Shown here: positions 1 through 64,000 of the stretch, piece by piece | Position numbering within the stretch: the stretch's first letter is position 1 | How the letters are laid out: each line of letters begins with the position of its first letter | Assembly: GCA_034431435.1 (NCBI GenBank) | Contig: DAOUDG010000031.1 | Coordinates: forward strand, 3,905-67,904 | Length of the DNA stretch: 64,000 nt | Direction: 5' to 3' | From: Anaerolineae bacterium | GTDB lineage: Bacteria; Chloroflexota; Anaerolineae; Epilineales; JAHCIE01 | Notes under the pieces: generated by a model | What the model saw: only the letters and a program-made list of their open reading frames with translations | Told to the model about the DNA's origin: nothing | Database searches by the model: none | Position numbers and translations under genes: made by a program

Positions 1-594
1 CTGTACCGCACACGGGTCAGTGGCCCGCGCCCACCCGCGCCGCTGGTCGTGCGCCACGTCCGCGACCGGGTGCAGGTATTTGCTGACGGCGTGGAGGCTG
101 GCGTACTGGAGCGAGAGTTCCCCCAACAGGGAGTTGAGCTGGCCGTGCCCCCCGGCGGGCTATCCCTCGACCTGCTGGTCGAGAATATGGGGCGCGTCAA
201 CTACGGCCCCGACCTGCTCGACCGCAAGGGCATCGGTGATGGCGTCCTCCTCGGCGGGCAATACCTGGCCGATTGGGATATCTACCCGTTGCCGCTGGAT
301 GATCTGAGTCGCCTGCGCTTCGGCCCATTGGCGGCGACAGGGCCGCGCTTCTTTCGCGGCGTGTTCGATGTCGATGCCCCTGCCGACACCTACCTTGCCC
401 TGCCCGGCTGGACCAAGGGCGTCGCGTGGCTCAATAACTTCAACCTCGGCCGCTACTGGCGGCGCGGCCCGCAGCAGACCCTCTACATTCCGGCGCCACT
501 ACTGAAGCGAGGGCGCAACGAACTCGTTATCTTCGAGTTGCACGCGGCGGCGCGACCCGTAGTCGAGCTGCGCGACAGGTCAGACTTGGGGTAG
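1..594 (+). CDS. Glycoside hydrolase family 35 beta-galactosidase, C-terminal fragment (5' end outside window)
   Basis: Frame of ORF 49..594 is open back to the window edge. C-terminal motif ...WLNNFNLGRYW...LYIPAPLL... matches the GH35 beta-galactosidase C-terminal jelly-roll region. Confidence 0.6.
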   Translation: MYRTRVSGPRPPAPLVVRHVRDRVQVFADGVEAGVLEREFPQQGVELAVPPGGLSLDLLVENMGRVNYGPDLLDRKGIGDGVLLGGQYLADWDIYPLPLDDLSRLRFGPLAATGPRFFRGVFDVDAPADTYLALPGWTKGVAWLNNFNLGRYWRRGPQQTLYIPAPLLKRGRNELVIFELHAAARPVVELRDRSDLG

Positions 595-597
595 ACC

Positions 598-1359
598 ATG
601 AGCGAGTGGAACGCGGCCCACTATGACAGTGGCTACAGCTTCGTCTGGAAGCACGGTCGCGGCGCGCTAGACATGCTGGACCCGCAGCCCGGCGAGCGCG
701 TCCTGGACCTCGGCTGCGGCACCGGCCACCTGACCCACCAGATTGCCGCGACGGGCGCTGAGGTCGTCGGTATCGACAGCGCGCCTGACATGATTCGCGC
801 CGCGCGCCAGGCCTACCCCGACCTGCGCTTCGAGGTCGCTGATGCCGCCGACTACGTGGCCGACGCGCCCTTTGATGCCGTGTTCTCCAACGCCGCGCTG
901 CACTGGATGCGCCCGCCGTCGCGCGTCGCCGCCCGCATCGCGGCCGCCCTCAAGCCCGGCGGTCGGCTGGTGGCCGAGATGGGTGGTCACGGCAACATCC
1001 AGGCCATCCTTGACGCTCTGTATCCGGCGCTACGCGCTGTCGGCTACGAATCGCCCGAAGAGTTGAACCCGTGGTACTTTCCCAGCATTGGCGAGTACGC
1101 CGCGCTGCTGGAGCGCCATAGCCTTGCGGTCAACTTCGCCGCCCTGTTTGACCGCCCGACACAACTGGAGGGCGGCGAGGCCGGCATGCGCCACTGGCTG
1201 GACATGTTCGCGGGCACGCTCCTCGCCCCCCTCGACGTGGCGCAGCGCGAACATGTCGTGGCCCAGGTGGAACGCGACTTGCGGCCGCACCTCTGCGAGG
1301 GTGGGACCTGGGTGGCCGACTATCGGCGGCTGCGGATTACGGCAACGCGGGAGAGGTGA
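598..1359 (+). CDS. Class I SAM-dependent methyltransferase (Tam-like)
   Basis: 253 aa; motif I VLDLGCGTGHLT. Follows the previous stop by 3 nt. Confidence 0.8.
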   Translation: MSEWNAAHYDSGYSFVWKHGRGALDMLDPQPGERVLDLGCGTGHLTHQIAATGAEVVGIDSAPDMIRAARQAYPDLRFEVADAADYVADAPFDAVFSNAALHWMRPPSRVAARIAAALKPGGRLVAEMGGHGNIQAILDALYPALRAVGYESPEELNPWYFPSIGEYAALLERHSLAVNFAALFDRPTQLEGGEAGMRHWLDMFAGTLLAPLDVAQREHVVAQVERDLRPHLCEGGTWVADYRRLRITATRER

Positions 1360-1363
1360 GTCT

Positions 1364-1645
1364 ATGCTGTCCCAAGACATCGTGCTCACGATCGTGCCCA
1401 TCCTAAAGCGGCACGCTGTCAGCCACGCCTCGATTTTCGGCTCCTACGCGCGAGGGGCGGCGACAGCAGACAGCGATATCGATCTTCTGGTCGACTTGCC
1501 GCCCTCCAAGAGTTTGCTCGACCTGGTTGACCTGAAGCTAGAACTGGAAGATGCGTTGGGGCGCTCCGTGGATGTGCTCACGTATCGGTCACTCCATCCG
1601 CTCATCCGAGAAGGTGTGCTAGCCGAGCAGGTCACCATCCTATGA
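1364..1645 (+). CDS. MntA-like nucleotidyltransferase (antitoxin of a HepT/MntA-type TA pair)
   Basis: ATG at 1364 preceded by GGAGAGG. GS-x-ARG...DSDIDLLVDL minimal nucleotidyltransferase motif; 93 aa. Confidence 0.7.
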   Translation: MLSQDIVLTIVPILKRHAVSHASIFGSYARGAATADSDIDLLVDLPPSKSLLDLVDLKLELEDALGRSVDVLTYRSLHPLIREGVLAEQVTIL

Positions 1646-1884
1646 ATCCCACGGTCCGCGTCTTTCTTGAGCACATCCTGGAGAGCAGTCAGATCATTCA
1701 GGAGTATGTGTCGAGCATGACGAAGGAGGCGTTTCTGACCTCGCGCCAGGCCCAGGACGCTGTCATTCGACGATTAGAAATCATCGCAGAGGCGGATTAT
1801 GATCTGACGTGGACCATCACTCAAAAGAACATTCCAGAGCTTGAGCTGCATGTTCAGCGAATACTCGCCGAGTCGGAAGGGTAA
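1642..1884 (+). CDS. HepT-like (DUF86) protein, apparently truncated or degenerate
   Basis: ATGA overlap with the MntA-like gene. Central ...AVIRRLEIIAEA... resembles the HepT core, but the protein is only 80 aa and lacks the C-terminal R-x4-HxY catalytic motif. Locally AT-richer DNA. Confidence 0.5.
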   Translation: MNPTVRVFLEHILESSQIIQEYVSSMTKEAFLTSRQAQDAVIRRLEIIAEADYDLTWTITQKNIPELELHVQRILAESEG

Positions 1885-1886
1885 GC

Positions 1887-3278
1887 ATGACCCGCACTGA
1901 GATGATTGAGGCGCTCGAAACCATCTTTGGCGTTGCCAACGTCCTGCACCGTCCGGCCGACCTGCTCGCCTACGAGTACGACGCCACCATCTTTCGCGGC
2001 CAGCCGGCCGTCGTCGTCTTTCCCACGGCCACCGAGCAACTGGTCAGGCTGGTCGAACTGAGCCGCCGCAGTGGCGTGCCCTACGTGGCGCGCGGCGCGG
2101 GCACAGGTCTGGCGGGCGGCTCGGTCCCGCCCGACGGCGGCATCGTTGTCGCCTTCTCCAAGATGAACCGCATCCTGGACATCGACGCCCCCAACCGCCG
2201 CGCCATTGTCGAGCCAGGCGTCGTCAACCTGCACCTCAAGAACGCTCTGGCCCCGCTGGGCTTGACCTACGCTCCCGACCCCGCCTCGCAAAAAGTTTCG
2301 ACCCTCGGCGGCAACGTCGCCAACAACGCGGGCGGTCCCTTCTGCCTCAAGTACGGCGTGACCACCAACCACATCGTCGGTCTGGAGGTCGTGCTGCCCA
2401 GCGGCAAGGTCGTCACCCTGGGCGGCAAGGCCCCCGACGCCCCCGGCTACGACCTGGTGGGCCTGTTCGTCGGCGCGGAGGGAACGCTCGGTCTCGTGAG
2501 CAAGATCGTAGTACGCCTCTCGCCCCTGCCCGAGGCCCACAAGACCATGACCGCCGTCTTCCCCAGGCTCCGCGACGGCGCGCAGGCTGTCTCCGACATC
2601 ATCGCTCGCGGCATTATCCCGGCCGCGCTGGAGATGCTCGACCGCTCGGCCATTCGCATCACCGAGGACGCCATCAAGGTCGGCCTGCCGCTGGACGTGG
2701 ACGCCCTGCTGCTGATCGAATTGCAGGGACCACCCCAGGGTATGAACCGCCAGGCCCAGGAGATCGTCGACATCTGCTGGGCCAGCGGGGCCAGTGACGT
2801 CCAGGTGGCCCGCTCCGAGGCCGAGCGGGAACGACTGTGGGTAGCCCGCCGCAACGCCTTCGGCGCGATGGCGAAGCTGCGCCCCAACTGCTACATCGCC
2901 GATGGCACGGTTCCACGCACGAAGCTGCCCGACGTGCTCGAAGCCGTGTACGCCATCGCCGACCGCTACGGGCTGACCCTGGCCAGCATGTTCCACGCCG
3001 GCGACGGCAACCTGCACCCCAACATCCTCTTCGACGCTCGCGACGCAGAGGAGACCGAGCGCGTCTTCAAGGCGTCCACCGAGATGCAGCAGGTATGCAT
3101 CGCCGCCGGTGGCACCATCACCGGCGAGCATGGCGTGGGCATCGAGAAGCGCGAGGATATGGCCCGCCTGTTCGACGCCGAGACGCTGGAGGCGATGGCC
3201 CGCCTCAAGCGCGCCTTCGACCCTGACAGCCTGTGCAACCCGCGCAAGATGTTTCCCAGCGTGGTACGAGGGGTGTGA
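1887..3278 (+). CDS. FAD-linked oxidase, glycolate oxidase subunit GlcD / D-lactate dehydrogenase family
   Basis: 463 aa; FAD-binding PCMH domain (AVVVFPTATEQL...RGAGTGLAGG) and C-terminal FAD-oxidase domain (GTITGEHGVGIEKR). Confidence 0.85.
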   Translation: MTRTEMIEALETIFGVANVLHRPADLLAYEYDATIFRGQPAVVVFPTATEQLVRLVELSRRSGVPYVARGAGTGLAGGSVPPDGGIVVAFSKMNRILDIDAPNRRAIVEPGVVNLHLKNALAPLGLTYAPDPASQKVSTLGGNVANNAGGPFCLKYGVTTNHIVGLEVVLPSGKVVTLGGKAPDAPGYDLVGLFVGAEGTLGLVSKIVVRLSPLPEAHKTMTAVFPRLRDGAQAVSDIIARGIIPAALEMLDRSAIRITEDAIKVGLPLDVDALLLIELQGPPQGMNRQAQEIVDICWASGASDVQVARSEAERERLWVARRNAFGAMAKLRPNCYIADGTVPRTKLPDVLEAVYAIADRYGLTLASMFHAGDGNLHPNILFDARDAEETERVFKASTEMQQVCIAAGGTITGEHGVGIEKREDMARLFDAETLEAMARLKRAFDPDSLCNPRKMFPSVVRGV

Positions 3279-3279
3279 C

Positions 3280-4215
3280 ATGCGTATCGTGGTCATTGGG
3301 GCGGGTGGGATCGGCGCGTACTATGGCGCACGCCTTGCCGCGGCGGGCGAGGACGTGGTGTTCGTGGCGCGCGGGGAAAATCTCCAGGCGTTGCGCACGG
3401 GCGGCCTGCGCGTCATCAGTCCGCTAGGCGACCTGAGCCTGCCCCACGTCCAGGCCACCGACGCCCCAGCCCCGGTTGACCCGGTCGACCTCGTGCTGTT
3501 CTGTGTCAAGACCTACGGAACCAGCGACGCCCTGGCCTTGCTGCCGCCCCTGGTCAGCCCCGCGACCGCTGTTATCTCGCTGCAAAATGGCCTCGACGCC
3601 GCCGACCACCTGGCCGCCGTCGTGGGCCGCGAGCATGTCCTGGGCGGGCTGACCGCCATCTCGGCGCAGTTGGTCGCGCCTGGCGAGGTGCGCCATAGCA
3701 GCGCCTTCGCCCGCGTAACCCTCGGTGAGCTGGACAGCCCATCCTCGCCCCGCGCCGAGGCCATCGTTGCCGCATTCCGGGCGGCGGGCGTCGAAGCCGC
3801 TGTGTCCGACGACATCCAGCGTGACCTGTGGCTCAAGTTCATGTTCATCGCCGTCCACGGCCCGCTGACCGCGCTGACCCGCCAACCCCTGGGCGCGATT
3901 CGCGACTTCCCCCCGGCCTGGCAGCTTTACCAGGCCGCGGTGCGCGAGGTCGAAGCCGTGGCTCGCGCGCGCGGCGTGCGCCTGCCGCCCGACGCGGTCG
4001 ATAGCCTCGTCGCCAACGTCGCCAGCATCGCGCCTGGGATGCGCTCGTCTATGGCCGCCGATTTCGAGCATGGGCGACGGCTGGAAAACGAGGACTTCAG
4101 CGGCACGGTGGTACGCCTCGGCGAGGCGGCAGGCGTACCCACGCCCGTCCACGGTGTGCTATACGCCCTGCTAGGCGCCGCCGACCGGCGGGCGGCAACT
4201 ATGGCCCAATATTGA
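3280..4215 (+). CDS. 2-dehydropantoate 2-reductase family (ApbA/PanE) NAD(P)-dependent oxidoreductase
   Basis: ATG at 3280 (GTGACATG coupling to the upstream stop). N-terminal MRIVVIGAGGIGAYYGARL Rossmann motif; 311 aa. The longer ORF 3109..4215 in the track overlaps glcD and is rejected. Confidence 0.75.
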   Translation: MRIVVIGAGGIGAYYGARLAAAGEDVVFVARGENLQALRTGGLRVISPLGDLSLPHVQATDAPAPVDPVDLVLFCVKTYGTSDALALLPPLVSPATAVISLQNGLDAADHLAAVVGREHVLGGLTAISAQLVAPGEVRHSSAFARVTLGELDSPSSPRAEAIVAAFRAAGVEAAVSDDIQRDLWLKFMFIAVHGPLTALTRQPLGAIRDFPPAWQLYQAAVREVEAVARARGVRLPPDAVDSLVANVASIAPGMRSSMAADFEHGRRLENEDFSGTVVRLGEAAGVPTPVHGVLYALLGAADRRAATMAQY

Positions 4216-4255
4216 CACGGCTGACAGTCACCTTGCAATTCACCTGGAGTATTCC

Positions 4256-4816
4256 GTGCCTGACGAGAAATACAACCCGATTCATCCCAAATACCGTCCG
4301 GCCCACGAGGAGCCGCCGTCCCGCGAGAAGAAATGGCAGGACGCCATCGACGAGCGGATTCGCGAGGCCCAGGAGCGCGGCGACTTCGACAACCTGCGCG
4401 GCAAGGGCAAGCCTCTGGACCTGCGCGGTAACCCCTACGCCGGCGACTGGGAGATGGCCTACAACGCGATGGCCAACGCGGGCTATGTCCCCGATTGGAT
4501 CGACCGCGACAAGGAGATTCGTCAGTTGCAGGCGGAGGCCGACGGCGCGCTGGAGCGGCACATCGCCTGGCACAACCAGGCTGTCGCCGACCTGGAGGAG
4601 ATGCCCCCGGCCCAGCGCACTCAACGGCGGCAGTTGATTGTCGAGGCGCACGCCTCGGCCGCCAATCGCTATCGGACGCGAGCCAGGACCATCAATGCCA
4701 AGATTCTCGACTTCAATCTGCTGTGCCCGATAGCGGCTCTGCATAAGTTCAGCCTGCGCCCCGACGAGATCATCGCCCACTTCGAGGCGCGCCTCACGCC
4801 CGTGCCCGACGCCTAG
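4256..4816 (+). CDS. DUF1992 (DnaJ-homolog subfamily C28-like) domain protein
   Basis: GTG start with GGAG upstream. Signature ERIREAQERGDFDNLRGKGKPLDL. Confidence 0.65.
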   Translation: MPDEKYNPIHPKYRPAHEEPPSREKKWQDAIDERIREAQERGDFDNLRGKGKPLDLRGNPYAGDWEMAYNAMANAGYVPDWIDRDKEIRQLQAEADGALERHIAWHNQAVADLEEMPPAQRTQRRQLIVEAHASAANRYRTRARTINAKILDFNLLCPIAALHKFSLRPDEIIAHFEARLTPVPDA

Positions 4817-4859
4817 CCGCCGCATCTATCGCCCCCCTACCTGGAGAGTTCGTCGCCGT

Positions 4860-5648
4860 ATGCCTGACTTCGCCTATGATCTTGACCCCTGGCTACTGGG
4901 TATCCTGACCGTCGCCATCGTCGTCATTCCATCGCTTATGGGTCTTGTGCTCTTCCGCCGCTTCGTCGCCCCCCGCCTCAACTTCGACGTCGATGTCAAC
5001 GACGCCGCGGGCGCGGCCATCCAGGCCATCGGCGTCTTCTATGGTATCACCGTCGGCCTGCTCGCCGTGGGCGTCTGGACCACCCACGCCGACCTCGAAG
5101 ACCTGGTCTCCCAGGAAGCGGCCGCCATCGCTGCGCTCTACCGGGACATAGCCGCCTACCCCGACCCGCCTCGGCAGGCGTTACAGGCGCAGCTACGAGA
5201 GTATACCCAGGCGGTCATCGACATAGACTGGCCTGCGCAGACCCGGGGGACGCTTCCAGATGACAGCACCGATATCCTGAATCGTTTCCAGGCAGTGCTC
5301 ACCGACTTCGAACCAACTACGCAGGGCGACGCGATCTTCCACGCGGAGGCGCTCCGGCAGTACAACAACGTCGTCACGTACCGACGAGAACGCGCTGACT
5401 CGGTGGGGGATGGCCTGGCCGGATCGATGTGGGCGGTCATCTGGTTGGGAGCCATCATCAATCTTGGTGTAGCCTACTTCCTGACGGTCGATGATGTGCG
5501 CATCCATGCCGCGCTCGTCGGCCTGATTGCAGCCTTCATCGGCCTGGTCATCTTCGTCATTGCCGTCAACGATGATCCATTTCGCGGCTCACTGGGCATT
5601 GATGCCCACGACTACCAACTCGTCGTCGACAGGGTCATGAATAGGTGA
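4860..5648 (+). CDS. DUF4239-family integral membrane protein
   Basis: 262 aa; N- and C-terminal TM helices flanking a soluble helical region. A paralog sits at 45625..46410. Confidence 0.5.
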   Translation: MPDFAYDLDPWLLGILTVAIVVIPSLMGLVLFRRFVAPRLNFDVDVNDAAGAAIQAIGVFYGITVGLLAVGVWTTHADLEDLVSQEAAAIAALYRDIAAYPDPPRQALQAQLREYTQAVIDIDWPAQTRGTLPDDSTDILNRFQAVLTDFEPTTQGDAIFHAEALRQYNNVVTYRRERADSVGDGLAGSMWAVIWLGAIINLGVAYFLTVDDVRIHAALVGLIAAFIGLVIFVIAVNDDPFRGSLGIDAHDYQLVVDRVMNR

Positions 5649-5990
5649 CCCTGAGCGGCCACCCCGCTCGCCTCATTCTCGGCGGCGACGACACGCCGGC
5701 CATCCATCTGAGCGAGGCGGCGCAGAGCCAGATAGCCAGCAGGTCGGGCTGGAAATGGTGGCGCGGCTGGCAGGGCAGGCGCACGCCGCGCCGCCGTCGC
5801 CTACACTGGCCGCCGCGTTTGCCTTGCGCTCCGCTCACAACTATACTACGTTTGTAGGCATCGCCTTCCCCACGCACCAGCCATCTCCCCGCCTATCATT
5901 GGCCTGTTCCGCCTGTCGGCGCCCGACCGACGGGGCGGCAGCGCCTGTCCCTGCCCTAGCAACCCCCTCACGTAGAAAGCCAGGCACCGG

Positions 5991-7355
5991 ATGTTGGAGC
6001 GCCTGCGACGCCAGGGAGCGGGTGGCCTCGCCCCGTTCCTTGTAGCGCTAATCATGGTGGCCGTGACCCTCGTCGCTGGCTGGCTCCCTCGAGCCACGCC
6101 CCAGCCGACCAGCCGCACCTCGCCCGCTGGCCCTGCGACGCCAGAGCCGCCGCCCACCAGCGTGGCCGCCGCCACGGCTGGAGCGTTCACAGCCACGGCG
6201 ATCGTGACGCGCGCCGTCGCCACCGCCCCGGCCACCCCGTTGCCCAGCCACGCCGCGCTACCGCCGCGTCGCGCTGTGCTGGACGTGCCCGTCCTGTCAG
6301 CGGCGGCGCTACCGACGGATACGATGCCCCTCCGCCCCTCAATCACGCCGACGCTACAGATCCCCGGCAGCCGCCTGCTGGACTCGGTCGGCCAGGTCTT
6401 CCAGACCCTGAACAACTGCGGCCCGGCCTCAGTGGCGATGGTGCTCGCCTACTACGGCCATTCGGTCAGCCAGGCTGAGGCGCAGGCTTCGCTGCGGCCC
6501 GACCCCGACGAGTGGGGCATGCTGCCCGATGTCGTCGCCCCCTACGTCGAGCAGTTCGGGCTGGACACGCGCGTCCTGGACCACGGAACGCCCGCTGACC
6601 TCAAGACTCTGCTCAACCAGGGCGTGCCGGTCATCGTCACCCAGTGGCTCAGCGAGGCCGATCCGATTCCCCACTACCGGGTCATCGTCGGCTACGACGA
6701 CGTCGCGCAGGCATTCATCGTCAACGACGGCGTGCTTGGCTTCGGGCAGACTATCCCCTACGGCGATTTCGAGGGCCTGTGGGATGTATATGCAAACCTG
6801 TATCTGCCGGTCTTCCCCAAGACCGACGCGGCCCAGCTGCACGCGCTGCTGGGGAGCCAATGGGATCGCACCGTCAGCATTGTATCTCAGTCGGCGTCGC
6901 GGCCGGCCTGGGACGAGTTCCTGCGCGCGGGTGGCCTGAGCGCGCCAGCGCCGACGCCGGATGGCGAGACCCCGACGCCCACGCCAGCGCCGACGCGCAC
7001 GCCCAACACCCGCGCCGAGACGGCCTGGCCGCTGACGAAGGATAAGGCCGAGGCCGGGGAGTTGGTCGGCTCCACGGGTGGCGCGTACCTCTTCTACAGC
7101 GTTACCCTCGACAAGGACACCCAGGACAACGGGCACATCGACCTGCGCTACACGCCGGATGATCCCGCCATCGGGCATAGCCTCGGCGTCAAGCTCTATG
7201 ACGCCCGTGGCGATGTGATCGGCGAGGCCGTGAATACCAGTGGCCTGGTCGGCACGCGCAGCGTCGCGCTGCCAGGCAGGGCGGGCACATATCTCGTGCA
7301 GGTGTACAACTACCTGCCTGACGTGCAACTGGAGTTCAGCCTCACCTACAAGTAG
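5991..7355 (+). CDS. Membrane-anchored C39-like cysteine peptidase domain protein with Pro/Thr linker and C-terminal PPC-like beta-sandwich
   Basis: N-terminal TM helix; NNCGPASVAMVLAYYG catalytic-Cys region typical of peptidase_C39-like domains. PAPTPDGETPTPTPAPTRTP linker. C-terminal ~110 aa pre-peptidase-like domain. Confidence 0.6.
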   Translation: MLERLRRQGAGGLAPFLVALIMVAVTLVAGWLPRATPQPTSRTSPAGPATPEPPPTSVAAATAGAFTATAIVTRAVATAPATPLPSHAALPPRRAVLDVPVLSAAALPTDTMPLRPSITPTLQIPGSRLLDSVGQVFQTLNNCGPASVAMVLAYYGHSVSQAEAQASLRPDPDEWGMLPDVVAPYVEQFGLDTRVLDHGTPADLKTLLNQGVPVIVTQWLSEADPIPHYRVIVGYDDVAQAFIVNDGVLGFGQTIPYGDFEGLWDVYANLYLPVFPKTDAAQLHALLGSQWDRTVSIVSQSASRPAWDEFLRAGGLSAPAPTPDGETPTPTPAPTRTPNTRAETAWPLTKDKAEAGELVGSTGGAYLFYSVTLDKDTQDNGHIDLRYTPDDPAIGHSLGVKLYDARGDVIGEAVNTSGLVGTRSVALPGRAGTYLVQVYNYLPDVQLEFSLTYK

Positions 7356-7594
7356 CGCCGGGCGATGCGCGCGAACGGCGAGTGTCGAGCCGGAGTTGCG
7401 CCAGCCTCACGATAAGCACATGCAAGGCCAGGCCCACCCCACAGGTGAACCTGGCCTTTTGTCGTCACCCCAACAATCTCCCCGTAGCTTCTTAACAATG
7501 TCTGAAGATTGGCTGGCTATGATAGGGCCACGACGCAAAGACGCGCCATCGCCTACGATGGTCGAGGCATCATTCAAGTGAAGGAGAGATACAA

Positions 7595-9259
7595 ATGGCA
7601 ACCGTAACTGCTCCGGGTACGCGTGTGAACCGACGGGTGAGTAAGAGCCGCTGGTGGTTGTGGCTGACGCTGCTGGCGCTGCTGGGCGTTGGCGCCTACT
7701 TTGGCTACCAGCGCTACCAGGCCCAGACGACGGCGGTGGCGACCACCATTCAGACCGCCCAGGTTACCAGGGGCGACATCACCACAACGGTCGCGGCGAC
7801 TGGCAACATCCAGCCGGTCACGCAGACCGATCTCAATGTTCATACCAGCGGCACGGTCCAGACGCTGGCGAAGCTCGGTGACAGCGTCAAGAAAGGCGAC
7901 ACGGTCCTCCAGCTCGATACCACGGACCTGGGGTTGGCGGTCAAGACGGCCGAGACCAACCTGGAGTCGGCTCAACTCAAGCTGGAGCAGGCCAGGCAAG
8001 GGGCGACCGAGGCCGAACTCGCCGCCTCGCAGGCGAAGGTAGACGCAGCACAGGCGGCGCTGAACGGCCTGTACAGCGGCGCGACGGCGTCCGACCTGGC
8101 CACTGCCCAGTCCAGGCTGCGCACCGCGCAGATCAACCTCGACCAGGCCCAGGCCGGCCCGACCGAGATCGCGATCGCCAACGCGCAGAACAAGGTCGAG
8201 CAGGCCAAGAACAGCCTGTGGAGCGCGCAATCCAACCGCGACTCCATCTGCGGCCGCGTCAAGGATGGCGACCAGGACTCGAGCTGCCAGGGCGCGCGCG
8301 CCTCGGTGAACAATGCCGAACTGGCCGTTCAGACGGCCGCGAATGATCTGGCGACGCTGCTGGCAGGTCCCGACGCCAACGACGTAGCCGTGGCGCAGGA
8401 GAGCGTGAACCAGGCGCAGGCGTCGCTGGCCGCGCTGCAGCAGGGTCCGACGGCCGAGAATGTCGCCTCCGCCAGGTCCAACCTCGTGCAGGCCCAGTCG
8501 AGCCTGGCAACCTTACAGGCCGGCCCCGACCCGCTGACCGTTCAGCAGGCCGAGGTGGCTGTGCGCCAGGCGCAGGCCAACGTCGACGAGGCCAAGGTCA
8601 AGCTCTCGCAGGCCGCGATTACCGCCCCCTACGATGGCATCATCACCGAGGTCAACACGGCGGTCGGCGCGACAGTGACGACGAATAGCGCGCCGCTCCA
8701 GATCACCGACTTCGCCAATCTGCAAATCCAGAGCCCGGTGTCGGAGATGGACCGCCCCAAGATCAAGGTGGGGCAGGCTGTGAACATCACGGTCGAGGCG
8801 CTGCCCAACGTCACTCTGAAGGGTGAGGTCACCAGCATCAGCCCCACGGCGAGCGTGACGAGCGGCGTCGTAAACTACCCCGTGACGATCAAGGTGACCC
8901 AGAGCGACGACCGCCTGGCGTCGGGCATGACGGCCGCCCTGGCGATTGTCACCGACAGCAAGACGGGTGTGCTGAAGGTCCCCGCCAAGGCCATCCAGAC
9001 CGTCAACAACCAGAAGGTGCTGAATGTCCAGCGCGGCGACCAGATCGTGCAGGTGCCGGTGACGGTGGGCAGCGCGGATAGCTCCAACACCGAGATCAGC
9101 GGCGAGGTGCAGGCGGGCGACGTCGTCATCATCGGCAGCGTGAGCGGAACGAGCAACGGGTCGACCACCACGACGACCACCACCACCAACCGCCAGGGCG
9201 GCATGGGCGTGCCCGGCATGATGGGCCCCGGCGCTGGTGGCCCCCCGCCAAGCCCGTGA
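7595..9259 (+). CDS. HlyD/MacA-family periplasmic adaptor subunit with extended repetitive coiled-coil hairpin and poly-Thr/Gly-Pro tail
   Basis: RBS GAAGGAG. N-terminal TM anchor, beta-barrel/lipoyl motifs ([19 protein letters not shown]...), six ~26-aa A/Q-rich repeats, C-terminal membrane-proximal domain, tail [31 protein letters not shown]. Confidence 0.85.
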
Positions 9260-9353
9260 CCACGTACGACGCGACGAAGGACCAGGGGAACCGCATAGGA
9301 TGACGTCAACCTCTTGGTCCTTCGTCTTTGGTTCCTGGTCGATAGGAGACAGT

Positions 9354-10118
9354 ATGTTGCACCGAGTTATCGACATCGAGCACGCGACAAAACTCTATCA
9401 GATGGGGGATGTGGAAGTGCGGGCGCTACGCGGGGTGACGTGCCACGTCGAGCAGGGCGAGTTCGTCGCCATCACGGGGCCGAGCGGATCGGGCAAGTCC
9501 ACCCTCATGAACATCATCGGCTGCCTCGACCAGCCCACCGACGGCGCGTATCGCCTGGACGGCGTGGAGGTCGGCGACCTGAGCGACGACGAACTGGCCG
9601 CCATCCGCAACGAGAAGATCGGTTTCGTGTTCCAGAGCTTCAATCTGCTGCCCCGCGTGCCGGCCTGGAAGCAGGTGGCGCTGCCTCTCGTATACGCCGG
9701 GGCGAGTGACCGCCGCGAGCGGGCCGTGGCTGTCCTGGCAGAGGTGGGCCTGGGCGAGCGTCTCGACCACAAGCCCGCCGAGCTATCGGGCGGCCAGCAG
9801 CAGCGCGTCGCCATCGCTCGCGCCCTGGTCACCCAGCCGTCGCTGCTATTGGCTGACGAGCCGACGGGTAACCTCGACTCGAAGGCGGGCGCGGAAGTGA
9901 TGGGCATCTTCAAGCGGCTGAACCGCCAGCAGGGCCTGACGGTGGTGCTGGTTACCCACGATCCCGCCATCGCCGCCCAGGCCGACCGAACCATTCGCAT
10001 CTTTGACGGCATGGCCTACGACGCCCACGACACGATCCCCGTCGATGGCGAGCCTGTGGCGAGCGAGGCGCTGGTCGCGGTCCAGGTGGCCGTGGCTCAG
10101 AACGGGAGACACTCATGA
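9354..10118 (+). CDS. ABC transporter ATP-binding protein, MacB/DevA (lipoprotein-releasing-like) family
   Basis: ATG 9354 after GGAGAC. Walker [10 protein letters not shown], signature [15 protein letters not shown], Walker [13 protein letters not shown]. Confidence 0.9.
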
Positions 10119-11362
10119 GCATCTTGGAATCCCTACAGATTGCGGTGGATGGGCTGGTAGCGAATAAGCTGCGCGCGATTCTGACCATGTTGGGCATTAT
10201 CATCGGCGTAGCGGCGGTCATCGTCATGCTGGGCATCGGGCGCGGCGCGCAGGCCAGCATCGAGGCGCAGATTCAGTCCAACGGCACGAACCTGTTGTAC
10301 GTGCGGCCGGGTTCGACACAGTCGAGCGGCGTGCGCCAGGCGCAAGGCTCAGCGGCGACGCTGACCTACGCCGACGCCCAGGCGCTGGCCGAGCCGGGCG
10401 CGGCCCCGGCGGTAAAGGCCGTCGCGCCGGAGTACAACGCCTTCGGCCAGGTGGTCTACCAGGGCACGAACAGCAACTCGCGGGTGACGGGCGTGACGCC
10501 GGAGTACTTGGACGTGCGCATCCTGAAGCTTGCCAGTGGCGACTTCATCGACGCGGCGGCGGTGAGCGCCAAGTCGACGGTGGCTGTGCTGGGCGCGAAT
10601 GTCGCCAAGACTCTGTTCGGAGACGCCGACCCTGTCGGCCAGAGCATTCGTATCAACAACGTGGCGTTCCAGGTCGTGGGCGTGCTGGCGGCGAAGGGCG
10701 GCACGGGCTTCGGCAGCCTCGACGACCAGGTGATGGTTCCCATCACCACGGCCCAGGCTCGCCTATCGGGTAGCGGCCAGTTCCGCGGCTCCAACAATAT
10801 CTCGACCATCAACGTCCAGATCGTAGACGCGGCCCAGAATGACGCGGCCATCCAGCAAGTGACGGCCATTCTGGAGGAACGCCATCGCACGACAGGCGAT
10901 AACAACGACTTCAGCGTCCTCAGCCAGCAGGACATCCTGGAGACGGCGACCACGACGACCGGCGTGTTCACCCTGTTCCTGGGCGCTATCGCGGGCATCT
11001 CGCTCCTCGTCGGCGGCATCGGCATCATGAATATCATGCTGGTCAGCGTGACCGAGCGCACCCGCGAGATCGGCCTGCGCAAGGCCGTGGGCGCGCGGCG
11101 CGGCGACATCCTGATGCAGTTCCTGGTGGAGGCAACGGTGCTCAGTGTGCTGGGCGGTCTCATCGGTGTGGGCATCGCCTTCGGCGTGGCGCGCCTCATC
11201 GGGGGCATGTCGGTGGGCAGCATCTCGCTCAACCCCACCATCGGCCTGGACTCGGTGTTGCTGGCGTCGCTGTTCTCCATCGGTGTCGGCCTCTTCTTCG
11301 GCGCGTACCCGGCCAACCGCGCCGCCGGGTTGAACCCCATTGAGGCGCTGCGCTACGAGTAG
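10115..11362 (+). CDS. ABC transporter permease, FtsX/MacB-type (4 TM with large periplasmic domain)
   Basis: ATGA overlap with the ATPase gene. N-terminal TM, ~230-aa periplasmic domain, C-terminal FtsX TM bundle ([27 protein letters not shown]). Confidence 0.85.
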
Positions 11363-11799
11363 GGGGCAGAGAGATTGGAGGTTAGGGATTGGAGATTGGT
11401 TGCGGATGCGGAGCGTGGAGCATACACAGGGGGCGGCGTGGCCGATAAGGCGCGCCGCCCCGCTGCATGTCGGTCGTTCGCATCGCTGTGCCTGGGAATC
11501 CTGGCGCTCTACCCACCGCGAGGCCGACTGTTGTCGGCTACGGCGTCGTTCCCGCCTCGATGTTCCAACGGAAGTCGACGTGAATGGTGCCGAACGTCGA
11601 GAAGCGCGCCGTCGGCACGGCCACCGTTGTCGGGGCACACGCGGCCAGGCCGAAGCCGCTGGCCGCGACCCAGGCCAACGTTTGTCCGCGTTCGTCCGTG
11701 CCCCCCTTGTATCCCCGAGCACAGCCCAAGCCTCTCACCCTGGCTGGCCCCCTTCCCCCGTAGACAGGGGCAGACGGAAGGGGCAGAGGGGCCAGACCC

Positions 11800-13440
<1,641 letters not shown>

Positions 13441-13697
13441 CGTGCTTACCTCGTCGTGGGGTGATTGATGTGGCGACGGCGGCCCCTGTGGTTGCGCCGT
13501 GTCTGTCCTGATTATACCCTACGTTATCAGCATCGCCGGCCCTCTGGCAACGAAGATGTTGCCGAAGATCGGAGTCCAGTATATGCTCCCGCCAACGCCG
13601 CGTCAAAGCACGCGGCGCATCTTGATCCGATGGGCGTCGTTGGTTCGCTTGCGGCTCGCCACCACTGAGACTATACTCCTGCTCACAAGGAGGCGCT

Positions 13698-14525
13698 ATG
13701 ACCGAGACAACCCCTCCCCCGATGACCGTGGCCGAGTTCGCCGCCGCACTCGACCAGCACATCCGCCCCGCCACCTTCCCCATCGCCATCAAGATGCTTG
13801 CCTCTGGCGAGCCGCTGCCGCCCAAGACGCGCCGCCCAACGGAGATGGGCTTCCAGACGGCCATCTGCCAGGGCTTCGCCCTCGCCCGCCGCTACGGCTG
13901 GCCCATCGCCATCGGCATCGAGGACCTGTCATGCCCGCTGGCGAAGGCCGTGTTCGGCTTCGCTCCCCTGGTGGACTTCTACGAGCAGGGGCACGCCTGC
14001 GCCGGGATGTACACGGCGACGCCCGCCGCCGGGGCGATGACCGAAGCGGCGGTGGACAAGTTCCCCTATCGTCGCTATGAGCATATCGTGGTCGCGCCCA
14101 TCCAGCGCACGAACTTCGACCCCGACGTGATTCTGGTCTACGGGACGCCGGGGCAGGTGATGCGGCTGGTGACGGCGGCGCTGTGGAAGACAGGCGGGCG
14201 GCTGGCGGCGTCCTTCTCAGGGCGCATCGACTGCGCGGATGCGGTCATCACCACCATGCAGACGCAGCAGCCCCAGGTCGTGTTACCGTGCTACGGCGAC
14301 CGCGTCTTCGCCCAGACCGAAGACCACGAGATGGCCTTCGCCCTACCTGTGGCCGCCATGGCCGACATTGTGGAGGGTCTAGAGGGAACGCACAAGGGCG
14401 GCATCCGCTACCCCATCCCCAGCTTCCTGCGCTACACCGGCCAGTACCCCGACCACTACAACGTCCTCAACGACAAGCTCGACGACGCCCGCGCCGAGCA
14501 TCCTCAATCGGCGCGTGAAATCTGA
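13698..14525 (+). CDS. DUF169 domain protein
   Basis: 275 aa; family-typical conserved Cys/His pattern (CQGFA...CP...). RBS AGGAGG upstream. Confidence 0.6.
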   Translation: MTETTPPPMTVAEFAAALDQHIRPATFPIAIKMLASGEPLPPKTRRPTEMGFQTAICQGFALARRYGWPIAIGIEDLSCPLAKAVFGFAPLVDFYEQGHACAGMYTATPAAGAMTEAAVDKFPYRRYEHIVVAPIQRTNFDPDVILVYGTPGQVMRLVTAALWKTGGRLAASFSGRIDCADAVITTMQTQQPQVVLPCYGDRVFAQTEDHEMAFALPVAAMADIVEGLEGTHKGGIRYPIPSFLRYTGQYPDHYNVLNDKLDDARAEHPQSAREI

Positions 14526-16900
14526 CATAGATAGGCGCGGTGCGGGACGGAGCCGCTCACCGGGTCTATTTCGCCGTTGCCGATAATCATATTGAAGTTG
14601 GCTCCATCGGCGCTGAATGGGTCATAGCCCGGCGCACCGATGTCCGAGCAGGCCTGCCACCAGCCGTGCTGGCCGCAAACCACGTTGGGCTGAAGCGTGT
14701 CGTTGAGCCGCGCCCGCGCTCGCACGCTCCCGTCTGGCGTTTCAATGCGTACCCAGTCACCGGGCGCGACACCTCGTTCGGCGGCCGCGACCGGGTGTAG
14801 CTCGACCTCTGGGTCGAGCGCCAGGCGTCGCAGGCTTGGCAGCGCCCGCTGCTGCGTCTCACAGAACAGCGCGTGCTTGGCGCACGTCAGAATCAGCGGA
14901 AACCTCGCCACCAGGTCGGGCCGTGAGATAGGTCCCATGCGCGGCTCTTCATATTCTGGCAGGGGTGGATAGCCACCAGCCAGCAAGGTCTCTGAATATA
15001 ACTCGATTCTCCGGGTTGGCGTGGCGAAGCCCCTCGCGACCCCGTCAGTTCGCTCCGCGAACTTGCGGTAGCGCGTTTGAACCGGGGCGCGAACTCCGCT
15101 CGGGTTGGCGCGCAGCGCATCGAGCGCAATGCCGGAGGGTTGAAGCTGGTAGCGATAGGCGGCCTCGATGTTGCCGTCCCAGAAATGGTCACCGAGACCG
15201 AGGCGGCAGGCGAGGTCAAAGACAATCTCCACATCGCCGCGCGCCTCACCACGCGGCTCGACCACGCGCCGACGCAGCTGCACCAGCGCTTGCGCCTCCG
15301 GACTAATCTCGAAGCCGATCTTGAGCGCTTCGCGCTCGAAGGCGCTGGCGACGGGCAACACAATATCGGCTAGCTCGGCCGTAGGATTCATGAACAGGTC
15401 GGCGTGGACATAGAAGTCGAGGGCAATCAACGCCCGGCGCCCATGCCGGCTGTCCGCATGAGCCATCAGGAGGTTGGCGCCGAACCCCACCAGCCCGCGC
15501 ACCGGGTACGGCTTCTCTTTCAGGATGGCCCGATACATATCGTCCGTTGTGACGAACTGCCAGCGCGCAGGACCCAGGGGCCGCTCCAGCAGGCCCAGGC
15601 TGCGCGAGCGCAGCTCGGCAGGCAGAAGCTCCGCAGCCTGGACATTGGCCGTGGGGGCAGCCGCGAACAGCACATTGCCGCCCGGCGCATCGAGGCTCCC
15701 GGTCAGCGCGTAGAGTTGGGCAATCGCCCGCGCGATCTGGGTGGCGTTCGTCTGCATCTCGACGCCGCTCCACGCATAGTAGGCGACGGGTCGAGCGTGC
15801 CAGAGCATGCTGGCCGCGCTCTCGACTTGAGACGCATCAAGGCCACAAATCGCGGCCACCCGGTCGGGCGGATACTGACGGCAGTTGTCGGCCGTCAGGT
15901 CAAATACCGACCGGCACACGACGGTACCCTCAAGCGTCGAGATGGGGAAGCTGCCGAAGAGGGCCAGCTCGCCGGTATTGCCCTCATAGAGACCTGACGC
16001 CGGATCATACACGACGGGGCGCGCCGTGACCTCGTTCCAGGCAACGTAGCGGCGCTGGCTGCCGCCCGTCGCGAGGTCACTTTCCGTCAGCAAGCGCCCG
16101 TTGTCCGTCCGGACGAGCAGCGGGCCGTTCGTCCAGTCGCGAGTGAAGTCCACGTCATACCAACCCCGCTCGATCATCACGGCGGCGATGCCCAGCGCGA
16201 GCGCCGCATCGGTGCCCGGTCGCACCTGTAGCCAAAGGTCGGCTTTGTTCGCCGGCCCGGCGCGACGTGGGTCAACCACAATCAGGCGGGCGCCGCGCTT
16301 GAGCGCGCCTGTCGTGGCAACAGCATGCGCGATTCGCGCCAGGTTCGGGTTGTAGCCCCAGAACAGGATGCACCCGGCCCGTTCGAGATCAGGCATATAG
16401 TTACCCGGGACAGCGGCGCCAAACGTGTAGGCTGTGGCCAGGTATCGCCCCCACCCGCACAACTCCATTGCCACACAGAAGTTGGGTGACCCGAACGCAT
16501 TCTTCAGGCGCTCGATCCACACCTGCGCATCCGAGGAGGCCGATGTGGACGGCGAGACGCAACTGAACACGACGCTTTCCGGCCCATGCGTGGCGGCCAA
16601 CTGGCGCAGCCGGGTGGCGGTCATATTCAGCGCTTCGTCCCAACTAATCCGCTCCCACCCGGGATCTGGGTCGCCCTTAGGGTGGGTGCGCTTCATGGGA
16701 TACAGCAGCCGATCTGAGTGATAGACAAGCTCTGGCGCGGCCCGCCCCTTGGCGCACAAGGCTTTTCCCGTCGGGTGCGATGGATTCGGTTCCAGGGCGA
16801 TGAAGCGGCCGTTCTCGACAACAGCGATTGAGCCGCACCGCGAAACGCACAGAGCGCAGTAACAAGGAATCCGCTCACTGGCTTGTGTGTGGGCTACCAT
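14504..16900 (-). CDS. Molybdopterin-dependent oxidoreductase (MopB/DMSO-reductase superfamily), cytoplasmic type
   Basis: ATG at 16900 preceded by GGAGG (the ORF track start at 16915 is a GTG). N-terminal 4Fe-4S motif CYCALCVSRCG with no Tat signal; molybdopterin-binding domains throughout. Confidence 0.8.
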   Translation of the reverse strand: MVAHTQASERIPCYCALCVSRCGSIAVVENGRFIALEPNPSHPTGKALCAKGRAAPELVYHSDRLLYPMKRTHPKGDPDPGWERISWDEALNMTATRLRQLAATHGPESVVFSCVSPSTSASSDAQVWIERLKNAFGSPNFCVAMELCGWGRYLATAYTFGAAVPGNYMPDLERAGCILFWGYNPNLARIAHAVATTGALKRGARLIVVDPRRAGPANKADLWLQVRPGTDAALALGIAAVMIERGWYDVDFTRDWTNGPLLVRTDNGRLLTESDLATGGSQRRYVAWNEVTARPVVYDPASGLYEGNTGELALFGSFPISTLEGTVVCRSVFDLTADNCRQYPPDRVAAICGLDASQVESAASMLWHARPVAYYAWSGVEMQTNATQIARAIAQLYALTGSLDAPGGNVLFAAAPTANVQAAELLPAELRSRSLGLLERPLGPARWQFVTTDDMYRAILKEKPYPVRGLVGFGANLLMAHADSRHGRRALIALDFYVHADLFMNPTAELADIVLPVASAFEREALKIGFEISPEAQALVQLRRRVVEPRGEARGDVEIVFDLACRLGLGDHFWDGNIEAAYRYQLQPSGIALDALRANPSGVRAPVQTRYRKFAERTDGVARGFATPTRRIELYSETLLAGGYPPLPEYEEPRMGPISRPDLVARFPLILTCAKHALFCETQQRALPSLRRLALDPEVELHPVAAAERGVAPGDWVRIETPDGSVRARARLNDTLQPNVVCGQHGWWQACSDIGAPGYDPFSADGANFNMIIGNGEIDPVSGSVPHRAYLCQISRAD

Positions 16901-17136
16901 CTGATGCCTCCCCACTGACCGAAAGTATCACCAACGGCGCCGATTGTAGGGCCAGCAATCATACACCCAATGACATCGCCGTCAAGCAAGTTCAGCCTGC
17001 TGCTCGACCGTCCGACGCCACGCCCTAAAACTACTTGCATTCTGCAAGCAACTAGATTATAGATGTACCGGGCCGTGTCACACTACCCAGTTGGCGCGCT
17101 GCCGCGCCGATTCTGACGCCGGTCTTCCTCGCGCCC

Positions 17137-17364
17137 GTGCTGGCTGAAGCGCTGCTGGTCGTCCGCAGGCTGACGACGGCCGAAGGGTGGAACGACCGTC
17201 ATCGCCTCGCCCTCATCGTTGGAGCCAGTCTGGCGAGTATGCTGGGCGGCGTGATGGCAGTGGTGGCCGCGCCTCCGGCGGACCGGATCGGCAAGCTCGT
17301 GTTTGACGTCGTCGCCATCGTAGCCTTCGGCTATCTGGCCCGGCGCGTTCGGCAACGTACTTAG
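17137..17364 (+). CDS. Small two-TM membrane protein (hypothetical)
   Basis: GTG start, 75 aa, two hydrophobic helices, 15 nt upstream of the next gene. Weak evidence. Confidence 0.3.
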   Translation: MLAEALLVVRRLTTAEGWNDRHRLALIVGASLASMLGGVMAVVAAPPADRIGKLVFDVVAIVAFGYLARRVRQRT

Positions 17365-17379
17365 GAAGGGGTCTACCAC

Positions 17380-18240
17380 ATGCTCGCCTTCATCAAGGCC
17401 GTTCTATGGGCTATTTTCGCCCTCATTATCGCCGCGGCGGCTCTACTGGGTATCGGCCAGTGGACCTACAATCGACGGGTGAGCGCCGATGTCCGCGACT
17501 TCTTCGCCCGCCAATCCGGCGGCCAGGCGGCGGCCGACGTGGTCGTGAGTGAGGCCATGCTAGACAACCTGCCCGCGCCCATCCGCCGCTACCTGATCTA
17601 CAGTGGGGTCGTCGGTCAGCCCATCCCGCATACCGTGCGCCTCCACCAGGTAGGGCAGTTCCGCACCGCCCCCACCCAGCCCTGGCTGGACATCGCCGCC
17701 GACGAATACTACACCGTCGACGAGCCGGGCTTCATGTGGGACGCGACGTTCTACATGGCGGGTGTGCCCTTCATGCGCATCCGCGACAGGTACACCGATG
17801 GCGAGGGCAACATCCGCATGACGGTGTGGTCGCTGGTCCCGGCCATGGACAGGCGGAGCGCGGGGCTGAATCAGGGCGCGCTACTGCGCTACTTCAACGA
17901 GCTGGCGACGTGGTTCCCCGCCGCGCTGCTGAAGGACAACGTCACCTACCGCGCCATCGACGACGAGACTGCCGAGGTCATCTTCACCGATCGCGGGCAG
18001 AGCGTGTCCGCCATCCTCTACGTCGACGCCGAGGGTCGGCTGACCAACTTCATCGCCGATCGCTACCAGGATGGCGTCGACGAGTATCGGCGGTGGGCCA
18101 CGCCGCTAACGGTGTATGGCGAGCAGGCGGGACTGCGGCTGCCGCTACGCGGACGGGGGGTGTGGCTCAACCCCGAGGGCGATTTCGAATACATCAACCT
18201 CGAGATAACCGAGATTATCTACGACGACGCGAGGAGCTAA
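17380..18240 (+). CDS. N-terminally membrane-anchored hypothetical protein
   Basis: RBS GGAAGGGG. TM helix FIKAVLWAIFALIIAAAALLGI followed by a 250-aa soluble domain. No family recognised with confidence. Confidence 0.55.
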   Translation: MLAFIKAVLWAIFALIIAAAALLGIGQWTYNRRVSADVRDFFARQSGGQAAADVVVSEAMLDNLPAPIRRYLIYSGVVGQPIPHTVRLHQVGQFRTAPTQPWLDIAADEYYTVDEPGFMWDATFYMAGVPFMRIRDRYTDGEGNIRMTVWSLVPAMDRRSAGLNQGALLRYFNELATWFPAALLKDNVTYRAIDDETAEVIFTDRGQSVSAILYVDAEGRLTNFIADRYQDGVDEYRRWATPLTVYGEQAGLRLPLRGRGVWLNPEGDFEYINLEITEIIYDDARS

Positions 18241-18303
18241 CCTTGGCCGGGTGAAGGTTTCACCACGCAAGCGAAATGGGTCGATTTTGGAGCGCGCCAG
18301 TCA

Positions 18304-18332
18304 TTGACATGGCGCGCTTTGTGTCGTATACT
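18304..18332 (+). promoter_or_regulatory. Consensus sigma70/SigA-type promoter (TTGACA-17 nt-TATACT) in an AT-rich leader
   Basis: TTGACA at 18304..18309, 17-nt spacer, TATACT at 18327..18332, about 90 nt upstream of the regulator gene start at 18424. Short TGGTA/TACCA and TAAC repeats follow. Confidence 0.45.
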
Positions 18333-18423
18333 GCATCATGCCGCTTGTGGTAACGATAACATGGTAAGTGTACCAGTGTAGTCCTTTCATCGCCCTTCGC
18401 TTCGACGCCAGGACCTGGCCGCG

Positions 18424-20556
18424 ATGCCCACCATAAGCGATGTCGCGAAACGAGCCGGCGTAGCCCCCATCACCGTCTCGCGCGTTCTCAACGGCGCGGA
18501 GAACGTGAACCCCGCCACGCGGCACAAGGTCGAGCAGGCTATCCAGGACCTGGGGTATCTACCCAACCTGGCCGCCCGCAGCCTGCGCTCCGGCCAGACG
18601 CGCACCCTGGCCCTGCTAGTCCCCGATATCGGCAACCCCTTCTGGCCCATCGTCGCGCGCGGTATCGAAGACGCCGCGCAGAGCGAGGGCTACTCCATCT
18701 TCCTCTGCAACACCGACGAGAATCCCGCCAAGCAGTTGAACTATCTGCGCGCCGTGCTGCAGCAGCGCGTCGATGGCGTCATCCTTGCCCCCTGCGACCC
18801 CGACGCTCAGAGCCTCCAGCCGCTGCGCGAGCAAGGCACGCCCACTGTCATCATCGACCGCCGCGTCGATGGCTGGGATGTGGATTCCGTGGTCGCCGAC
18901 TCGGTGTCTGGCGCTCGCGCCCTGGTCCAGCACCTGCTAAACCTGGGGCATACCCGCATCGCCATCCTGACCGGCCCCCCCGGCGTGAGTACGGCTGAAG
19001 ACCGCGTGATCGGCTATCGGCTGGCGTTGCACGACGCGGGTCTTGAGGTCGATACGCGCCTCATTCGCTGGGGCGAGTATCGCATCGCCTCCGGCTCTCA
19101 GCAGGCTCAGGCCATTTTGGACGAGGGGCTGGCGCCCACCGCCATCTTCACCGCCAACCAGGCCATCGCCCTGGGCGCGCTGGATGCGCTGACGGCGCGT
19201 GGCCTGGACGTGCCACGCGATGTGGCCCTGGTCAGCTTCGACGACCTGCCCGACGTGGATCACCTGTTTCCATTCCTGACCGTCGTGGCGCAGTCGGCCT
19301 ACGACATGGGGCTGAATGCGGCGCAACTGCTGCTGAGCCGCATGAGCGCGGGTGTTGCCCTCGAGCCGCGCCACGTCGTGCTGCCTACGCGCCTGATCCT
19401 GCGCTACTCGTGCGGGCGCACACTCCGCACCAACGAGGCCGAGGGCTACCGTCTGGTGCGCCCGCGAGATGTCCCCGTGCAGTCGGTGCTGGTAAAGCCC
19501 CTGACGCCGGCTGAGCATGAACGAGCCGCCGCCCTGGTGCCCGAAACGGCGTGGTCCGGCCTGGCGCAGCGCAATGCCATGACCGATACGGATCGCTCCA
19601 GCGTCCGCCGCCTGCGTCGCGCGCTGCAACACCAGGCGACAGACCGCGTACCTTGCCTCGCCTACCCCATCGCCCAGCGCGCGCTGGTCGAATCCGTACT
19701 GGGCCGGAGCGCGCCGGCCGCCGTCAACGGCAGCGCGTCGTCGATTGCGCCCGGCGACCAGGTCGAGTTTGCCCAGCGCCTCGGCCTGGATGCGATAGGC
19801 TGCGACCTGACGTCTCACCTCGAGCCAGGCGCGACACGGGCCGATCTGGTCACACCACCGCGCCTGGCGGATCAACTCAGCCGGCTTGAGAACTATCTGC
19901 GCGCGGCACAACGTACCGAAGTGGGCGTTTTCGCCGAGCTTGGCGCGCATCTGCCCTCCGACGCAGGGGAGGCGCTGGCCGGACATGAGTGGCTCGACGT
20001 GGTATTGGCCCACCAGGAGAAGGTACTGCGTGCGGTGTGCGATCGCTTCGCCGCTGACCTCGTCTTTGTCATGCTCGACAGTACCGTCCTGGGACCGCAC
20101 CCACCAAGCATTCACGCCCCCTCTTTCGCCAACGAGATTCTGCCGCGCCTGCGCCGCCTGATTCAGCCGGCGCGCGAACACGGCCTGCCGGTCGGGCTGC
20201 GCGTGCGCGGGCCAATCGACGGCGACCTGGCGGCGGTGAGGGAAGCGGGCTTCGAGGTGCTTGCCCTCAGTGACGCCGACCTCGCGACATTGGCGGCCAT
20301 CAAGCGCACCTGGGGCGACACACTCACTCTGGTGGGCGGCGTGCCCACCGGCCTGCTGGTGACAGGATCGCGTGAGGCCATCGAGGCGCAGGTGCGTGAG
20401 GCCTGCCTGGCTCTGGGCGCTGGCGGCGGCTTCGTGCTCAGCCCATCCGACGGCGTGCCCGAAGCAGCGAGCGCCGACAATTTTGTGGCGCTCGTCCGCG
20501 CCGCGTGGCGCTGGGGGAGAGAGAGCAGCGACTCGGGGGTGGAGATTGGGAACTAG
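18424..20556 (+). CDS. LacI-family transcriptional regulator fused to a C-terminal UroD-like domain
   Basis: Single 710-aa ORF. Residues 1-~330: HTH (ISDVAKRAGVAPITVSRVLNG) plus periplasmic-binding-fold sugar sensor. Residues ~360-710: (beta/alpha)8 UroD/MtaA-like features (TDRVPCL..., ...FVLSPSDGVPE..., C-terminal FVALVRAAW). Confidence 0.7.
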   Translation: MPTISDVAKRAGVAPITVSRVLNGAENVNPATRHKVEQAIQDLGYLPNLAARSLRSGQTRTLALLVPDIGNPFWPIVARGIEDAAQSEGYSIFLCNTDENPAKQLNYLRAVLQQRVDGVILAPCDPDAQSLQPLREQGTPTVIIDRRVDGWDVDSVVADSVSGARALVQHLLNLGHTRIAILTGPPGVSTAEDRVIGYRLALHDAGLEVDTRLIRWGEYRIASGSQQAQAILDEGLAPTAIFTANQAIALGALDALTARGLDVPRDVALVSFDDLPDVDHLFPFLTVVAQSAYDMGLNAAQLLLSRMSAGVALEPRHVVLPTRLILRYSCGRTLRTNEAEGYRLVRPRDVPVQSVLVKPLTPAEHERAAALVPETAWSGLAQRNAMTDTDRSSVRRLRRALQHQATDRVPCLAYPIAQRALVESVLGRSAPAAVNGSASSIAPGDQVEFAQRLGLDAIGCDLTSHLEPGATRADLVTPPRLADQLSRLENYLRAAQRTEVGVFAELGAHLPSDAGEALAGHEWLDVVLAHQEKVLRAVCDRFAADLVFVMLDSTVLGPHPPSIHAPSFANEILPRLRRLIQPAREHGLPVGLRVRGPIDGDLAAVREAGFEVLALSDADLATLAAIKRTWGDTLTLVGGVPTGLLVTGSREAIEAQVREACLALGAGGGFVLSPSDGVPEAASADNFVALVRAAWRWGRESSDSGVEIGN

Positions 20557-20626
20557 CTCAATCTCATTCCCGCTCCCTCGGAACGGGTCAGAGGGTCAGG
20601 GTGGGGGTCTTCGCTCAGGAGGGGCT

Positions 20627-21559
20627 GTGAATTATCGAGCGTTGGGGAACACAGGCCTGGAGGTGTCGGCGCTGAGCTTTGGCGCATCGTCGTTAGGTAG
20701 CGTCTTCCGCGACATCGACGAAGCCGAGGGCATCCGCACTGTCCACGCCGCCATCGACCTGGGCATCAACCTCATCGATGTGTCGCCCTACTACGGTCTG
20801 ACGAAGGCCGAGACAGTGCTGGGCAAGGCGCTGCGCAGCCTACCGCGTGACCGCTACATCGTGGCGACGAAGGTCGGGCGCTACGGCGACGACGACTTCG
20901 ACTTCTCGGCGGCGCGAGTCACAGCCAGCGTTGATGAGAGCCTGGCGCGGTTGGGCAGCGACCATATCGACATCATCCAGTGCCACGATATCGAGTTCGG
21001 CTCGCTGGCCCAGGTGGTGGAGGAAACACTGCCCGCCCTGCGCCGCCTGCAAGAACAGGGCAAAGTGCGCCACGTAGGCGTGACCGGCCTGCCCCTGGGT
21101 ATCTTCACCTACGTCCTGGATCGCACACCCCTGGATACCATCCTGTCCTACTGCCATTATGAGTTGAATGACACCTCCCTGGCCGACATGCTGCCCTATC
21201 TCCAGGCTAAAGGCGTCGGCATCATCAACGCCTCCCCGTTGGGTATGGGGCTACTGACGGAGCGCGGCACGCCCACCTGGCACCCCGCGCCCGACGAGGT
21301 CAAGGCCGCCTGTGCCCAGGCGGCGGCCTACTGCCGGGCGCAGGGTGTCGACATTGCCCGGCTGGCCATCCAGTTTAGCGTCGCCAACCCCGATATCCCC
21401 ACCACGCTGGTGGGCACAGCCAGCCCGGCAAACCTGGAGAAGAACGTCCGCTGGAGCGAAGACCCGATGGACCTGGGCCTGCTGGCCGAGGTGCAGGCCA
21501 TTCTCGCGCCCATCCACAATCGTACCTGGCCCACCGGTCGCCCGGAGAACAACCCATGA
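20627..21559 (+). CDS. Aldo/keto reductase family oxidoreductase (L-galactose/L-fucose-dehydrogenase-like)
   Basis: GTG 20627 with GGAGG 5 nt upstream; start uncertain (the track ORF opens at 20372). AKR motifs ...[18 protein letters not shown]..., IDVSPYYG, catalytic-tetrad context. Confidence 0.75.
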
Positions 21560-23094
21560 AGGAGCCGCCTATGGGGGATGTGCTGGTTTCGATGGTCGGC
21601 ATCGACAAGAGCTTTCCGGGTGTCCACGCCCTGAATCAGTGCCAGTTCGAGATGCGCTCCGGCGAGGTTCACGCTCTCGTGGGCGAGAACGGCGCGGGCA
21701 AGTCGACACTGATGAAGATTCTGGCCGGCATCTATCGCAAGGATGCCGGGACCATCCTCTACAAGGGCAAGGAGGTGGACATCGCCTCGCCCCGTGCCGC
21801 CCAAGACCTGGGCATCAGCATGATTCACCAGGAACTCAACCTGATGAACCATCTGACGGTGGCCCAGAATATCTTTATCGGCCGCGAGCCGCGCCGCCTG
21901 GGTCTGCTGGACGACAAGGCCATCAACGCCCAGGCGCAGACCCTCTTCGAGACGATGCGTCTCAACCTGGACCCGCGCGTCAGGGTCGCCGATCTCACCG
22001 TCGCCAAGCAGCAGATGGTGGAAATCGCCAAGGCGCTGTCCTTCAACTCCGATGTGCTCATCATGGACGAGCCGACGGCCGCGCTCACCGATGTCGAGAT
22101 CGACGACCTGTTCCGCATCATCCGCGACCTGCGGGCGCGGGGCGTCGGCATCGTCCACATCTCCCACCGCCTGGAAGAGTTGAAGCAGATCTCCGACCGG
22201 GTCACTGTCATGCGCGATGGGCGCTACATCGACACCGTGCCAACCCAGGCGACGACGACCGACCAGATTATCAGCATGATGGTCGGCCGCACCATCTTCG
22301 AGGCAACGCCGGAGGTCCCCGAGCATCCCAGCGAGGAGATCGTCCTGGAAGCCCGCCACCTCAACCGTGGCCGCGCCCTCAAGGACGTCAGCTTTAGCCT
22401 CAAGAAGGGTGAGATTCTGGGCTTCGCGGGGCTGGTCGGCGCCGGCCGCACCGAGGTCGCCCGCGCCCTGTTCGGGGCGGACCCACTGGACTCGGGCGAG
22501 ATTCTCATCCACGGCCAGCGCGTCAATATCCACAGTCCGCAAGATGCCGTGCGTCACGGTATCGCCTACCTGTCGGAGGACCGCAAGCGTTATGGCCTCG
22601 CGCTCAAGATGGACGTCGAGACCAATGTGGCCCTGGCGACGATGCGCCAGTTCATGCGGCTGTTGGGCGTCATCGATACAGCCAAGACGCGCTCGACGGC
22701 CCAGCACTACGTGGATGCTCTCGCCATCAAGACGCCCAGCATCCAGCAAAAGGTAGCCAACCTGTCAGGCGGCAACCAGCAGAAGGTGATCATCGGCAAG
22801 TGGCTGACCGCCGACACCGAGATTCTAATCTTCGACGAGCCGACGCGCGGCATCGATGTCGGCGCCAAGAGCGAAATCTACCGCCTGCTAAACGACCTGG
22901 CCCAGCAGGGCAAGTCCATCATCATGATCTCGTCGGAGTTGCCTGAGATTCTGCGCATGAGCCACCGCATCATCGTGATGTGCGAGGGACGCATCACCGG
23001 CGAGCTTGCCAGCGCCGAAGCCACCCAAGAGAGCATCATGCGCTTCGCTACCCAGCGCGCCCCCGTCGCGGCCAACGAGCCAGCCACCGCCTAG
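21556..23094 (+). CDS. Sugar ABC transporter ATP-binding protein, CUT2 family (tandem ATPase domains)
   Basis: 512 aa with two Walker A/B sets ([12 protein letters not shown] ... second domain [16 protein letters not shown]); RbsA/MglA/RhaT-like. Confidence 0.9.
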
Positions 23095-23117
23095 TAGCCA
23101 AGGGAGACCCACCACCT

Positions 23118-24113
23118 ATGCAAGCTCAAGCGCCCGCCGTTCAATCCAAGTCGCTGTTCCGCTCGGACGCTATGCAACGCCTTCTGGCCTTCGGCGCGCT
23201 CATCGTGCTGTTCATCGTCTTCTCACTGTTGTCGCCCAACTTCCTCCAGTTCGACAACATCGTCGGTATCCTGCTGGCGACCTCGGTCAACGGCATCCTC
23301 GCCCTGGGCGTGACTTTCGTCATCATCAGCGGCGGCATCGACCTGTCGGTGGGCACGGTCATGACGCTATCGGCGGTCATGACCGGCGTCTTCATCACCA
23401 TGTGGGGATTGCCCATCCCCCTAGGCATCCTGGCCGGGCTGGGCACGGGCGCGTTGTGCGGCCTCGTCAACGGTACGGTCATCTCGCGCATGAAGATCCC
23501 GCCCTTCATCGCCACGCTGGGCATGTTCTACATCTCGCGCGGCCTGGCGCTCATCTTCTCCGGGCTGAAGCCCGTCTACTTCAACGACACGCCCATCTTC
23601 CGCGACCTCGCCATGGGTTCGGTGCTGGGTGCGATCGTCCCCGGCTTCGATATCCCCAACGCCGTGCTCATCATGTTCGGCGCGGCCCTGGTCGCTGCGT
23701 TCATCTTGAACCGCACCGTGTTGGGCCGCTACACCTTCGCCATCGGCAGCAATGAGGAAGCCACCCGCCTGTCGGGCGTCAACGTCGCCTTCTGGAAGAC
23801 GTCCATCTACGCCCTGTGTAGCGCGTTCGCGGGCCTGGGCGGCGTCGTCATCGCCTCGCGCCTCAACTCCGCTCAGCCATCCCTCGGCGCGGGCTACGAG
23901 TTGGACGCCATCGCCGCCGCCGTCATCGGCGGCACGTCGCTGAGCGGTGGTGAGGGAACAATCCTGGGTACGGTTATCGGCGCGTTCCTCATCAGCACCC
24001 TCACCAATGGCCTGCGCATCCTGTCGGTGCCCCAGGAATGGCAGATTGTCGTGACAGGCTGTATCCTGATCCTGGCCGTCTTCCTGGACATCCTCCGCCG
24101 CCGGCAGCGCTGA
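23118..24113 (+). CDS. Sugar ABC transporter permease, CUT2 family (RbsC-like)
   Basis: ATG 23118 after AGGGAG. ~10 TM; motif GGIDLSVGTVM. Confidence 0.85.
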   Translation: MQAQAPAVQSKSLFRSDAMQRLLAFGALIVLFIVFSLLSPNFLQFDNIVGILLATSVNGILALGVTFVIISGGIDLSVGTVMTLSAVMTGVFITMWGLPIPLGILAGLGTGALCGLVNGTVISRMKIPPFIATLGMFYISRGLALIFSGLKPVYFNDTPIFRDLAMGSVLGAIVPGFDIPNAVLIMFGAALVAAFILNRTVLGRYTFAIGSNEEATRLSGVNVAFWKTSIYALCSAFAGLGGVVIASRLNSAQPSLGAGYELDAIAAAVIGGTSLSGGEGTILGTVIGAFLISTLTNGLRILSVPQEWQIVVTGCILILAVFLDILRRRQR

Positions 24114-24207
24114 GCCTGGCGGGGCAGCCTTCCCACGTTTGTTAGCTCCATCGTGGAGCTTGACAATGTCCTCACCACTAGAACGAAGAGGAGAAAGGAC
24201 GCTCGGT

Positions 24208-25251
24208 ATGAAATCCCTAAGATTCGTTGTCGTTCTTGCCAGCCTGGTGGCCATCCTGGCCCTACTGGCGGCATGCACGCCAACACAGCAAGCCGCGGTC
24301 GAGAAGGCCGCGCCCACCGTCGCCGCCGCTGCCAAGGCCGCCGCGCCCACTGTGGCCGCCGCCGCTGCCGCCAAGACCGGCGACATGTACATCCCGGTCA
24401 TCTCGAAGGGCTTCCAGCACCAATTCTGGCAGGCGGTGAAGCAAGGCTCGGAGAAGGCGGCTAAGGACCTCGGCGTCCGCATCACCTTCGAAGGCCCAGA
24501 GAACGAGTCCCAGGTCGACAAGCAGATTGAGATGCTCCAGGCGGCCATCGACAAGAAGCCCGCCGCCATCTGCTTCGCCGCGCTGGACTCCAAGGCCGCC
24601 ATCCCGCTGTTGGAGAAGGCCAAGGCCGCCAACATTCCGGTGATCGGCTTCGACTCCGGCGTCGATAGCGACATCGTCAAGACGACGGCCGCCACGGACA
24701 ACATCGCCGCCGCCGCCGCCGCCGCCGACAAGATGGCCGCGCTGATCAATAACGAGGGCGAGATCGCGGTCATCGTCCACGACCAGACCAGCCGCACCGG
24801 CATCGACCGCCGCGACGGCTTCGTCAACCGCATCAAGGAGAAGTACCCCAACATCAAGATCGTCGACATCCAGTACGGCGGCGGCGACCAGCTCAAGTCT
24901 ACCGACCTGGCCAAGGCGATTCTCCAGGCCCGCCCCAACCTCAAGGGCTTCTTTGGCGCGAACGAGGGGTCCATCATCGGTGTCCTCAATGCCGTCAAGG
25001 AACTGAAGAGGGAAGGCAAGGTCGTGGTCATTGGCTACGACTCTGGCAAGCAGCAGATCGACGCCATCAAGGCAGGGACTGAGGCCGGCGCCATCACCCA
25101 GGACCCGATCGGCATCGGCTACAAGTGCGTCGAGGCCGCTGTCAAGGCCGTCAAGGGCGAAACACTGCCCAAGACCATCGACACTGGCTTCCACTGGTAC
25201 GACAAGACCAACGTCGACTCCGACCAGATCAAGCCACTGCTGTACAACTAG
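24208..25251 (+). CDS. Sugar ABC transporter substrate-binding lipoprotein, CUT2 family
   Basis: ATG 24208 after GAGGAGAAAGG. Lipobox LLAAC, Ala/Pro-rich linker, periplasmic-binding-protein type I fold (IGFDSG, VVVIGYDSG). Confidence 0.85.
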   Translation: MKSLRFVVVLASLVAILALLAACTPTQQAAVEKAAPTVAAAAKAAAPTVAAAAAAKTGDMYIPVISKGFQHQFWQAVKQGSEKAAKDLGVRITFEGPENESQVDKQIEMLQAAIDKKPAAICFAALDSKAAIPLLEKAKAANIPVIGFDSGVDSDIVKTTAATDNIAAAAAAADKMAALINNEGEIAVIVHDQTSRTGIDRRDGFVNRIKEKYPNIKIVDIQYGGGDQLKSTDLAKAILQARPNLKGFFGANEGSIIGVLNAVKELKREGKVVVIGYDSGKQQIDAIKAGTEAGAITQDPIGIGYKCVEAAVKAVKGETLPKTIDTGFHWYDKTNVDSDQIKPLLYN

Positions 25252-25338
25252 CGGGCGTCGCCCAGCCCGACAGGCGAAAGAGGGGCTGGCCACTCTGGAC
25301 AGCCTCTCTTCCCTGGCGGGGAGTAAGGAGACTCGCGG

Positions 25339-26172
25339 GTGCGCATCGACTCCCATCAGCATTTCTGGCGCTATAATCGAACCGAATATGACTGGATGCG
25401 TGACGCTCTGGCGAACCTGCAACGCGATTTCCTGCCGCCCGACCTGGCGCCTCTCCTGACCGCCACGGCTCTCGACGGTACGGTTGCTGTACAGGCCAGG
25501 CAAACCCTGGCCGAGACAGAGTGGTTGCTGGACCTATCGGATCGCTTCGACTTCATCAAGGGTGTTGTCGGCTGGGTCGACCTACGCTCGCCCCACGTCG
25601 ACGCGCAACTCGACCAGGTAGCGCGCCACCCCAAGCTGCGAGGAATACGCCACGTCGTCCACGACGAGCCAGACGACCGCTTCATGCTCGGCGCTGATTT
25701 CCTGGCCGGCCTCAACCAGTTGCGGGGCCTGGGACTGACCTACGATCTGCTATTGTTTCCCAGGCATCTGCCCATCGCCGTGGAAGTGGTGCGCCGCTTT
25801 CCCCACCAGCGTTTTGTGTTGGATCACATCGCCAAGCCGCCCATCAAGGACCACCGCATCGGCGCGTGGGAAAATGACTTGCGGGAACTGGCGGGCTTCG
25901 ACAACGTATTCTGCAAGGTGTCAGGCATGGTCACCGAGGCCGACTGGCAGCACTGGCAGCCGAGCGACTTCGAGCCGTACCTGGACATTGTATTCGATGC
26001 CTTTGGCGTCGAGCGGCTGATGTTTGGCTCTGACTGGCCCGTCTGCACGATCGCCGCCGACTATGAGCAGGTCGTTGGCCTGGTGGACAGCTACGTGGCT
26101 CGCCGCGCGCCCCACGCCCGCGATGCAATTTTCGGCGGCACAGCGGCGGCGGTCTATGGGTTGACCGAGTGA
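25339..26172 (+). CDS. Amidohydrolase_2 family metal-dependent hydrolase (L-fucono/L-rhamnono-1,5-lactonase-like)
   Basis: MRIDSHQHFW N-terminus, ...FVLDHIAKP..., ...MFGSDWP... typical of amidohydrolase_2 lactonases. Confidence 0.7.
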   Translation: MRIDSHQHFWRYNRTEYDWMRDALANLQRDFLPPDLAPLLTATALDGTVAVQARQTLAETEWLLDLSDRFDFIKGVVGWVDLRSPHVDAQLDQVARHPKLRGIRHVVHDEPDDRFMLGADFLAGLNQLRGLGLTYDLLLFPRHLPIAVEVVRRFPHQRFVLDHIAKPPIKDHRIGAWENDLRELAGFDNVFCKVSGMVTEADWQHWQPSDFEPYLDIVFDAFGVERLMFGSDWPVCTIAADYEQVVGLVDSYVARRAPHARDAIFGGTAAAVYGLTE

Positions 26173-26179
26173 GGATGCC

Positions 26180-27475
26180 ATGATCTCAATCGGCGTAGGC
26201 GAAGCGAAGCGTTTCCTGAGCGAGGCGGAGATTGAGCGCATCGTGGCCGAAGGGCTGGCCGCTCTGCCTTTGACCGGGCAGCGTGTGCTGGTCCTGATCC
26301 CTGACCATACCCGCACCATGCCGCTGCCCCTGTTCTTCCGCCTGCTGACACGGCATCTGGCGGGGCGAGCCAGCGCCATCGACTTCCTGGTCGCCCTGGG
26401 TACGCATCCGCCCCTGGACGACGCCAGTCTGCTCCGTCTCGTCGGCATCACCGCCGAGGAGAAAGCAACAACCTACCGCAACGTCCACGTCTACAACCAC
26501 GCCTGGGACGACCCCGCCGCGCTGACCACCCTGGGCGTCATCCCGGCCGCCGACATCGCCGCCCTCAGCCAGGGCATGCTCCGCCAGGAGGTGCCGGTAC
26601 GCCTCAACAAGCGGGTTCTCGACTACGACCACATCCTCATCTGCGGCCCGGTCTTTCCCCACGAGGTCGTTGGCTTCTCCGGCGGCAACAAGTACTTCTT
26701 CCCCGGCATTGCCGGGCCTGACATCATCGACTTCACCCACTGGCTCGGCGCGCTCATCACCTCCTACGACATCATTGGGACGCAGGACACCCCTGTGCGG
26801 CGCGTCATCGACCGCGCTGCATCCCTCATCCCCCGCCCGCGCCACGCCCTGTGTAGCGTCGTCAGCCACGACGGCGTGTCGGGCGTATTCTCCGGCACGC
26901 CCGAGGCGGCCTACGCCGCCGCCGCCGACCTGTCCGCCCAGGTCCACATCAAGTGGCTGGACCAGCCCTACCGCACCGTGCTATCCGTGCTGCCCAGCAT
27001 GTACGACGAGCTATGGGTGGGCGGCAAAGGCATGTACAAGCTGGAGCCTGTCGTCGCCGACGGCGGCGAGCTTATCATCTACGCGCCCCATATCAAGGAA
27101 ATCAGCGTGACCCACGGCGCGGCGATCCGAGCCGTCGGCTATCACGTGCGCGACTATTTCGTCAGGCAATGGGACCAGTTCCAGGGTTATCCCTGGGGCG
27201 TGCTGGCCCACTCGACCCACGTGCGCGGTGTAGGCACATACGAAAACGGCATCGAGCGCCCGCGCATCCAGGTCACCCTGGCGACGGGCATCCCCGAGGA
27301 CGAGTGCCGCGCCGTGAACCTGGGCTATCGTGACCCGGCATCTATCGACCCGTCAGCATGGGCAGGCCGCGAGGCTGAGGGCATCCTGGTCGTGCCGCGC
27401 GCGGGCGAGTATCTGTACCGACTCAAGGATAAAACCCATTCGACCGTCCCGTCCGAAATGAGGGTGAACCCATGA
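26180..27475 (+). CDS. LarA-family (DUF2088, lactate-racemase-like) protein
   Basis: 431 aa; [12 protein letters not shown] with the conserved Lys (cofactor-tethering position in LarA) and downstream His. ATGA-coupled to fucI. Confidence 0.65.
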
Positions 27476-29283
27476 CCCAGTCTGCCCCTATCCCGACCGC
27501 CTGGAGCATCGGCGGCCTGCCCAAAATTGGCATCCGCCCGGCCATCGACGGGCGACGGCGCGGCGTGCGCGAGTCCCTGGAAGCGCCAACGATGGGGATG
27601 GCCCGCGCTACGGCCGACTTCCTGAGCGCCCACCTGCGCTACCCGACGGGTCAGCCCGTCGAGTGTGTCATCGCCGACTCGTGCATTGGCGGCGTGGCGG
27701 AGGCGGCCCAGTGCGCCGAGAAGTTCGCCCGCGCCGGCGTGGGCCTGACCATTACCGTCACGCCCTGCTGGTGCTACGGCTCCGAGACGATGGACATGGA
27801 CCCACAGATGCCCACGGCGGTGTGGGGCTTCAACGGCACGGAGCGACCCGGTGCGGTCTATCTGGCCGCGGTGCTGGCCGGGCACAACCAGAAGGGGCTG
27901 CCCGCCTTCAGCATCTATGGCCACGACGTGCAGGACCTGGGCGACCCTGGCATTCCTGCCGACGTGCAGGAGAAGCTGCTGCGCTTCGCCCGCGCCGGGC
28001 TGGCCGTGGCGATGATGCGCGGCAAGTCGTACCTGTCCATCGGCGGCACATCGATGGGCATCGCCGGCTCCATCGTCGACCAGCCCTTCTTCGAGACGTA
28101 TCTCGGCATACGCGTCGAGGTCGTCGATATGAGCGAGCTGACGCGCCGCATCGATGAGAACCTCTTCGACGGGGCGGAGTATGAGCGCGCTCTGGCCTGG
28201 ACAAAGCAGAACTGCGCCGAGGGCCGCGAGTACAACCCGCCCGCCAACCAGCGCAGCCGCGAGCAGAAGGACCACGACTGGGAGACCTCGGTCAAGATGA
28301 CCCTCATCGCCCGCGACCTGATGGTCGGCAACCCGCGCCTGGCCGAGATGGGCTTCGGCGAGGAGGCGCTAGGCCGCAATGCTCTGGCAGGAGGCTTCCA
28401 GGGCCAGCGCCAGTGGACCGATCATTTCCCCAACGGCGACTTCATGGAGGCCATCCTAAACTCGTCCTTCGACTGGAACGGCATCCGCGCCCCCTATATC
28501 TTCGCCACCGAGAACGACAGTCTGAACGGCGCGACGATGCTCCTGGGGTATCTGCTGACCAACACGGCCCAGATTTTCGCCGACGTCCGCACCTTCTGGA
28601 GTCCCGAGGCGGTCAAGCGCGTGACTGGCTACACCCTGGATGGCATCGCCGCCCAGGGCATCATCCACCTCATCAACTCTGGCGCGGCTACCCTGGACGC
28701 CTCGGGCGAGCAGGAGCGCGACGGCGCGCCGGTGATGAAGCCCTACTGGGAGATTAGCCAGGCCGAGGCGGAGCGTTGTCTCAAGGCGACCACCTGGTAC
28801 CCGGCCATGACCGAGTACTTCCGGGGCGGCGGCTACTCGTCCCAGTTCCTGACGCGCGGCGAGATGCCAGTGACGATGGCTCGTATCAACATCATCAAGG
28901 GCCTGGGGCCGGTCCTTCAACTGGCCGAGGGCGTGACCGTCGACCTGCCACCCGACGTGCACCACACCATCAACGAGCGCACCAACCCAACGTGGCCGAC
29001 CCACTACTTCGTGCCACGCACCACGGGTGAGGGGCCATTCCGCGACGTGTACTCAGTCATGGCGGCCTGGGGCGCGAACCACGGCGCGATCAGCTACGGC
29101 CACATCGGGGCGGACCTGATCACGCTGGCGTCCATGCTGCGCATCCCGGTGACGATGCACAACGTCCCCAACCCGCGACTGTTCCGCCCCGCGACGTGGA
29201 ACCACTTCGGCGCGCTGGAACCGGTCGGCGCGGACTATCGCGCCTGCGCCACCTTCGGCCCGCTGTACGGCCGGTACGCGTAG
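27472..29283 (+). CDS. fucI: L-fucose isomerase (also D-arabinose isomerase family)
   Basis: 603 aa, collinear with E. coli FucI: [48 protein letters not shown]...[41 protein letters not shown]. Confidence 0.92.
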
Positions 29284-29363
29284 GGGCGTGAGGCGCGAGC
29301 TGCCTCGGCGGCCTCGCGTTTCACATGCTGGCGCGGCGTCCGCATTCCATTCTCGGCGGCCCT

Positions 29364-29396
29364 CTGGAGTGCGGGAGCACGGCCCCCGCACTCCAG
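29364..29396 (+). terminator. GC-rich hairpin (12-bp perfect stem CTGGAGTGCGGG/CCCGCACTCCAG, 9-nt loop) in the fucI-kinase intergenic region; candidate terminator or attenuator without a U-tract
   Basis: Read directly from the sequence. A second imperfect stem sits at ~29290..29317 immediately after the fucI stop, followed by TTT. Confidence 0.3.
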
Positions 29397-29418
29397 GACG
29401 ACGGGCGAGAGAGGCACG

Positions 29419-30909
29419 ATGAGCGAATCGACCGGTACAGCCTACCTGGCCTTTGACCTGGGCGCGGAGAGCGGCCGCGCTGTCCTCGGCTGGCTCGCTG
29501 ACGACGAGTTGCGCCTGGAAGAGGTGCATCGCTTCGCCAACGGCCCGGTGCGTGTAGGCGACAGCCTGCATTGGGACGTTCTGCGCCTGTGGAGCGAGGT
29601 GCAGCGCGGGCTGGCGCTGGCCGCGGCGCGGGCGGGCGACGGGCTGGCGAGCCTGGGTGTCGATACCTGGGGCGTCGACTTCGGCCTGCTGGCCGCCGAC
29701 GACAGCCTGCTTGGCAACCCACACCACTACCGCGACCCGCGTACCGACGGCATGCTGGAGGCCGCCTTCGCGGTGACGCCCCGCGATGAAATCTACCGCC
29801 AGACGGGCATCCAACTCATGCAACTGAACACCCTCTACCAGTTGCTGGCGATGGTCCGCGCCGACTCGCCCGCCCTGGCGAGCGCGCGTCACCTGCTGAT
29901 GATGCCCGACCTGCTCAACTTCTGGCTATCCGGCGTCAAGGCCAACGAGTTCACCGACGCCACCACGACACAATGCTATGACCCGCGGGGCGAAAGGTGG
30001 GCGACGGGGCTTCTGGAACGGCTCGGCATCCCAACCGGCCTGTTTGGCGACATCGTACCGCCGGGCACGGCCCTCGGCCCGCTGCGCCCCAGCGTTGCAG
30101 CCGATGCCCATTGCCCACCCGTACAGGTCATCGCCACGGCCAGCCATGACACCGCCTCGGCCGTGGCCGCCGTGCCCGCGGCGGCCACCGACTACGTGTA
30201 CATCAGCTCCGGCACGTGGTCCCTTATGGGCATCGAGTCGCCCGCGCCAGTCATCAGCGACGCCAGCCTGCGCGCCAACCTCACCAACGAGGGCGGCGTC
30301 GCTGGCACGATTCGCCTGCTCAAGAACATCATGGGCATGTGGCTCGTCCAGGAATGCCGCCGCGCCTGGGCCGCCGAGGGCAAGACCTACACCTACGATG
30401 CCCTGACCGCCCTGGCCGAGGCAGCGCCCGCCTTCGGGCCGCTCATCAACCCGTCCGACGCGCGCTATCTGGCCCCTGGCGAGATGCCCGCCCGCATCCA
30501 GGCCGCATGTCGAGAGAGCGATCAGTCTGTGCCCGACACGCCGGGCGCGCTGGTGCGCTGCGTTCTAGAGAGCCTGGCTCTGGAGTATCGCCGCGTCATC
30601 GACCTTATCGAGACGATCGTTAGCCGCCCCATGACTGCGGTCCACATCGTCGGCGGCGGCTCGCGTAATCGCCTGCTCAACCAGTTGACGGCCAACGCCA
30701 CCGGCCGCCCCGTCATCGCCGGCCCCGTCGAGGCGACGGCGACGGGCAACATCCTGGTACAGGCCATCGCGACTGGACGGCTGGCCTCGCTGCGCGAGGG
30801 CCGCGACCTGCTGCGCCGCATCGTCGAAACCACAACCTACGAGCCGCGGGACGGCGCGGCGTGGGATGCGGTGTATGAGCGCTATCTGGGGCTTGTCAGC
30901 GACCACTGA
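29419..30909 (+). CDS. FGGY-family ketose kinase, rhamnulokinase-like (RhaB-type)
   Basis: 496 aa, collinear with E. coli RhaB: FDLGA.SGR, VDTWGVDF, YRD.RT.G, NTLYQL, SSGTWSLMG, NEGG..G.IR.LKNIMG.WL.QE, IVGGGS.N.LLNQL.A.A.G.PV.AGPVEA...GN. Confidence 0.8.
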   Translation: MSESTGTAYLAFDLGAESGRAVLGWLADDELRLEEVHRFANGPVRVGDSLHWDVLRLWSEVQRGLALAAARAGDGLASLGVDTWGVDFGLLAADDSLLGNPHHYRDPRTDGMLEAAFAVTPRDEIYRQTGIQLMQLNTLYQLLAMVRADSPALASARHLLMMPDLLNFWLSGVKANEFTDATTTQCYDPRGERWATGLLERLGIPTGLFGDIVPPGTALGPLRPSVAADAHCPPVQVIATASHDTASAVAAVPAAATDYVYISSGTWSLMGIESPAPVISDASLRANLTNEGGVAGTIRLLKNIMGMWLVQECRRAWAAEGKTYTYDALTALAEAAPAFGPLINPSDARYLAPGEMPARIQAACRESDQSVPDTPGALVRCVLESLALEYRRVIDLIETIVSRPMTAVHIVGGGSRNRLLNQLTANATGRPVIAGPVEATATGNILVQAIATGRLASLREGRDLLRRIVETTTYEPRDGAAWDAVYERYLGLVSDH

Positions 30910-30988
30910 CCCAGGGCAAGGGGCCAGCGACCAACCGGGACGAGCCTGACTACTCGCCTTTGGTCACTCGCCCGCGAAGGGAGACCGT

Positions 30989-32335
30989 GTGGATAGCGTC
31001 ACTACCGACCTGGAAGCCAAACTCAATGACCTGTCGTTCCAGCAGCGGCTCGAAGCCCTGGCGGAACTGGCGCGGCGGGCCAGGCTGTCCGATACGCCCC
31101 GCCCGGCTGAGACCGAGCGGGTCAACATGCACTGTCACAGCCTCTACTCGTATAACGCCTACGGCTACTCGCCGGCCGCCCTGGCCTGGCTGGCCTATCA
31201 GCGCGGCTGGCGCGCCATTGGCCTGGTCGACTTCGACGTGCTGGACGGCGTGGATGAGTTCCTCGATGCCTGCGACCTGCTCGGCGTGCGTGGCGCGGCC
31301 GCCCTGGAAACGCGCACCTTCCTGCCCCCGTTCGCCGACCGCGAGATCAACTCGCCGGGCGAGCCGGGTGTGTTGTATCACATGGGCCTCGGCTTCAGCA
31401 GCAGCCGGGTCCCCGACGCTGCTGGCAGCGCCCTGGCCGACCTGCGCACCCGCGCCACGCGCCGCAACCGCGACATGATCGCGCGCCTGAACCGCTACCT
31501 CGACCCGGTTACCGTCGACTACGACACCGACGTACTGACCATGACGCCTTCAGGCAATGCGACGGAGCGACACATGCTCGTCGCCTACGTGCGCGCCGCC
31601 GAAGCGCAGACGCCCAACCCGACCGCCTTCTGGGCTGACCGGCTCGACTTACCCGGCGACAAGGTCGCCACGCTGATGGAGAACCCGGCGCAGTTCCAGA
31701 ATACGCTACGCGCCAGGCTGATGAAGCGCGGCGGTGTGGGCTACGAGCAGCCCGGCCCCGACACTTTCCCGCCCTTCGCCGAGGTGCAACGCCTCATCCT
31801 GGCCTGCGGCGCGCTGCCGTGCTACGCCTTCCTCGACGGCACATCCAGCGGCGAGCAGGCGCTGGGCGAGCTGGTGGGGCTGCTGGTGGACCACGGTACG
31901 GTGGCCGTGAACATTATTCCCGATCGTAACTGGAACATCGCCGACGCCGCGACCAAGGCGGTCAAGCTGCAACGCCTGCATGACCTGGCGCGGCTGGCCG
32001 ACGACCTGGCGCTGCCTTTCAACATTGGCACCGAGATGAACAGCCCCGGCCAACGGCTGGTGGACGACCTGGACGCGCCCGAACTGGCGTCGCTACGCCA
32101 GGCCTTCCTCGACGGCGCGTACTTCGTCTACGGCCATACCGTGTTACAACGCGCCCTGGGTCTGGGCTACCAGAGCGACTGGGCGCGGGACTGTCTCCCT
32201 GAGCGACGCGCGCGGAACGCCTTCTACACCCAGGTCGGCCGGGCCGTTCCACCCGGTCGCGCGGGCCTGGCCCAACTCCAGGCATTGGATGCTTCCATGT
32301 CGCCATCAGACCTATTAGCGAGGTTGAGCCTATGA
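30989..32335 (+). CDS. PHP-domain (polymerase/histidinol-phosphatase-like) metal-dependent phosphoesterase family protein, function unknown
   Basis: GTG 30989 after AGGGAG. N-terminal PHP motif VNMHCHSLYS...IGLVDFD; 448 aa with no further family assignment. Confidence 0.5.
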   Translation: MDSVTTDLEAKLNDLSFQQRLEALAELARRARLSDTPRPAETERVNMHCHSLYSYNAYGYSPAALAWLAYQRGWRAIGLVDFDVLDGVDEFLDACDLLGVRGAAALETRTFLPPFADREINSPGEPGVLYHMGLGFSSSRVPDAAGSALADLRTRATRRNRDMIARLNRYLDPVTVDYDTDVLTMTPSGNATERHMLVAYVRAAEAQTPNPTAFWADRLDLPGDKVATLMENPAQFQNTLRARLMKRGGVGYEQPGPDTFPPFAEVQRLILACGALPCYAFLDGTSSGEQALGELVGLLVDHGTVAVNIIPDRNWNIADAATKAVKLQRLHDLARLADDLALPFNIGTEMNSPGQRLVDDLDAPELASLRQAFLDGAYFVYGHTVLQRALGLGYQSDWARDCLPERRARNAFYTQVGRAVPPGRAGLAQLQALDASMSPSDLLARLSL

Positions 32336-34071
32336 GCGTCACTACCTTGAAGCGCGACAAACTGGATGAGTATAAGCGCGCCGACGCGCCGCTGCCCGAG
32401 CACAATGTTGTGTGGCCTACCTACGGCGCAGGCTTCGAGAACTTCGGTCGTGACGAACGGCCCATCGAGACGCCGCTGCCTCCCGCCGGCGCCGATGAAC
32501 TGATCGTCCGCCATGACGCCTGCGGCCTGTGCTTCTCCGACATCAAGATTATCTCCCTCGGTGAGCAGCACCCGCGCATCTTCCGCGACATCCGCCAGGA
32601 GCCGGTCGTCCAGGGCCACGAGGTCGCCATGACCGTCGTCCAGGTCGGCGACGATCTGCGCGACCAATACCACGTCGGCGACCGCTTCATCATCCAGGCG
32701 GACATCTTCAAGGACGGCGTCGGCTACGCCTACGGCTACATGATCGACGGCGGGCTGTCGCTATACGGGCGCATCGACCAGCGCATCCTCAACGGTGACG
32801 GCGGCAACTATCTGATTCCCATCCAGCCGCGCGACGGGTACGCCGAAACGGCCCTGGCCGAACCGTGGGCGTGTGTCATCGCCGCCTACGAGCTGACCTA
32901 TCGCAGCGGGTTGAAGCCCGGCGGCACGACCTGGATCGTGGGCACGGGCGCGAGCGGCACGGCGTACACTATCAGCGCCGGCTTCGACGCGGCGAGTCAC
33001 CCGGCGCGGCTGCTGCTGACCGACGTACCGCCGGCCTTTGCGGCCTGGCTTCGGGAGCGCGCCGCCGCCCTCGGCGTCGAGGTGCTGGATGCGCCGGACG
33101 TGACTGCGCCGCCGGTCACTCCCAGCGACGACATCGTGCTACTCGCCACGACCGCCGATCTGGTGGAGACGGTCAGCCCGCATCTGGCCGACTTCGGCAT
33201 CGTTGCCCTGCTGGGCAACACGCCCCTCGACCGACCGGCCCAGGTGGACATTGGCCGCGTCCACTATAACCGCTGGACCTACGTCGGCGGGCGGGGAACC
33301 GACGTGGCGCGCGCCTACAGCGACCTGCCGGTGCGCGCCGCGCTGCGGCCGGGCGGGCGCGCCTGGTTCATCGGCGCGGGTGGGCCGATGGGACGCATGC
33401 ACGTCCAGCGCGCCCTGCAAAGCCCGCAACCGCCCGCCATCATCGTCTGCACGGACATGGGCGACGTGCGCCTCCAGGCCCTGCGCGACACCTTCGCCGG
33501 GGAGGCAGCGGCGCGCGGCATCGAGTTCGTGTGCATCAATCCGGCGCATCGCGGCGCCGCCGCAGCCGAGCAGGAGATGGACCATTTCAGGGCGGAAGGC
33601 TTCGACGACATTGTCGTCCTGGCCCCCGCGCCGGCCGCCATCGCCGACGCGGCCAACTGGCTCGCGCCCCAGGGTGTGATGAACATCTTCGCGGGCGTGG
33701 CGCGCGGCGTGACGACCCGGCTGGACCTGAGTGCGGTGTATCTACGGGACGTGCGCTTCATCGGCCACTCAGCATCGGACATCGATGACCTGCGCCTGAC
33801 GCTCCACAAGGTCGAGACGGCCGAGTTGTCGCCCAACCGCTCCGTGGCGGCTATCGGCTCATTGAGCGCGGCGCGCGACGGGCTGATCGCCGTGCGCGAC
33901 AGCGTCTTCCCCGGCAAGGTAGTCATCTACCCGCACATCACGGACTTGCCGCTAACGCCACTGGCCGACCTGAAGGATCGCCTGCCGACCGTGTACGCGA
34001 AACTCAAGGATGGTCGCGAGTGGACCATCGAGGCCGAGGAAGAGTTGCTGCGCGTGATGCTACCAGAGTGA
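32332..34071 (+). CDS. Zn-dependent medium-chain dehydrogenase/reductase (polyol or polyol-phosphate dehydrogenase-like) with long C-terminal extension
   Basis: ATGA overlap with the upstream gene. GroES-like domain (CGLCFSDIK, GHEVAMTVVQVGDD) plus Rossmann domains; 579 aa is ~200 aa longer than typical MDRs. Confidence 0.7.
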   Translation: MSVTTLKRDKLDEYKRADAPLPEHNVVWPTYGAGFENFGRDERPIETPLPPAGADELIVRHDACGLCFSDIKIISLGEQHPRIFRDIRQEPVVQGHEVAMTVVQVGDDLRDQYHVGDRFIIQADIFKDGVGYAYGYMIDGGLSLYGRIDQRILNGDGGNYLIPIQPRDGYAETALAEPWACVIAAYELTYRSGLKPGGTTWIVGTGASGTAYTISAGFDAASHPARLLLTDVPPAFAAWLRERAAALGVEVLDAPDVTAPPVTPSDDIVLLATTADLVETVSPHLADFGIVALLGNTPLDRPAQVDIGRVHYNRWTYVGGRGTDVARAYSDLPVRAALRPGGRAWFIGAGGPMGRMHVQRALQSPQPPAIIVCTDMGDVRLQALRDTFAGEAAARGIEFVCINPAHRGAAAAEQEMDHFRAEGFDDIVVLAPAPAAIADAANWLAPQGVMNIFAGVARGVTTRLDLSAVYLRDVRFIGHSASDIDDLRLTLHKVETAELSPNRSVAAIGSLSAARDGLIAVRDSVFPGKVVIYPHITDLPLTPLADLKDRLPTVYAKLKDGREWTIEAEEELLRVMLPE

Positions 34072-34086
34072 TGAGGTAACACATCC

Positions 34087-34887
34087 ATGATGCTTCCAGA
34101 TAGAGTCGCCATTGTCACCGGCGGCGCGCAGGGGTTGGGCGAAGCCCTCTGCCAGCGCCTGGCCCGCGAGGGCTGCCACGTTGTCGTGGCCGACATCAAC
34201 GCCGAGCAGGCCGCCGCCACTGCCGACGGCATTACCACCGCCGCGCGCGCCACCGGCTCCGACCGCCGCGCCATTGGCGTCAAGGTCGACGTCACGAGTG
34301 AAGAGCAGGTCGCCGCCCTGGTCGACCGCGCCGTCGCCGAGTTTGGCCGTCTCGATGTGCTGGTGTCCAATGCGGGCATCCTCATCGCCGAGGACATTAC
34401 CGACTTCCCCGCCGACAAGTGGCAGGCCGTGATGATGGTCAATCTCTACGGCTACTTCCTGTGTGCCAAGCACGCCGCGCGGGTGATGAAGCCGCAAGGT
34501 AAGGGCGTCATCATCCAGATCAACTCCAAGTCGGGCAAGAAGGGCAGCTTCAAGAACTCCGCCTACGCGGCCTCCAAGTTCGGCGGCATCGGCCTCACCC
34601 AGAGCATCGCCCTCGACCTGGCCGAGCATGGCGTGCGCGTCAACGCTGTCTGCCCCGGCAACCTGCTCGACTCGCCCTTGTGGGTCAACTCGCTTTACAA
34701 GCAGTATGCCCGGAAGTGGGGCATCACCGAGGCCGAGGTACGCCAGCGCTACATCGACCAGGTTCCCATGAAGCGCGGCTGCACCTACGACGACGTCTGC
34801 AATGTGGTCGCCTTCCTGGCCTCCGACCAGGCCAGCTACATGACCGGCCAGGCCATCAACGTGACCGGCGGCCAGGAGATGCGCTAA
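34087..34887 (+). CDS. Short-chain dehydrogenase, sorbitol-6-phosphate 2-dehydrogenase (SrlD)-like
   Basis: 266 aa; [67 protein letters not shown]. Close motif-by-motif resemblance to SrlD. Confidence 0.8.
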
Positions 34888-34897
34888 GCGAGACCGT

Positions 34898-36217
34898 ATG
34901 CCAATCGCTGTCATTCTGCCCAAGCTGGGCAACACCGTCGAGAGTTCCATTATCGCCCGCTGGCTCAAGCGACCCGGCGAGACCGTCGCCGAAGGCGAGC
35001 CACTGGTGGAGATCGAGACCGACAAGAGCAGCCTTGAGGTAAACAGCCCCGCCGCGGGCGTCCTCCTCGACACGTTCTTCGGCCCAGGCGACGACGTGCC
35101 CGTGCTGACCACCATCGCCGCCATCGGCCAGCCGGGCGAGGAGGCGGCTTCCCTTCGCCCGCGTGACGCGGCGACACCCGCCACCCCTGCCCCCCCTCCG
35201 GCTCCCCCCGTCGACCATGGGAAGGGGGAGGAGGGAATCAGTGAGGTCTTCGTCTCGCCACGCGCGCGGCGGCTGGCCGAGCACAAGGGGCTGGCCGTGG
35301 CGGACCTGACGGGTAGCGGCCCCGGCGGGCGCATCATCGAGCGCGACGTGCAGGCCGCCCTCGCCGCCCGACCGCGTCTGACGCCCCTGGCGCGCGCCCT
35401 GGTCGAGAAGGGCGGCTTCACCCCGCCCGCCGACGCCGCCGGCCGCGTCACCAGCCGCGACCTTACGCCACCCACCGCGACGGCCTCCGCGCCTGGCATA
35501 GCCGGGCCAACCCAGGCCGTCGCCGAGTACGAAGATATACCGCTCAGCAACGTGCGCCGCCTCATCGCCGAGCGCATGCTGGCCTCCTTGCAGACCACGG
35601 CCCAGCTGACCCTCAACGCCTCGGCCGACGCCCGCCAGGTGCAGGCCCTCCGCCAGCGGCTCAAGGCCAGCCCCGAGGCCCTCGGCCTGCGCGAGGTGAC
35701 GGTCAACGATCTGGTGCTGTTCGCCGTCAGCCGCACCTTGACCCGCTTCCCCGACCTCAACGCCCTCTTCCTGGACAAGAGTCTGCGCCGCTTCACGCCG
35801 GTTCACCTCGGCTTCGCTGTGGACACGCCGCGCGGCCTGCTCGTACCCGTCATCCGTCATGCCGACAGCCTCAGCCTGCGCGCCCTGTCCCAGGCGGCGC
35901 GGCGGCTGGCCCAGGCGGCGCAAGACGGCAAGGCCACCCCCGACGACCTCAGCGGCGGCACGTTCACCGTGACCAACCTGGGCAGCCTCGGCATCGAGAG
36001 CTTCACGCCGGTGCTCAACCCGCCCCAGGTCGCCATCCTCGGCGTGGGATCCATTCAATTGAAGCCCGTCGACGCCGACGGCGAGGTGCAGTTCATCCCA
36101 CACCTGGGCCTGTCCCTGACCATCAACCACCAGGTTGTAGACGGCGCGCCGGGCGCGCGCTTCCTGCACGCCGTGACCCAGGCCATAGCCAGCCTGGACT
36201 TGCTATTGGCGACGTGA
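34898..36217 (+). CDS. 2-oxoacid/acetoin dehydrogenase complex E2 (dihydrolipoamide acyltransferase), single lipoyl domain
   Basis: Lipoyl motif [13 protein letters not shown]3/E1-binding domain ([32 protein letters not shown]), catalytic domain ending ...[15 protein letters not shown]. Confidence 0.85.
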
Positions 36218-36283
36218 TACGCGGGTGGTCACATGGCCGCCCGCGACCCCGATTGGCCCGTCGATCATTGCCCCAGAGGAACT

Positions 36284-38734
36284 ATGCCCAAGACCCTACT
36301 CATTGATCCCGTGGAAGTACGTCGACCTGGCGTCATCGTCGCCCCCAACATCCCCATCAACCAGTACACGCCCGACCCCCAGGCCGAGGCGAAGACCTAC
36401 GGCCGCGACGCCCTGGTGCGCATCTACCGCGACATGGTACTCATTCGCGAGTTCGAGACCATGCTCGACCGCATCAAGAAAGAGGGCGTCTACGAGGGCA
36501 TCGAGTACAGCCACAAAGGCCCCGCCCACCTGTCCATCGGCCAGGAAGCCGCCGCCGTTGGCCAGGCCTTCCATCTCACTCGCGACGACTTCATCTTCGG
36601 TTCGCATCGCAGCCACGGCGAGATTCTCGCCAAGAGCTTCTCGGCCATCGCCGGGCTAGCCGAGGCTGAGCTGACCGCCATCATGGAGAGCTACCTGGAT
36701 GGCGCGCCGCTGCGCGTCGTCGAGACCTACAGCCGCGCCGACGCGCCGAGCCTGGCCCTCGATTATGTCCTGTACGGCACGCTGGCCGAGATCTTCGGCC
36801 GCGCCGCCGGCTTCAACCAGGGCCTGGGCGGGTCGATGCACGCCTTCTTCCCTCCCTTCGGCGTCCTACCCAACAACGCCATCGTCGGCGGCTCGGCCGA
36901 TATTGCGACTGGCTCGGCCCTCTACAAGCGCGTCAACCGCAAGCCCGGCATCGTCATCGCCAACATCGGCGACGCCAGCATGGGCTGCGGGCCGGTTTGG
37001 GAAGCGATGATGTTCGCCGCCATGGACCAGTATCGCACGCTGTGGGATGCGGAGATCGGCGGCGCGCCGCCCATCCTGTTCAACTTCATGAATAACTTCT
37101 ACGGCATGGGCGGTCAGCCGAAAGGCGAGACCATGGGCTTCGACGTGCTGGCCCGCGTCGGGTTGGGCGTCAACCCGGAGGGTATGCACGCCGAGCGCGT
37201 CGACGGCTTCAACCCGCTGGCCGTGGCCGACGCCATCGCCCGCAAGCGACCGGTCCTCGAAGGCGGGCGCGGCCCTGTGTTGCTGGATGTGGTAACCTAT
37301 CGCTTCTCCGGTCACTCGCCGTCGGACGCCTCCAGCTACCGCGACAAGGCCGAGATGGACCTGTGGCAGGGCGTCGACTCCCTGGTGACCTACCGCCAGT
37401 ACCTGCTGGACAACGGCCACGCCGACGCGGCCGCCCTCGACGCCATTCGCGCCGACGCCGTGGCCCGCATCAGCCAGGCCCTGCGCGCCGCCGCCGACCT
37501 GGAGCGCTCGCCGCGCCTCAGCGAGGAGGCCATCGCGGCCGTCATGTTCTCGAACGAGTTGAAGGATCGCATCGCTGAGGGCACGCCGGAGGTGCGGCTG
37601 GCGAAGGCTGACAGCCGCCTGGCCGTCACAGAGGGCAAGTTCCGCTTCGCCTTCGACGCTCAGGGCCAGCCCCACCCCAGGCTCAAGACGCTGACCTACG
37701 CCGAGGCCCTGTTCGAGGCGATGATGCACCGCTTCTACGCCGATCCTACGATGGTGGCCTACGGCGAGGAGAACCGCGACTGGGGAGGCGCGTTCGGCGT
37801 GTATCGCGGGCTGACGGAGTGCCTACCCTACCACCGCCTGTTCAACTCGCCCATCTCCGAGGGGGCCATCGTGGGCACGGCGGTAGGCTACGCCCTCAGC
37901 GGCGGGCGCGTCGTGGCCGAGCTGATGTACGCCGACTTCATGGGGCGCGCAGGCGACGAGATCTTCAACCAGATGGCGAAGTGGCAGGCCATGTCGGCCG
38001 GGCTGCTGGCATTGCCCCTGGTGCTACGTATCTCGGTGGGCGCCAAATATGGCGCGCAGCACTCCCAGGACTGGTCAGCGCTGGTGGCCCATGTGCCCGG
38101 CCTGCGGGTCATGTATCCGGCCACGCCCTACGACGCCAAGGGCATGCTGAACCTGGCCTTGCGGGGAACGGACCCGGTGGTGTTCTTCGAGAGCCAGCGC
38201 CTCTATCCGGAGCCGGAGAGGCTGGTTCAGGGCGGCGTGCCTGTGGACTACTACGAAGTTCCCCTCGGCGAGCCAGTGGTACGCCGCGAGGGCGGCGACC
38301 TGACGCTCATCACCCTCGGCCCGGCCCTCTACATCGCGCTGGAAGCGGCCGACGAGTTGGCGAAGCATGGCGTCGCGGCCGAGGTTATCGACCTGCGCTT
38401 CCTGAACCCACTGAACTACGAACCCCTAGTCCAGTCGATCCGCAAGACGGGCAAGGCGGCGCTGGTATCGGAGGCGTGCGAGCGCGGCTCGTTCATGCAC
38501 ACCGTCGCCTCCAATCTAACGCAGCTGGCCTTCGACTACCTGGACGGCCCCATCGCGGTGGTCGGAGCGCGCAACTGGATCACGCCCGCCGCTGAGATAG
38601 AGGACCTGTTCTTCCCCCAGAAAGAGTGGATTGTGGACACTGTCCACGAACGAGTGCTGCCCCTGGCGGGCTACACGCCCCTCACACGCCAGGCCACGTC
38701 TGAGATCATCACTCGCAACCGCGCGGGGATTTAG
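36284..38734 (+). CDS. Fused E1 alpha-beta component of a TPP-dependent 2-oxoacid/acetoin dehydrogenase complex
   Basis: ATG 36284 after AGAGGA (the track ORF opens at 36233). N-terminal E1-alpha TPP-binding region ([17 protein letters not shown]) and C-terminal E1-beta transketolase-like Pyr and C-terminal domains in one 816-aa polypeptide. Confidence 0.85.
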
Positions 38735-38820
38735 GTTGGTAGCCACGCAGGGCAGGGCCTCGCCCCTGCCCTCTTGACGGAAGAATGGGACACGGACGAA
38801 CACACAATGAGGTGGAACTC

Positions 38821-40494
38821 GTGAGCCAAACCAAATATGCCCTGGGACTGGACTTTGGTACCGAGTCGGGGCGCGCGGTTGTCGTCGACGTCGGCAGCGG
38901 CAAGACCGTCGGCAGCGCCACCTACCGCTACGCCGATGGCGTCATCGACGAGAAGCTGCCGGGCACGAGCACCCGCCTCGGCCCCGATTGGGCCTTACAG
39001 AACCCCGCCGACTACCTGGCGACCCTCAAGCAGGCCGTGCCCGAGGCCCTCACGGCGGCGGGCGTGCCGGCCGAAGACGTGATTGGCATCGGCATCGACT
39101 TCACCGCCTGCACCATCCTGCCGACGCGGGCCGACGGCACGCCACTGTGCTTCGAGCCGGAGTGGAAGGGTAACCCCCACGCCTGGACCAAACTGTGGAA
39201 ACATCATGCCGCCCAACCCGAGGCTGACCGCATCAATGCCGTGGCCGTGGAGCGGGACGAGGCGTGGCTACCCCTATACGGTGGGCGCATCTCGTCCGAG
39301 TGGCTGCACAGCAAGGCGTTACAGATCCTCGACGAGTCGCCCGATGTCTACGCAGCGATGGACAGAATCGTCGAGGCGGGTGACTGGGTCGTCTGGCAGA
39401 TGACCGGCGTAGAGAAGCGCAATGCCTGCGCCGCTGGCTACAAGGGCATGTGGAACAAAGCCACCGGCTACCCCAGCAATGACTTCCTGCGCGCCCTCGA
39501 CCCGCGCCTCGACGGCTTCCATCAGACGAAGGCGGCGGGCGAGGTGGTCGCCCCGGGCGCGCGGGTGGGCCACCTGACCGAGAAGGCGGCGGCGTGGATG
39601 GGCCTGCGGCCCGGCATCGCCGTCGCCGCACCGACCATCGACGCCCACGCCGCCGTACCGGGCGCGGGCGTGACAACGCCAGGCCGCATGACCCTCATCC
39701 TGGGCACGTCCACCTGCCACATGATCGTGGACGAGGAACAGCATCTGGTGCCCGGCATCAGCGGCGTCGTCGGCGACGGCATCATCCCCGGCCTGTATGG
39801 CTACGAGGGCGGACAGGCCGGGGTGGGCGACATCTTCGAGTGGTTCGTGGAGAATGCGGTACCGAGCTGGTATGAGCGGGGTGCGGCGGAGGCAGGGCTG
39901 AGTGTCTACCAGGCCCTGGAGCGCGACGCCGCCCAACAGCGGCCAGGCGAAGCGGGCCTCATCGCCCTCGACTGGTGGAACGGCAACCGCTCGGTGTTGG
40001 TCAACGCCGGGTTGAGCGGCCTGCTCATCGGCATGACCCTCGGCACGCGCCCACCCGACATCTACCGCGCCCTGATCGAAGCGACCGCCTTCGGGACCAA
40101 GATTATCGTCGACACCTTCGAGCAGCACGGCGTGCGCGTCGATGAGCTGGTGGCGTGCGGCGGCCTGGCCGAGCGCAACAAGCTACTCTTGCAGATTTAC
40201 GCCGACGTGACCGGCCGCGAGTTCGTGGTCGGCGGCACGGGCCAGGCGTCGGCCCTCGGCGCGGCCATGCTCGGCGCGCTGGCGGCAGGACGAGCGGCGG
40301 GCGGCTTCGACTCGCTGACCGACGCAGCCCGGTCGATGGTCGCCAGCACCGGCGAGACCTACCGGCCCCACGCGGCGAACCACAGGGTCTACCAGAGCCT
40401 CTTCGCCGACTATCAGCGCCTGCACGACACCTTTGGGCGCGGCGCGAACGACGTCATGCTGCGCCTGCGCGAGATGCGCCACCAGGAGATGTAG
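38821..40494 (+). CDS. FGGY-family kinase, ribulokinase (AraB)-like
   Basis: GTG 38821 with GAGGTGG 7 nt upstream (alternative ATG 38785). ALGLDFGTES, GIDFTACT, SSEW...KALQIL, LGTSTC, GYEGGQAGVGDIFEWF, LDWWNGNRS, CGGLAERNKLLLQIYADVTGRE. Confidence 0.8.
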   Translation: MSQTKYALGLDFGTESGRAVVVDVGSGKTVGSATYRYADGVIDEKLPGTSTRLGPDWALQNPADYLATLKQAVPEALTAAGVPAEDVIGIGIDFTACTILPTRADGTPLCFEPEWKGNPHAWTKLWKHHAAQPEADRINAVAVERDEAWLPLYGGRISSEWLHSKALQILDESPDVYAAMDRIVEAGDWVVWQMTGVEKRNACAAGYKGMWNKATGYPSNDFLRALDPRLDGFHQTKAAGEVVAPGARVGHLTEKAAAWMGLRPGIAVAAPTIDAHAAVPGAGVTTPGRMTLILGTSTCHMIVDEEQHLVPGISGVVGDGIIPGLYGYEGGQAGVGDIFEWFVENAVPSWYERGAAEAGLSVYQALERDAAQQRPGEAGLIALDWWNGNRSVLVNAGLSGLLIGMTLGTRPPDIYRALIEATAFGTKIIVDTFEQHGVRVDELVACGGLAERNKLLLQIYADVTGREFVVGGTGQASALGAAMLGALAAGRAAGGFDSLTDAARSMVASTGETYRPHAANHRVYQSLFADYQRLHDTFGRGANDVMLRLREMRHQEM

Positions 40495-40519
40495 CCAGCG
40501 GCACGGGCGGGGGCGAGCG

Positions 40520-41236
40520 CTAGCCCTGTCGCAGGCGATGGCTCACGCCCCCTGCCCCTGCCACAATCAAGTCGGTGGCGAGATCGATGAACAGGCCGTG
40601 TTCGACAATGCCCGCGCGGGAATCTAGCGCCGCCGCCAGCTGCCGCACATCACTGATGGGGCCGAAGTCACAGTCCAGAATCATGTTGCCCGAGTCGGTC
40701 ACAAACTGTGCGCCGTCGCGCGTCTGGCGGACGGCGTAGCGCGCGCCCAGAGCTTCGAGGTAGCGCGCCTGCGCCAGCCAGCCGAAGGGTAGCACCTCGA
40801 CGGGCACCGGCCAGCGCGTTCCCAGCCGGGGTGATGGCTTCGTCTCATCCACCACGATAACCTCTCGCGCGCTCACCTGGGCGACAATCTTCTCGCGCAG
40901 CAACGCGCCGCCGCCGCCCTTGATCAGGTTCATCGCCGGGTCGACCTCGTCCGCGCCGTCAATGGTCACGTCCAGGTCCTCGGGTAGGTCATCCGGCAGC
41001 AGCGGGATGCCGAGCCGCATGGCCTCCTGCGCCGTCGCCCTGGAGGTGGCGAAGGCGACAATATCGCGCAACTCACCGCTGCGTAGCCGTTCGGCGATGA
41101 GGCGCGTCGCGAAGGTGGCCGTGCTGCCCGTGCCGAGGCCCACCCTCATTCCCGATTGCACGAATTGGACCGCTTGATGCGCGGCCTGTTCCTTATAGTG
41201 CGCCAGAGGATCGGCCACGGCCGAAGCCCCACTCAT
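40520..41236 (-). CDS. rpiA: Ribose-5-phosphate isomerase A
   Basis: 238 aa; GLGTGSTA, DGADEVD, KGGGGAL..EKIVA motifs. Confidence 0.9.
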   Translation of the reverse strand: MSGASAVADPLAHYKEQAAHQAVQFVQSGMRVGLGTGSTATFATRLIAERLRSGELRDIVAFATSRATAQEAMRLGIPLLPDDLPEDLDVTIDGADEVDPAMNLIKGGGGALLREKIVAQVSAREVIVVDETKPSPRLGTRWPVPVEVLPFGWLAQARYLEALGARYAVRQTRDGAQFVTDSGNMILDCDFGPISDVRQLAAALDSRAGIVEHGLFIDLATDLIVAGAGGVSHRLRQG

Positions 41237-41246
41237 ACAGACCCCC

Positions 41247-41999
41247 TTACTCCGCGCTGGCCGCCACCTTCGCCGCCGCCGCCGCGTCCACCAGCCAGTG
41301 CAACGCGCCGTTGGGCGGCTGAATCAACTGCGCGGGCCACACATCGGGTTGATACGGTCCTTGAAGCACGTTCCACAGCATATCCGCTTTGGCTGCGCCT
41401 TCCACCAGAAAGGCCACGTCGCGCGCGGCGTTGATGAGCGGCGCGGTGAGGGTCACCCGCCAGGTCGCCATGATCTCGACGTACTGGGGCGCGACCCACC
41501 GCGACTCCTCGCGCAGAACAGCCGTACCCGGAAACAGGGACGCCGTATGCCCATTATCGCCCATGCCCAACAGGATGAGATCGAAGCGGGGCAGGGTTGC
41601 GACGCGAAAGAAACGCTGCATCTCCTGCTCGTAGGTCAGCGCAGCCTGGGCCGGGTCGATCTCCCCCCGGATGCGGTGAACGTTAGCCGGCGGCAGCGCC
41701 ACGTGGTCGAGCAGGGCCTCCCGCGCCATGCGGTAGTTGCTGCGCGCGTCCTCAGACGGCACACAGCGCTCGTCGCCAAACCAGACGTGCGTCGCCTGCC
41801 AGGCGATCCCATCCTTGAAGTCTGCGCTCGCCAGCCGCGCGTAGATGGGCCGGGGCGTGCCGCCCCCGGCTAGAGCGACGACGAAGCGGCCACGCGCGGC
41901 GATTGCCTGCGCGGCGCGCTGCGCGATAAACTCAGCCGCCCCCGCCGCGAAGCTCAGCCCGTCGGGGAATACGCGCCAGTTCAGCACGCCCGTGCTCAA
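41247..41999 (-). CDS. pgl: 6-phosphogluconolactonase
   Basis: 250 aa, NagB/Pgl fold; [33 protein letters not shown]. Confidence 0.85.
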
Positions 42000-43642
42000 C
42001 GGCGGCCGCGCAGGGTGCGGTAGCGGCGCATCAGGGTATTGGTGGAACTGTCGTGCTGGAGGTCAGGTGGGCTGGCGCTCGCCAACTCAGGGATGATGCG
42101 CGCCGCCAATACCTTGCCGAGTTCCACGCCCCACTGGTCAAACGCATCGATGTTCCAGATGACGCTTTGGGTAAAGACGCTGTGCTCGTACAGGGCGATC
42201 AGCGCGCCGAGAATCTCCGGCGTGAGCAGGTCGGCCAGGATGACGCTACTCGGCCGGTTGCCCTCGAACGTGCGATGGGGAACCAGCCAGTCCGGCGTGC
42301 CTTCCGCCTTGACCTCGTCGGCCGTCTTGCCAAAGGCCAGGGCCTCTGCCTGGGCAAAGATATTGGACATCAGGATGTCGTGGTGGTCACCCAGCGGGTT
42401 GAGGCTGTTGGCAAAGCCGATGAAGTCGCAGGGAACCAGCTTGGTTCCCTGGTGAATCAACTGGTAAAACGAGTGCTGCCCATTGGTCCCCGGCTCGCCC
42501 CAATAGATCGGCCCCGTCTGGTAATCGCGAATCGCTGCCCCGTCCAGCGTCACGTACTTGCCGTTGCTCTCCATCGTCAGTTGCTGCAAGTAGGCGGGGA
42601 AGCGCTTCAGATACTGGTCGTAGGGCAACACCGCCACCGTCTGCGCGCCAAAGAAATCGTTGTACCAGACGGCCAGCAGCCCCATCAGCGCCGGGAGATT
42701 CTGAGCCAACGGCGCGGTGCGGAAGTGCTCGTCCATGGCGTGGAAGCCCGCCAGCAGCGCGCGGAAGCCCTGCGGCCCGATCGCCAGCATGGTCGAGAGG
42801 CCGATGGCGGAGTCCATCGAGTAGCGGCCCCCCACCCAATCCCAGAAGCCAAACATGTTGGCCGTGTCGATGCCAAACCTGGCTACCTGCTCTGCATTGG
42901 TCGAGACGGCGACGAAGTGCCTGGCAATCGCCTGCTCGTCCTTGAGCGCGGCCAGCATCCAGCTGCGTGCGGTGTGGGCGTTGGTCATCGTCTCCAGGGT
43001 GGTGAAGGTCTTAGATGACACGATGAACAGCGTCTCAGCCGGGTTCAGGTCGTGGGTGGCCTCGGCGAAGTCCGTGCCATCCACGTTGGACACGAAGCGG
43101 AAGATTATGTCGCGCGCCGCGTAATGGCGCAGCGCCTCATACGCCATGACCGGGCCGAGGTCTGAGCCGCCGATGCCGATATTGACGACGTTGCGAATCG
43201 GTCGCCCCGTGTAGCCCATCCACTCGCCGCCACGCACGCTGTCGGCAAAGGCGGCCATGCGGTCCAGCACGGCATGCACCTCAGGCACGACATTCTTGCC
43301 ATCAACGACGATCTGGGCGTCGCGCGGCGCGCGCAGCGCCACGTGCAGCACGGCGCGATTCTCGGTAATGTTGATTCGGTCGCCCCGGAACATGGCGTCG
43401 CGGCGCGCTTCCAGGCCGCTCTCGCGGGCCAGGTCCACCAGCAACCGCAGCGTCTCGTCGGTGATGCGATGCTTGGAGTAGTCAAGATACAGGCCGGCCG
43501 CGTCTAGCGCCAGCCGCTCCCCGCGCTGGGGGTCCTGCGCGAACAACGTCTTGAGCTGGACATCCTTGATGGACTGGTAGTGAGCCGCTAACGCCCGCCA
43601 GGCGGGACGCTGGGTTACAGAAATATGGTCGGCCATAGCCAT
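41996..43642 (-). CDS. pgi: Glucose-6-phosphate isomerase
   Basis: 548 aa; GIGGSDLGP and other PGI signature regions. ATGA-coupled to pgl. Confidence 0.92.
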
Positions 43643-43771
43643 CAGACTCCTCCCCTTCGTGGGCGACCGCGCCGCCGGTGCGCCATGCGCCCGGCGACCA
43701 GATTATAGCACAACGCGCGCCCAGACCAGGGAGCGTTGGCCAGTATCGGCCTCACGCCTCTGGATGCGGAG

Positions 43772-45412
43772 TTAGCCCGTGCCGGCGCCGCTCGGCGTCG
43801 GTAGCGCCGCCGCTGGCTCGTCGCCTGTCGCGCGGGTCGGCAGCCGTCGCACGTACCACAACGCCAGCAGGGCAAACAGAGCAATAGAGGCGAACGCCGC
43901 CTTGAGCGCGGCGATCTGGGCGTTGGCGTACTCCGTGACAATGGCGTCCACCTGGGCGGGGCTGAGGCCCGCCGCCTCGGCGCTCGCTTGCACCTGCGCC
44001 GTGCTGACAAAGTTGGCGTTCTTCTCGGCCGCCGCGGCGATCTCGCTGCTCACGTCGGCCAGAGCCGGGTCTGCCAGCACGGCCGTCTGGAAGTTGGTCA
44101 CCAGCGACGCGATGAGAATCGAGCCGACAAGAGCCGTTCCCAGCGATGCGCCCAGGTTTTGGGCCGTCCCTTGCAGGCCGCCAGCCTCACTCCCTCGTTC
44201 GGGCGCGACCGACGACATGATGACGTTGCCTAGCTGCGAGGCCAGCAAGCCCAGCCCCGCACCCACCAGCGCCAGCGCTATAGCAAAGCCCGTCGACTGC
44301 AAGTTCGGCCCCGTAAAGGCGATGAGCAACACCTCACCGATCAGCATGCCGACGAGGCCAATCTCGACAATGCGCTTCGGAGAATAGCGCGCCGCCAGCG
44401 ACGCGCCCAGCAGCGCGAAGAAGAACAGGCCCATCGACAGCGGCAGGATCGTGATGCCGGTTTGCAGCGAGTCGTAGCCGAGCACCGTCTGCAAATAGAG
44501 CGGCAGCACGAAGAACGTGCTCATGATGATGAACTGCTGGCAGAGCAGTGTGGTCAGGCCCGCCCGCAGGCGCGGGATGCCCAGCAGGCGCACATCGAGC
44601 AGCGGTTCCTTGCCCGCTTCTATCAACGACTCCTCGCGGCGGGCGAACAACGCCATCAGGATGAGGCCGACCACGATGAGCCAGAAGACGGGAGACAGCC
44701 CCAACGGGGTGAACGGGGCAGCGGCCTTGGGCGTGATCCAACCCCACTGGCTGGAGCGCAGGATGCCGAAGACGGCCAGGCCCAGGCCCGCCGCCGACAG
44801 GAACGCGCCACCCAGGTCGAGCCGGCCGTGCCGCCCCGCCGTCGCGGGGATGGCGCGCAGGAATAGCATCAGCGCCAGCACGACGACCGTCTCCGTAGCA
44901 AAGACCAGCCGCCAGGTGTAGTTGGCCGTCACCCAGCCACCAATCAGCGGGCCAAGCGCCGCCGATGCGCCGCTGACGCCACCCAGGATACCGTAAGCCA
45001 GGGCGCGCTGGCGGCCCGCATAGGTAGCCGCCGTCAGGGCGGCGATGGCCGGGATGACCAGCACCGCGCCCAACCCCTCCACGAACGACCATCCGACAAT
45101 CAACACGCCCAGCGTCGGCGACAGCGCCGTGATCAGCGAGCCGGTGCCGTAGACCAGCAGGCCAACGGCATAGGCGCGCTTGGCTCCCCAGCGGTCACCA
45201 AGCTTGCCACCAATCAGCATAAAGGCCGCCATCACCAGGGTATAGAGGGTGATAGCCGTCTGCAAGCCGACGACGGTCGTGTTGAGGTCCTCGACGATCT
45301 GGGAGATCGACACGTTCATCACAGTCGTGTCGAGGACCATGATAAACTGCGCCGCCGCCAGCATGGCGATGACGCCCCAGCCCGCCTTCTTCTCTGCTGC
45401 ATTGGTTGCCAT
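43772..45412 (-). CDS. MFS transporter, DHA2 (EmrB/QacA, 14-TMS) family
   Basis: 546 aa, ~14 hydrophobic segments; motif A-like GGKLGDRWGAKR. Confidence 0.85.
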   Translation of the reverse strand: MATNAAEKKAGWGVIAMLAAAQFIMVLDTTVMNVSISQIVEDLNTTVVGLQTAITLYTLVMAAFMLIGGKLGDRWGAKRAYAVGLLVYGTGSLITALSPTLGVLIVGWSFVEGLGAVLVIPAIAALTAATYAGRQRALAYGILGGVSGASAALGPLIGGWVTANYTWRLVFATETVVVLALMLFLRAIPATAGRHGRLDLGGAFLSAAGLGLAVFGILRSSQWGWITPKAAAPFTPLGLSPVFWLIVVGLILMALFARREESLIEAGKEPLLDVRLLGIPRLRAGLTTLLCQQFIIMSTFFVLPLYLQTVLGYDSLQTGITILPLSMGLFFFALLGASLAARYSPKRIVEIGLVGMLIGEVLLIAFTGPNLQSTGFAIALALVGAGLGLLASQLGNVIMSSVAPERGSEAGGLQGTAQNLGASLGTALVGSILIASLVTNFQTAVLADPALADVSSEIAAAAEKNANFVSTAQVQASAEAAGLSPAQVDAIVTEYANAQIAALKAAFASIALFALLALWYVRRLPTRATGDEPAAALPTPSGAGTG

Positions 45413-45624
45413 AGTTCAGCGCCTTCATGCTCTGTCGCCCAGCCGGCCTCGCGGCCCTCACGGCGCCGACGATGGAGCAGGCGCTCCTGTGCCAGTACGT
45501 CTTTGAACTGCTGGTCAGGCTCAGGCCACAGAGTCGTTGTCTATATCTCGCCCTGGCAGGGCGGCCAGGCAGCCTTCAGCGCGGCGTAGCCTCCAACGCC
45601 CCCGGCAGGTGCAACCATCGGTAC

Positions 45625-46410
45625 TCAGGGGCCGTTCGGATCCGCTGCCATCCATGTCTGCAGATCGGCCAGGGGCTGCTGCGAAACAACGAGAGAGCCA
45701 GCTTGCGGGCGATCAAGCTCGACGATTAGCATAATCACCAGGGAGAACGAGAGGGCCAGGAAGAAGGTGGCCCAGGTCCGCCGCGAGCCGGCGATGGCGG
45801 TCTGGTATCCCACCCCGATCATGCTGAGTATGATGAGGGCAATGAGTACCAGCCAGACGGTGGGAGGAATCCGCGCTTGAAGGCCGATGGCCACCCTCAA
45901 TGCTTGCAGATTGGTCACCTCGTTGAGCGATTCAATATAGAGAGCGGCCACGTCGGAGTTCATATCCTGGCGCGCATTGGCGACCGCCATGTCCCATAGA
46001 CGTCGTTGGGTCTGGTCCGCCCTGACAAGGGCTTTCGAGACCTGATCGAGATCACCGCTCTGAACAGCAGCCAGGCGATTGGCCACATATTCGCGGAGCA
46101 GCGTCTTCGCTTCGTTGCGATCCGGCTGCGGGAGGAACTCGGACCGCGCATAGGCCGTCCGAAGCGCGTTGGCTTCATCGCGCACGAGGGCCTTGCGCGT
46201 GTCAAACCGATCGGACACGATCGCGAAGGTAAAGGCCAGAATGAACGCCAGCAAGCCCAGGGTAGTACCCGAGATGGCCGAGACCGGCGATTCCTTCTCA
46301 TCCTCGGTGCGGTCGCGGATACGCCGGCCGCCCCGATAGCCCACCTCAATCGCAATCATCACCGCGGCAACTGAGAGTGCGAAAATGGCCCATGCAGGTG
46401 CGCTGTCCAT
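45625..46410 (-). CDS. DUF4239-family integral membrane protein (paralog of 4860..5648)
   Basis: 261 aa, same architecture as the first copy (TM, helical soluble region, TM pair). Confidence 0.5.
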   Translation of the reverse strand: MDSAPAWAIFALSVAAVMIAIEVGYRGGRRIRDRTEDEKESPVSAISGTTLGLLAFILAFTFAIVSDRFDTRKALVRDEANALRTAYARSEFLPQPDRNEAKTLLREYVANRLAAVQSGDLDQVSKALVRADQTQRRLWDMAVANARQDMNSDVAALYIESLNEVTNLQALRVAIGLQARIPPTVWLVLIALIILSMIGVGYQTAIAGSRRTWATFFLALSFSLVIMLIVELDRPQAGSLVVSQQPLADLQTWMAADPNGP

Positions 46411-46633
46411 ACTGATTCAGATCTCCTACGCAGGGACTGGCGCTGCTATCGTTGGCAAGACCCTGATTCGCAGCCAGCCCATCGGTCCTTCGCCACGGCA
46501 GCCGGCCGTCGAGCAGTCTGGCCTGGCTGGCCATAACTACTCGACGGCCTGACGCCTCCTTACGCATTCACAGCTGGCGGGGCGAGAGATTGCGTCACGG
46601 GGAGCGACGCGGCGTCTCTGACCCAACGGGCAG

Positions 46634-46933
46634 CTAGTAGCCGGTGTAGCCCGGCACGCGCTTGCGGCCATAGCCGCCGGTGTAGCTGGCAATGTCAGCG
46701 AAGACCGCCAGACCCAGCCACAACCAGTCCCAGCCGACAACCCCACCAGGCGCGACGAGGACGTACATCAGAGTCGTCCAGGGAAGGAAGATGAGACCCG
46801 CTACCGGCCATAGCCACCAGACGATGGGCCAGCCATTGAAGGCCAGCTGCCACACAACGGGCTGGAACAGCCACCACAGCGCGCCGACAATGCGCGGGCC
46901 GAGCAACACAAGGGCCAGGAAGAAGCAACACAT
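46634..46933 (-). CDS. Small Trp-rich membrane protein (hypothetical)
   Basis: 99 aa, 2-3 TM helices, ~14 Trp residues. Co-directional and downstream of the P-type ATPase gene. Confidence 0.4.
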   Translation of the reverse strand: MCCFFLALVLLGPRIVGALWWLFQPVVWQLAFNGWPIVWWLWPVAGLIFLPWTTLMYVLVAPGGVVGWDWLWLGLAVFADIASYTGGYGRKRVPGYTGY

Positions 46934-46982
46934 AGCCAGTCTCCTTTTCAGGTGTCAGTAGGATGAGTTCTCGAATCCGTTT

Positions 46983-47222
46983 CTATGCACTTCCTGGCGG
47001 CGCGCCTCCTTTCTTCTGTTCGCGGGCCTGGGCGCGTCGCTCGCTCCACGAGACGGCAGCGAAGAAGCCAAACACCGCGCCCGCGCCCGCGCCGACCAGC
47101 ATGACGGCCGTGCCAATCAGTGTGAAGCCCAACTGCCAGAGCAGCAAGCCAATCAGGAATCCCACGGCCGCACCCAGGAACGCCCCCACGACCCCCACGA
47201 GACTCAGACGACATCCGCCCAT
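46983..47222 (-). CDS. Small glycine-zipper membrane protein (hypothetical)
   Basis: 79 aa, two TM helices rich in GxxxG/A motifs. 48 nt downstream of the ATPase stop. Confidence 0.4.
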   Translation of the reverse strand: MGGCRLSLVGVVGAFLGAAVGFLIGLLLWQLGFTLIGTAVMLVGAGAGAVFGFFAAVSWSERRAQAREQKKGGAPPGSA

Positions 47223-47270
47223 GTTACTGCTCCTCCCGTGAGTCTCAACGCCGGCGCATCGATTGTTGCG

Positions 47271-50102
47271 CTACCTGGCGGGGCCAGGCGCGGCCGCGAC
47301 CTGACTCGCCTGGGCCGCAGCCGAACGCCGCCGCCGGCGCAGGAAGAACTTGATGACTTCGTCGATGAGCAGCAAGACAAAGGCGAACACAATGCACACC
47401 AGCCAGTGCGTCAGATTGAGCCCGGTCAGGCCCAGGGCGCGCTGCAGGAAGCCGATCACTGTGGGCGCCAGGGTCGCCAGGAGCGCCAGGCCGTACAGCT
47501 GGAGCTGCCGCCGGTCGCCCAGCGTATCGCGGTCGAACGCCGACTCGGTTTCGCTCCGGCAGCTCAGGCCGATAACAATGTTGAACAGGGAGAAGGCCAC
47601 ATAGGCCATCGTCGCCGCCAGGGCTACCCCGCCGGGCGTGTAGGAGGCTTGCAGGAACAACGTACCAAAGGCCATCAGCAGCCCGATGAAGATGATGCGC
47701 ACCCACTGCGACCGCGATAGCACCGGCTGAGCCAGCGGCCGCGGCTTGCGCTCCATCAGCCCCGGCGATGGCTTGTCGAAGCCCAGCGCCACGGCGATCG
47801 GAACCTGCACCAGGAAGTTGATCCACAGGATGACGAACGGCGCGAAGGGAATGCCGTTGGCGATGGCAAAGAACGCCGCCCCCAGGAAGGTGGCGATGAA
47901 CGCCACCAACGCCGTCATCTGGAAGCGGATGTACTTGGTCAGGTTGTCGTACAGGGCGCGGCCATACTCTACCGCCTTGACGATGGTGGCGAAGTTGTCG
48001 TCGGTGAGAATCATCACCGCCGCCTCCTTCGACACCTCGGTGCCGGTGATACCCATCGCCACACCGATGTCAGCCTTCTTGAGGGCGGGCGCGTCGTTGA
48101 CCCCATCGCCCGTCATCGCCACGATGTTGCTCTGCTTCTGGAGCATGGTCACCAGGCGAATCTTGTCCTCCGGCGCGACGCGCGCCACCACCCCAATATC
48201 GGGTAGCTCCTTCATCAGCTCATCGTCGCTCATGGCGGCGAATTCCGCGCCCGTCAGCGCCTTGCCCTCGATACCCAACTCGTGACCGATGGCCGCCGCC
48301 GTGACGGCATGGTCGCCGGTGATCATGCGCACCTGGATGCCGGCGCTGTGGCACTTGGCGATGGCGTCCTTCGCCTCGGCGCGTGGCGGGTCCACGATGC
48401 CCACCATCGCCATCAGCGTCAGGTTCTTGATCTGGCTGATCAGGTCGCTCTTGGCGTCGAAAGTCTGGGGGTCAAAGTCACGCCGCCCCACCACCATGAC
48501 GCGCATGCCGCCCTGGGCGAGGGATGCGTTGCCTTCCAGGGCCAACTGGCGATTCTCGTCGGTGACTGCGGCGGACTGGCCGCCGGGCAACCAATACGAA
48601 CCGGCGCGGCTGATAAGAACGTCGGGCGCGCCCTTGACGAAGCAGCGCACCACGGGCTGGCCCTGCTCGTTGGTCATGTTGTGGAAGGTCGCCATGAACT
48701 TGTATTCGGAGTCGAAGGGAACCTCGGCGACGCGGGGGTACATCTGTCGTGCGCCGCTCACGCTGATACCGCCCTTTTCGGCCAGCACGATGAGCGCGCC
48801 TTCGGTGGGATCGCCGATGAGGGTGTCGCCGTCCAGGCGGGCATCGGCGCATAGGGCCATGGGCAGCAGCACCGCGTCAAGATCGACCTTTGCCCCGCCC
48901 GCGCTCAGGATTTGCCCCTCGGTGGTGTAGGCGGCCGCGCCCTTCTGCCAGGGTTGGGCCGCTGGGGCGGCGCCCATGGCGACCCGCTCCAGTTGGCCCT
49001 GGGTGCTGTAGCCCTCGCCCGTGATCTTGAAGCGGTTCCGACCGGGGACGATCAGCTCGCGGGCGGTCATCTTGTTGAGAGTCAGGGTGCCAGTCTTGTC
49101 GGAGCAGATGGCCGACACCGAGCCGAGGGTCTCCACCGACGGCAGGCGCTTGACGATGGCATTCTGGCTGGCCAACACCCGCGTGCCCATGGAGTACAGG
49201 GTGGTGACAACGGCGGGCATGCCGGTGGGGATGGCCGAGATGGCGAGGGCGATACCGGCGATGAAGATGGTGTTGAAGTCCTGGCCGTTACGCAGACCCA
49301 TGAAGATCATCAGGATGAACGCCAGACCCGCCAGGCCGGCGATGATCAGGGTCAGGCGGTCGAGTTGCTTCTGCAGGGGGGTCTTGTCGGCCTCGGTCTT
49401 ATTGAGCAGGTCGGCAATGTGCCCCATCTCCGTGCCCATGCCGGTCGTCGTGACGATCATCTCGCCACGCCCGCGGGTGACAGAGGTGTTCATGAAGGCC
49501 ATGTTCACGCGGTCACCCAGGGCCACCTCCGGCTTGGTGATGGGCGCGGTATCCTTGAGCGTGGCGACGCTCTCGCCGGTCAGCGCCGCCTCCTCGATCT
49601 CCAGGGTCGCCGCGATGAACAGGCGGCCGTCGGCGGGCACGCGGTTGCCGGCCTCCATCAGGACAACGTCGCCGGGCACGAGACCCTCGGCTTCGATCTC
49701 GATGGCCTCCCCGTCGCGGCGGACGCGGGCGATATTCTTGAGCATCTTTTCGAGGGCCGAGAGGCTGGCCTCGGCCTTGGCTTCCTGACGTAGGCCCAGC
49801 ACAGCGTTGAAGATGGTCAACAGGACCAGAACCAGGGTCGTGCCCAGATCGCGGGTAAAGACGAAGCTGAGGATAGCAGCGACGATGAGGATGATCTGCA
49901 TGAAGTCGCGATACTGGCGCAGGAAAGCCTTCCAACCAGGTTCCTTCTGCTTGGTGGCGAGCAGGTTGGGGCCATACTGCTGAAGGCGGGCCTGGGCCTC
50001 GGCCGCGCTCAAGCCCTTCGCCGGATCGACGCCCAGGGCTTGCGCCACCTGGTCTGGCGACTGCGCATACCACGCGGGTTGAGTTCCTGACGGTTCAGCC
50101 AT
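47271..50102 (-). CDS. Cation-transporting P-type ATPase (type IIA/IIB, Ca2+/Mg2+-like)
   Basis: 943 aa; phosphorylation motif ICSDKTGTLT, TGES, MITGDH, GDGVNDAPALKKADIGVAMG hinge motif, 10 TM. Confidence 0.9.
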   Translation of the reverse strand: MAEPSGTQPAWYAQSPDQVAQALGVDPAKGLSAAEAQARLQQYGPNLLATKQKEPGWKAFLRQYRDFMQIILIVAAILSFVFTRDLGTTLVLVLLTIFNAVLGLRQEAKAEASLSALEKMLKNIARVRRDGEAIEIEAEGLVPGDVVLMEAGNRVPADGRLFIAATLEIEEAALTGESVATLKDTAPITKPEVALGDRVNMAFMNTSVTRGRGEMIVTTTGMGTEMGHIADLLNKTEADKTPLQKQLDRLTLIIAGLAGLAFILMIFMGLRNGQDFNTIFIAGIALAISAIPTGMPAVVTTLYSMGTRVLASQNAIVKRLPSVETLGSVSAICSDKTGTLTLNKMTARELIVPGRNRFKITGEGYSTQGQLERVAMGAAPAAQPWQKGAAAYTTEGQILSAGGAKVDLDAVLLPMALCADARLDGDTLIGDPTEGALIVLAEKGGISVSGARQMYPRVAEVPFDSEYKFMATFHNMTNEQGQPVVRCFVKGAPDVLISRAGSYWLPGGQSAAVTDENRQLALEGNASLAQGGMRVMVVGRRDFDPQTFDAKSDLISQIKNLTLMAMVGIVDPPRAEAKDAIAKCHSAGIQVRMITGDHAVTAAAIGHELGIEGKALTGAEFAAMSDDELMKELPDIGVVARVAPEDKIRLVTMLQKQSNIVAMTGDGVNDAPALKKADIGVAMGITGTEVSKEAAVMILTDDNFATIVKAVEYGRALYDNLTKYIRFQMTALVAFIATFLGAAFFAIANGIPFAPFVILWINFLVQVPIAVALGFDKPSPGLMERKPRPLAQPVLSRSQWVRIIFIGLLMAFGTLFLQASYTPGGVALAATMAYVAFSLFNIVIGLSCRSETESAFDRDTLGDRRQLQLYGLALLATLAPTVIGFLQRALGLTGLNLTHWLVCIVFAFVLLLIDEVIKFFLRRRRRSAAAQASQVAAAPGPAR

Positions 50103-50132
50103 AAGATGAGTCCTTCCTCTAGGAAAACATCG

Positions 50133-50852
50133 TCACTGGACACTGGACAGCACAGCAGCGACCAGAAAGCCCAGTACGGTCACGAGACCTACCAGCTTGC
50201 CGCCATGCTCGAAGGCCTCCGGCATCATGGCATCCGCCAACATGGTCAGCATCGCGCCAGCGGCGAAGGCTTGAGCCAGGCGGCCGTCGACGCCAGGCAG
50301 CCGGGTTACGACACCATAGCCAAGCCCCGCACCCAGGGCCGAGACCAGGACGAGCATCAGCCACATCCAGAAAATTCTGCGCTGCGAGTACCCTACTCCT
50401 TCGAGGTTGAGCGACCCCGCCATGCCTTCGGGGAGGTTGGAGATGAAGACCGACACCAGAAAAGCGACGTTGATAGCGCCACCCAGCGCGAGTCCCATCC
50501 CCAGGACAAGCGACTCGGGCACGTTGTCGAGGAGGGTACCGATGAAGATGGCTGTGCCAGACCCGCCGCTTTGCTCAGCGGTGATGTCCTTGCGCCTCGC
50601 TCCCCCTCGGCTATCGACGACCCAGTCGCCCACGAAGAAGGTGAGCGCGCCCAGCGCGAAGGCGACGGCCCCCACCCAGCCCGGCGCCGACGACTCCGGA
50701 ATCAACTCATAGGCGATGGCGCTGATCAGCGCGCCCGCGCCGAGGCCCATGATCAGCCCAATGGTGCGATTCGAGGGGGCGCGCAGCGCGAGAAGATACC
50801 CGATCAGCAGTGATGCGGCCGCCAGCCCGCCCCACCACGTCGCCGCGATCAT
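50133..50852 (-). CDS. ZIP-family divalent metal (zinc/iron) transporter
   Basis: 239 aa, 8 TM; ZIP-typical His/Glu-containing TM helices (AYELIPE, NLPEGMAGS). Confidence 0.8.
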   Translation of the reverse strand: MIAATWWGGLAAASLLIGYLLALRAPSNRTIGLIMGLGAGALISAIAYELIPESSAPGWVGAVAFALGALTFFVGDWVVDSRGGARRKDITAEQSGGSGTAIFIGTLLDNVPESLVLGMGLALGGAINVAFLVSVFISNLPEGMAGSLNLEGVGYSQRRIFWMWLMLVLVSALGAGLGYGVVTRLPGVDGRLAQAFAAGAMLTMLADAMMPEAFEHGGKLVGLVTVLGFLVAAVLSSVQ

Positions 50853-50890
50853 AGGCTGCCTCCGGCCGGGTTGGGGGCGCTGCGTCCACC

Positions 50891-51763
50891 CTAGTACTTC
50901 TCCGGAATGCGGCGGAAGGGATAATCAGGCTCCACGTAGTCGCCGCGCGGCTGACGCTTGGGTAGCTTCACCTTCTCGCGCGGAATCTCGTAGTAAGGGA
51001 CGAGGCTCAGGAAGTGAGAAATGCAGTTGAGGCGACCTCGCCGCTGGTCATGCGAATCCACCACCCACCACGGCGATTCGGGTGTGTCGGTGGCCGCGAA
51101 CATCTCGTCGCGCGCGCGCGAATAGTCGTACCACCGCCGATGACTCTCGAGGTCCATCGGGCTGAGCTTCCAGATCTTGCGGTAGTCGTTGATGCGCTCC
51201 TCAAACCGCTCGGTCTGGTCCTCCATCGTCTCTTCCAGCCAGTATTTGACCAGAACGACCCCCGAGGCGATGATAGCACGCTCCACGGGCGGCGTGAACT
51301 TCAAGAACGCCGCCACCTGTTCCTCCGTCGCGTAGCCCATGACGCGCTCGACGCCAGCCCGATTGTACCAGCTTCGGTCAAAGAGTACAATCTCGCCGGC
51401 GGCCGGGAGATGGGGCAGATAGCGCTGGATGTACATCTGCGACTTCTCCCGCTCGGTCGGCGACGGGAGCGCCACCACGCGGAAGACACGCGGGCTGGTG
51501 CGCTCGGTGATGCGCTTGATGATACCACCCTTGCCCGCCGCATCGCGCCCCTCGAACAGCACGCAGATCTTGGCCCCCGTGGCCTTGACCCACTCCTGCA
51601 GCTTGACAAGCTCGATCTGGAGCTTTTCCAGCTCGGCCTCGAACTCCTTGCGGCTCAGCTTGGGCTTGGGTTCCGTCGCTCCCGCCTCGGCCGCCGGCGC
51701 CACGCCTACCGCCGCCGAGCCATCGCCCTTCGACTTGCGCTTCTTAGCCTTCTTGCCTGCCAT
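50891..51763 (-). CDS. Polyphosphate kinase 2 (PPK2, class I-like)
   Basis: ATG at 51763 with AGGAGG 5 nt upstream (the track ORF opens further up with a GTG). FEGRDAAGKGG Walker A and PPK2 lid motifs; basic Lys-rich N-tail. Confidence 0.85.
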   Translation of the reverse strand: MAGKKAKKRKSKGDGSAAVGVAPAAEAGATEPKPKLSRKEFEAELEKLQIELVKLQEWVKATGAKICVLFEGRDAAGKGGIIKRITERTSPRVFRVVALPSPTEREKSQMYIQRYLPHLPAAGEIVLFDRSWYNRAGVERVMGYATEEQVAAFLKFTPPVERAIIASGVVLVKYWLEETMEDQTERFEERINDYRKIWKLSPMDLESHRRWYDYSRARDEMFAATDTPESPWWVVDSHDQRRGRLNCISHFLSLVPYYEIPREKVKLPKRQPRGDYVEPDYPFRRIPEKY

Positions 51764-52038
51764 ACAGCCTCCTGTGCCGGTTGGGTGAGTCGATTGCTCC
51801 CAGCCTGGCGCGATGCGCGGTACGCATGCGTCGGCTCGCTGTATACTAGTCGCCACCGTCCCCCACTGCATCACCCTTCCCGGTCCATTACTGGGCCATT
51901 GTAGCACATTCTCCAATTATGCCAACTCGATGTCGGCAAGCTGCGATGAGTGGGTGGTTGAGGTAGCCCCGACGTGCCCACGAGCGTGGGCCTTCCCAGG
52001 GGGGGAGAGGGGCCATCGTGGCCGCGCGTTGGCGCTGG

Positions 52039-54774
52039 TCAGTCGAGGGTCACCAGGCCCAGGCGTTGGCTGACTTCGATAGCTTCCGCCCGGCTGCTGA
52101 CATCCAGCTTCTCGTAGATGTGATGAATGTGCTTCTTGACCGTCGATGGCGAGATGACCAGGCGGTGGGCGATTTCCCGATACGAGTGGCGGCGGACCAG
52201 CAGGTCCAGAATCTCCATCTCGCGAGGGCTGAGGGGGTCGCGAAGGCGAGCCTGGGCCTGCCGCTGGCGAAGCATGACACGATCGGTGGCGACGTGCAGC
52301 GATGGGCTGACGGCGAACTGCCGCAGCAGGTAGCCAACGTAGTCAGCCAACTCCTCACCTGGCGTCCATCGGTCGAGCAGGCGAGCCATATCGGGGCCAA
52401 GATCGAGGAAGCTGCGTGTGAACTGCCCCGGCTTGCCGAGGCGCACAGCCTGCTCAAGCCACGTCTCGGCCGCGGTCTTATCCCCCAGCTGGTCATAGGC
52501 CAGCGCGCTCAAGGCGGACACTTCGACGCGCATGGGGACATTCGAGAAGTCGGCCGACAGGTGTTCTAGATGCGCCAGGTGCGTGAGCGCCTCATGCGCA
52601 TCGTCACGCTGACCGCTGGCGAGTAGAACCCTTGCCTGCGCCAGCTGCGGCACCTCGGTAAGGATCATGGCCCCCCGCTCGGGCGTCGGCTGCGCATCGC
52701 GGAGCCAACGCAGAGCCTCGGCCGCATTCCTGCGCCGGGCAGCGCGGCGGGCACGGAACGAGGCGAGCAGGCGCAGCGTCACGAGGTTCGTCGTATCCCA
52801 GGCCAGCTCACTGAGACTGTCGAGCAAGGCATCCGCTGCCTGCGGCTGGCCCTCGAGGTCATTGACACGAGCCAGGGTAAAGATGCTGCTGCGCAGTACC
52901 ATGTGATTCATCTCATGGCGCTGGGCGAGAATCGCCTCGAGATGGCGGCGCGCCTCGCTCAGCTGGTTCCGCTCGTAGTGACTCAGCCCCAGGAAGAGAT
53001 TGGCCCAACCCACCCCAATGAGCCGTCGGTGGCGGCTGAAAAGCCGCAGCAACTGCTCACCGACGACCTCCATACTCGCCAGGTCCCCCCGCAGCCAGTG
53101 AACAAAGGTCAGGCCGAGGAGCGAGCGAATCACCAACTCCATGTTGTCTCGCTGCGTGCCATCCGCCACCGCCACATTCAGCAGGTCCAGCGCCGCCGCG
53201 TGGCGGCCGGTCAGGTGCAAGGCAACTCCCGAATTGAGGGTGGCCCAGCCATCCAGCGGCGAGTAAGAGGCGTCCACCGTCAGCCGCGCGCGAGTCGCCC
53301 GTTGCAGGGCCGCCTCGACATTGCCAGCCATCCATTCAACCGGCGCGGCCAGGGCAGCGAGACCCGCTTCGATGCCCGCCCTCGACCACGTCACCTGGTC
53401 AGCCACTGGCTCGTGGAGCAGCCGCTCGATTTGCTCGATGCGCCCGTGGAGCTGGGAATATCCCTGGCGGAGCGTCATGATCCACGTCTCGCCGATGAGG
53501 AGCACGGGGCTGCATGCGACCCTATCGGGTGGCAGCAGGCGCAGCCAGCCCTCCAGGCGCAGCCACTCCTCGTGCTTGATGAGCGTCAGCATGTGACTCT
53601 CGACGAGCCGCACGGCCCTGTCCACCGCTCCCGCTGCCAGGTAATGCCTGATCGCCTTATCAATCAGCCCACGCTCCTCGAACCAGGCCGCCGCGCGCCC
53701 ATGCAGCGTTTCGATCTCGGCCGGCTCAAGTGTCGCTTGCAGCCGAAACTGGAGCGCCTTATGCAGGAGACTGTGATGGCGGAACCAGACGCCATCGGCA
53801 TCCACTGGCACAACCAGGAGGTTCGTGCTGGCCAGCCAGTCGACAAACGCCTGCCCCGTCCACTCGCCGCGCACGCTGTTCGCTACCGCCTCGCACAGCG
53901 AGGGCGTAAGACCATCGAGAATCGAGGTCCTTAGCAGCATGGCTTGTACGGCAGGGGGCTGGTGAGAGTAGATTTCCTCTAGAAAGTAGGCCAGCACCTG
54001 ACTACGCGACGAGGCGTGTAGCCCCGTCATCACACTCGTCGCGGCGGCGTCATCGCGCCAGGCCAGGCCGAGAAGGCGGAGGGCAACCGCCCACCCTTCG
54101 GTGTGGGTAAGCGCCTCATCGACGAGCCTGGAAGCGACGGCGCGGCCCGCCGTCTGTTCCAGCAGCGCCTGCGCCTCCTGGTGGTCGAAGCGCAGATCGT
54201 CGGCCGATATGTCGAGGACAGCGCCCTGAGCGCGCAGGCGCGCCATCGGGAAGGGCGGCAGCCGTCGGCTGGCGATGATGAGATGGGTGGTCGAGGGCAG
54301 GCGGAGCAGCAACTCGTGCATGATGTGGTGCGTCGTCGCATCGCTGACCGCCTCGTAGTCGTCGAGGATGACCACCAGCTCCTGGCCCAGGGCGTCCAGC
54401 TCCGCCGCGAGACTGGCCGCCAGGGCGAGGGCGGATGGGACGGTCGCGCCGTTGAGAGACGTCAGCGTCGAGCGGCCAAAGGTAGGGAAATGGGTTTGGA
54501 TGCTGGCAATCAACGCCCGCAGGAAGGCTTCGGGGTGACTGTCGTCCCTCTCTACCGACAGCCAGGCGACCGGTAGGGGGCACATCTCCACCCAACTGCT
54601 CAAGAGGGAAGTCTTGCCGGTCCCGGCGGGCGCGGCAATCACCGTGATGGGTAGGCGCAGGGCGTGGTTGAGGCGATCCAGGAGGCGAGGGCGGGGGGTG
54701 AAGGCTGACGATATTCTGGGACGGTTGCGCTGTGTCTGCGGGCGAGGCGGTCTAGCAATCATGCCAACGGCCAT
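52039..54774 (-). CDS. LAL/MalT-type large ATP-binding LuxR-family transcriptional regulator (STAND NTPase + TPR-like + C-terminal LuxR HTH)
   Basis: Start placed at ATG 54774 (GGAGAG RBS); the track ORF extends to a GTG at 54822. Walker A APAGTGKTS; C-terminal LSPREMEILDLLVRRHSYREIAHRLVISPSTVKKHIHHIYEKLDVSSRAEAI LuxR-type HTH. Confidence 0.8.
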   Translation of the reverse strand: MAVGMIARPPRPQTQRNRPRISSAFTPRPRLLDRLNHALRLPITVIAAPAGTGKTSLLSSWVEMCPLPVAWLSVERDDSHPEAFLRALIASIQTHFPTFGRSTLTSLNGATVPSALALAASLAAELDALGQELVVILDDYEAVSDATTHHIMHELLLRLPSTTHLIIASRRLPPFPMARLRAQGAVLDISADDLRFDHQEAQALLEQTAGRAVASRLVDEALTHTEGWAVALRLLGLAWRDDAAATSVMTGLHASSRSQVLAYFLEEIYSHQPPAVQAMLLRTSILDGLTPSLCEAVANSVRGEWTGQAFVDWLASTNLLVVPVDADGVWFRHHSLLHKALQFRLQATLEPAEIETLHGRAAAWFEERGLIDKAIRHYLAAGAVDRAVRLVESHMLTLIKHEEWLRLEGWLRLLPPDRVACSPVLLIGETWIMTLRQGYSQLHGRIEQIERLLHEPVADQVTWSRAGIEAGLAALAAPVEWMAGNVEAALQRATRARLTVDASYSPLDGWATLNSGVALHLTGRHAAALDLLNVAVADGTQRDNMELVIRSLLGLTFVHWLRGDLASMEVVGEQLLRLFSRHRRLIGVGWANLFLGLSHYERNQLSEARRHLEAILAQRHEMNHMVLRSSIFTLARVNDLEGQPQAADALLDSLSELAWDTTNLVTLRLLASFRARRAARRRNAAEALRWLRDAQPTPERGAMILTEVPQLAQARVLLASGQRDDAHEALTHLAHLEHLSADFSNVPMRVEVSALSALAYDQLGDKTAAETWLEQAVRLGKPGQFTRSFLDLGPDMARLLDRWTPGEELADYVGYLLRQFAVSPSLHVATDRVMLRQRQAQARLRDPLSPREMEILDLLVRRHSYREIAHRLVISPSTVKKHIHHIYEKLDVSSRAEAIEVSQRLGLVTLD

Positions 54775-55118
54775 GCGACTCTCCTGGAACGCAGCCGCGA
54801 AGCTGGCGAAGCGTTCGCGCACAAGTCAATAGGCGCCACAGCGCCGTCGGCACACCAATTCAACGCCGCATTCGGGCAATTATACGTTCTCAGGTAAAGC
54901 TGTCAATATGCTGCTGAGACACGGCCACCCTTCAGGCGCACCTGCACCAACGGCTAGGTACGGCCCGCCCGCCTGCTATCCCCTCGCCGCCATTGGAATA
55001 GCCAATTCTTATCACGCACCGCGTCAAAACAGCCCATTTGACTATTGTTTTTCGCCTGACTCGGATGTATGATGGAGGCAGTGATGCAGCGCGTCATTTC
55101 CTCCACTTCACCCTCTGA

Positions 55119-56576
<1,458 letters not shown>

Positions 56577-56597
56577 TGCCGCAGCGAGGAGCCAGCA

Positions 56598-57017
56598 ATG
56601 CGTATCACCCAGGGTACCTTCTCCTATTTGCCCGACCTGACCGACGAGCAGATCACCGCCCAGGTGCAGTACTGCCTGGAGAATGACTGGCCCGTGTCCA
56701 TCGAGTACACCGACGACCCCCACCCGCGCAACGTCTACTGGGACATGTGGGGCATGCCCATGTTCGACCTCAAGGACGCCGCCGGGGTCATGAGCGAGAT
56801 CAACGCCTGCCGCGCCGCCTTCCCGAATCGCTATATCCGCGTCAACGGCTACGACCGTCGCCTGGGCCGTCAGACGACGGCCATCAGCTTCATCGTCAAC
56901 CGCCCGCTGGCGGAGCCGGGCTTCTACCTGGAGCGACAAGAGGTCGCGGATCGCCAGGTGCGCTATACCTTGCGTCCCTATGCGGCGGACCGGCCCAGCG
57001 GCCAGCGTTACGAGTAG
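56598..57017 (+). CDS. cbbS: RuBisCO small subunit (red-type, with C-terminal beta-hairpin extension)
   Basis: 139 aa; [19 protein letters not shown]...[26 protein letters not shown]. 21 nt after cbbL. Confidence 0.9.
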
Positions 57018-57025
57018 ACCAGCCT

Positions 57026-57934
57026 ATGGACCAGACACCGACGACTGATACTTTCATCGACCTGGACGAAATGTACCGCGAGTCCAACATCCAGGAGATT
57101 CTGGACGAGCTGGACCGCGAGCTGGTGGGGCTGAAGCCGGTCAAGCGGCGGCTGCGCGAGATCGCCGCCCTGCTCCTGGTGGCGCGGCTGCGCGAGAACC
57201 TAGGTCTCAGCACCGAACGCCCCTCGCTGCACATGAGTTTCACCGGCCGCCCCGGCACGGGCAAGACGACCGTCGCGTTACGCATGGCCAAGATTCTGCA
57301 CCACGTGGGCTACGTGCGACGTGGCCATCTGGTCGTGGCAACCCGCGATGACCTGGTGGGCCAGTACGTGGGCCACACCGCGCCCAAGACGAAGGAAGTG
57401 CTGAAGAAGGCCATGGGCGGCGTGCTGTTCATCGACGAGGCGTACTACCTGTACCGCCCCGAAAATGAGCGCGACTATGGGCAGGAAGCCATCGAGATGC
57501 TGCTCCAGGTGATGGAGAACCAGCGCGAGGACCTGGTAGTTATCCTGGCGGGTTACAAGGACCGCATGGAGACCTTCTTCCAGTCTAACCCTGGTTTCCA
57601 CTCACGCATCGCCCACCACCTGGACTTTCCCGACTACGAGTTGGACGAACTGATGGCAATTGCCGAGCTGATGCTACAGCGGCAGCGCTACCACCTCGAC
57701 GCCGCCGCGCGGCAGGCTTTCGCCGAGTATCTGGCCCTGCGCGTCACCCAACCCCACTTCGCCAACGCCCGCAGTGTCCGCAACGCCATCGACCGCCTCA
57801 AGCTGCGCCAGGCTAACCGCCTGCTCGCCCACGGTGGCCGCATCAGCGCCGAGGAATTGACGCGCATCGACGCTGCCGACATCCGCGCCAGCCGCGTCTT
57901 CCGCGGCGGCCTGGACAGCGACAACGGCGCGTAG
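57026..57934 (+). CDS. cbbX: CbbX, red-type RuBisCO activase (AAA+ ATPase)
   Basis: ATG 57026, 9 nt after the cbbS stop. Walker [10 protein letters not shown], Walker B VLFIDEAY; overall collinear with CbbX. Confidence 0.9.
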
Positions 57935-57958
57935 ACGCTTCACAGGAGAGTAACGCTC

Positions 57959-58963
57959 ATGAGAACAGGACGCCGCCCCATCATCCTGGGTATCGTCGGC
58001 GACAGCGCGGCGGGCAAGACGACCCTGACTCGCGGCCTGGTGAACATCCTCGGGCCAGAGCGTGTCACCCATGTCTGCACCGACGACTACCACAAGTACG
58101 ACCGCAAGGAGCGCGCCGAACTTGGCATCTCAGCGCTCCACCCCGACTGCAACTATGTCGACATCATGGAACTGCATATGGAGCGTCTGCATTACGGGCA
58201 ACCCATCCTCAAGCCGGTGTACGACCATTCCAACGGCACACTGACCCGGCCGCAGTACGTCCAACCACGCGACTTTGTGATTGTCGAGGGCCTGCTAGGC
58301 TACTCGACGCCCAATCTGCGCCAGTTTTACGATGTCAAGGTCTACCTCGACCCGCCTGAGGACTTGCGCCACGTCTGGAAGATTCGCCGCGATACGACCA
58401 AGCGCGGCTACACGCCCGATCAGGTCCGGGCGGAACTGGTGCGGCGTGAGCCGGATTCCCGCGACTTCATCCGCCCGCAGCGCGCCCACGCCGACATGGT
58501 AGTGAGCTTCTACCCGCCTACGGGCCAGTCCGTGGAGGAGGCCGACGGCACGCTGAACGTGCGCCTGACCCTGCGCCCGACCATCCCGCACCCCGACCTG
58601 GCCTATCTGCTAGAGAATGAGTCCCACCCCGACTACGGCATCCGCCTCGGCCTGGGGCGCGACAGCGGCCGCCCCGTCGACATCCTCGACATTGATGGTG
58701 GCGTTGCCAGCGAGCACGCCGCCAACCTGGAAGAGGCCATCTGGCAGCACCTGCCCGACCTGCGCCCCTTGCGCGACGACCAGTTTGGCGACTACCAGGG
58801 GAGCAGTGGCTCGGCGCATAGCCACCCACTGGCGCTGACCCAATTGCTGCTGACCTATCACCTGCTGCGTAAGTACAAGGACCTCAGCCACCTGCCCTTC
58901 GCCACCCCGCTGGAGGCGCTCAGCCGTATCAAGCGTTCCCAGCAGCCCGCCATGAGCGGGTGA
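57959..58963 (+). CDS. prk: Phosphoribulokinase
   Basis: 334 aa; P-loop IILGIVGDSAAGKTT, CTDDYHKYDRKER, PRK/UK-family core. Confidence 0.85.
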   Translation: MRTGRRPIILGIVGDSAAGKTTLTRGLVNILGPERVTHVCTDDYHKYDRKERAELGISALHPDCNYVDIMELHMERLHYGQPILKPVYDHSNGTLTRPQYVQPRDFVIVEGLLGYSTPNLRQFYDVKVYLDPPEDLRHVWKIRRDTTKRGYTPDQVRAELVRREPDSRDFIRPQRAHADMVVSFYPPTGQSVEEADGTLNVRLTLRPTIPHPDLAYLLENESHPDYGIRLGLGRDSGRPVDILDIDGGVASEHAANLEEAIWQHLPDLRPLRDDQFGDYQGSSGSAHSHPLALTQLLLTYHLLRKYKDLSHLPFATPLEALSRIKRSQQPAMSG

Positions 58964-59017
58964 CGCCTGGGTGGTGGCTAATCGACCCGCCTCGCCACCA
59001 CGAACGGCATACAGGTA

Positions 59018-59073
59018 CACAGACACACAGGCACGTCAGGAGGTCAGCCCCCCGACGTGCCTGTGTGTCTGTG
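59018..59073. terminator. Perfect 20-bp inverted repeat (CACAGACACACAGGCACGTC / GACGTGCCTGTGTGTCTGTG) with 16-nt loop AGGAGGTCAGCCCCCC; candidate bidirectional terminator between convergent prk and methyltransferase genes
   Basis: Read directly from the sequence: left arm 59018..59037, loop 59038..59053, right arm 59054..59073. Confidence 0.45.
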
Positions 59074-59136
59074 CCCTCATCGATGCCGCATCGCCCCACA
59101 CATCGACGTTCTCGGCGTGCCTCTCCACGCGCTGCC

Positions 59137-59940
59137 TCACCCTTTGCTCGCCGTCACTATGTGCGCGGGCATGCTGAACGTCACCGTTCCATCCCCCGCT
59201 ACGAAGGGCTGGAGGCGCTCCTGGGCAGCCGCCAGCAGCGCCTCGAATTGGGCGTCATCCAGGCGTTGCGCCAGGGGCGGCCAGCCCTTTACCTCGGTCG
59301 CGACCCAATCACGGAGCGACGGGAAGCGCACCGTGCCTGGGTGAGTCGTGACGACCGCCGACGGCACACCGGCCGCCGCGAACAAGGCCGCCAGCTCATC
59401 AGGGTCGCCCAGCACGAACGGCGCGCGCAGAATGTCCGCGACCGACACGCCGAAGCGCTCCTCGAGCAGGCCGGTGAGCGCCGCCTCGCCGGGCGCGTGT
59501 TCCAGCGTATCCCAGACGGCCACCACCAGCCGCCCGCCTGGCCGCAGCGCGCGCATCATTTCCCTCAAAGCCGCCGGTCGATCGGTAAAGAACATCAAGC
59601 CGAACTGGCTGACCACGGCATCGAAGCTGTCATCTGCAAAGGGCAACGCCTCTGCTGGTCCCTGCCGCCACTCAATCCCTGGCGCGAGCCGCGCGGCGAC
59701 CGCCAGCATACCATCATCCAGATCGAGGCCGGTGACCCGCCCCACAGCGCCGACCCGCGCCGCCACCGTCCGCGCCAGAATACCCGTGCCGCACGCCACA
59801 TCGAGCGCGTGGGCGCCCGGTGTGACAGCCGCTGCATCCGCCACCCGATACGCCCACGGTTGGAACAGCATCGGCACGAAGAGCGCCTCATACATCTCCG
59901 CCGCCTCGGTCGCGGTCGGCAATCGTTCCGCCGCACGCAT
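59137..59940 (-). CDS. Class I SAM-dependent methyltransferase (Methyltransf_11-like)
   Basis: ATG 59940 with AAGGAGG 6 nt upstream. LDVACGTGILAR motif I; ...LRPGGRLVVAVWD.... Confidence 0.75.
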   Translation of the reverse strand: MRAAERLPTATEAAEMYEALFVPMLFQPWAYRVADAAAVTPGAHALDVACGTGILARTVAARVGAVGRVTGLDLDDGMLAVAARLAPGIEWRQGPAEALPFADDSFDAVVSQFGLMFFTDRPAALREMMRALRPGGRLVVAVWDTLEHAPGEAALTGLLEERFGVSVADILRAPFVLGDPDELAALFAAAGVPSAVVTTHPGTVRFPSLRDWVATEVKGWPPLAQRLDDAQFEALLAAAQERLQPFVAGDGTVTFSMPAHIVTASKG

Positions 59941-60098
59941 CGCGTCCTCCTTGCTGCTGAAGACTGCGCGGGCCAGCCGCTGGCGGGTTAGCCCAGCGCG
60001 AGTATAATTTCGGCCCCATGCTGCCATTCTACCGCCCTACCCACAGGGGTCTAGTTCAATTTCTGAACCTGTCGCCGCCCTACGGAAGGAGGCCGACC

Positions 60099-60809
60099 AT
60101 GCGCAGCTACGGCCAGTACTGCCCCATCGCGAAGGCGGTGGAAGTCTTGGGCGATCGTTGGACGCTCCTGATCGTGCGCGATATGCTCACGGGCACGCGG
60201 CGCTTCAACGACCTGGAGCGCGGGCTGCCTGGCATCTCGCGGGCGCTGCTGGCGTCGCGTCTCCGCCACTTGCAGCGAATGGGTATCCTTGAAAAGAGGG
60301 TCATGGGGCATGAGCGGGCCACCGAGTACCACCTGACCGCAGCTGGTCAGGAGTTGCAAGGGGTGATCAATGCCCTGCTGACGTGGGGCGCACAGTGGGC
60401 CTTCGGCCCGCCGACCGCCGAGGAGATCGACCCGCTCCTGCTCATGTGGTGGATGCGCGACCGGGTCTATCGTGACCGACTGCCGGCGCGGCGCGTGGTC
60501 GTGCAATTCGACTTCGACGGCGCGGAGCGGGTCACGTACTGGCTGATTCTCGCGCCGAACGATGTGTCCGTGTGCCTTACCCAGCCGGGTTACGACGTCG
60601 ATGTCCTGGTCGAAGCTGACCCGGCGGTCTGCCTCCAGGTGTGGATGGGACGCATGAACTTCGCCCAGGCGGTACGGCAGCGACAGATCGAGCTGGCAGG
60701 CCCCTCTGCATTGGTGCGTGCCTTCCCTGACTGGTTCGCTCTCAGCCTGGCCGCGCCCGCCGTCCGCGCGTCAGGTCGCAGCATGGGCGCATCGCTTGAG
60801 CTAGCCTGA
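60099..60809 (+). CDS. HxlR-family (MarR-like winged-helix) transcriptional regulator with C-terminal extension
   Basis: ATG 60099 after GGAAGGAGG. YCPIAKAVEVLGDRWTLLIVRDML...RFNDLERGLPGISRALLASRLRHLQRMGIL HxlR signature, then a ~130-aa extra domain. Confidence 0.75.
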   Translation: MRSYGQYCPIAKAVEVLGDRWTLLIVRDMLTGTRRFNDLERGLPGISRALLASRLRHLQRMGILEKRVMGHERATEYHLTAAGQELQGVINALLTWGAQWAFGPPTAEEIDPLLLMWWMRDRVYRDRLPARRVVVQFDFDGAERVTYWLILAPNDVSVCLTQPGYDVDVLVEADPAVCLQVWMGRMNFAQAVRQRQIELAGPSALVRAFPDWFALSLAAPAVRASGRSMGASLELA

Positions 60810-60819
60810 GGAGAAGACC

Positions 60820-61278
60820 ATGTCCACGAGCCAACCCACCGACGAGTCCCGTGTCCCCTGGCGCGGCGTCCACCACATCGCCCTGGTGACGCCCGACCTG
60901 GAGGCAACCATCGACTTCTACCAGGACGTGCTTGGCATGACCGTGCTCGCCTTCTTCCCGGCCACCAACTACTCCGGCCGCCATGCCTTCATCCAACCGG
61001 GCGACACGCCGACTTGGGGTCTGCACTTCTTCGAGCAGCCCGAGGCGCAGGTCTTCGCCTACCCCGCCGCCATGCCCCGCTTTGCCGTCGTGCCTGGCGC
61101 CTTGCAGCACATCGCCTTCGCCCTGCCAGGTCGCGCCGACGGCGAGGCGCTGCGCGCGCGGCTCATCGCCCACGGCGTCACCCCCACGCCCGTCACGACC
61201 CTGGGCCAGATTCAAAACACCCTCTTCCGCGACAACAACGGCCTGCTCCTGGAAGCGACCTGGCCGCGGGAGGAGTAG
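60820..61278 (+). CDS. VOC-family (glyoxalase/bleomycin-resistance/dioxygenase fold) protein
   Basis: 152 aa; HHIALVTPDLEATIDFYQDVLGM ... HIAFAL paired beta-alpha-beta-beta-beta modules. Confidence 0.7.
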   Translation: MSTSQPTDESRVPWRGVHHIALVTPDLEATIDFYQDVLGMTVLAFFPATNYSGRHAFIQPGDTPTWGLHFFEQPEAQVFAYPAAMPRFAVVPGALQHIAFALPGRADGEALRARLIAHGVTPTPVTTLGQIQNTLFRDNNGLLLEATWPREE

Positions 61279-61408
61279 CTCGCCGGGGCAAGACATGCGC
61301 TTGACATACTGTGGGGTTGCCCTTACACTACGAGTGGACTTCTGCCCTGTCATGCTGTACGAGGCGGCGATGGGCGAACTGGCCCCGCCCGGCTGAGTCA
61401 GGCTGCAT

Positions 61409-61858
61409 ATGCGAGCGCGCTACGTTCACACCAATCTGATCGCCGAGGACTGGCGGCGGCTGGCTGACTTCTACCGCCAGGTCTTTGGCTGTGTGCCCGT
61501 GCCGCCGGAGCGAGACTACAGCGGCGCGGCCCTGGCGGCAGGCACAGGGCTTGCCGATGCTCGCCTGAGCGGCGTTCATCTCCGCCTGCCGGGCTATGGG
61601 GACGGCGGGCCTACGCTCGAAATCTACACGTACCATGTCCTCGCTACCTCGGGCACACGCGCCGTCAATCGCCCTGGCTATGGGCACATTGCCTTTGAAG
61701 TGGACGACGTGGCGCGGGCACGCCAGGCGATTCTGGAGCACGGCGGGCAGCCCATCGGAGACATCGTAACGTTGACGACTGCCATCGGCACGCGGGTGAC
61801 GTGGTGTTACGTGACCGACCCCGAGGGCAACGCCATCGAGTTGCAGGCATGGGGCTAG
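61409..61858 (+). CDS. VOC-family (glyoxalase-like) protein, second paralog
   Basis: 149 aa; HTNLIAEDWRRLADFYRQVFG ... GHIAFEVDDV ... DPEGNAIEL. Confidence 0.7.
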   Translation: MRARYVHTNLIAEDWRRLADFYRQVFGCVPVPPERDYSGAALAAGTGLADARLSGVHLRLPGYGDGGPTLEIYTYHVLATSGTRAVNRPGYGHIAFEVDDVARARQAILEHGGQPIGDIVTLTTAIGTRVTWCYVTDPEGNAIELQAWG

Positions 61859-61882
61859 CGGTGGCCCAGTAGGGAGGATACC

Positions 61883-62377
61883 ATGCTTCGCCCGCTCGTT
61901 CTGATCGCCCTCACGGTAGCCCTGGTTGTCCTGCTTGGTGGCTGCCAGCGCGAAACGCCGCCCGGCCCGGAGGCCGCCGCCACGATTCCCGCCCTGGTCG
62001 CGGCCCAGGCGACAGCGACGCCTCGGTCGACTCTGGTGGCCCAGCCTGCCACGCCGCTGGCCCCGCTCTCGACCATCCCTGCGGTTCCGGCGGCGACGGT
62101 TGTCGGCCGCCCGGCGCCGGCGGCCACGGCCCGCCCGGCCATCGTGGCGTCGCCGACCGACACCCAGTACATCCGCTTCCTCATCAACGTCAACCTGCGC
62201 GGCGGGCCGGGCGTGAACTACCCGCGCCTCGGCCAGATTTTCGCCGGGCAGACCGCCAAAGTGACGGGCGTGAGCGCCGACAAGGGCTGGTGGCGCATCC
62301 TGTGCCTGGACGGGACGACCGGCAACTGCTGGGTATCCGCCGACCCTAAGCTCACGCAACCGACGACAGGCCCGTGA
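61883..62377 (+). CDS. Lipoprotein with Ala/Pro/Thr-rich linker and C-terminal bacterial SH3-like domain
   Basis: Lipobox LLGGC; C-terminal ...NVNLRGGPGVNYPRLGQIFAGQTAKVTGVSADKGWWRI... SH3b-like. Confidence 0.55.
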   Translation: MLRPLVLIALTVALVVLLGGCQRETPPGPEAAATIPALVAAQATATPRSTLVAQPATPLAPLSTIPAVPAATVVGRPAPAATARPAIVASPTDTQYIRFLINVNLRGGPGVNYPRLGQIFAGQTAKVTGVSADKGWWRILCLDGTTGNCWVSADPKLTQPTTGP

Positions 62378-62445
62378 CCAATCGCATGCCAGGGCGATGA
62401 GTGCGAGGGGCGGGGTCTCGCTGCCCGTCGAGCGCAGAGTGGAAC

Positions 62446-62474
62446 TTGAATCTGCGGGTCAACGCGCCTACAGT
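62446..62474 (+). promoter_or_regulatory. Candidate promoter TTGAAT-17 nt-TACAGT upstream of the 62650 gene
   Basis: Hexamers read from the sequence. A 10-bp-stem hairpin GCCGCCGACT-TCG-AGTCGGCGGC lies at ~62544..62566, between this element and the gene start. Confidence 0.2.
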
Positions 62475-62649
62475 ATAGGTATGCTTCGCCTGCGGGCCTT
62501 GTGACCGTCGGTCGACCAGCCCACTTCGAGCGGGCTGCGTATTCTTGCCGCCGACTTCGAGTCGGCGGCCCTGGTGAGACCTCTCATGCCCCCGCCTGCC
62601 AACAATCCCCTGCCCACTGCGAAAGTCTGTATCATGGCGAGGCCAGGCC

Positions 62650-63300
62650 GTGATTGACGAGCACAGCTACGACGGCCTGCCACTTCAGACAGGCGACATC
62701 ATCTGCACCCAGAACGGCCAGCCGCGCAGTCTGGCCGGCCAGTTCTGGTACGCCATCGGTCGCCTGGTCCCTGGCGAGATCGACCACGTGGCCGTCTACG
62801 TTGGGCCGGGCGGGCGGCTGGTCGAGGCGGGGGTGCGGGGCGTCATCGCCTATACGATGGCGGGCGACACGTGGGACGCCTTCAAGCTGCGCCAGGCGCG
62901 TGCCCTGCGGGATACCCTCGTCGGCGTCGCATATCCATTGTTGGGGTTGGGCCTGTCTCTGGACGACGAGACGCGCATCCGCGAGGACGTCGCCGAGTTC
63001 TGCCTGGCCCAGGCGGCCGCTGGCAAGCCCTACAACCCCATCATTCCCATCGCGGAGACCGACGCCTGGTTCTATTGCAGCCAGTTGGCGTATCGCGCCT
63101 ATCAGGCCCACGGCATCGACCTCAACTGCAACCGAGGCGTCCCGCGCGGCCCGGGCCTGGACGGAATCATCTTCCCCGAGGAAATCTGGCAGGCCTGCCC
63201 CCATCGGCGTGTGGGCGGTGCGTTGGAGACGCCCGACGGCGCTGCAGGGCGGTCTGCCACCCCATCCGCGGCCGGCCGGGTGGGCCGGGACATCCCATGA
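62650..63300 (+). CDS. Permuted papain-fold (YiiX/YaeF-like, NlpC/P60 superfamily) putative amidase
   Basis: 216 aa; GDIICTQNG...DHVAVYVG...CSQLAYRAY arrangement (Cys after His) typical of permuted papain-like enzymes. Family assignment tentative. Confidence 0.45.
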   Translation: MIDEHSYDGLPLQTGDIICTQNGQPRSLAGQFWYAIGRLVPGEIDHVAVYVGPGGRLVEAGVRGVIAYTMAGDTWDAFKLRQARALRDTLVGVAYPLLGLGLSLDDETRIREDVAEFCLAQAAAGKPYNPIIPIAETDAWFYCSQLAYRAYQAHGIDLNCNRGVPRGPGLDGIIFPEEIWQACPHRRVGGALETPDGAAGRSATPSAAGRVGRDIP

Positions 63301-64000
63301 AGGGCGATGTGGTGGCGCTAGGGCGCACGGCCGAGGTACTCGACTGGGGCGACGGTCGTGTCCTGAAATTGTTCTACGCCTGGTGCCCCCCCGCATGGGC
63401 GGATCGCGAGGCGCGAGCGGCGCGTTTCATCGATGGGCTGGGGCTGCCCGCGCCAGCTCTCCTGGACGAGGTGGCGATCGAGGGGCGGCGCGGTCTGGTC
63501 TACGAGCGCGTCGACGGCCCCAACCTGCTGGACGCGCTGTTCGCTGATCTATCCCAGGCGCCGACCCTCATCGGGCAGTTGGGCGCGCTGCATGCCGAGA
63601 TGCATCGGCGACGCGCGCCGGGCCTGGACGCCATCAAGGACGCCCTGCGCTGGTCCATCGAGCGCGCCGAGATTACGGTCGCCATCCGCGACGCGGCGCT
63701 GGCGCGGCTGGTCGCGCTACCCGACGGTGACTGCCTGCTGCACTTCGACTTCCACCCGCAGCAGGTCCTGGTTACGGCGCGCGGGCCGATCATCCTGGAT
63801 TGGATTACGGCCGCGCGCGGCCATCCTCTGGCCGACGTGGCGCGCACCAGCATGCTGTTCAGGGTAAGCGCCAAGCCGGGCGGCAGCGCGGCTGAGATGG
63901 CCGTCATCGATGCCCAGCGCGCGGCGCTGCTAGGCCACTACCTGGCAGCGTACTTTGCGGCACGGCCTGACCTGGACCGCCAGATGCTGGATCAATGGCT
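63297..64000 (+). CDS. Aminoglycoside/choline-kinase-like phosphotransferase (APH) family protein, 3' end outside window
   Basis: ATG 63297 (ATGA overlap with the upstream gene). Frame open to the window end, so absent from the ORF track. Brenner-like motif LLHFDFHPQQVLV and ILDWITAARGHPLADVA. Confidence 0.6.
   Translation, partial: MKGDVVALGRTAEVLDWGDGRVLKLFYAWCPPAWADREARAARFIDGLGLPAPALLDEVAIEGRRGLVYERVDGPNLLDALFADLSQAPTLIGQLGALHAEMHRRRAPGLDAIKDALRWSIERAEITVAIRDAALARLVALPDGDCLLHFDFHPQQVLVTARGPIILDWITAARGHPLADVARTSMLFRVSAKPGGSAAEMAVIDAQRAALLGHYLAAYFAARPDLDRQMLDQW

What the first reader, a model, noticed from the sequence alone, without database searches (positions are those of the whole stretch)
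18424..20556. LacI-family repressor fused in-frame to a ~350-aa UroD-like domain
Canonical LacI regulators end after the periplasmic-binding-fold sensor at ~330-340 aa. Here the ORF continues without a stop for another ~370 residues carrying uroporphyrinogen-decarboxylase-family hallmarks (TDRVPCLAYP..., FVMLDSTVLGP, FVLSPSDGVPE, C-terminal FVALVRAAW). A transcription factor with an appended enzyme-like barrel could be a one-component sensor that binds or converts an effector, or a moonlighting enzyme-regulator. I am not aware of a characterised LacI-UroD fusion.
Basis: partly seen in the sequence, partly recalled or inferred. Interest (0 to 1): 0.7.

Follow-up and report, generated by a model that had tools for sequence, protein, structure and literature searches.

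The report
LacI repressor with relic methyltransferase domain
This is a real, widely conserved sugar-operon repressor from Chloroflexota that carries a whole extra enzyme-like domain, derived from a vitamin-B12-dependent methyltransferase partner; in this genome that domain has lost its active-site residues but is still kept by selection.

Summary
Window 18424-20556 (+) is one 710-aa ORF: LacI HTH, periplasmic-binding-fold core, a ~65-aa disordered linker, and a full URO-D-superfamily (beta/alpha)8 barrel. It is not a frameshift. The identical protein occurs on at least 20 contigs, more than 120 non-redundant homologs share the architecture, and 47 fused copies were found in species-representative genomes, almost all Chloroflexota.

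The domain is not a uroporphyrinogen decarboxylase. It descends from a highly conserved stand-alone URO-D/MtaA-like protein. In relatives that protein lies beside a corrinoid protein, within clusters of MtaA-like paralogs, RhaM and L-fucose isomerase.

The fusion is an autoregulated repressor. A 16-bp palindrome (consensus ATGAAATCGATTTCAT) lies upstream of nearly every fusion gene. The window has a single copy, at 18347-18362, just downstream of a strong promoter.

In the window lineage no corrinoid or methyltransferase genes are present in the 64 kb. Only 8 of 52 catalytic-face invariant residues survive, and the pocket is less conserved than the scaffold. Domain dN/dS is still about 0.2.

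Best reading: an L-fucose/6-deoxyhexose operon repressor whose third domain is a catalytically dead relic, kept for a structural, oligomerisation or accessory sensing role. The architecture is uncharacterised. It points to an undescribed corrinoid-dependent step in deoxy-sugar catabolism.

The parts
18304..18332 (+). sigma70-type promoter: -35 TTGACA (18304-18309), 17-nt spacer, -10 TATACT (18327-18332)
   Evidence: 11 of 12 consensus matches; it is the only such site in 18100-20800 (0.2 expected from shuffles). It lies in the GC-poor intergenic region.
18347..18362 (.). LacI-type operator GTGGTAACGATAACAT, a 16-bp palindrome with central CG, 15 bp downstream of the -10 box and 62 bp upstream of the ATG
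   Evidence: Family consensus is ATGAAATCGATTTCAT, derived from sites upstream of fusion genes in 45+ loci. It scores 18.7 bits in the window against 10.8 for the next best, and 17.5 bits with a PWM that leaves out the window clade. The degenerate consensus with at most 1 mismatch matches once in 64 kb, with 0.07 expected.
18361..18376 (.). degenerate second operator position ATGGTAAGTGTACCAG, at the +14 offset where about 30 related loci carry a second strong site
   Evidence: it scores only 1.9 bits here, while relatives have tandem sites offset by exactly 14 bp. Inference only.
18424..20556 (+). 710-aa LacI / URO-D-like fusion gene (stop codon included)
18430..18567 (+). LacI-family helix-turn-helix DNA-binding domain (aa 3-48), followed by the hinge (aa ~49-59)
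   Evidence: PF00356, 67 bits; nearly invariant across the family
18601..19413 (+). periplasmic-binding-protein-fold effector/dimerisation core (aa 60-330)
   Evidence: Peripla_BP_1/3/4; full-length matches to RbsR, CytR, PurR and CcpA models, all below their equivalog cutoffs
19414..19608 (+). low-confidence linker (aa 331-395) that contains the conserved motif LVKPL(S/T)PEE (window aa 355-364)
   Evidence: pLDDT below 50 for 316-362 and 376-386; V357 and K358 nearly invariant; dN/dS 0.32-0.53
19609..20523 (+). URO-D/MtaA-superfamily (beta/alpha)8 barrel (aa 396-700) with degenerate catalytic-face residues
   Evidence: fold; loss of residues invariant in the stand-alone family; dN/dS 0.19-0.24
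20627..21559 (+). aldo/keto reductase, first downstream gene (70-bp gap)
21556..25251 (+). ribose/rhamnose-type sugar ABC transporter: ATPase 21556-23094, permease 23118-24113, RhaS-like binding protein 24139-25251
25339..27475 (+). L-fucono-1,5-lactonase-like amidohydrolase (25339-26172) and LarA-family 'nickel-dependent putative hexonate epimerase'-like protein (26180-27475)
   Evidence: both below their equivalog cutoffs
27472..29283 (+). L-fucose isomerase FucI
   Evidence: NF008220, 1073 bits (cutoff 775); TIGR01089, 1045 bits (cutoff 850)
29419..30909 (+). FGGY sugar kinase, rhamnulokinase-like
   Evidence: TIGR02627, 492 bits (cutoff 528)

Best explanation
The gene encodes an autoregulated LacI-family repressor of an L-fucose/6-deoxyhexose uptake and catabolism operon in an Anaerolineae (Chloroflexota) bacterium. 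Shown: the HTH and core are canonical. A family-specific 16-bp palindromic operator sits between the -10 box of a strong promoter and the start codon. The gene heads a tightly spaced run of same-strand genes (AKR, ABC transporter, fuconolactonase-like, LarA-like, FucI, FGGY kinase). Inferred: the repressor dimer on the operator blocks transcription, and a sugar or sugar-derived effector bound in the PBP-fold core releases it.

The third domain is an evolutionary relic. It descends from a stand-alone URO-D/MtaA-superfamily protein, which I call the 'S' family. In related Chloroflexota the S gene lies directly after a methyltransferase-type corrinoid protein gene, within clusters of four or five MtaA-like paralogs plus RhaM, FucI and aldolase. 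In many relatives the fusion gene heads exactly such a cluster and keeps nearly all S-family catalytic-face residues. There it probably acts as an enzyme-derived sensor or a 'trigger enzyme'.

In the window lineage the corrinoid and methyltransferase genes are absent from the operon. Almost all catalytic-face residues are replaced, a conserved loop is deleted, and pocket positions evolve faster than the scaffold. The domain as a whole stays under purifying selection. I therefore take it to be a non-catalytic pseudoenzyme module. The most likely reason for keeping it is assembly: URO-D-superfamily proteins are homodimers, so it could link or stabilise LacI dimers in the way LacI's own C-terminal tetramerisation helix does. 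A less likely reason is binding of an accessory ligand or partner.
For: Architecture and reality of the fusion. Fold.

Repressor role: promoter. Operator unique in the window. Of 102 PWM sites of at least 13 bits in 1.17 Mb of related loci, 76 lie 33-166 bp upstream of a fusion gene, and loci with only a stand-alone copy have essentially none. Extra sites precede ABC-transporter genes and a Pterin_bind gene.

Operon content. Conserved linkage to FucI, FGGY and DUF4432 at about 50% identity.

Origin of the domain: stand-alone proteins start exactly where the fused domain starts. S-S identity averages 72%, F-F 49%, and F-S reaches up to 76%. S lies next to a corrinoid protein in about 25 loci, and in L073 also beside Pterin_bind, RACo and MTHFR. 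Published URO-D-superfamily MT I enzymes are dimeric corrinoid methyltransferases, some without zinc (PMC13222342).

Degeneration in the window: 48 of 127 S-invariant columns and 8 of 52 catalytic-face columns are kept, the lowest of all 47 fused copies. HTDG becomes RVRG, HPxEPESN becomes ALSDADLA, and the PNN...HY...K loop is deleted. There are no corrinoid-protein, RhaM, RACo, Pterin_bind or other URO-D hits in the 64-kb window. In the window clade 41% of face positions are invariant against 57% of non-face positions (p=0.019), the reverse of the S family at 56% against 32%.

Still functional: dN/dS is 0.19-0.24 for the domain, 0.14-0.21 for the LacI module and 0.32-0.53 for the linker.
Against: There is no experimental data. 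The effector, DNA binding, oligomeric state and co-transcription are all inferred. The oligomerisation role rests on analogy (dimeric UroD and CdmB, the LacI tetramerisation helix) and on tandem operators in relatives. The window itself has only one strong operator, and no multimer model could be run.

The 'catalytic face' was defined from secondary structure of a predicted model (strand C-termini plus 8 residues), not from a ligand complex. Faster change at the face could reflect adaptation to a new ligand rather than relaxation. The window-clade comparison rests on about four independent lineages, and the comparison between operon types (p=0.0017) is not corrected for phylogeny.

Only 64 kb of the genome is visible, so corrinoid machinery could lie elsewhere. 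The biochemical function of the S family is itself unproven.
Confidence: 0.6

Rival explanations
1. Two-input one-component sensor. The C-terminal barrel of the window protein is still a ligand- or partner-binding sensor, retuned to a new signal such as a deoxy-sugar derivative, a corrinoid, or a corrinoid protein encoded elsewhere. It modulates the LacI module allosterically, in addition to the sugar bound in the PBP core.
For: The domain is under purifying selection. Face residues differ systematically with operon content, which could reflect retuning. In six loci the corrinoid-protein gene directly follows the fusion gene, suggesting a direct partnership between the fused domain and a corrinoid protein in some lineages. 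Enzyme-derived sensor domains in regulators are an established concept (MocR/GabR; my knowledge).
Against: In the window clade, pocket-face positions are significantly less conserved than the scaffold, the opposite of the working S family. No corrinoid protein is encoded in the window. The long disordered linker gives no obvious allosteric path to the DNA-binding module.
Confidence: 0.22
2. Bifunctional 'trigger enzyme'. The fusion is both a repressor and an active URO-D-superfamily enzyme (a corrinoid-dependent methyltransferase or another activity) in this organism.
For: Fusions such as L057, L045, L018 and L034 keep 92-100% of the S-family catalytic-face invariant residues and head methyltransferase clusters, so this reading is credible for those members. 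PutA, BirA and NadR are precedents (my knowledge).
Against: The window copy keeps 8 of 52 face residues, lacks a conserved loop and lacks the HTDG and EPESN motifs. The MtaA zinc ligands and the HemE catalytic motifs are absent. No corrinoid protein or activase is nearby. The pocket is relaxed.
Confidence: 0.05
3. Evolutionary baggage. The domain has no function of its own in this lineage. It persists only because truncation would destabilise or mis-express the repressor, and it is slowly decaying.
For: This copy has the most degenerate catalytic face of all 47 fused copies, has lost the loop and has lost the associated pathway genes. The domain evolves about twice as fast as the LacI module in amino-acid terms (73% against 87% identity to L007).
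Against: dN/dS of about 0.2 over 305 codons in three pairwise comparisons is clearly lower than in the linker. No stop codons or frameshifts occur in any member of the clade. The predicted fold is confident.
Confidence: 0.1
4. Artefact: a sequencing or assembly frameshift joined a normal LacI gene to a separate URO-D-like gene.
For: In some genomes a stand-alone URO-D-like gene does follow the regulator gene directly (L012, L041, L046), so adjacency exists in nature.
Against: The identical fused protein is present in independent assemblies from four sources. There are 47 fused copies in different species and more than 120 non-redundant clusters. A conserved linker motif bridges the two modules.
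Confidence: 0.01

Closest known systems
LacI/GalR-family repressors (E. coli LacI, PurR, RbsR, CytR; B. subtilis CcpA)
   Same: N-terminal HTH_LacI plus hinge, and a type-I periplasmic-binding-fold core. The operator is a 16-bp palindrome with a central CG that fits the family pattern TGnnAnCGnTnnCA. It sits in an autoregulatory position just downstream of the -10 box, at the head of a sugar operon.
   Different: It carries a ~65-aa linker and a complete ~305-aa (beta/alpha)8 barrel after the core, where canonical members end or, in LacI, carry only a short tetramerisation helix. All specific NCBIfam equivalogs score far below cutoff (best is RbsR, 223 bits against 382). Relatives have tandem operators offset by 14 bp.
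URO-D-superfamily corrinoid methyltransferases (MtaA/MtbA/CmuA; MT I enzymes CdmB, MtvB, OdmB, VdmB, MtoB)
   Different: The window domain scores 18.6-33 bits against cutoffs of 235-244. It lacks the MtaA HxC...C zinc ligands, having RVR...D. No corrinoid protein is nearby, and it has lost most residues that are invariant in its own sister family.
Uroporphyrinogen decarboxylase HemE/UROD (EC 4.1.1.37)
   Different: Only the last ~108 columns align by sequence. The N-terminal MRQAGR substrate-binding motif is absent, and the 'NLGHG' histidine position is Asp here and Thr in the sister family. There is no haem-biosynthesis context.
MocR/GabR/PdxR regulators (GntR-type HTH fused to a fold-type-I aminotransferase-like domain) and 'trigger enzymes' PutA, BirA, NadR
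   Same: The same design principle: a DNA-binding module fused to a whole enzyme-derived domain, which serves as a sensor or retains activity. Both families show a spectrum from catalytically competent to degenerate domains. This comparison comes from my knowledge, not from a test here.
   Different: The DNA-binding family and the enzyme fold are both unrelated. Here the regulator already has its own complete effector-binding core, so the enzyme-like domain is a third, additional module.

Membership tests
LacI/GalR family of transcriptional repressors | N-terminal HTH_LacI DNA-binding domain | tested here: met
   PF00356, aa 3-48, 67 bits against a cutoff of 27; nearly invariant across 43 homologs
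LacI/GalR family of transcriptional repressors | Periplasmic-binding-protein type-I effector/dimerisation core | tested here: met
   Peripla_BP_1 130 bits, Peripla_BP_3 116 bits, Peripla_BP_4 92 bits; end-to-end alignment to the RbsR, PurR and CcpA models
LacI/GalR family of transcriptional repressors | Palindromic operator with central CG near the regulated promoter | tested here: met
   Site at 18347-18362, unique in the window (0.07 expected); conserved upstream of fusion genes, with 76 of 102 strong sites in 1.17 Mb at that position
LacI/GalR family of transcriptional repressors | Effector-dependent release from DNA | not testable with these tools
   Needs EMSA or in vivo reporter assays with candidate sugars
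URO-D superfamily fold (Pfam PF01208 clan) | Profile match above the gathering score, and a (beta/alpha)8 barrel superposable on UroD/MtaA | tested here: met
Uroporphyrinogen decarboxylase (HemE/UROD) | Conserved substrate-binding and catalytic residues (N-terminal RQAGR arginines, active-site Asp/Tyr, C-terminal GHG histidine; residue roles from my knowledge of the human and E. coli enzymes) | tested here: not met
   There is no RQAGR-like motif in aa 385-460. The N-terminal two-thirds cannot be aligned to HemE. The His of NLGHGI aligns with D676. No HemE NCBIfam hit appears among the listed families.
MtaA/CmuA-type methylcobamide methyltransferases | Family HMM above cutoff, and zinc ligands HxC...C | tested here: not met
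   PRK06252 33.2 bits against 244; TIGR01463 18.6 against 235.4. The HxC position reads RVR and the second Cys position reads D.
MtaA/CmuA-type methylcobamide methyltransferases | Encoded with a cognate corrinoid protein | tested here: not met
   No corrinoid protein, RACo or Pterin_bind hit in the 64-kb window by tblastn (E<1e-6). The feature is met for many relatives of the fusion and for the stand-alone S family.
Stand-alone Chloroflexota/Latescibacterota URO-D-like 'S' family (uncharacterised; defined here) | Retention of the 127 columns invariant in 23 stand-alone members, especially the 52 on the barrel's catalytic face | tested here: not met
   The window keeps 48 of 127 overall and 8 of 52 on the face. 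Other fusions keep up to 100%. It is homologous at 35% identity over the full length.
Trigger enzymes / bifunctional enzyme-regulators (PutA, BirA, NadR type) | The same polypeptide is catalytically active and binds DNA | not testable with these tools
   Sequence evidence argues against catalysis for this copy. Enzymology is required.

The most novel reading that the evidence does not exclude
The LacI/URO-D fusion family marks an undescribed pathway in Chloroflexota, and sporadically in Latescibacterota. In this pathway O-methylated 6-deoxyhexoses, for example methyl-fucose or methyl-rhamnose from plant, algal or bacterial glycans, are demethylated anaerobically by a corrinoid protein plus several URO-D/MtaA-like methyltransferases, and the products are fed to FucI, kinase and aldolase. 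The regulator's third domain would be a paralog of the substrate:corrinoid methyltransferase. In intact members it would sense the methylated sugar, or the state of the corrinoid protein, or still catalyse methyl transfer. That would make it a new class of three-module one-component regulator, of which the window's copy is a degenerate descendant.
Probability: 0.3. Interest if true: 0.8.

Novelty: new variant of a known kind. Interest (0 to 1): 0.62.

Why it matters
LacI-family repressors are textbook two-module proteins. A conserved lineage with a complete enzyme-derived third module extends the known architectures of this family. It also gives a natural series, from apparently intact to clearly dead enzyme domains, for studying how enzymes become regulatory or structural modules.

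The family also acts as a genomic signpost. With its well-defined operator, it heads clusters that combine a corrinoid protein and multiple MtaA-like methyltransferases with fucose/rhamnose catabolic genes. I found no description of this association. If these clusters demethylate methylated deoxy-sugars, that would be a new substrate class for corrinoid-dependent methyltransferases. It would also be a new route of glycan carbon and methyl-group flow in anoxic sediments, sludge and soils, where Anaerolineae are abundant.

For this particular window the practical result is more modest: a confident annotation of the regulator, its operator and its fucose-type regulon.

Tried and rejected
1. Frameshift or assembly artefact: rejected.

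2. Genuine uroporphyrinogen decarboxylase: rejected. Motifs are absent, only the C-terminal third aligns, and there is no haem context.

3. MtaA-type zinc methyltransferase: rejected for this copy and for the S family, which has HTD...T instead of HxC...C. Other paralogs in the related clusters do have HxC.

5. hhalign of the domain profile against HemE covered only 108 columns, so a full residue-by-residue check of UroD catalytic residues from sequence was not possible.

6. Rfam scan for cobalamin riboswitches or other RNAs in the window and four representative loci: no hits.

7. Literature searches found nothing relevant. They covered LacI plus uroporphyrinogen decarboxylase fusions, corrinoid methyltransferases acting on methylated sugars, URO-D with fucose or rhamnose, and LacI trigger enzymes or pseudoenzymes.

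8. Inverted-repeat search of the intergenic region with default seeds missed the operator and returned only a GC-rich pair overlapping the start codon. The operator was found by cross-locus comparison.

9. orf448 at the operon end could not be assigned; only a weak PHP-domain resemblance was found.

10. No correlation was seen between having one or two operators and how intact the domain is (inspection).

11. Multimer prediction and 3-D mapping of conservation could not be done.
Full report
1. THE OBSERVATION

Window 18424-20556 (+) is a single 710-aa ORF with an ATG start and no internal stop.

Pfam finds a LacI HTH (aa 3-48), three overlapping periplasmic-binding-protein models (aa 60-330) and URO-D PF01208 (aa 563-694). 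The URO-D hit scores 40.9 bits against a gathering score of 23.9, but matches only profile positions 212-343 of 346. NCBIfam aligns aa 1-330 end to end with RbsR, CytR, PurR and CcpA models, all far below their equivalog cutoffs. It gives only weak hits (18-33 bits) of the C-terminus to MtaA/CmuA corrinoid methyltransferase models.

The full-length model shows two folded modules joined by a low-confidence segment, roughly aa 316-390.

The appended module is a ~65-aa linker plus a ~305-aa barrel.

2. NOT AN ARTEFACT

The 100%-identical protein is recorded on at least 20 contigs from ENA, JGI, NCBI and Logan assemblies. More than 120 non-redundant clusters at 47-89% identity cover 97-100% of the query and carry the same precomputed Pfam set.

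A scan of one genome per species with a profile of the C-terminal domain returned 67 loci. Nearly all are Chloroflexota MAGs (Anaerolineae/Anaerolineales, Caldilineales, Ardenticatenia, Thermoflexales), with a few Latescibacterota and one Acidobacteriota MAG.

I reconstructed the enclosing ORFs. Of the 70 complete copies then aligned, 47 are fused to a LacI module and 23 are stand-alone proteins of about 360 aa that begin exactly where the fused domain begins. The closest named relative of the window is 'Anaerolineae bacterium TGS_CHL1' (L006; 93% identity in the LacI module, 86% in the domain).

3. IT IS A REPRESSOR WITH A DEFINED OPERATOR

The intergenic region upstream holds a near-consensus promoter, TTGACA-17-TATACT, at 18304-18332.

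I compared the 250 nt upstream of 49 fusion genes. This revealed a shared 16-bp palindrome with a central CG, consensus ATGAAATCGATTTCAT.

A PWM scan of 1.17 Mb of related loci found 102 sites of at least 13 bits. Of these, 76 lie 33-166 bp upstream of a fusion gene. Loci holding only the stand-alone protein have essentially none. The remaining sites include ones ahead of ABC-transporter genes and, in L014, ahead of a Pterin_bind methyltransferase gene. About 30 loci carry two sites offset by exactly 14 bp.

In the window there is one strong site, GTGGTAACGATAACAT, at 18347-18362.
- It scores 18.7 bits, or 17.5 bits with a PWM that omits the window clade; the next best site in 64 kb scores about 10.7 bits.
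- The degenerate consensus with at most one mismatch matches once, with 0.07 expected.
- It lies 15 bp downstream of the -10 box, a typical repressor position.
- The +14 position (18361-18376) is degenerate here.

4. WHAT IT CONTROLS

Downstream, with gaps of -4 to 135 bp, lie:
- an aldo/keto reductase;
- a ribose/rhamnose-type ABC transporter (ATPase, permease, RhaS-like binding protein);
- a fuconolactonase-like amidohydrolase;
- a LarA-family 'putative hexonate epimerase'-like protein;
- a bona fide L-fucose isomerase (1073 bits against a cutoff of 775);
- a rhamnulokinase-like FGGY kinase.

Homologs at only about 50% identity are likewise followed by a sugar ABC transporter, an FGGY kinase, DUF4432 and a FucI-family gene. 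The regulon is a 6-deoxyhexose (L-fucose/L-rhamnose type) utilisation system.

5. WHERE THE THIRD DOMAIN COMES FROM

The stand-alone proteins ('S' family) are strikingly conserved. Mean pairwise identity is 72% (minimum 61%). The fused domains average 49% (minimum 28%). Fused-versus-stand-alone identity reaches 76%. Databases call them 'uroporphyrinogen decarboxylase family protein'.

Their genomic context is informative.
- In L073 the S gene lies between a B12-binding corrinoid protein and a Pterin_bind methyltransferase. DUF1638, a RACo-type reductive activator and MTHFR follow, and three more URO-D paralogs precede it.
- In L076, L077 and L078 the order is: aldolase II, LacI/URO-D fusion, URO-D (356 aa), RhaM, URO-D (389 aa), creatininase-family protein, ABC transporter, corrinoid protein, S, FucI.
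- tblastn mapping across all loci shows the block 'fusion, URO-D 356/369, RhaM, URO-D 389, creatininase (URO-D 420)', complete or partial, in 20 fusion loci. It shows the pair 'corrinoid protein then S' in about 25 loci, and 'fusion then corrinoid protein' directly in six (L020, L022, L023, L028, L030, L037).
- The corrinoid protein matches the methyltransferase-cognate corrinoid family.
- Paralogs 369, 389 and 420 have MtaA-like HxC motifs, whereas S has HTDG.

A recent structural paper confirms that UroD-superfamily MT I enzymes (CdmB, MtvB, OdmB, VdmB, MtoB) are homodimeric TIM-barrel substrate:corrinoid methyltransferases, and that some lack zinc (PMC13222342).

So the fused domain is a paralog of a presumptive corrinoid-dependent methyltransferase, not of HemE. 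Consistent with this:
- only the last ~108 columns align to HemE;
- the HemE 'NLGHGI' histidine aligns with Asp676;
- there is no counterpart of the HemE MRQAGR motif.

6. THE WINDOW'S COPY IS DEGENERATE BUT MAINTAINED

The 23 stand-alone proteins share 127 invariant columns. Fused domains keep 69% of these on average, and the window keeps 48.

I defined the barrel's catalytic face as the C-terminal ends of the eight predicted strands plus the following eight residues. On this face 52 of the invariant columns lie. Retention there ranges from 100% (L057), 96% (L045) and 94% (L018) down to 15% (8 of 52) in the window, which is the lowest value of all.

Motif by motif, the window differs from the S family as follows:
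- HTDG becomes RVRG;
- HPxEPESN becomes ALSDADLA;
- NDDI becomes DSTV;
- TSFFDS becomes GAHLPS;
- GSSTSI becomes SPSDGV;
- a conserved ~20-residue loop (PNN...HY...G..K) is deleted.

Fusions heading methyltransferase clusters keep more of the face than those heading sugar-only operons (0.67 against 0.44; Mann-Whitney p = 0.0017, not corrected for phylogeny).

The 64-kb window has no corrinoid protein, RhaM, RACo, Pterin_bind or second URO-D gene.

Even so, Nei-Gojobori dN/dS between the window and its relatives L007 and L006 is 0.19-0.24 for the domain. That is close to the LacI module (0.14-0.21) and well below the linker (0.32-0.53).

Within the window's clade, catalytic-face positions are less often invariant than the rest of the barrel (41% against 57%; Fisher p = 0.019). 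In the S family the face is the more conserved part (56% against 32%). The pocket has lost its specific constraint, but the scaffold has not.

7. MECHANISM: WHAT IS SHOWN AND WHAT IS INFERRED

Shown:
- a canonical LacI module;
- a family-specific operator between the promoter and the start codon;
- a conserved 6-deoxyhexose regulon;
- descent of the third domain from a protein associated with a corrinoid protein;
- loss of catalytic-face residues in this lineage, with the domain still maintained.

Inferred:
- the repressor occludes its own promoter and is released by a fucose/rhamnose-type effector bound in the PBP core;
- the third domain in this copy is a non-catalytic module kept for assembly or stability, and less probably for accessory sensing.

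The assembly idea rests on three points. URO-D-superfamily proteins are homodimers. LacI itself uses a C-terminal extension to pair dimers. Most relatives have two adjacent operators.

For well-preserved family members, a sensor or 'trigger enzyme' role linked to the corrinoid system is more likely.

8. COMPARISON WITH KNOWN SYSTEMS, AND NOVELTY

The protein is a member of the LacI/GalR family: HTH, core and operator were all tested and met. It is a structural member of the URO-D superfamily.

It fails the tested defining features of HemE, of MtaA/CmuA methyltransferases, and of its own stand-alone sister family.

The nearest conceptual analogues are the MocR/GabR regulators (an HTH fused to an aminotransferase-like domain) and the trigger enzymes PutA, BirA and NadR. 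These share the design principle but none of the folds.

The architecture is visible in databases as a Pfam domain combination, annotated only as 'LacI family transcriptional regulator' or 'substrate-binding domain-containing protein'. I found no paper on it, or on corrinoid methyltransferases in deoxy-sugar operons. I class it as a new variant of a known kind.

9. VERDICT

It identifies an uncharacterised three-module LacI lineage with a clean operator, and through it an undescribed association of corrinoid methyltransferase systems with fucose/rhamnose catabolism.

The window's own copy is the most degenerate member and is unlikely to be an enzyme. Interest is 0.62.

The most novel reading not excluded is a corrinoid-dependent demethylation pathway for methylated 6-deoxyhexoses, sensed by an enzyme-derived regulator domain. 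I give it about 0.3 probability; it would merit about 0.8 if true.

Noticed in passing
L076 1-13000; also L008, L012, L018, L025, L027, L032, L034, L035, L044, L045, L057, L073: A recurrent Chloroflexota gene cluster combines 4-5 distinct URO-D/MtaA-like paralogs (about 356/369, 389, 420 and 360 aa), an L-rhamnose-mutarotase-family protein, a creatininase-family protein, a methyltransferase-type corrinoid protein, an ABC transporter, L-fucose isomerase and aldolase II. In L073 it also includes Pterin_bind, DUF1638, RACo and MTHFR. It is a candidate corrinoid-dependent demethylation route for methylated 6-deoxyhexoses, and I found no description of it in the literature held.
   Followed up: partly
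upstream of fusion genes in about 30 loci, e.g. L011 407-436, L034 8749-8778, L067 6339-6368; window 18347-18376: Two copies of the 16-bp operator are offset by exactly 14 bp (a 2-bp overlap), forming a ~30-bp composite site. That is an unusual spacing for LacI-family dimers. In the window the second copy is degenerate.
   Followed up: partly
window 19486-19515 (aa 355-364): A short conserved motif, LVKPL(S/T)PEE, sits inside the otherwise variable, low-confidence linker between the LacI core and the barrel. V357 and K358 are nearly invariant in 43 homologs. It may be a docking or hinge element.
   Followed up: no
window 30989-32335; L014 4755-6095; L034 1819-3156: An unannotated 448-aa ORF at the end of the fucose gene run shows only a weak PHP-domain resemblance. 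It has 58%-identical homologs next to a Pterin_bind methyltransferase gene in L014 and L034. In L014 that gene pair is preceded by the same operator pair.
   Followed up: partly
window 32332-40494: The same-strand gene run continues with an ADH-like protein, an SDR, a 2-oxoacid dehydrogenase E2, a fused E1 alpha/beta (833 aa) and a second FGGY kinase. E2 and E1 genes also lie just upstream of the methyltransferase cluster in L073.
   Followed up: no
window 26180-27475: A LarA-family protein sits inside the fucose operon between the fuconolactonase-like gene and fucI. Its best match is 'nickel-dependent putative hexonate epimerase' (174 bits, below the cutoff of 500). This suggests an epimerisation step on a fuconate-type intermediate.
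   Followed up: no
L022 8813-15470 (also L020, L023, L028, L030, L037): In this variant locus type the fusion gene is followed directly by the corrinoid-protein gene and then by a 1177-aa GH13-like protein, with no stand-alone S gene detected. The fused domain may itself be the corrinoid protein's partner there.
   Followed up: partly
window 17380-18240: A DUF6544/DUF6920 protein gene lies immediately upstream on the same strand, and a molybdopterin oxidoreductase gene (14504-16915, minus strand) lies before it. Neither is conserved next to the fusion in distant relatives, so they are probably unrelated.
   Followed up: no

What the first reader, a model, noticed from the sequence alone, without database searches (positions are those of the whole stretch)
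18424..40494. 22-kb single-strand 6-deoxyhexose-type catabolic island that lacks a class II aldolase and instead carries redox enzymes and a TPP E1ab/E2 pair
Seen: regulator, AKR, CUT2 ABC transporter (the family used for rhamnose uptake in rhizobia), amidohydrolase_2 lactonase-like protein, LarA-like protein, bona fide L-fucose isomerase, rhamnulokinase-like kinase, PHP phosphoesterase, enlarged Zn-ADH, SrlD-like SDR, E2, fused E1 alpha-beta and an AraB-like kinase are all co-directional with short or overlapping junctions (ATGA overlaps at 27472, 32332, 10115-style couplings). Established pathways: the phosphorylative fucose/rhamnose routes need FucA/RhaD/RhaE aldolase after the kinase. The non-phosphorylative routes need an enolase-superfamily dehydratase after the lactonase. 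Neither is recognisable here. Inference: the ketose-1-phosphate may instead be oxidised at the 6-deoxy end by the SrlD-like and MDR polyol-phosphate-type dehydrogenases to a methyl alpha-ketol (acetoin-like CH3-CO-CHOH-R), then cleaved thiamine-dependently by the acetoin-dehydrogenase-like E1ab/E2 to acetyl-CoA plus a phosphorylated C4 fragment. PHP, AraB-like kinase and the convergent rpiA/pgl/pgi genes would handle the remainder. This would be an undescribed aldolase-independent, acetyl-CoA-yielding deoxy-sugar pathway. It could alternatively be two or three adjacent ordinary operons.
Basis: inference. Interest (0 to 1): 0.8.

Follow-up and report, generated by a model that had tools for sequence, protein, structure and literature searches.

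The report
Aldolase-free fucose operon with thiamine enzyme
A Chloroflexota bacterium carries a conserved L-fucose utilisation operon that has no sugar-splitting aldolase and instead has sorbose-pathway-like reductases, an odd PHP-fold protein and a thiamine/lipoyl E1-E2 pair, which points to an undescribed way of breaking down 6-deoxy sugars.

Summary
The gene list is real: 15 co-directional genes, gaps of -4 to 135 nt, from an Anaerolineae contig. One correction is that the regulator is a genuine LacI-URO-D fusion.

No class II aldolase or dehydratase is recognisable in the island. An Aldolase_II HMM found no Aldolase_II ORF in the 64-kb window.

Comparative genomics shows a conserved functional unit. 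It comprises a PHP-fold protein, a SorE/YggP-like Zn-dehydrogenase, an SrlD-like SDR and a fused E1αβ with E2. The unit recurs next to FucI or rhamnose isomerase genes in 65%-GC Chloroflexota. It also recurs, with E2-E1αβ embedded mid-operon, in an unrelated 35%-GC lineage. This argues against adjacent unrelated operons.

A RhaE-like class II aldolase gene accompanies the same module in most rhamnose-type loci, but in none of nine fucose-type loci. Aldolase independence is therefore plausible for fucose, not proven.

Best model (inferred, about 0.45):
- Fuculose-1-P undergoes sorbose-like carbonyl transposition to a 1-deoxy-ketohexose-6-P.
- E1/E2 cleave this, acetoin-dehydrogenase-style, to acetyl-CoA plus a tetrose-4-P.

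Main rival: the aldolase is encoded elsewhere and the module converts lactaldehyde to acetyl-CoA.

The lactonase, LarA-like gene and rpiA/pgl/pgi are not conserved parts. No description was found in the searchable literature.

The parts
18424..20556 (+). LacI-family repressor fused to a URO-D/MtaA-like TIM-barrel domain (710 aa)
   Evidence: Pfam LacI plus Peripla_BP at aa 1-330 and URO-D at aa 563-694. There is no stop codon between the two parts. The identical 710-aa product is called on at least 24 independent contigs. In L026 the LacI homologue has no URO-D part.
20627..21559 (+). Aldo/keto reductase (310 aa). Conserved in the fucose-type loci of this lineage; role unknown.
   Evidence: Pfam Aldo_ket_red 172 bits. 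Start GTG 20627 follows an AGGAGG motif. 79% identical in L026, and an AKR follows FucI in L017.
21556..25251 (+). CUT2 sugar ABC transporter: ATPase (21556-23094), permease (23118-24113), RhaS-like binding protein (24208-25251)
   Evidence: Pfam ABC_tran x2, BPD_transp_2, Peripla_BP_4. TIGR02637 RhaS 130 bits, below the cutoff of 342. 75-86% identical in L026.
25339..26172 (+). Amidohydrolase_2, L-fucono-1,5-lactonase-like. Accessory, not conserved.
   Evidence: NF052480 288 bits, cutoff 400. Present only in the window lineage (L002). Replaced by the FucU mutarotase in L026.
26180..27475 (+). LarA-like protein (nickel-pincer racemase/epimerase family). Accessory, not conserved.
   Evidence: Pfam Lar_N 78 bits. 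NF052594 'putative hexonate epimerase' 174 bits, cutoff 500. Absent from L026.
27472..29283 (+). L-fucose isomerase FucI
   Evidence: NF008220 1073 bits (cutoff 775) and TIGR01089 1045 bits (cutoff 850).
29419..30909 (+). Rhamnulokinase-like FGGY kinase (presumed L-fuculose 1-kinase)
   Evidence: TIGR02627 492 bits against a cutoff of 528; it is the best hit. Recurs in PHP-MDR-SDR loci.
30989..32335 (+). 448-aa PHP-fold protein with a partly degenerate metal site. Core of the conserved module; function unknown (proposed epimerase/isomerase on a sugar phosphate).
32332..34071 (+). 579-aa Zn-dependent polyol-dehydrogenase-type MDR with a duplicated Rossmann domain, SorE/YggP-like (proposed ketose-1-phosphate reductase)
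   Evidence: Pfam ADH_N. Catalytic-Zn motifs C67, G95-H96-E97 and E177 are invariant. Nearest annotated relatives are YggP and SorE (L-sorbose-1-P reductase) at 26-29% over 92% of the query. Both aa 195-324 and aa 338-480 align to one Rossmann domain of the 421-aa orthologue. 4-nt overlap with the PHP gene.
34087..34887 (+). SrlD-like short-chain dehydrogenase (proposed 1-deoxy-hexitol-6-phosphate 2-dehydrogenase)
   Evidence: NF009050 sorbitol-6-P dehydrogenase 389 bits, cutoff 307. Best PDB hit is SrlD 5o3z at 262 bits; the next best is 156 bits. 71-85% identical across Chloroflexota loci.
34898..36217 (+). E2 dihydrolipoyl acyltransferase (lipoyl, E3-binding and catalytic domains)
   Evidence: Pfam Biotin_lipoyl, E3_binding, 2-oxoacid_dh. 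All equivalog scores are below cutoff.
36284..38734 (+). Fused thiamine-diphosphate E1 alpha-beta (816 aa) with a divergent alpha half
   Evidence: Pfam E1_dh 136 bits, Transket_pyr, Transketolase_C. PDH E1 models are below cutoff: 180 against 394 and 242 against 321. 74-76% identical across Chloroflexota classes. Embedded in deoxyhexose operons of a second lineage. Rhizobium and Agrobacterium homologues pair with an AcoC-type partner.
38821..40494 (+). AraB-type ribulokinase (557 aa); a pentulokinase that travels with E1ab
   Evidence: NF003154 710 bits, cutoff 428. 84% identical and in the same position in L026. XylB-like kinases occupy this position after E1ab in 9 other loci.
40520..43642 (-). 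Convergent rpiA, pgl and pgi. Neighbours, not part of the conserved unit.
   Evidence: Pfam Rib_5-P_isom_A, Glucosamine_iso, PGI. Kept only in the 93%-identical L036. L026 has a helicase gene here.

Best explanation
The island is an L-fucose (possibly also D-arabinose) utilisation operon. Its conserved core is FucI, a ketose 1-kinase, a PHP-fold protein, a SorE-like Zn-dehydrogenase, an SrlD-like SDR and a fused E1 alpha-beta with E2. This core replaces the fuculose-1-phosphate aldolase step.

Proposed route (every step after the kinase is inferred):
1. L-fucose is isomerised to L-fuculose by FucI.
2. The kinase makes L-fuculose-1-P.
3. The PHP-fold metalloenzyme changes the configuration. I propose 3-epimerisation to 6-deoxy-L-sorbose-1-P.
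4. The SorE-like MDR reduces C2 to give 1-deoxy-D-glucitol-6-P.
5. The SrlD-like SDR oxidises the carbon next to the methyl group to give 1-deoxy-D-fructose-6-P, a methyl alpha-ketol.
6. E1ab/E2, with a lipoamide dehydrogenase encoded elsewhere, cleave it as acetoin dehydrogenase cleaves acetoin. The products are acetyl-CoA and D-erythrose-4-P. Without the epimerisation the C4 product would be D-threose-4-P or L-erythrose-4-P.

Steps 4 and 5 mirror the L-sorbose pathway, where SorE then SorD/SrlD convert sorbose-1-P to fructose-6-P. In rhamnose-type versions the RhaE-like Aldolase_II protein could act as an AraD-like C4 epimerase (rhamnulose-1-P to fuculose-1-P) or provide a parallel aldolase branch.
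For: - Gene identities.
- Whole-cluster synteny at 63-86% identity in L026.
- PHP-MDR-SDR is found in nearly all of 28 PHP-anchored Chloroflexota loci, next to FucI or RhaA/rhaM.
- E1ab/E2 lie within 10 kb in about 12 of 29 loci, and two different fused-E1 subtypes are recruited.
- An independent 35%-GC lineage has rhaM-AldoII-RhaB-E2-E1ab-PHP-SDR-MDR-RhaI (L078). It also has the minimal FucI-E2-E1ab-PHP-SDR-MDR-PfkB (L109), with proteins only 25-65% identical to the window's.
- 0 of 9 FucI-type loci have Aldolase_II, and the 64-kb window has none.
- The MDR's nearest annotated relatives are SorE/YggP.
- A Deinococcus plasmid has SDR, enlarged MDR and FGGY kinase as a trio.
- The SDR is SrlD-like, more than 100 bits above any other solved SDR.
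- E1ab fails the PDH equivalog cutoffs.
- E1ab elsewhere travels with sugar kinases, HAD phosphatases and DeoR/SorC sugar-phosphate regulators.
- In Rhizobium and Agrobacterium, E1ab pairs with an acetoin-dehydrogenase-type (AcoC-like) partner.
- The stereochemical fit to the sorbose pathway and to erythrose-4-P rests on established carbohydrate chemistry and is my own inference.
Against: - No biochemical data exist for any step.
- A RhaE-like class II aldolase gene is adjacent to the same module in at least 16 rhamnose-type loci, including loci with E1ab-E2. That fits a lactaldehyde-processing role better unless the protein is an epimerase.
- The window covers only 64 kb of the genome, so a FucA elsewhere is not excluded.
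- E1ab/E2 are missing within 10 kb of the module in over half of the Chloroflexota loci.
- The E1ab of this type is very conserved (74-76% across classes). It also occurs with no PHP/MDR/SDR nearby (L033-L035), as a housekeeping enzyme might.
- The 680-aa E1ab subtype is close to canonical PDH E1.
- The PHP role is a guess. Distant family members sit in unrelated contexts.
- The roles of the AKR and of AraB are unexplained.
Confidence: 0.45

Rival explanations
1. Conventional phosphorylative pathway with the aldolase encoded elsewhere (adjacent, as RhaE, in rhamnose loci). The module handles L-lactaldehyde. The SDR would act like RhaW as a lactaldehyde dehydrogenase giving lactate. A second dehydrogenase would give pyruvate. 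E1ab/E2 would be a dedicated pyruvate dehydrogenase giving acetyl-CoA.
For: - RhaE-like Aldolase_II lies immediately upstream of PHP or the kinase in many rhamnose-type loci, including those with E1ab-E2.
- RhaW, the SDR half of RhaEW, is a proven lactaldehyde dehydrogenase distantly related to SrlD (PMC3870299).
- The SDR matches the RhaEW model at 192 bits.
- The 680-aa E1ab subtype nearly reaches the PDH cutoffs.
- L016 has one aldolase for a combined fucose and rhamnose locus.
Against: - 0 of 9 fucose-type loci carry any Aldolase_II, including the self-contained L109 operon.
- The SDR scores 389 bits on SrlD against 192 on RhaEW, no better than on generic SDR models.
- The MDR's nearest annotated relatives are ketose-1-P reductases, and no MDR lactate dehydrogenase is known (own knowledge).
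- The most conserved member, PHP, has no role.
- Mannitol-1-P-dehydrogenase-like and DUF89 phosphatase genes inside several modules point to hexitol phosphates.
- The window-type E1ab fails the PDH cutoffs.
Confidence: 0.25
2. Juxtaposition of separate ordinary operons: fucose uptake and isomerase-kinase, a sorbose/polyol-phosphate module, a housekeeping 2-oxoacid or acetoin dehydrogenase, and araB. There would be no shared pathway.
For: - E2-E1ab occur as a stand-alone pair, with or without DeoR, HAD and XylB-like genes, in many loci without PHP/MDR/SDR.
- The lactonase, LarA-like gene and rpiA/pgl/pgi are indeed non-conserved neighbours.
Against: - Gaps are 10-15 nt between MDR, SDR, E2 and E1ab. 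No terminator or promoter signal exceeds chance.
- The same order is kept in L026.
- E2-E1ab are embedded between the kinase and PHP in a 35%-GC lineage.
- Two E1 subtypes are independently linked to the module.
- A rough expectation for a chance neighbour within 10 kb is a few per cent, against about 40% observed (my estimate).
Confidence: 0.08
3. The same unit works with different chemistry. One option is that E1ab attacks a ketose phosphate that still carries its C1 oxygen, giving glycolyl-CoA, or acetyl-CoA after phosphate elimination in a phosphoketolase-like way. Another is that PHP acts as a true phosphatase and the pentulokinase re-phosphorylates an intermediate.
For: - PHP fold.
- HAD or DUF89 phosphatases and a second kinase recur beside E1ab.
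- The Rhizobium cluster has only an epimerase, a kinase, E1ab and an AcoC-like partner, with no MDR or SDR.
Against: - This leaves the universally co-conserved SorE-like and SrlD-like dehydrogenases without an obvious task.
- The third-metal ligands typical of PHP phosphoesterases are lost: the Asp in both lineages, the His in lineage 1 only.
- There is no precedent for the reaction (own knowledge).
Confidence: 0.12

Closest known systems
L-sorbose catabolism: SorE (L-sorbose-1-P reductase, MDR) plus SorD/SrlD (glucitol-6-P dehydrogenase, SDR)
   Same: The same two enzyme families are adjacent to each other and follow a ketose 1-phosphorylating step. SorE/YggP are the MDR's nearest annotated relatives. 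The SDR passes the SrlD equivalog cutoff. The logic is to move the carbonyl from C2 to C5 through a hexitol phosphate.
   Different: The substrate here would be a 6-deoxy sugar, so the product is a 1-deoxy-ketose-6-P that cannot enter glycolysis. The MDR is only 26-29% identical to SorE and carries a duplicated Rossmann domain. Phosphorylation is by a kinase, not a PTS. A PHP-fold protein and E1/E2 are added.
Acetoin dehydrogenase enzyme system (AcoA/AcoB/AcoC/AcoL)
   Same: A TPP E1 alpha/beta plus a lipoyl E2 that would cleave a CH3-CO-CHOH-R ketol to acetyl-CoA and an aldehyde without decarboxylation. Homologues of this E1ab in Rhizobium and Agrobacterium are followed by a split AcoC-type partner (NF011457).
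   Different: E1 is a single fused 816-aa chain with a divergent alpha half. No E3 gene is in the cluster. The E2 here is of the 2-oxoacid_dh type (AcoC model 72.6 bits, cutoff 307). The proposed substrate is a sugar phosphate, which has never been shown for this family.
Canonical phosphorylative fucose and rhamnose pathways (FucI-FucK-FucA; RhaA-RhaB-RhaD; RhaEW of Chloroflexus and Bacillus)
   Same: Transporter, mutarotase (in relatives), isomerase and ketose 1-kinase are the same. Rhamnose-type relatives carry a RhaE-like Aldolase_II gene.
   Different: No FucA/RhaD/RhaE is present in the island, the window or any fucose-type relative. No lactaldehyde reductase or aldehyde dehydrogenase of the usual families is present. 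Five extra conserved proteins are.
PHP-family phosphoesterases of the TrpH/RNase AM and 3',5'-nucleoside-bisphosphate phosphatase type
   Different: 17-18% identity and no Pfam hit. The Asp of 'SDG' and, in this lineage, the His of 'DHD' are replaced. The terminal D-x-H becomes [E/D]-x-N. It is always encoded among sugar-phosphate enzymes.
Thiamine-dependent, aldolase-free sugar cleavage: fructose-6-P phosphoketolase and the sulfoquinovose transketolase (sulfo-TK) pathway
   Same: The C2-C3 bond of a ketose phosphate is broken on TPP to give a C2 unit plus erythrose-4-P or an analogue. The sulfo-TK route also deals with a 6-deoxy-type sugar without an aldolase (PMC11659671, listed; own knowledge).
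   Different: Those enzymes are transketolase or phosphoketolase family proteins without lipoyl transfer. Here an E1/E2 of the 2-oxoacid-dehydrogenase type would oxidise the C2 unit to acetyl-CoA.

Membership tests
Phosphorylative L-fucose pathway (FucI-FucK-FucA) | L-fucose isomerase | tested here: met
   NF008220 1073 bits against a cutoff of 775.
Phosphorylative L-fucose pathway (FucI-FucK-FucA) | L-fuculose-1-phosphate aldolase (class II, Aldolase_II) | tested here: not met
   No Aldolase_II among the island products. An Aldolase_II HMM gives no hit at E <= 10 in 563 window ORFs. 0 of 9 FucI-type loci have one. The rest of the genome was not visible.
Non-phosphorylative fucose/rhamnose pathway | Aldonate dehydratase (enolase superfamily or IlvD/EDD) after the lactonase | tested here: not met
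   No such Pfam or NCBIfam hit among the island products. Only a lactonase-like protein (288 bits, cutoff 400) and an AKR are present, and both the lactonase and the LarA-like gene are absent from L026.
L-sorbose pathway enzymes | SrlD/SorD-type hexitol-6-phosphate 2-dehydrogenase | tested here: met
   NF009050 389 bits against a cutoff of 307. PDB 5o3z 262 bits, next best 156. The substrate was not testable.
L-sorbose pathway enzymes | SorE-type ketose-1-phosphate reductase (Zn MDR) | tested here: inconclusive
   The nearest annotated relatives are SorE/YggP, but at only 26-29% identity. The catalytic Zn motifs are conserved. No NCBIfam model for SorE scored.
Pyruvate dehydrogenase complex | E1 alpha, E1 beta and E2 reaching the curated PDH family scores | tested here: not met
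   TIGR03182 180 against 394. NF006667 242 against 321. NF008814 (E2) 278 against 722.
Acetoin dehydrogenase enzyme system | TPP E1 alpha/beta plus a lipoyl-bearing acetyltransferase | tested here: met
   E1_dh, Transket_pyr, Transketolase_C, Biotin_lipoyl and 2-oxoacid_dh domains. These domains are shared with all 2-oxoacid dehydrogenases, so the result is not specific.
Acetoin dehydrogenase enzyme system | Cleavage of a methyl alpha-ketol without CO2 release; AcoC-type E2; E3 (AcoL) in the cluster | not testable with these tools
   The activity cannot be tested. The AcoC model scores 72.6 bits against a cutoff of 307 for this E2. No E3 gene is in the island. An AcoC-type partner is seen only with the Rhizobium and Agrobacterium homologues.
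PHP phosphoesterase family (PF02811) | PHP fold | tested here: met
PHP phosphoesterase family (PF02811) | Full set of trinuclear metal ligands and a score above the Pfam threshold | tested here: not met
   No Pfam hit. The 'SDG' Asp and the 'DHD' His are replaced. The lineage-2 orthologue keeps the His and passes Pfam at 34 bits.
Ribulokinase AraB | Equivalog-level score | tested here: met
   NF003154 710 bits against 428. TIGR01234 677 bits against 583.
Rhamnulokinase RhaB | Equivalog-level score | tested here: inconclusive
   TIGR02627 492 bits against 528. It is the best hit, just under the cutoff.

The most novel reading that the evidence does not exclude
A third, aldolase-independent route for L-fucose, and through an Aldolase_II-type epimerase also L-rhamnose. 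The ketose-1-phosphate is carbonyl-transposed by a PHP-fold epimerase, a SorE-like reductase and an SrlD-like dehydrogenase into 1-deoxy-D-fructose-6-phosphate. A 2-oxoacid-dehydrogenase-type E1/E2 complex then cleaves this sugar phosphate to acetyl-CoA and erythrose-4-phosphate. This would be the first sugar-phosphate substrate for that enzyme family and a new catalytic role for the PHP fold. All six carbons would be recovered, with no lactaldehyde or propanediol formed.
Probability: 0.4. Interest if true: 0.9.

Novelty: new variant of a known kind. Interest (0 to 1): 0.74.

Why it matters
Fucose and rhamnose are major sugars of mucins, algal and plant polysaccharides and bacterial envelopes. 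Only two types of bacterial route are known for them: aldolase-based phosphorylative and dehydratase-based oxidative.

A route yielding acetyl-CoA plus a pentose-phosphate-pathway intermediate would have three consequences.
- It would change carbon and redox budgets, because no 1,2-propanediol would be formed.
- It would change how Chloroflexota, abundant in sludge, sediments and soils, are annotated. Currently they would appear to have an 'incomplete fucose pathway'.
- It would extend the substrate range of E1/E2 thiamine-lipoyl complexes from 2-oxo acids and acetoin to sugar phosphates.

It would also give functions to three large families now annotated only generically or as hypothetical:
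- the 448-aa PHP-like protein, with 845 clusters at 50% identity;
- the enlarged MDR;
- the 816-aa fused E1.

The E1 family has homologues in tractable Rhizobium and Agrobacterium.

Tried and rejected
1. AF2 model of the 579-aa MDR. Mean pLDDT was only 60 with my 34-sequence alignment, so I ran no fold search on it. The domain duplication was shown by BLASTP instead.
2. A Foldseek search against AFDB50, to find cultured carriers of the PHP protein, was not possible because the library was unavailable.
3. The sigma-70 promoter and terminator scan inside the island gave counts at or below the shuffled expectation. It is uninformative for Chloroflexota.
4. Nine literature searches were run. Terms included 1-deoxy-fructose-6-P, 6-deoxysorbose, fucitol/rhamnitol phosphate, acetoin dehydrogenase with fuculose/rhamnulose, and sorbose-1-P reductase with fucose. 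None found a description of this cluster or pathway. The rhamnose regulon paper (PMC3870299) does not mention these genes in the passages searched.
5. The idea that aldolase and E1/E2 are mutually exclusive alternatives is rejected. L007, L012 and the whole 35%-GC rhamnose lineage have both.
6. The idea that PHP448 is a classical phosphatase is considered unlikely because of the ligand losses. It is not excluded.
7. The idea that the lactonase, LarA-like gene and rpiA/pgl/pgi belong to the pathway is rejected for lack of conservation.
8. The idea that the SDR is a RhaW orthologue is rejected. It scores about 200 bits higher on SrlD.
9. The pRL8 transcriptomics paper says nothing on the Rhizobium E1ab cluster.
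10. Distant PHP448 relatives (31-36% identity) lie in unrelated contexts, so they do not help to assign a function.

Full report
**Source and anatomy**

The window is part of a 151,574-bp metagenome contig (JGI 3300006092, Ga0082021_1128387). The contig comes from an Anaerolineae-type Chloroflexota bacterium with about 66% GC.

Between 18424 and 40494 there are 15 co-directional genes. The junctions are -4 to 135 nt, and three are ATGA overlaps, at 21556, 27472 and 32332.
- LacI regulator and AKR;
- a CUT2 ABC transporter with ATPase, one permease and a RhaS-like binding protein;
- an Amidohydro_2 fuconolactonase-like protein (288 bits, cutoff 400) and a LarA-like protein;
- a bona fide L-fucose isomerase (1073 bits, cutoff 775);
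- a rhamnulokinase-like kinase (492 bits, cutoff 528);
- a 448-aa protein and a 579-aa Zn-ADH;
- an SrlD-like SDR (389 bits, cutoff 307);
- an E2, a fused E1 alpha-beta (real length 816 aa) and an AraB ribulokinase (710 bits, cutoff 428).

None of these products hits an aldolase or an enolase-superfamily family. I built an Aldolase_II HMM from 13 proteins of related loci plus one Litorilinea homologue. It finds nothing in 563 six-frame ORFs of the whole 64-kb window.

There are three corrections.
- The regulator is a real LacI-URO-D-like fusion. The identical 710-aa product is called on at least 24 independent contigs.
- The enlarged ADH contains a duplicated Rossmann domain.

**Is it one system?**

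I anchored on the 448-aa protein and fetched 25 genome loci, all from Chloroflexota. I added several metagenome and NCBI loci and mapped the island's proteins on them.

The trio PHP-MDR-SDR is present in nearly all loci. It is usually contiguous and sits in deoxyhexose contexts:
- FucI, with or without the FucU mutarotase: window, L001-L003, L016-L018, L026;
- L-rhamnose isomerase RhaA, with or without rhaM and a DeoR regulator: L004, L005, L016, L019, L021, L030-L032.

One Anaerolineae genome (L026) keeps the entire order LacI-AKR-ABC-FucU-FucI-kinase-PHP-MDR-SDR-E2-E1ab-AraB at 63-86% identity. There, FucU replaces the lactonase and the LarA-like gene, and a helicase gene replaces rpiA/pgl/pgi. 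Those genes are therefore accessory or mere neighbours.

A fused E1ab plus E2 lies within 10 kb in about 12 of 29 loci. Two different subtypes are involved. One is the 816-aa type of the window. The other is a 680-aa type close to canonical PDH E1.

**The reciprocal test**

I then anchored on E1ab and fetched 80 metagenome loci. This gave two recurrent contexts.

1. A small operon: DeoR-(HAD-IIA)-E2-E1ab-(XylB-like kinase). Litorilinea aerophila has XylB-like-HAD-E2-E1ab.
2. Deoxyhexose operons of a lineage with only about 35% GC, in which E2-E1ab are embedded in mid-operon.
   - L078 reads SBP-ABC-perm-perm-rhaM-RhaE-like Aldolase_II-RhaB-E2-E1ab-PHP-SDR-MDR-RhaI. Its RhaI scores 641 bits against a cutoff of 531.
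   - L109 reads FucI-E2-E1ab-PHP-SDR-MDR-PfkB kinase.

The lineage-2 proteins are only 25-29% (PHP, MDR), 44% (SDR) and 63-65% (E1ab) identical to the window's. Conservation of the set at this distance, with a different gene order, argues strongly against the reading 'two or three adjacent ordinary operons'.

**The aldolase question**

A 255-270-aa Aldolase_II protein resembling the RhaE half of RhaEW (73-91 bits on the RhaEW models) is present in at least 16 rhamnose-type loci. It often lies directly upstream of PHP or the kinase. Some of these loci also carry E1ab-E2 (L007, L012, L064-L089). The module is therefore not an exclusive alternative to an aldolase-family protein.

However, none of the nine FucI-anchored loci has one. 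Four of these (window, L017, L026, L109) have full 10-kb flanks. The combined fucose and rhamnose locus L016 has a single copy, next to RhaA.

Each canonical pathway needs its own aldolase, and the same five proteins are conserved in both operon types. The simplest reading is that the five proteins act on the ketose-1-phosphate itself. The Aldolase_II protein would then be specific to rhamnose. Rhamnulose-1-P and fuculose-1-P are C4 epimers, and the family includes the AraD 4-epimerase, so an epimerase role is chemically reasonable. This last point is my inference and remains untested.

**What the proteins look like**

MDR579:
- It keeps the catalytic-zinc motifs of polyol dehydrogenases: C67, G95-H96-E97, E177.
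- In a tblastn search of annotated plasmid-collection records, its nearest annotated relatives are E. coli YggP and SorE L-sorbose-1-phosphate reductases of Citrobacter, Serratia and Klebsiella. Identity is 26-29% over about 92% of the query.
- A 38%-identical enlarged MDR in Deinococcus sp. AJ005 lies between an SDR and an FGGY kinase.

The SDR matches the solved SrlD (5o3z) at 262 bits, against 156 bits for the next solved SDR.

E1ab:
- It fails every PDH, BCKDH and OGDH equivalog cutoff, and its alpha half is divergent.
- The alpha half is 49-53% identical to fused E1 genes on Rhizobium johnstonii pRL8 and Agrobacterium pAt15955.
- In both of those, a split acetoin-dehydrogenase-type AcoC partner (lipoyl protein plus alpha/beta hydrolase; 62.7 and 152.9 bits on NF011457) and a SorC regulator follow it.
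- In the Rhizobium cluster a PfkB kinase also follows, and a psicose-3-epimerase-like gene, a CUT2 transporter and a FucU-like gene lie beside it.

PHP448:
- It keeps HxH and the Glu.
- It has lost the Asp of 'SDG' and, in this lineage, the His of 'DHD'. These are ligands of the third metal in PHP phosphoesterases.
- Five arginines are conserved across both lineages.

**Best-supported mechanism**

The identities are shown. The steps are inferred.
1. FucI and the kinase make L-fuculose-1-P.
2. The PHP-fold enzyme alters its configuration. I propose 3-epimerisation to 6-deoxy-L-sorbose-1-P.
3. The SorE-like MDR reduces C2.
4. The SrlD-like SDR oxidises the carbon next to the methyl group.
5. The result is a redox-neutral carbonyl transposition to 1-deoxy-D-fructose-6-P, exactly parallel to L-sorbose-1-P going through glucitol-6-P to fructose-6-P.
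6. The product is a methyl alpha-ketol, like acetoin or DXP. E1ab/E2 can cleave it to acetyl-CoA and erythrose-4-P.

I give it about 0.45.

**Rivals**

- Main rival, about 0.25: the aldolase is encoded elsewhere, and the module turns L-lactaldehyde into pyruvate and then acetyl-CoA. The SDR would act like RhaW (PMC3870299) and E1ab/E2 like PDH.
  - It explains the RhaE-like genes and the PDH-like 680-aa E1 subtype.
  - It does not explain the aldolase-free fucose operons, the SorE and SrlD affinities, the PHP protein, or the mannitol-1-P-dehydrogenase-like and DUF89 phosphatase genes found inside several modules.
- Other chemistry by the same unit: about 0.12.
- Mere juxtaposition: about 0.08.

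The pentulokinase after E1ab (AraB-like here, XylB-like elsewhere) travels with E1ab. It may serve D-arabinose through D-ribulose, or a 1-deoxy-pentulose. Its role is open, as is that of the AKR.

**Novelty**

Nine full-text searches found no description of this cluster or of 1-deoxy-ketohexose phosphates as catabolic intermediates. The PHP448 family has 845 clusters at 50% identity. More than 8000 proteins matched E1ab in the homology search.

I rate the finding as a new variant of a known kind, a deoxyhexose catabolic operon. There is a substantial chance that it encodes a new route and a new substrate class for E1/E2 complexes.

The decisive tests are:
- whole-genome aldolase searches in carriers of the operon;
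- in vitro reconstitution from fuculose-1-P;
- an E1ab/E2 assay with CO2 detection;
- position-specific 13C tracing.

Noticed in passing
window 18424-20556 (+): The LacI-family repressor is fused in frame, through a linker of about 50 aa, to a URO-D/MtaA-like TIM-barrel domain. The identical 710-aa product is called on at least 24 contigs from independent assemblies, so the fusion is real. Stand-alone URO-D-like genes flank rhaM in rhamnose-type loci (L032, L019, L004). The domain's role is unknown; it could be a sensor or a demethylase for O-methyl-deoxyhexoses.
   Followed up: partly
L117 (Rhizobium johnstonii 3841 pRL8, RL_RS25565 and neighbours); L118 (Agrobacterium pAt15955): In both records a fused E1 alpha-beta, 49-53% identical in its alpha half to the window's, is followed by a lipoyl protein, an alpha/beta hydrolase (together a split AcoC-type acetoin-dehydrogenase E2) and a SorC regulator. 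The Rhizobium cluster also has a PfkB kinase and lies next to a psicose-3-epimerase-like gene, a CUT2 transporter and a FucU-like gene. This looks like an uncharacterised sugar-linked thiamine/lipoyl system in tractable organisms.
   Followed up: partly
L033, L034, L038, L039, L042, L044, L047, L052 and others: A recurrent small operon, DeoR-(HAD-IIA phosphatase)-E2-fused E1ab-(XylB-like kinase), occurs in Chloroflexota, including the cultured Litorilinea aerophila. This context suggests a phosphorylated ketose, possibly a 1-deoxy-pentulose phosphate, as the E1 substrate.
   Followed up: partly
window 32332-34071 (+): The enlarged MDR arose by tandem duplication of its Rossmann domain. Residues about 195-330 and 338-480 both align to the single domain of the 421-aa orthologue. 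The glycine motif of the first copy is not conserved across the family.
   Followed up: yes
L032 14700-17048; L007, L010, L014, L025, L030: Mannitol-1-phosphate-5-dehydrogenase-like genes and DUF89/ARMT1 'damage-control phosphatase' genes (fused in L032) sit between the MDR and the SDR in several rhamnose-type modules. A second MDR paralogue of 592-608 aa follows in L005, L031 and L032.
   Followed up: partly
L116 (Deinococcus sp. AJ005 plasmid p380k, 315288-318511): An SDR, an enlarged MDR (38% identical to MDR579), an FGGY kinase and a GntR regulator occur together without PHP or E1/E2. This may be a non-deoxy version of the kinase/reductase/dehydrogenase trio.
   Followed up: no
window 56747-59991 (+): An AAA+ ATPase, a phosphoribulokinase-family kinase and a 343-aa ORF without a Pfam hit lie in a row. 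They were not examined further.
   Followed up: no
window 4860-5648 (+) and 45625-46410 (-): Two Bestrophin-like domain proteins lie on either side of the island region. A DMSO-reductase-family molybdoenzyme (14504-16915, -) and a DUF6544 protein (17380-18240) lie directly upstream.
   Followed up: no
L123/L124 and L125/L126: Distant relatives of the 448-aa PHP-like protein (31-36% identity) occur in other contexts: between ileS and signal-peptidase genes, or as PHP-HAD-PfkB. The family is therefore broader than deoxyhexose operons.
   Followed up: partly

Follow-up and report, generated by a model that had tools for sequence, protein, structure and literature searches.

A GntE-clade LarA homolog between a fuconolactonase-like gene and fucI in an Anaerolineae fucose operon: a candidate for a new sugar-acid substrate

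A LarA homolog (LarAH) encoded in a fucose operon of an Anaerolineae bacterium is, by its sequence, nested within the characterised GntE (D-gluconate/D-mannonate 2-epimerase) clade, and is predicted to be an NPN-dependent aldonate C2-epimerase. Its gene, at 26180-27475 of the 64-kb stretch of DNA analysed here (the window), is real and intact and stands under purifying selection. In a small Chloroflexota lineage, made up of the window organism and two sister species, it most likely took the place, together with the lactonase gene that precedes it, of an RbsD/FucU pyranase/mutarotase gene. Pointers to the substrate are split: the genomic context points to L-fuconate or L-galactonate, and the active site to D-mannonate or D-gluconate. 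The explanation that we find best, and hold tentatively at somewhat under an even chance, is that LarAH, installed with the lactonase in the RbsD/FucU slot, epimerises C2 of an aldonate supplied by an aldo-keto reductase (AKR)/lactonase route; the family, the retained catalytic residues, the purifying selection and the order of the genes are shown here, and its cofactor supply, substrate and product fate are what we infer. New 2-hydroxyacid racemases and epimerases are being sought in the LarA superfamily, and in the literature on the superfamily that we examined we found no member tied to deoxy-sugar or L-series aldonates. LarAH appears to be a reasonable candidate for a new sugar-acid substrate.

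The fucose operon

Features, with positions in the window:
18304-18332: promoter-like site (11/12 match, promoter scan)
18424-20556, + strand: 710-aa LacI-family regulator with a URO-D/MtaA-like domain fused in frame at its C terminus (Pfam LacI, Peripla_BP and URO-D)
20627-21559, + strand: AKR, L-galactose (L-fucose) 1-dehydrogenase type, 310 aa (PDB 9W6Y)
21571-23094, + strand: sugar ABC transporter ATPase (Pfam ABC_tran; gene calls in L001)
23118-24113, + strand: sugar ABC transporter permease (Pfam BPD_transp_2; gene calls in L001)
24208-25251, + strand: sugar ABC transporter substrate-binding protein, SBP (Pfam Peripla_BP_4; gene calls in L001)
25339-26172, + strand: Amidohydro_2 (cog3618-type) sugar lactonase, L-fucono-1,5-lactonase family, 277 aa, GTG start (Pfam Amidohydro_2, 8.7e-48)
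26180-27475, + strand: LarA homolog (LarAH), GntE clade, 431 aa, ATG start (Pfam Lar_N, 5.1e-22)
27472-29283, + strand: L-fucose isomerase FucI, 603 aa (NCBIfam PRK10991, 1073 bits against a cutoff of 775)
29419-30909, + strand: FGGY kinase, rhamnulokinase-like, probable L-fuculokinase (NCBIfam rhamnulo_kin, 492 bits against a cutoff of 528)
30989-32335, + strand: PHP-fold protein (conserved downstream block, 30989-40494 as a whole)
32332-34071, + strand: long MDR/ADH-like protein (same block)
34087-34887, + strand: SDR (same block)
34898-36217, + strand: E2 (same block)
36284-38734, + strand: fused E1 alpha-beta (same block)
about 38830-40494, + strand: ribulokinase (same block)

A terminator scan finds no terminator-like site on the + strand in 18000-31200, and the junctions on either side of LarAH, read from the sequence, are tight. 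The TGA of the lactonase gene is separated from the LarAH ATG by 7 nt that contain a Shine-Dalgarno-like AGGA, while the LarAH stop and the fucI start share a 4-nt overlap, ATGA, as they do in the ortholog locus L012; the first-pass annotation was right to describe LarAH as translationally coupled to fucI. Among the three LarAH orthologs from the window and two sister species, dN/dS is 0.099-0.139, so the gene is functional, and in all three species the fucose-context copy is kept with equally tight coupling to both the lactonase gene and fucI. Purifying selection and the same coupling in three species argue for a role of LarAH inside the fucose operon.

The lactonase is a genuine fuconolactonase homolog, in line with the sugar-acid lactonase first noticed beside LarAH. 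Its sole NCBIfam match is the L-fucono-1,5-lactonase model (FuconLaconase), where it scores 287.6 bits and does not reach the equivalog cutoff of 400, and orthologs of 64-65% identity adjoin an alpha-L-fucosidase. It is homologous over its full length to PDB 4DLF/4DO7 (E 1.5e-64, 221 bits for 4DLF), which we take to be the L-fucono-1,5-lactonase BmulJ_04915 of Burkholderia multivorans (Hobbs et al. 2013). In B. multivorans it partners a fuconate dehydratase pathway that is missing here; the substrate of the window lactonase is predicted.

The AKR gene, which the first pass had also placed in this neighbourhood, lies upstream, 3.8 kb away from the lactonase gene, with the three ABC-transporter genes between them. 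Its product matches the 'L-galactose dehydrogenase' 9W6Y with E 4.6e-122 and 410 bits and plant L-GalDH structures with 346-373 bits, as against 52 bits for the NPN-dependent AKR NphT (9YEB). Since the AKR is of the L-galactose/L-fucose dehydrogenase type, an oxidative route to L-fuconate or L-galactonate is encoded upstream of LarAH. We rejected an assignment to the NphT type (Nat Chem 2026), under which lactone-forming sugar disproportionation would have been the source of the lactonase substrate, both on these scores and because the AKR also occurs in operons without LarAH.

Further along, FucI has all three FucI Pfam domains. The LacI/URO-D fusion is called as a single 710-aa gene on independent contigs too; a derivation of its URO-D domain from the URO-D genes of the uronate locus (see below) was rejected, as BLASTP finds no similarity. 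The long ADH-like protein was considered as an ADH-aldolase fusion hiding the missing FucA, but this idea was rejected, since a comparison with the class II aldolase of L101 reveals no similarity.

Among the 80 closest genomic loci, the fucose context of LarAH recurs in the two sister species only. The window organism occurs in activated-sludge/bioreactor samples, among them ERZ27298981 and JGI 3300006092. Three related Anaerolineae (L094, L095 and L100) have the same operon order, including that of the downstream block, with proteins 63-87% identical to those of the window operon (85-86% for the SBP), and carry an RbsD/FucU gene in the slot held here by the lactonase and LarAH; it is on this correspondence that the replacement of RbsD/FucU is the most likely history. 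These FucU-type operons work without an epimerase, a point that counts against the role proposed below.

Active site and clade placement

LarAH has the LarA superfamily fold with the Lar_N (DUF2088) domain. The top 17 Foldseek matches are all LarA-family structures, led by GntE2 of Thermotoga maritima (4NAR; TM 0.77-0.79, 34% identity), which is also the best match in a PDB sequence search (E 9.7e-71, 242 bits). The protein carries the motif GFSGGNK, whose Lys is residue 171, followed by FTH(187)W. In alignment with Lactiplantibacillus plantarum LarA (8EZF/5HUQ numbering), D72, R75, H108, H174, K184, H200 and K298 correspond to D42, R45, H76, H161, K171, H187 and K283, all seven of which are invariant across 36 homologs. 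The equivalents of the cofactor residues R75, K184 (thioamide tether) and H200 (Ni ligand) are therefore in place, as are the two catalytic His (H108 and H174), D72 and K298. The codons lie as follows:
26405-26407, + strand: H76
26660-26662, + strand: H161
26690-26692, + strand: K171 (cofactor tether)
26738-26740, + strand: H187 (Ni ligand)
27026-27028, + strand: K283

With every LarA catalytic and cofactor residue present, LarAH looks catalytically competent, as the first-pass annotation had judged from the GFSGGNK Lys and the His after it; the positions that it named for a check by alignment (His108, His200 and Lys184, here H76, H187 and K171) are all retained, and no catalytic His has been lost. 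Nor does LarAH belong to the single-His (Asn) type (PMC12611868), since both catalytic His are present.

The best NCBIfam model is that of LarAH group 18 (NPN_18_hexonate, NF052594, 'nickel-dependent putative hexonate epimerase'), yet the score of 174.2 bits is far below the cutoff of 500; Ni_dep_LarA (NF033504) gives 61.2 bits against a cutoff of 460. A paralog described below, P0105, scores about level on the group-18 model (186 bits), and these low, similar scores put the window LarAH outside group 18. Groups 18-20 have loop and helix signatures in common (PMC7583248).

Although the fold and the seven residues are those of L. plantarum LarA, a lactate racemase, the two proteins are very distant (27 bits), and LarA F175, F176, W358 and T359 are replaced by E162, V163, A343 and H344. 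The residues E, V, A and H at these positions are the GntE specificity signature (PMC11770544). Judged from its sequence, LarAH is not a lactate racemase, and it is no longer an unclassified DUF2088 protein, as it had first been described. The characterised relative nearest to it, GntE2 of T. maritima (4NAR, Q9WYS3; LarAH group 20), is an NPN-dependent D-gluconate/D-mannonate 2-epimerase (Desguin et al. 2020, PMC7583248). The two share cofactor and catalytic residues (GntE2 R41, K164 and H180 are LarAH R45, K171 and H187), the Glu after the second catalytic His, the Gly before the catalytic Lys (G286 in GntE2, G282 here) and the GntE-type insertion after residue 115. LarAH is, however, only about a third identical to GntE2, and its activity is predicted. 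It also lacks the hexuronate/gluconate context: its neighbours are the fuconolactonase, fucI, the FGGY kinase and the sugar ABC transporter.

Compared with 118 homologs, LarAH departs from residues conserved in at least 85% at three positions only, E125D, A282G and L348V. The second of these gives the residue found in GntE2 (G286), and the third recurs in P0036, a homolog outside the window clade. A clade-specific change of specificity was accordingly rejected, as no remodelled pocket is evident from three substitutions. Given the GntE signature and the absence of any clade-specific active-site substitution, there is no positive sequence evidence for a shift to deoxy-sugar acids, and the earlier proposal of a deoxy-sugar acid epimerase finds no backing from this side.

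The uronate-locus relatives and a second GntE

LarAH is 69-77% identical to many Chloroflexota orthologs in a UxaC-UxuB-LarAH-6PGD-PfkB context, where the SDR upstream reaches 288.5 bits on the D-mannonate oxidoreductase model (cutoff 281). In a neighbor-joining (NJ) tree of 80 sequences, without bootstrap, it falls in with sequences whose neighbours are UxaC, mannonate oxidoreductase, 6PGD and kinase genes, and there is no long branch. Its active site, with identical motifs and the same E-V/A-H, is indistinguishable from theirs. What sets it apart from these GntEs is its place between the lactonase gene and fucI, the three substitutions, all conservative, and some 12 extra N-terminal and some 13 extra C-terminal residues that it has in common only with its two fucose-context orthologs.

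One of the uronate-locus copies, P0105, is 73% identical to LarAH and sits in a canonical UxaC-UxuB-GntE-6PGD-kinase locus; it is very probably on the same contig, and thus in the same genome, as the window LarAH. A recent in-genome duplication of this uronate-locus GntE finds no support as the origin of LarAH, since the window clade groups, apart from P0105, with the Chloroflexota sequences L032, L021 and L030, a grouping that is weak in a tree without bootstrap.

All of these likenesses (signature, unaltered active site, lack of a long branch, close uronate-pathway orthologs and their D-mannonate oxidoreductase) favour a reading in which LarAH is a second GntE that still interconverts D-mannonate and D-gluconate. 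Its placement would then be a neutral rearrangement, or it would serve a hexonate route that has nothing to do with fuconate, such as one in which mannonate arises by oxidation of a hexose or, by way of tagaturonate/fructuronate, from L-galactonate. We consider this quite possible, if well short of even. Against it stand P0105, a GntE in a complete uronate locus that very probably belongs to the same organism, the selection and tight coupling documented in three species, and the lack of any fructuronate reductase, UxaC or gluconate kinase/6PGD gene next to LarAH. If LarAH is an ordinary GntE, it amounts to a routine paralog that has ended up in unusual surroundings.

A proposed role for LarAH

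If LarAH instead acts within the fucose operon, as the explanation that we prefer has it, the steps could run as follows:

(i) The AKR would oxidise an imported sugar to a lactone, which the lactonase would open to the aldonate.

(ii) LarAH would invert C2 of this aldonate, converting L-fuconate to 6-deoxy-L-talonate, L-galactonate to L-talonate, or D-arabinonate to D-ribonate.

(iii) By analogy with its family, NPN would be tethered to K171, with its nickel ligated by H187. A hydride would pass to the cofactor from C2 of a 2-hydroxy acid as H76 or H161 takes up the hydroxyl proton; delivery of the hydride to the 2-keto intermediate from its other face, with the second His giving the proton back, would complete the inversion.

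In a narrower proposal, a nickel-pincer enzyme of the GntE clade and a fuconolactonase were brought in together, and the substrate that the enzyme epimerises is a 6-deoxy- or L-series aldonate, with 6-deoxy-L-talonate formed from L-fuconate or L-talonate from L-galactonate; we regard this as plausible but clearly less likely than not. The tail stereochemistry of L-fuconate and L-galactonate differs from that of D-mannonate and D-gluconate at C3 and C5, and the operon holds no obvious consumer of 6-deoxy-L-talonate or L-talonate; both points count against the preferred explanation as a whole, as does the narrow range of substrates reported for characterised GntEs (PMC11770544). Were the proposal true, it would give the first NPN-dependent reaction in L-fucose/L-galactose catabolism and would mean that the GntE pocket accepts aldonates differing at C3/C5 with no visible active-site change. 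LarAH offers a clean natural experiment, in which a GntE-type enzyme was moved from a uronate pathway and fixed between a fuconolactonase gene and fucI in three species, and the two paralogs bear on whether a few signature residues set the specificity of the clade or GntEs are broader than reported.

It is improbable that LarAH uses NPN for chemistry other than epimerisation, such as the net oxidation of an aldonate, whose 2-keto acid product would feed the downstream E1/E2, or intermolecular hydride shuttling. The operon does encode the 2-oxoacid-dehydrogenase-like E2 and fused E1 alpha-beta, and NPN enzymes are capable of hydride shuttling, as in NphT, which is unrelated to LarAH (PMC13524815). 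However, alternative chemistry has been proposed for single-His LarAHs only (PMC12611868, PMC13524815), and LarAH has both catalytic His, like all proven racemases and epimerases; the E1/E2 genes also occur in FucU-type operons without LarAH, and hence do not depend on it.

Cofactor genes

We found no larB, larC or larE in the window, either by Pfam scans of about 45 coding ORFs or by tblastn seeded with two plasmid lar operons and one Verrucomicrobial LarE, and none in a further 10 kb on the far side of the window start, which brings the sequence covered around the gene to about 74 kb. By gene table and tblastn, the 21 kb around P0105 are likewise free of them. A motif regex with tblastn over 1.52 Mb of sequence gave nothing in this organism's portion. 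The first-pass annotation had made a point of the missing genes; the observation stands, but it is not remarkable, because lar genes rarely adjoin LarAH in this clade (within flanks of up to 10 kb per side, LarE occurs in 2 of the 80 closest loci, and LarB and LarC are detectable in none), so that their local absence is uninformative. That LarAH is an inactive apoprotein or non-catalytic paralog in an organism unable to make NPN, a reading suggested by these absences, is very improbable given this rarity, the dN/dS of 0.10-0.14, the invariance of all cofactor and catalytic residues and the maintenance of two LarAH paralogs in what is very probably one genome.

A Paenibacillus megaplasmid locus (L098), with the order uxaC-'lactate racemase domain protein'-SDR-larE-larB-larC, was rejected as a GntE-lar link, as BLASTP gives no significant match between its LarA-domain protein and LarAH. 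At two loci, L061 and L074, LarE lies 4-5 kb upstream of a GntE-type LarAH, which suggests, by analogy, a cofactor link at the level of the family.

Gene Cluster and Family Placement

The + strand of the window (base composition ~66% GC) carries a closely spaced run of genes in which ORFs, Pfam, and NCBIfam confirm the first-pass annotation's placement of a LarA-family gene (LarAH) between a lactonase-like gene and fucI:

25339-26172, +, lactonase, 277 aa; Pfam Amidohydro_2, 8.7e-48
26180-27475, +, LarAH, 431 aa; Pfam Lar_N/DUF2088, 5.1e-22
27472-29283, +, fucI, 603 aa; three FucI Pfam domains; NCBIfam L-fucose isomerase, 1073 bits (cutoff 775)

By its NCBIfam score, the third ORF is a bona fide L-fucose isomerase. 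As read from the sequence, 7 nt with AGGA separate the lactonase stop from the LarAH ATG, and the LarAH stop and fucI start overlap as ATGA.

LarAH had been left as an unclassified DUF2088 protein, which missed its place in a characterised clade: it is not an orphan but a member of the D-gluconate/D-mannonate 2-epimerase (GntE) clade. The entry 4NAR is both its closest PDB sequence match (E 9.7e-71) and the closest fold match of its predicted model (Foldseek E 7.7e-32, TM 0.77-0.79; pLDDT 76.5), and corresponds to T. maritima GntE2, a D-gluconate/D-mannonate 2-epimerase dependent on the nickel-pincer cofactor (Desguin et al. 2020, PMC7583248). The four-residue GntE rule (Urdiain-Arraiza et al. 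2024, PMC11770544) asks for E, V, A, and H at LarA F175, F176, W358, and T359, where LarAH aligns E162, V163, A343, and H344. None of the curated NCBIfam equivalogs reaches its cutoff on LarAH; the top model, the group-18 'putative hexonate epimerase', scores 174 bits (cutoff 500), lactate racemase scores 61 bits (cutoff 460), and a paralog in GntE context scores nearly the same as LarAH. NCBIfam apparently lacks a model for this GntE group.

Catalytic Residues and Cofactor Genes

The GFSGGNK motif noted in the first pass is present, its Lys being residue 171. Further equivalents were taken from a HMMER alignment with L. plantarum LarA (8EZF/5HUQ).

Residues of L. plantarum LarA (published numbering retained) and their LarAH equivalents
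D72: D42
R75: R45
H108: H76
H174: H161
K184: K171
H200: H187
K298: K283

All seven (7/7) are invariant across 36 homologs, which makes LarAH a two-histidine type and not the single-His (Asn) type reported in PMC12611868; the counterparts of H108, H200, and K184, the residues singled out for alignment beforehand, are all kept (H76, H187, and K171). When LarAH is compared with the orthologs of two sister species (identity 94% in L011, 87% in L012), dN/dS is 0.099-0.139; the gene is under purifying selection. On these sequence features, we regard LarAH as a real, functional GntE-clade nickel-pincer epimerase of predicted activity.

The cofactor-biosynthesis proteins LarB, LarC, and LarE were not found in ~45 coding ORFs of the window (Pfam), nor within 10 kb beyond the window start, nor at the paralog locus. 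A tblastn search of 1.52 Mb, with LarB/LarC/LarE of two plasmid operons annotated as lar (L098, L099) and a Verrucomicrobial LarE as queries, returned LarE alone, 4-5 kb upstream of a GntE-type LarAH at two loci (L061 and L074). Pfam and tblastn thus bear out the earlier remark that larB/larC/larE are absent nearby, but since LarE lies near LarAH at those two loci only, local absence is the rule in this clade and is little informative.

One of the query loci, L098 (2500-9044; Paenibacillus cellulositrophicus megaplasmid NZ_CP045296.1), carries uxaC, a 'lactate racemase domain-containing protein', SDR, larE, larB, and a split larC. BLASTP finds nothing significant between its LarA-domain protein and LarAH of the window, so a second, very different LarA-like lineage appears linked to uronate and cofactor genes.

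Distribution and Operon History

Many metagenome contigs, among them one of 151,574 bp from JGI 3300006092, encode a protein identical to LarAH. The MAG GCA_905338865.1 (Thermoflexales bacterium) encodes the paralog, P0105, 73% identical to the window protein, in the order URO-D, corrinoid protein, URO-D, UxaC, SDR, LarAH, 6PGD, PfkB. This corresponds to the T. maritima-type pathway, in which hexuronate is converted via mannonate and gluconate into 6-phosphogluconate. This canonical GntE copy, overlooked in the first pass, very probably shares a contig with the window LarAH.

At the same locus (L007, 4683-13866, very probably ~37 kb beyond the window start), the B12-binding corrinoid gene and its two flanking URO-D genes lie directly upstream of the uronate genes, and several other loci of Thermoflexales/Anaerolineae (L014, L016, L024, L039) keep this arrangement. 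The set resembles a corrinoid-dependent O-demethylase linked to hexuronate catabolism, its substrate possibly being 4-O-methyl-glucuronate.

With one genome taken per species, a scan turned up 538 relatives, and the closest 80 loci were fetched and scored for context by local tblastn with the window operon and uronate-locus proteins. Only two of these 80 share the lactonase/fucI context, namely those of Anaerolineae bacterium TGS_CHL1 (L011) and an uncultured Anaerolineales MAG (L012). In the remaining 78, LarAH is at most 77% identical to the window protein; 48 hold at least one gene of the SDR/UxaC/6PGD/PfkB set, and tblastn found no query genes in 30, many of them on short contigs. By score, the SDR upstream of GntE-context LarAH is a D-mannonate oxidoreductase (288.5 bits, cutoff 281). 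In an NJ tree (no bootstrap), the three fucose-context LarAHs form one clade nested among Chloroflexota GntE-context sequences, with no long stem and not sister to the in-genome paralog. The fucose-operon context is rare and recently derived, and the LarAH clade descends from GntE-context ancestors.

Three Anaerolineae genomes (L094, L095, L100), reached through homologs of the unannotated downstream 448-aa gene, have the window's operon order: LacI, AKR, ABC ATPase, permease, substrate-binding protein (SBP), a variable slot, FucI, FGGY kinase, 448-aa protein, long ADH-like protein, SDR, E2, fused E1 alpha-beta, and ribulokinase. Identity to the window proteins is 60-87% across these operons and 85-86% for the SBP; the regulator aligns over its LacI half only (47-48%). 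In these genomes a 129-aa RbsD/FucU-family gene (NCBIfam D-ribose pyranase 91.6, L-fucose mutarotase 30) fills the slot, where the window lineage has lactonase plus LarAH instead. That the SBPs are nearly identical implies that both operon types import one and the same sugar; together with the GntE-context ancestry, this gives as the simplest reading that lactonase plus LarAH replaced the pyranase/mutarotase gene of an existing fucose-type operon.

Third-position GC of the lactonase gene is 0.78 (neighbours 0.84-0.89), and the protein has diverged more quickly across the three sister species (identity 80-87%, versus 92-99% for SBP and FucI). Both features would fit a separate or more recent acquisition of the gene, and equally relaxed selection or adaptive evolution.

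Predicted Oxidative Branch and Candidate Substrate

By score, the AKR (20627-21559) is not a generic reductase: it reaches 410 bits to 9W6Y, a structure named L-galactose dehydrogenase, and 346-373 bits to other PDB L-galactose dehydrogenase structures, but only 52 bits to the NPN-dependent AKR NphT. The lactonase matches 4DLF/4DO7, which we take to be the L-fucono-1,5-lactonase BmulJ_04915, at 221 bits, and the NCBIfam L-fucono-1,5-lactonase model at 288 bits, under its cutoff of 400. Of the three contexts examined for its 64-65% orthologs, L092 and L093 have an alpha-L-fucosidase and a sugar dehydrogenase adjoining the gene, and L091 has no sugar-related neighbour. Together with the GntE-clade LarAH, these matches predict aldose 1-dehydrogenase, lactonase, and 2-epimerase in a row, in agreement with the series first proposed.

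L-Fuconate and L-galactonate are unlike D-mannonate and D-gluconate at C3 and C5. Among positions at least 85% conserved in 118 homologs, the three fucose-context proteins depart only at E125D, A282G, and L348V; G282 is the residue of the characterised T. maritima GntE2 (G286), and V348 is also seen in a homolog that lies outside this clade. Elsewhere, the loop following H161, the K283 helix, and the A343-H344 region are identical to those of the uronate-pathway orthologs. Genomic context and active site thus suggest different substrates. The operon's own aldonate is our tentative candidate for the substrate, at a little short of an even chance; that LarAH is an unchanged GntE is possible at roughly one chance in three. 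The original suggestion of a sugar-acid epimerase stays plausible, though the sequence offers no support for an altered specificity. Published GntEs are narrow among tested substrates, a set without 6-deoxy and L-series hexonates (PMC11770544).

Other Features of the Operon and Window

The conserved Anaerolineae fucose-type operon (18424-40494, +; also L094, L095, L100) is without a class II aldolase (FucA), and includes:

448-aa protein downstream of the FGGY kinase, PHP-fold phosphoesterase-like; no Pfam match, AF2 pLDDT 88, Foldseek 2YB1/RNase AM
MDR/ADH-like protein, 579 aa, with two apparent Rossmann-type glycine motifs read from sequence
SDR, sorbitol-6-P dehydrogenase-like
E2, lipoyl acyltransferase
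Fused E1 alpha-beta, 816 aa, under all PDH cutoffs
Ribulokinase, last in the operon order

The operon may encode an as yet undescribed route, dependent on TPP and lipoyl, that handles a 6-deoxyhexose or its lactaldehyde product. At a more distant locus (L101), a PHP-like gene lies beside FucI, alpha-L-fucosidase, RhaA, and a class II aldolase.

The LacI-family regulator (18424-20556, +, 710 aa) has an in-frame C-terminal fusion to a URO-D/MtaA-like domain of ~350 aa, a single gene call on independent contigs that is also present in L012; the FucU-type operon regulator is 347 aa and lacks this domain, which is unrelated to the uronate-locus URO-D genes.

At 55119-58963 (+), the genes for the two subunits (large and small) of Form I RuBisCO stand in one row with those for a CbbX-like AAA ATPase and phosphoribulokinase, which indicates a Calvin-cycle module in this Thermoflexales MAG.
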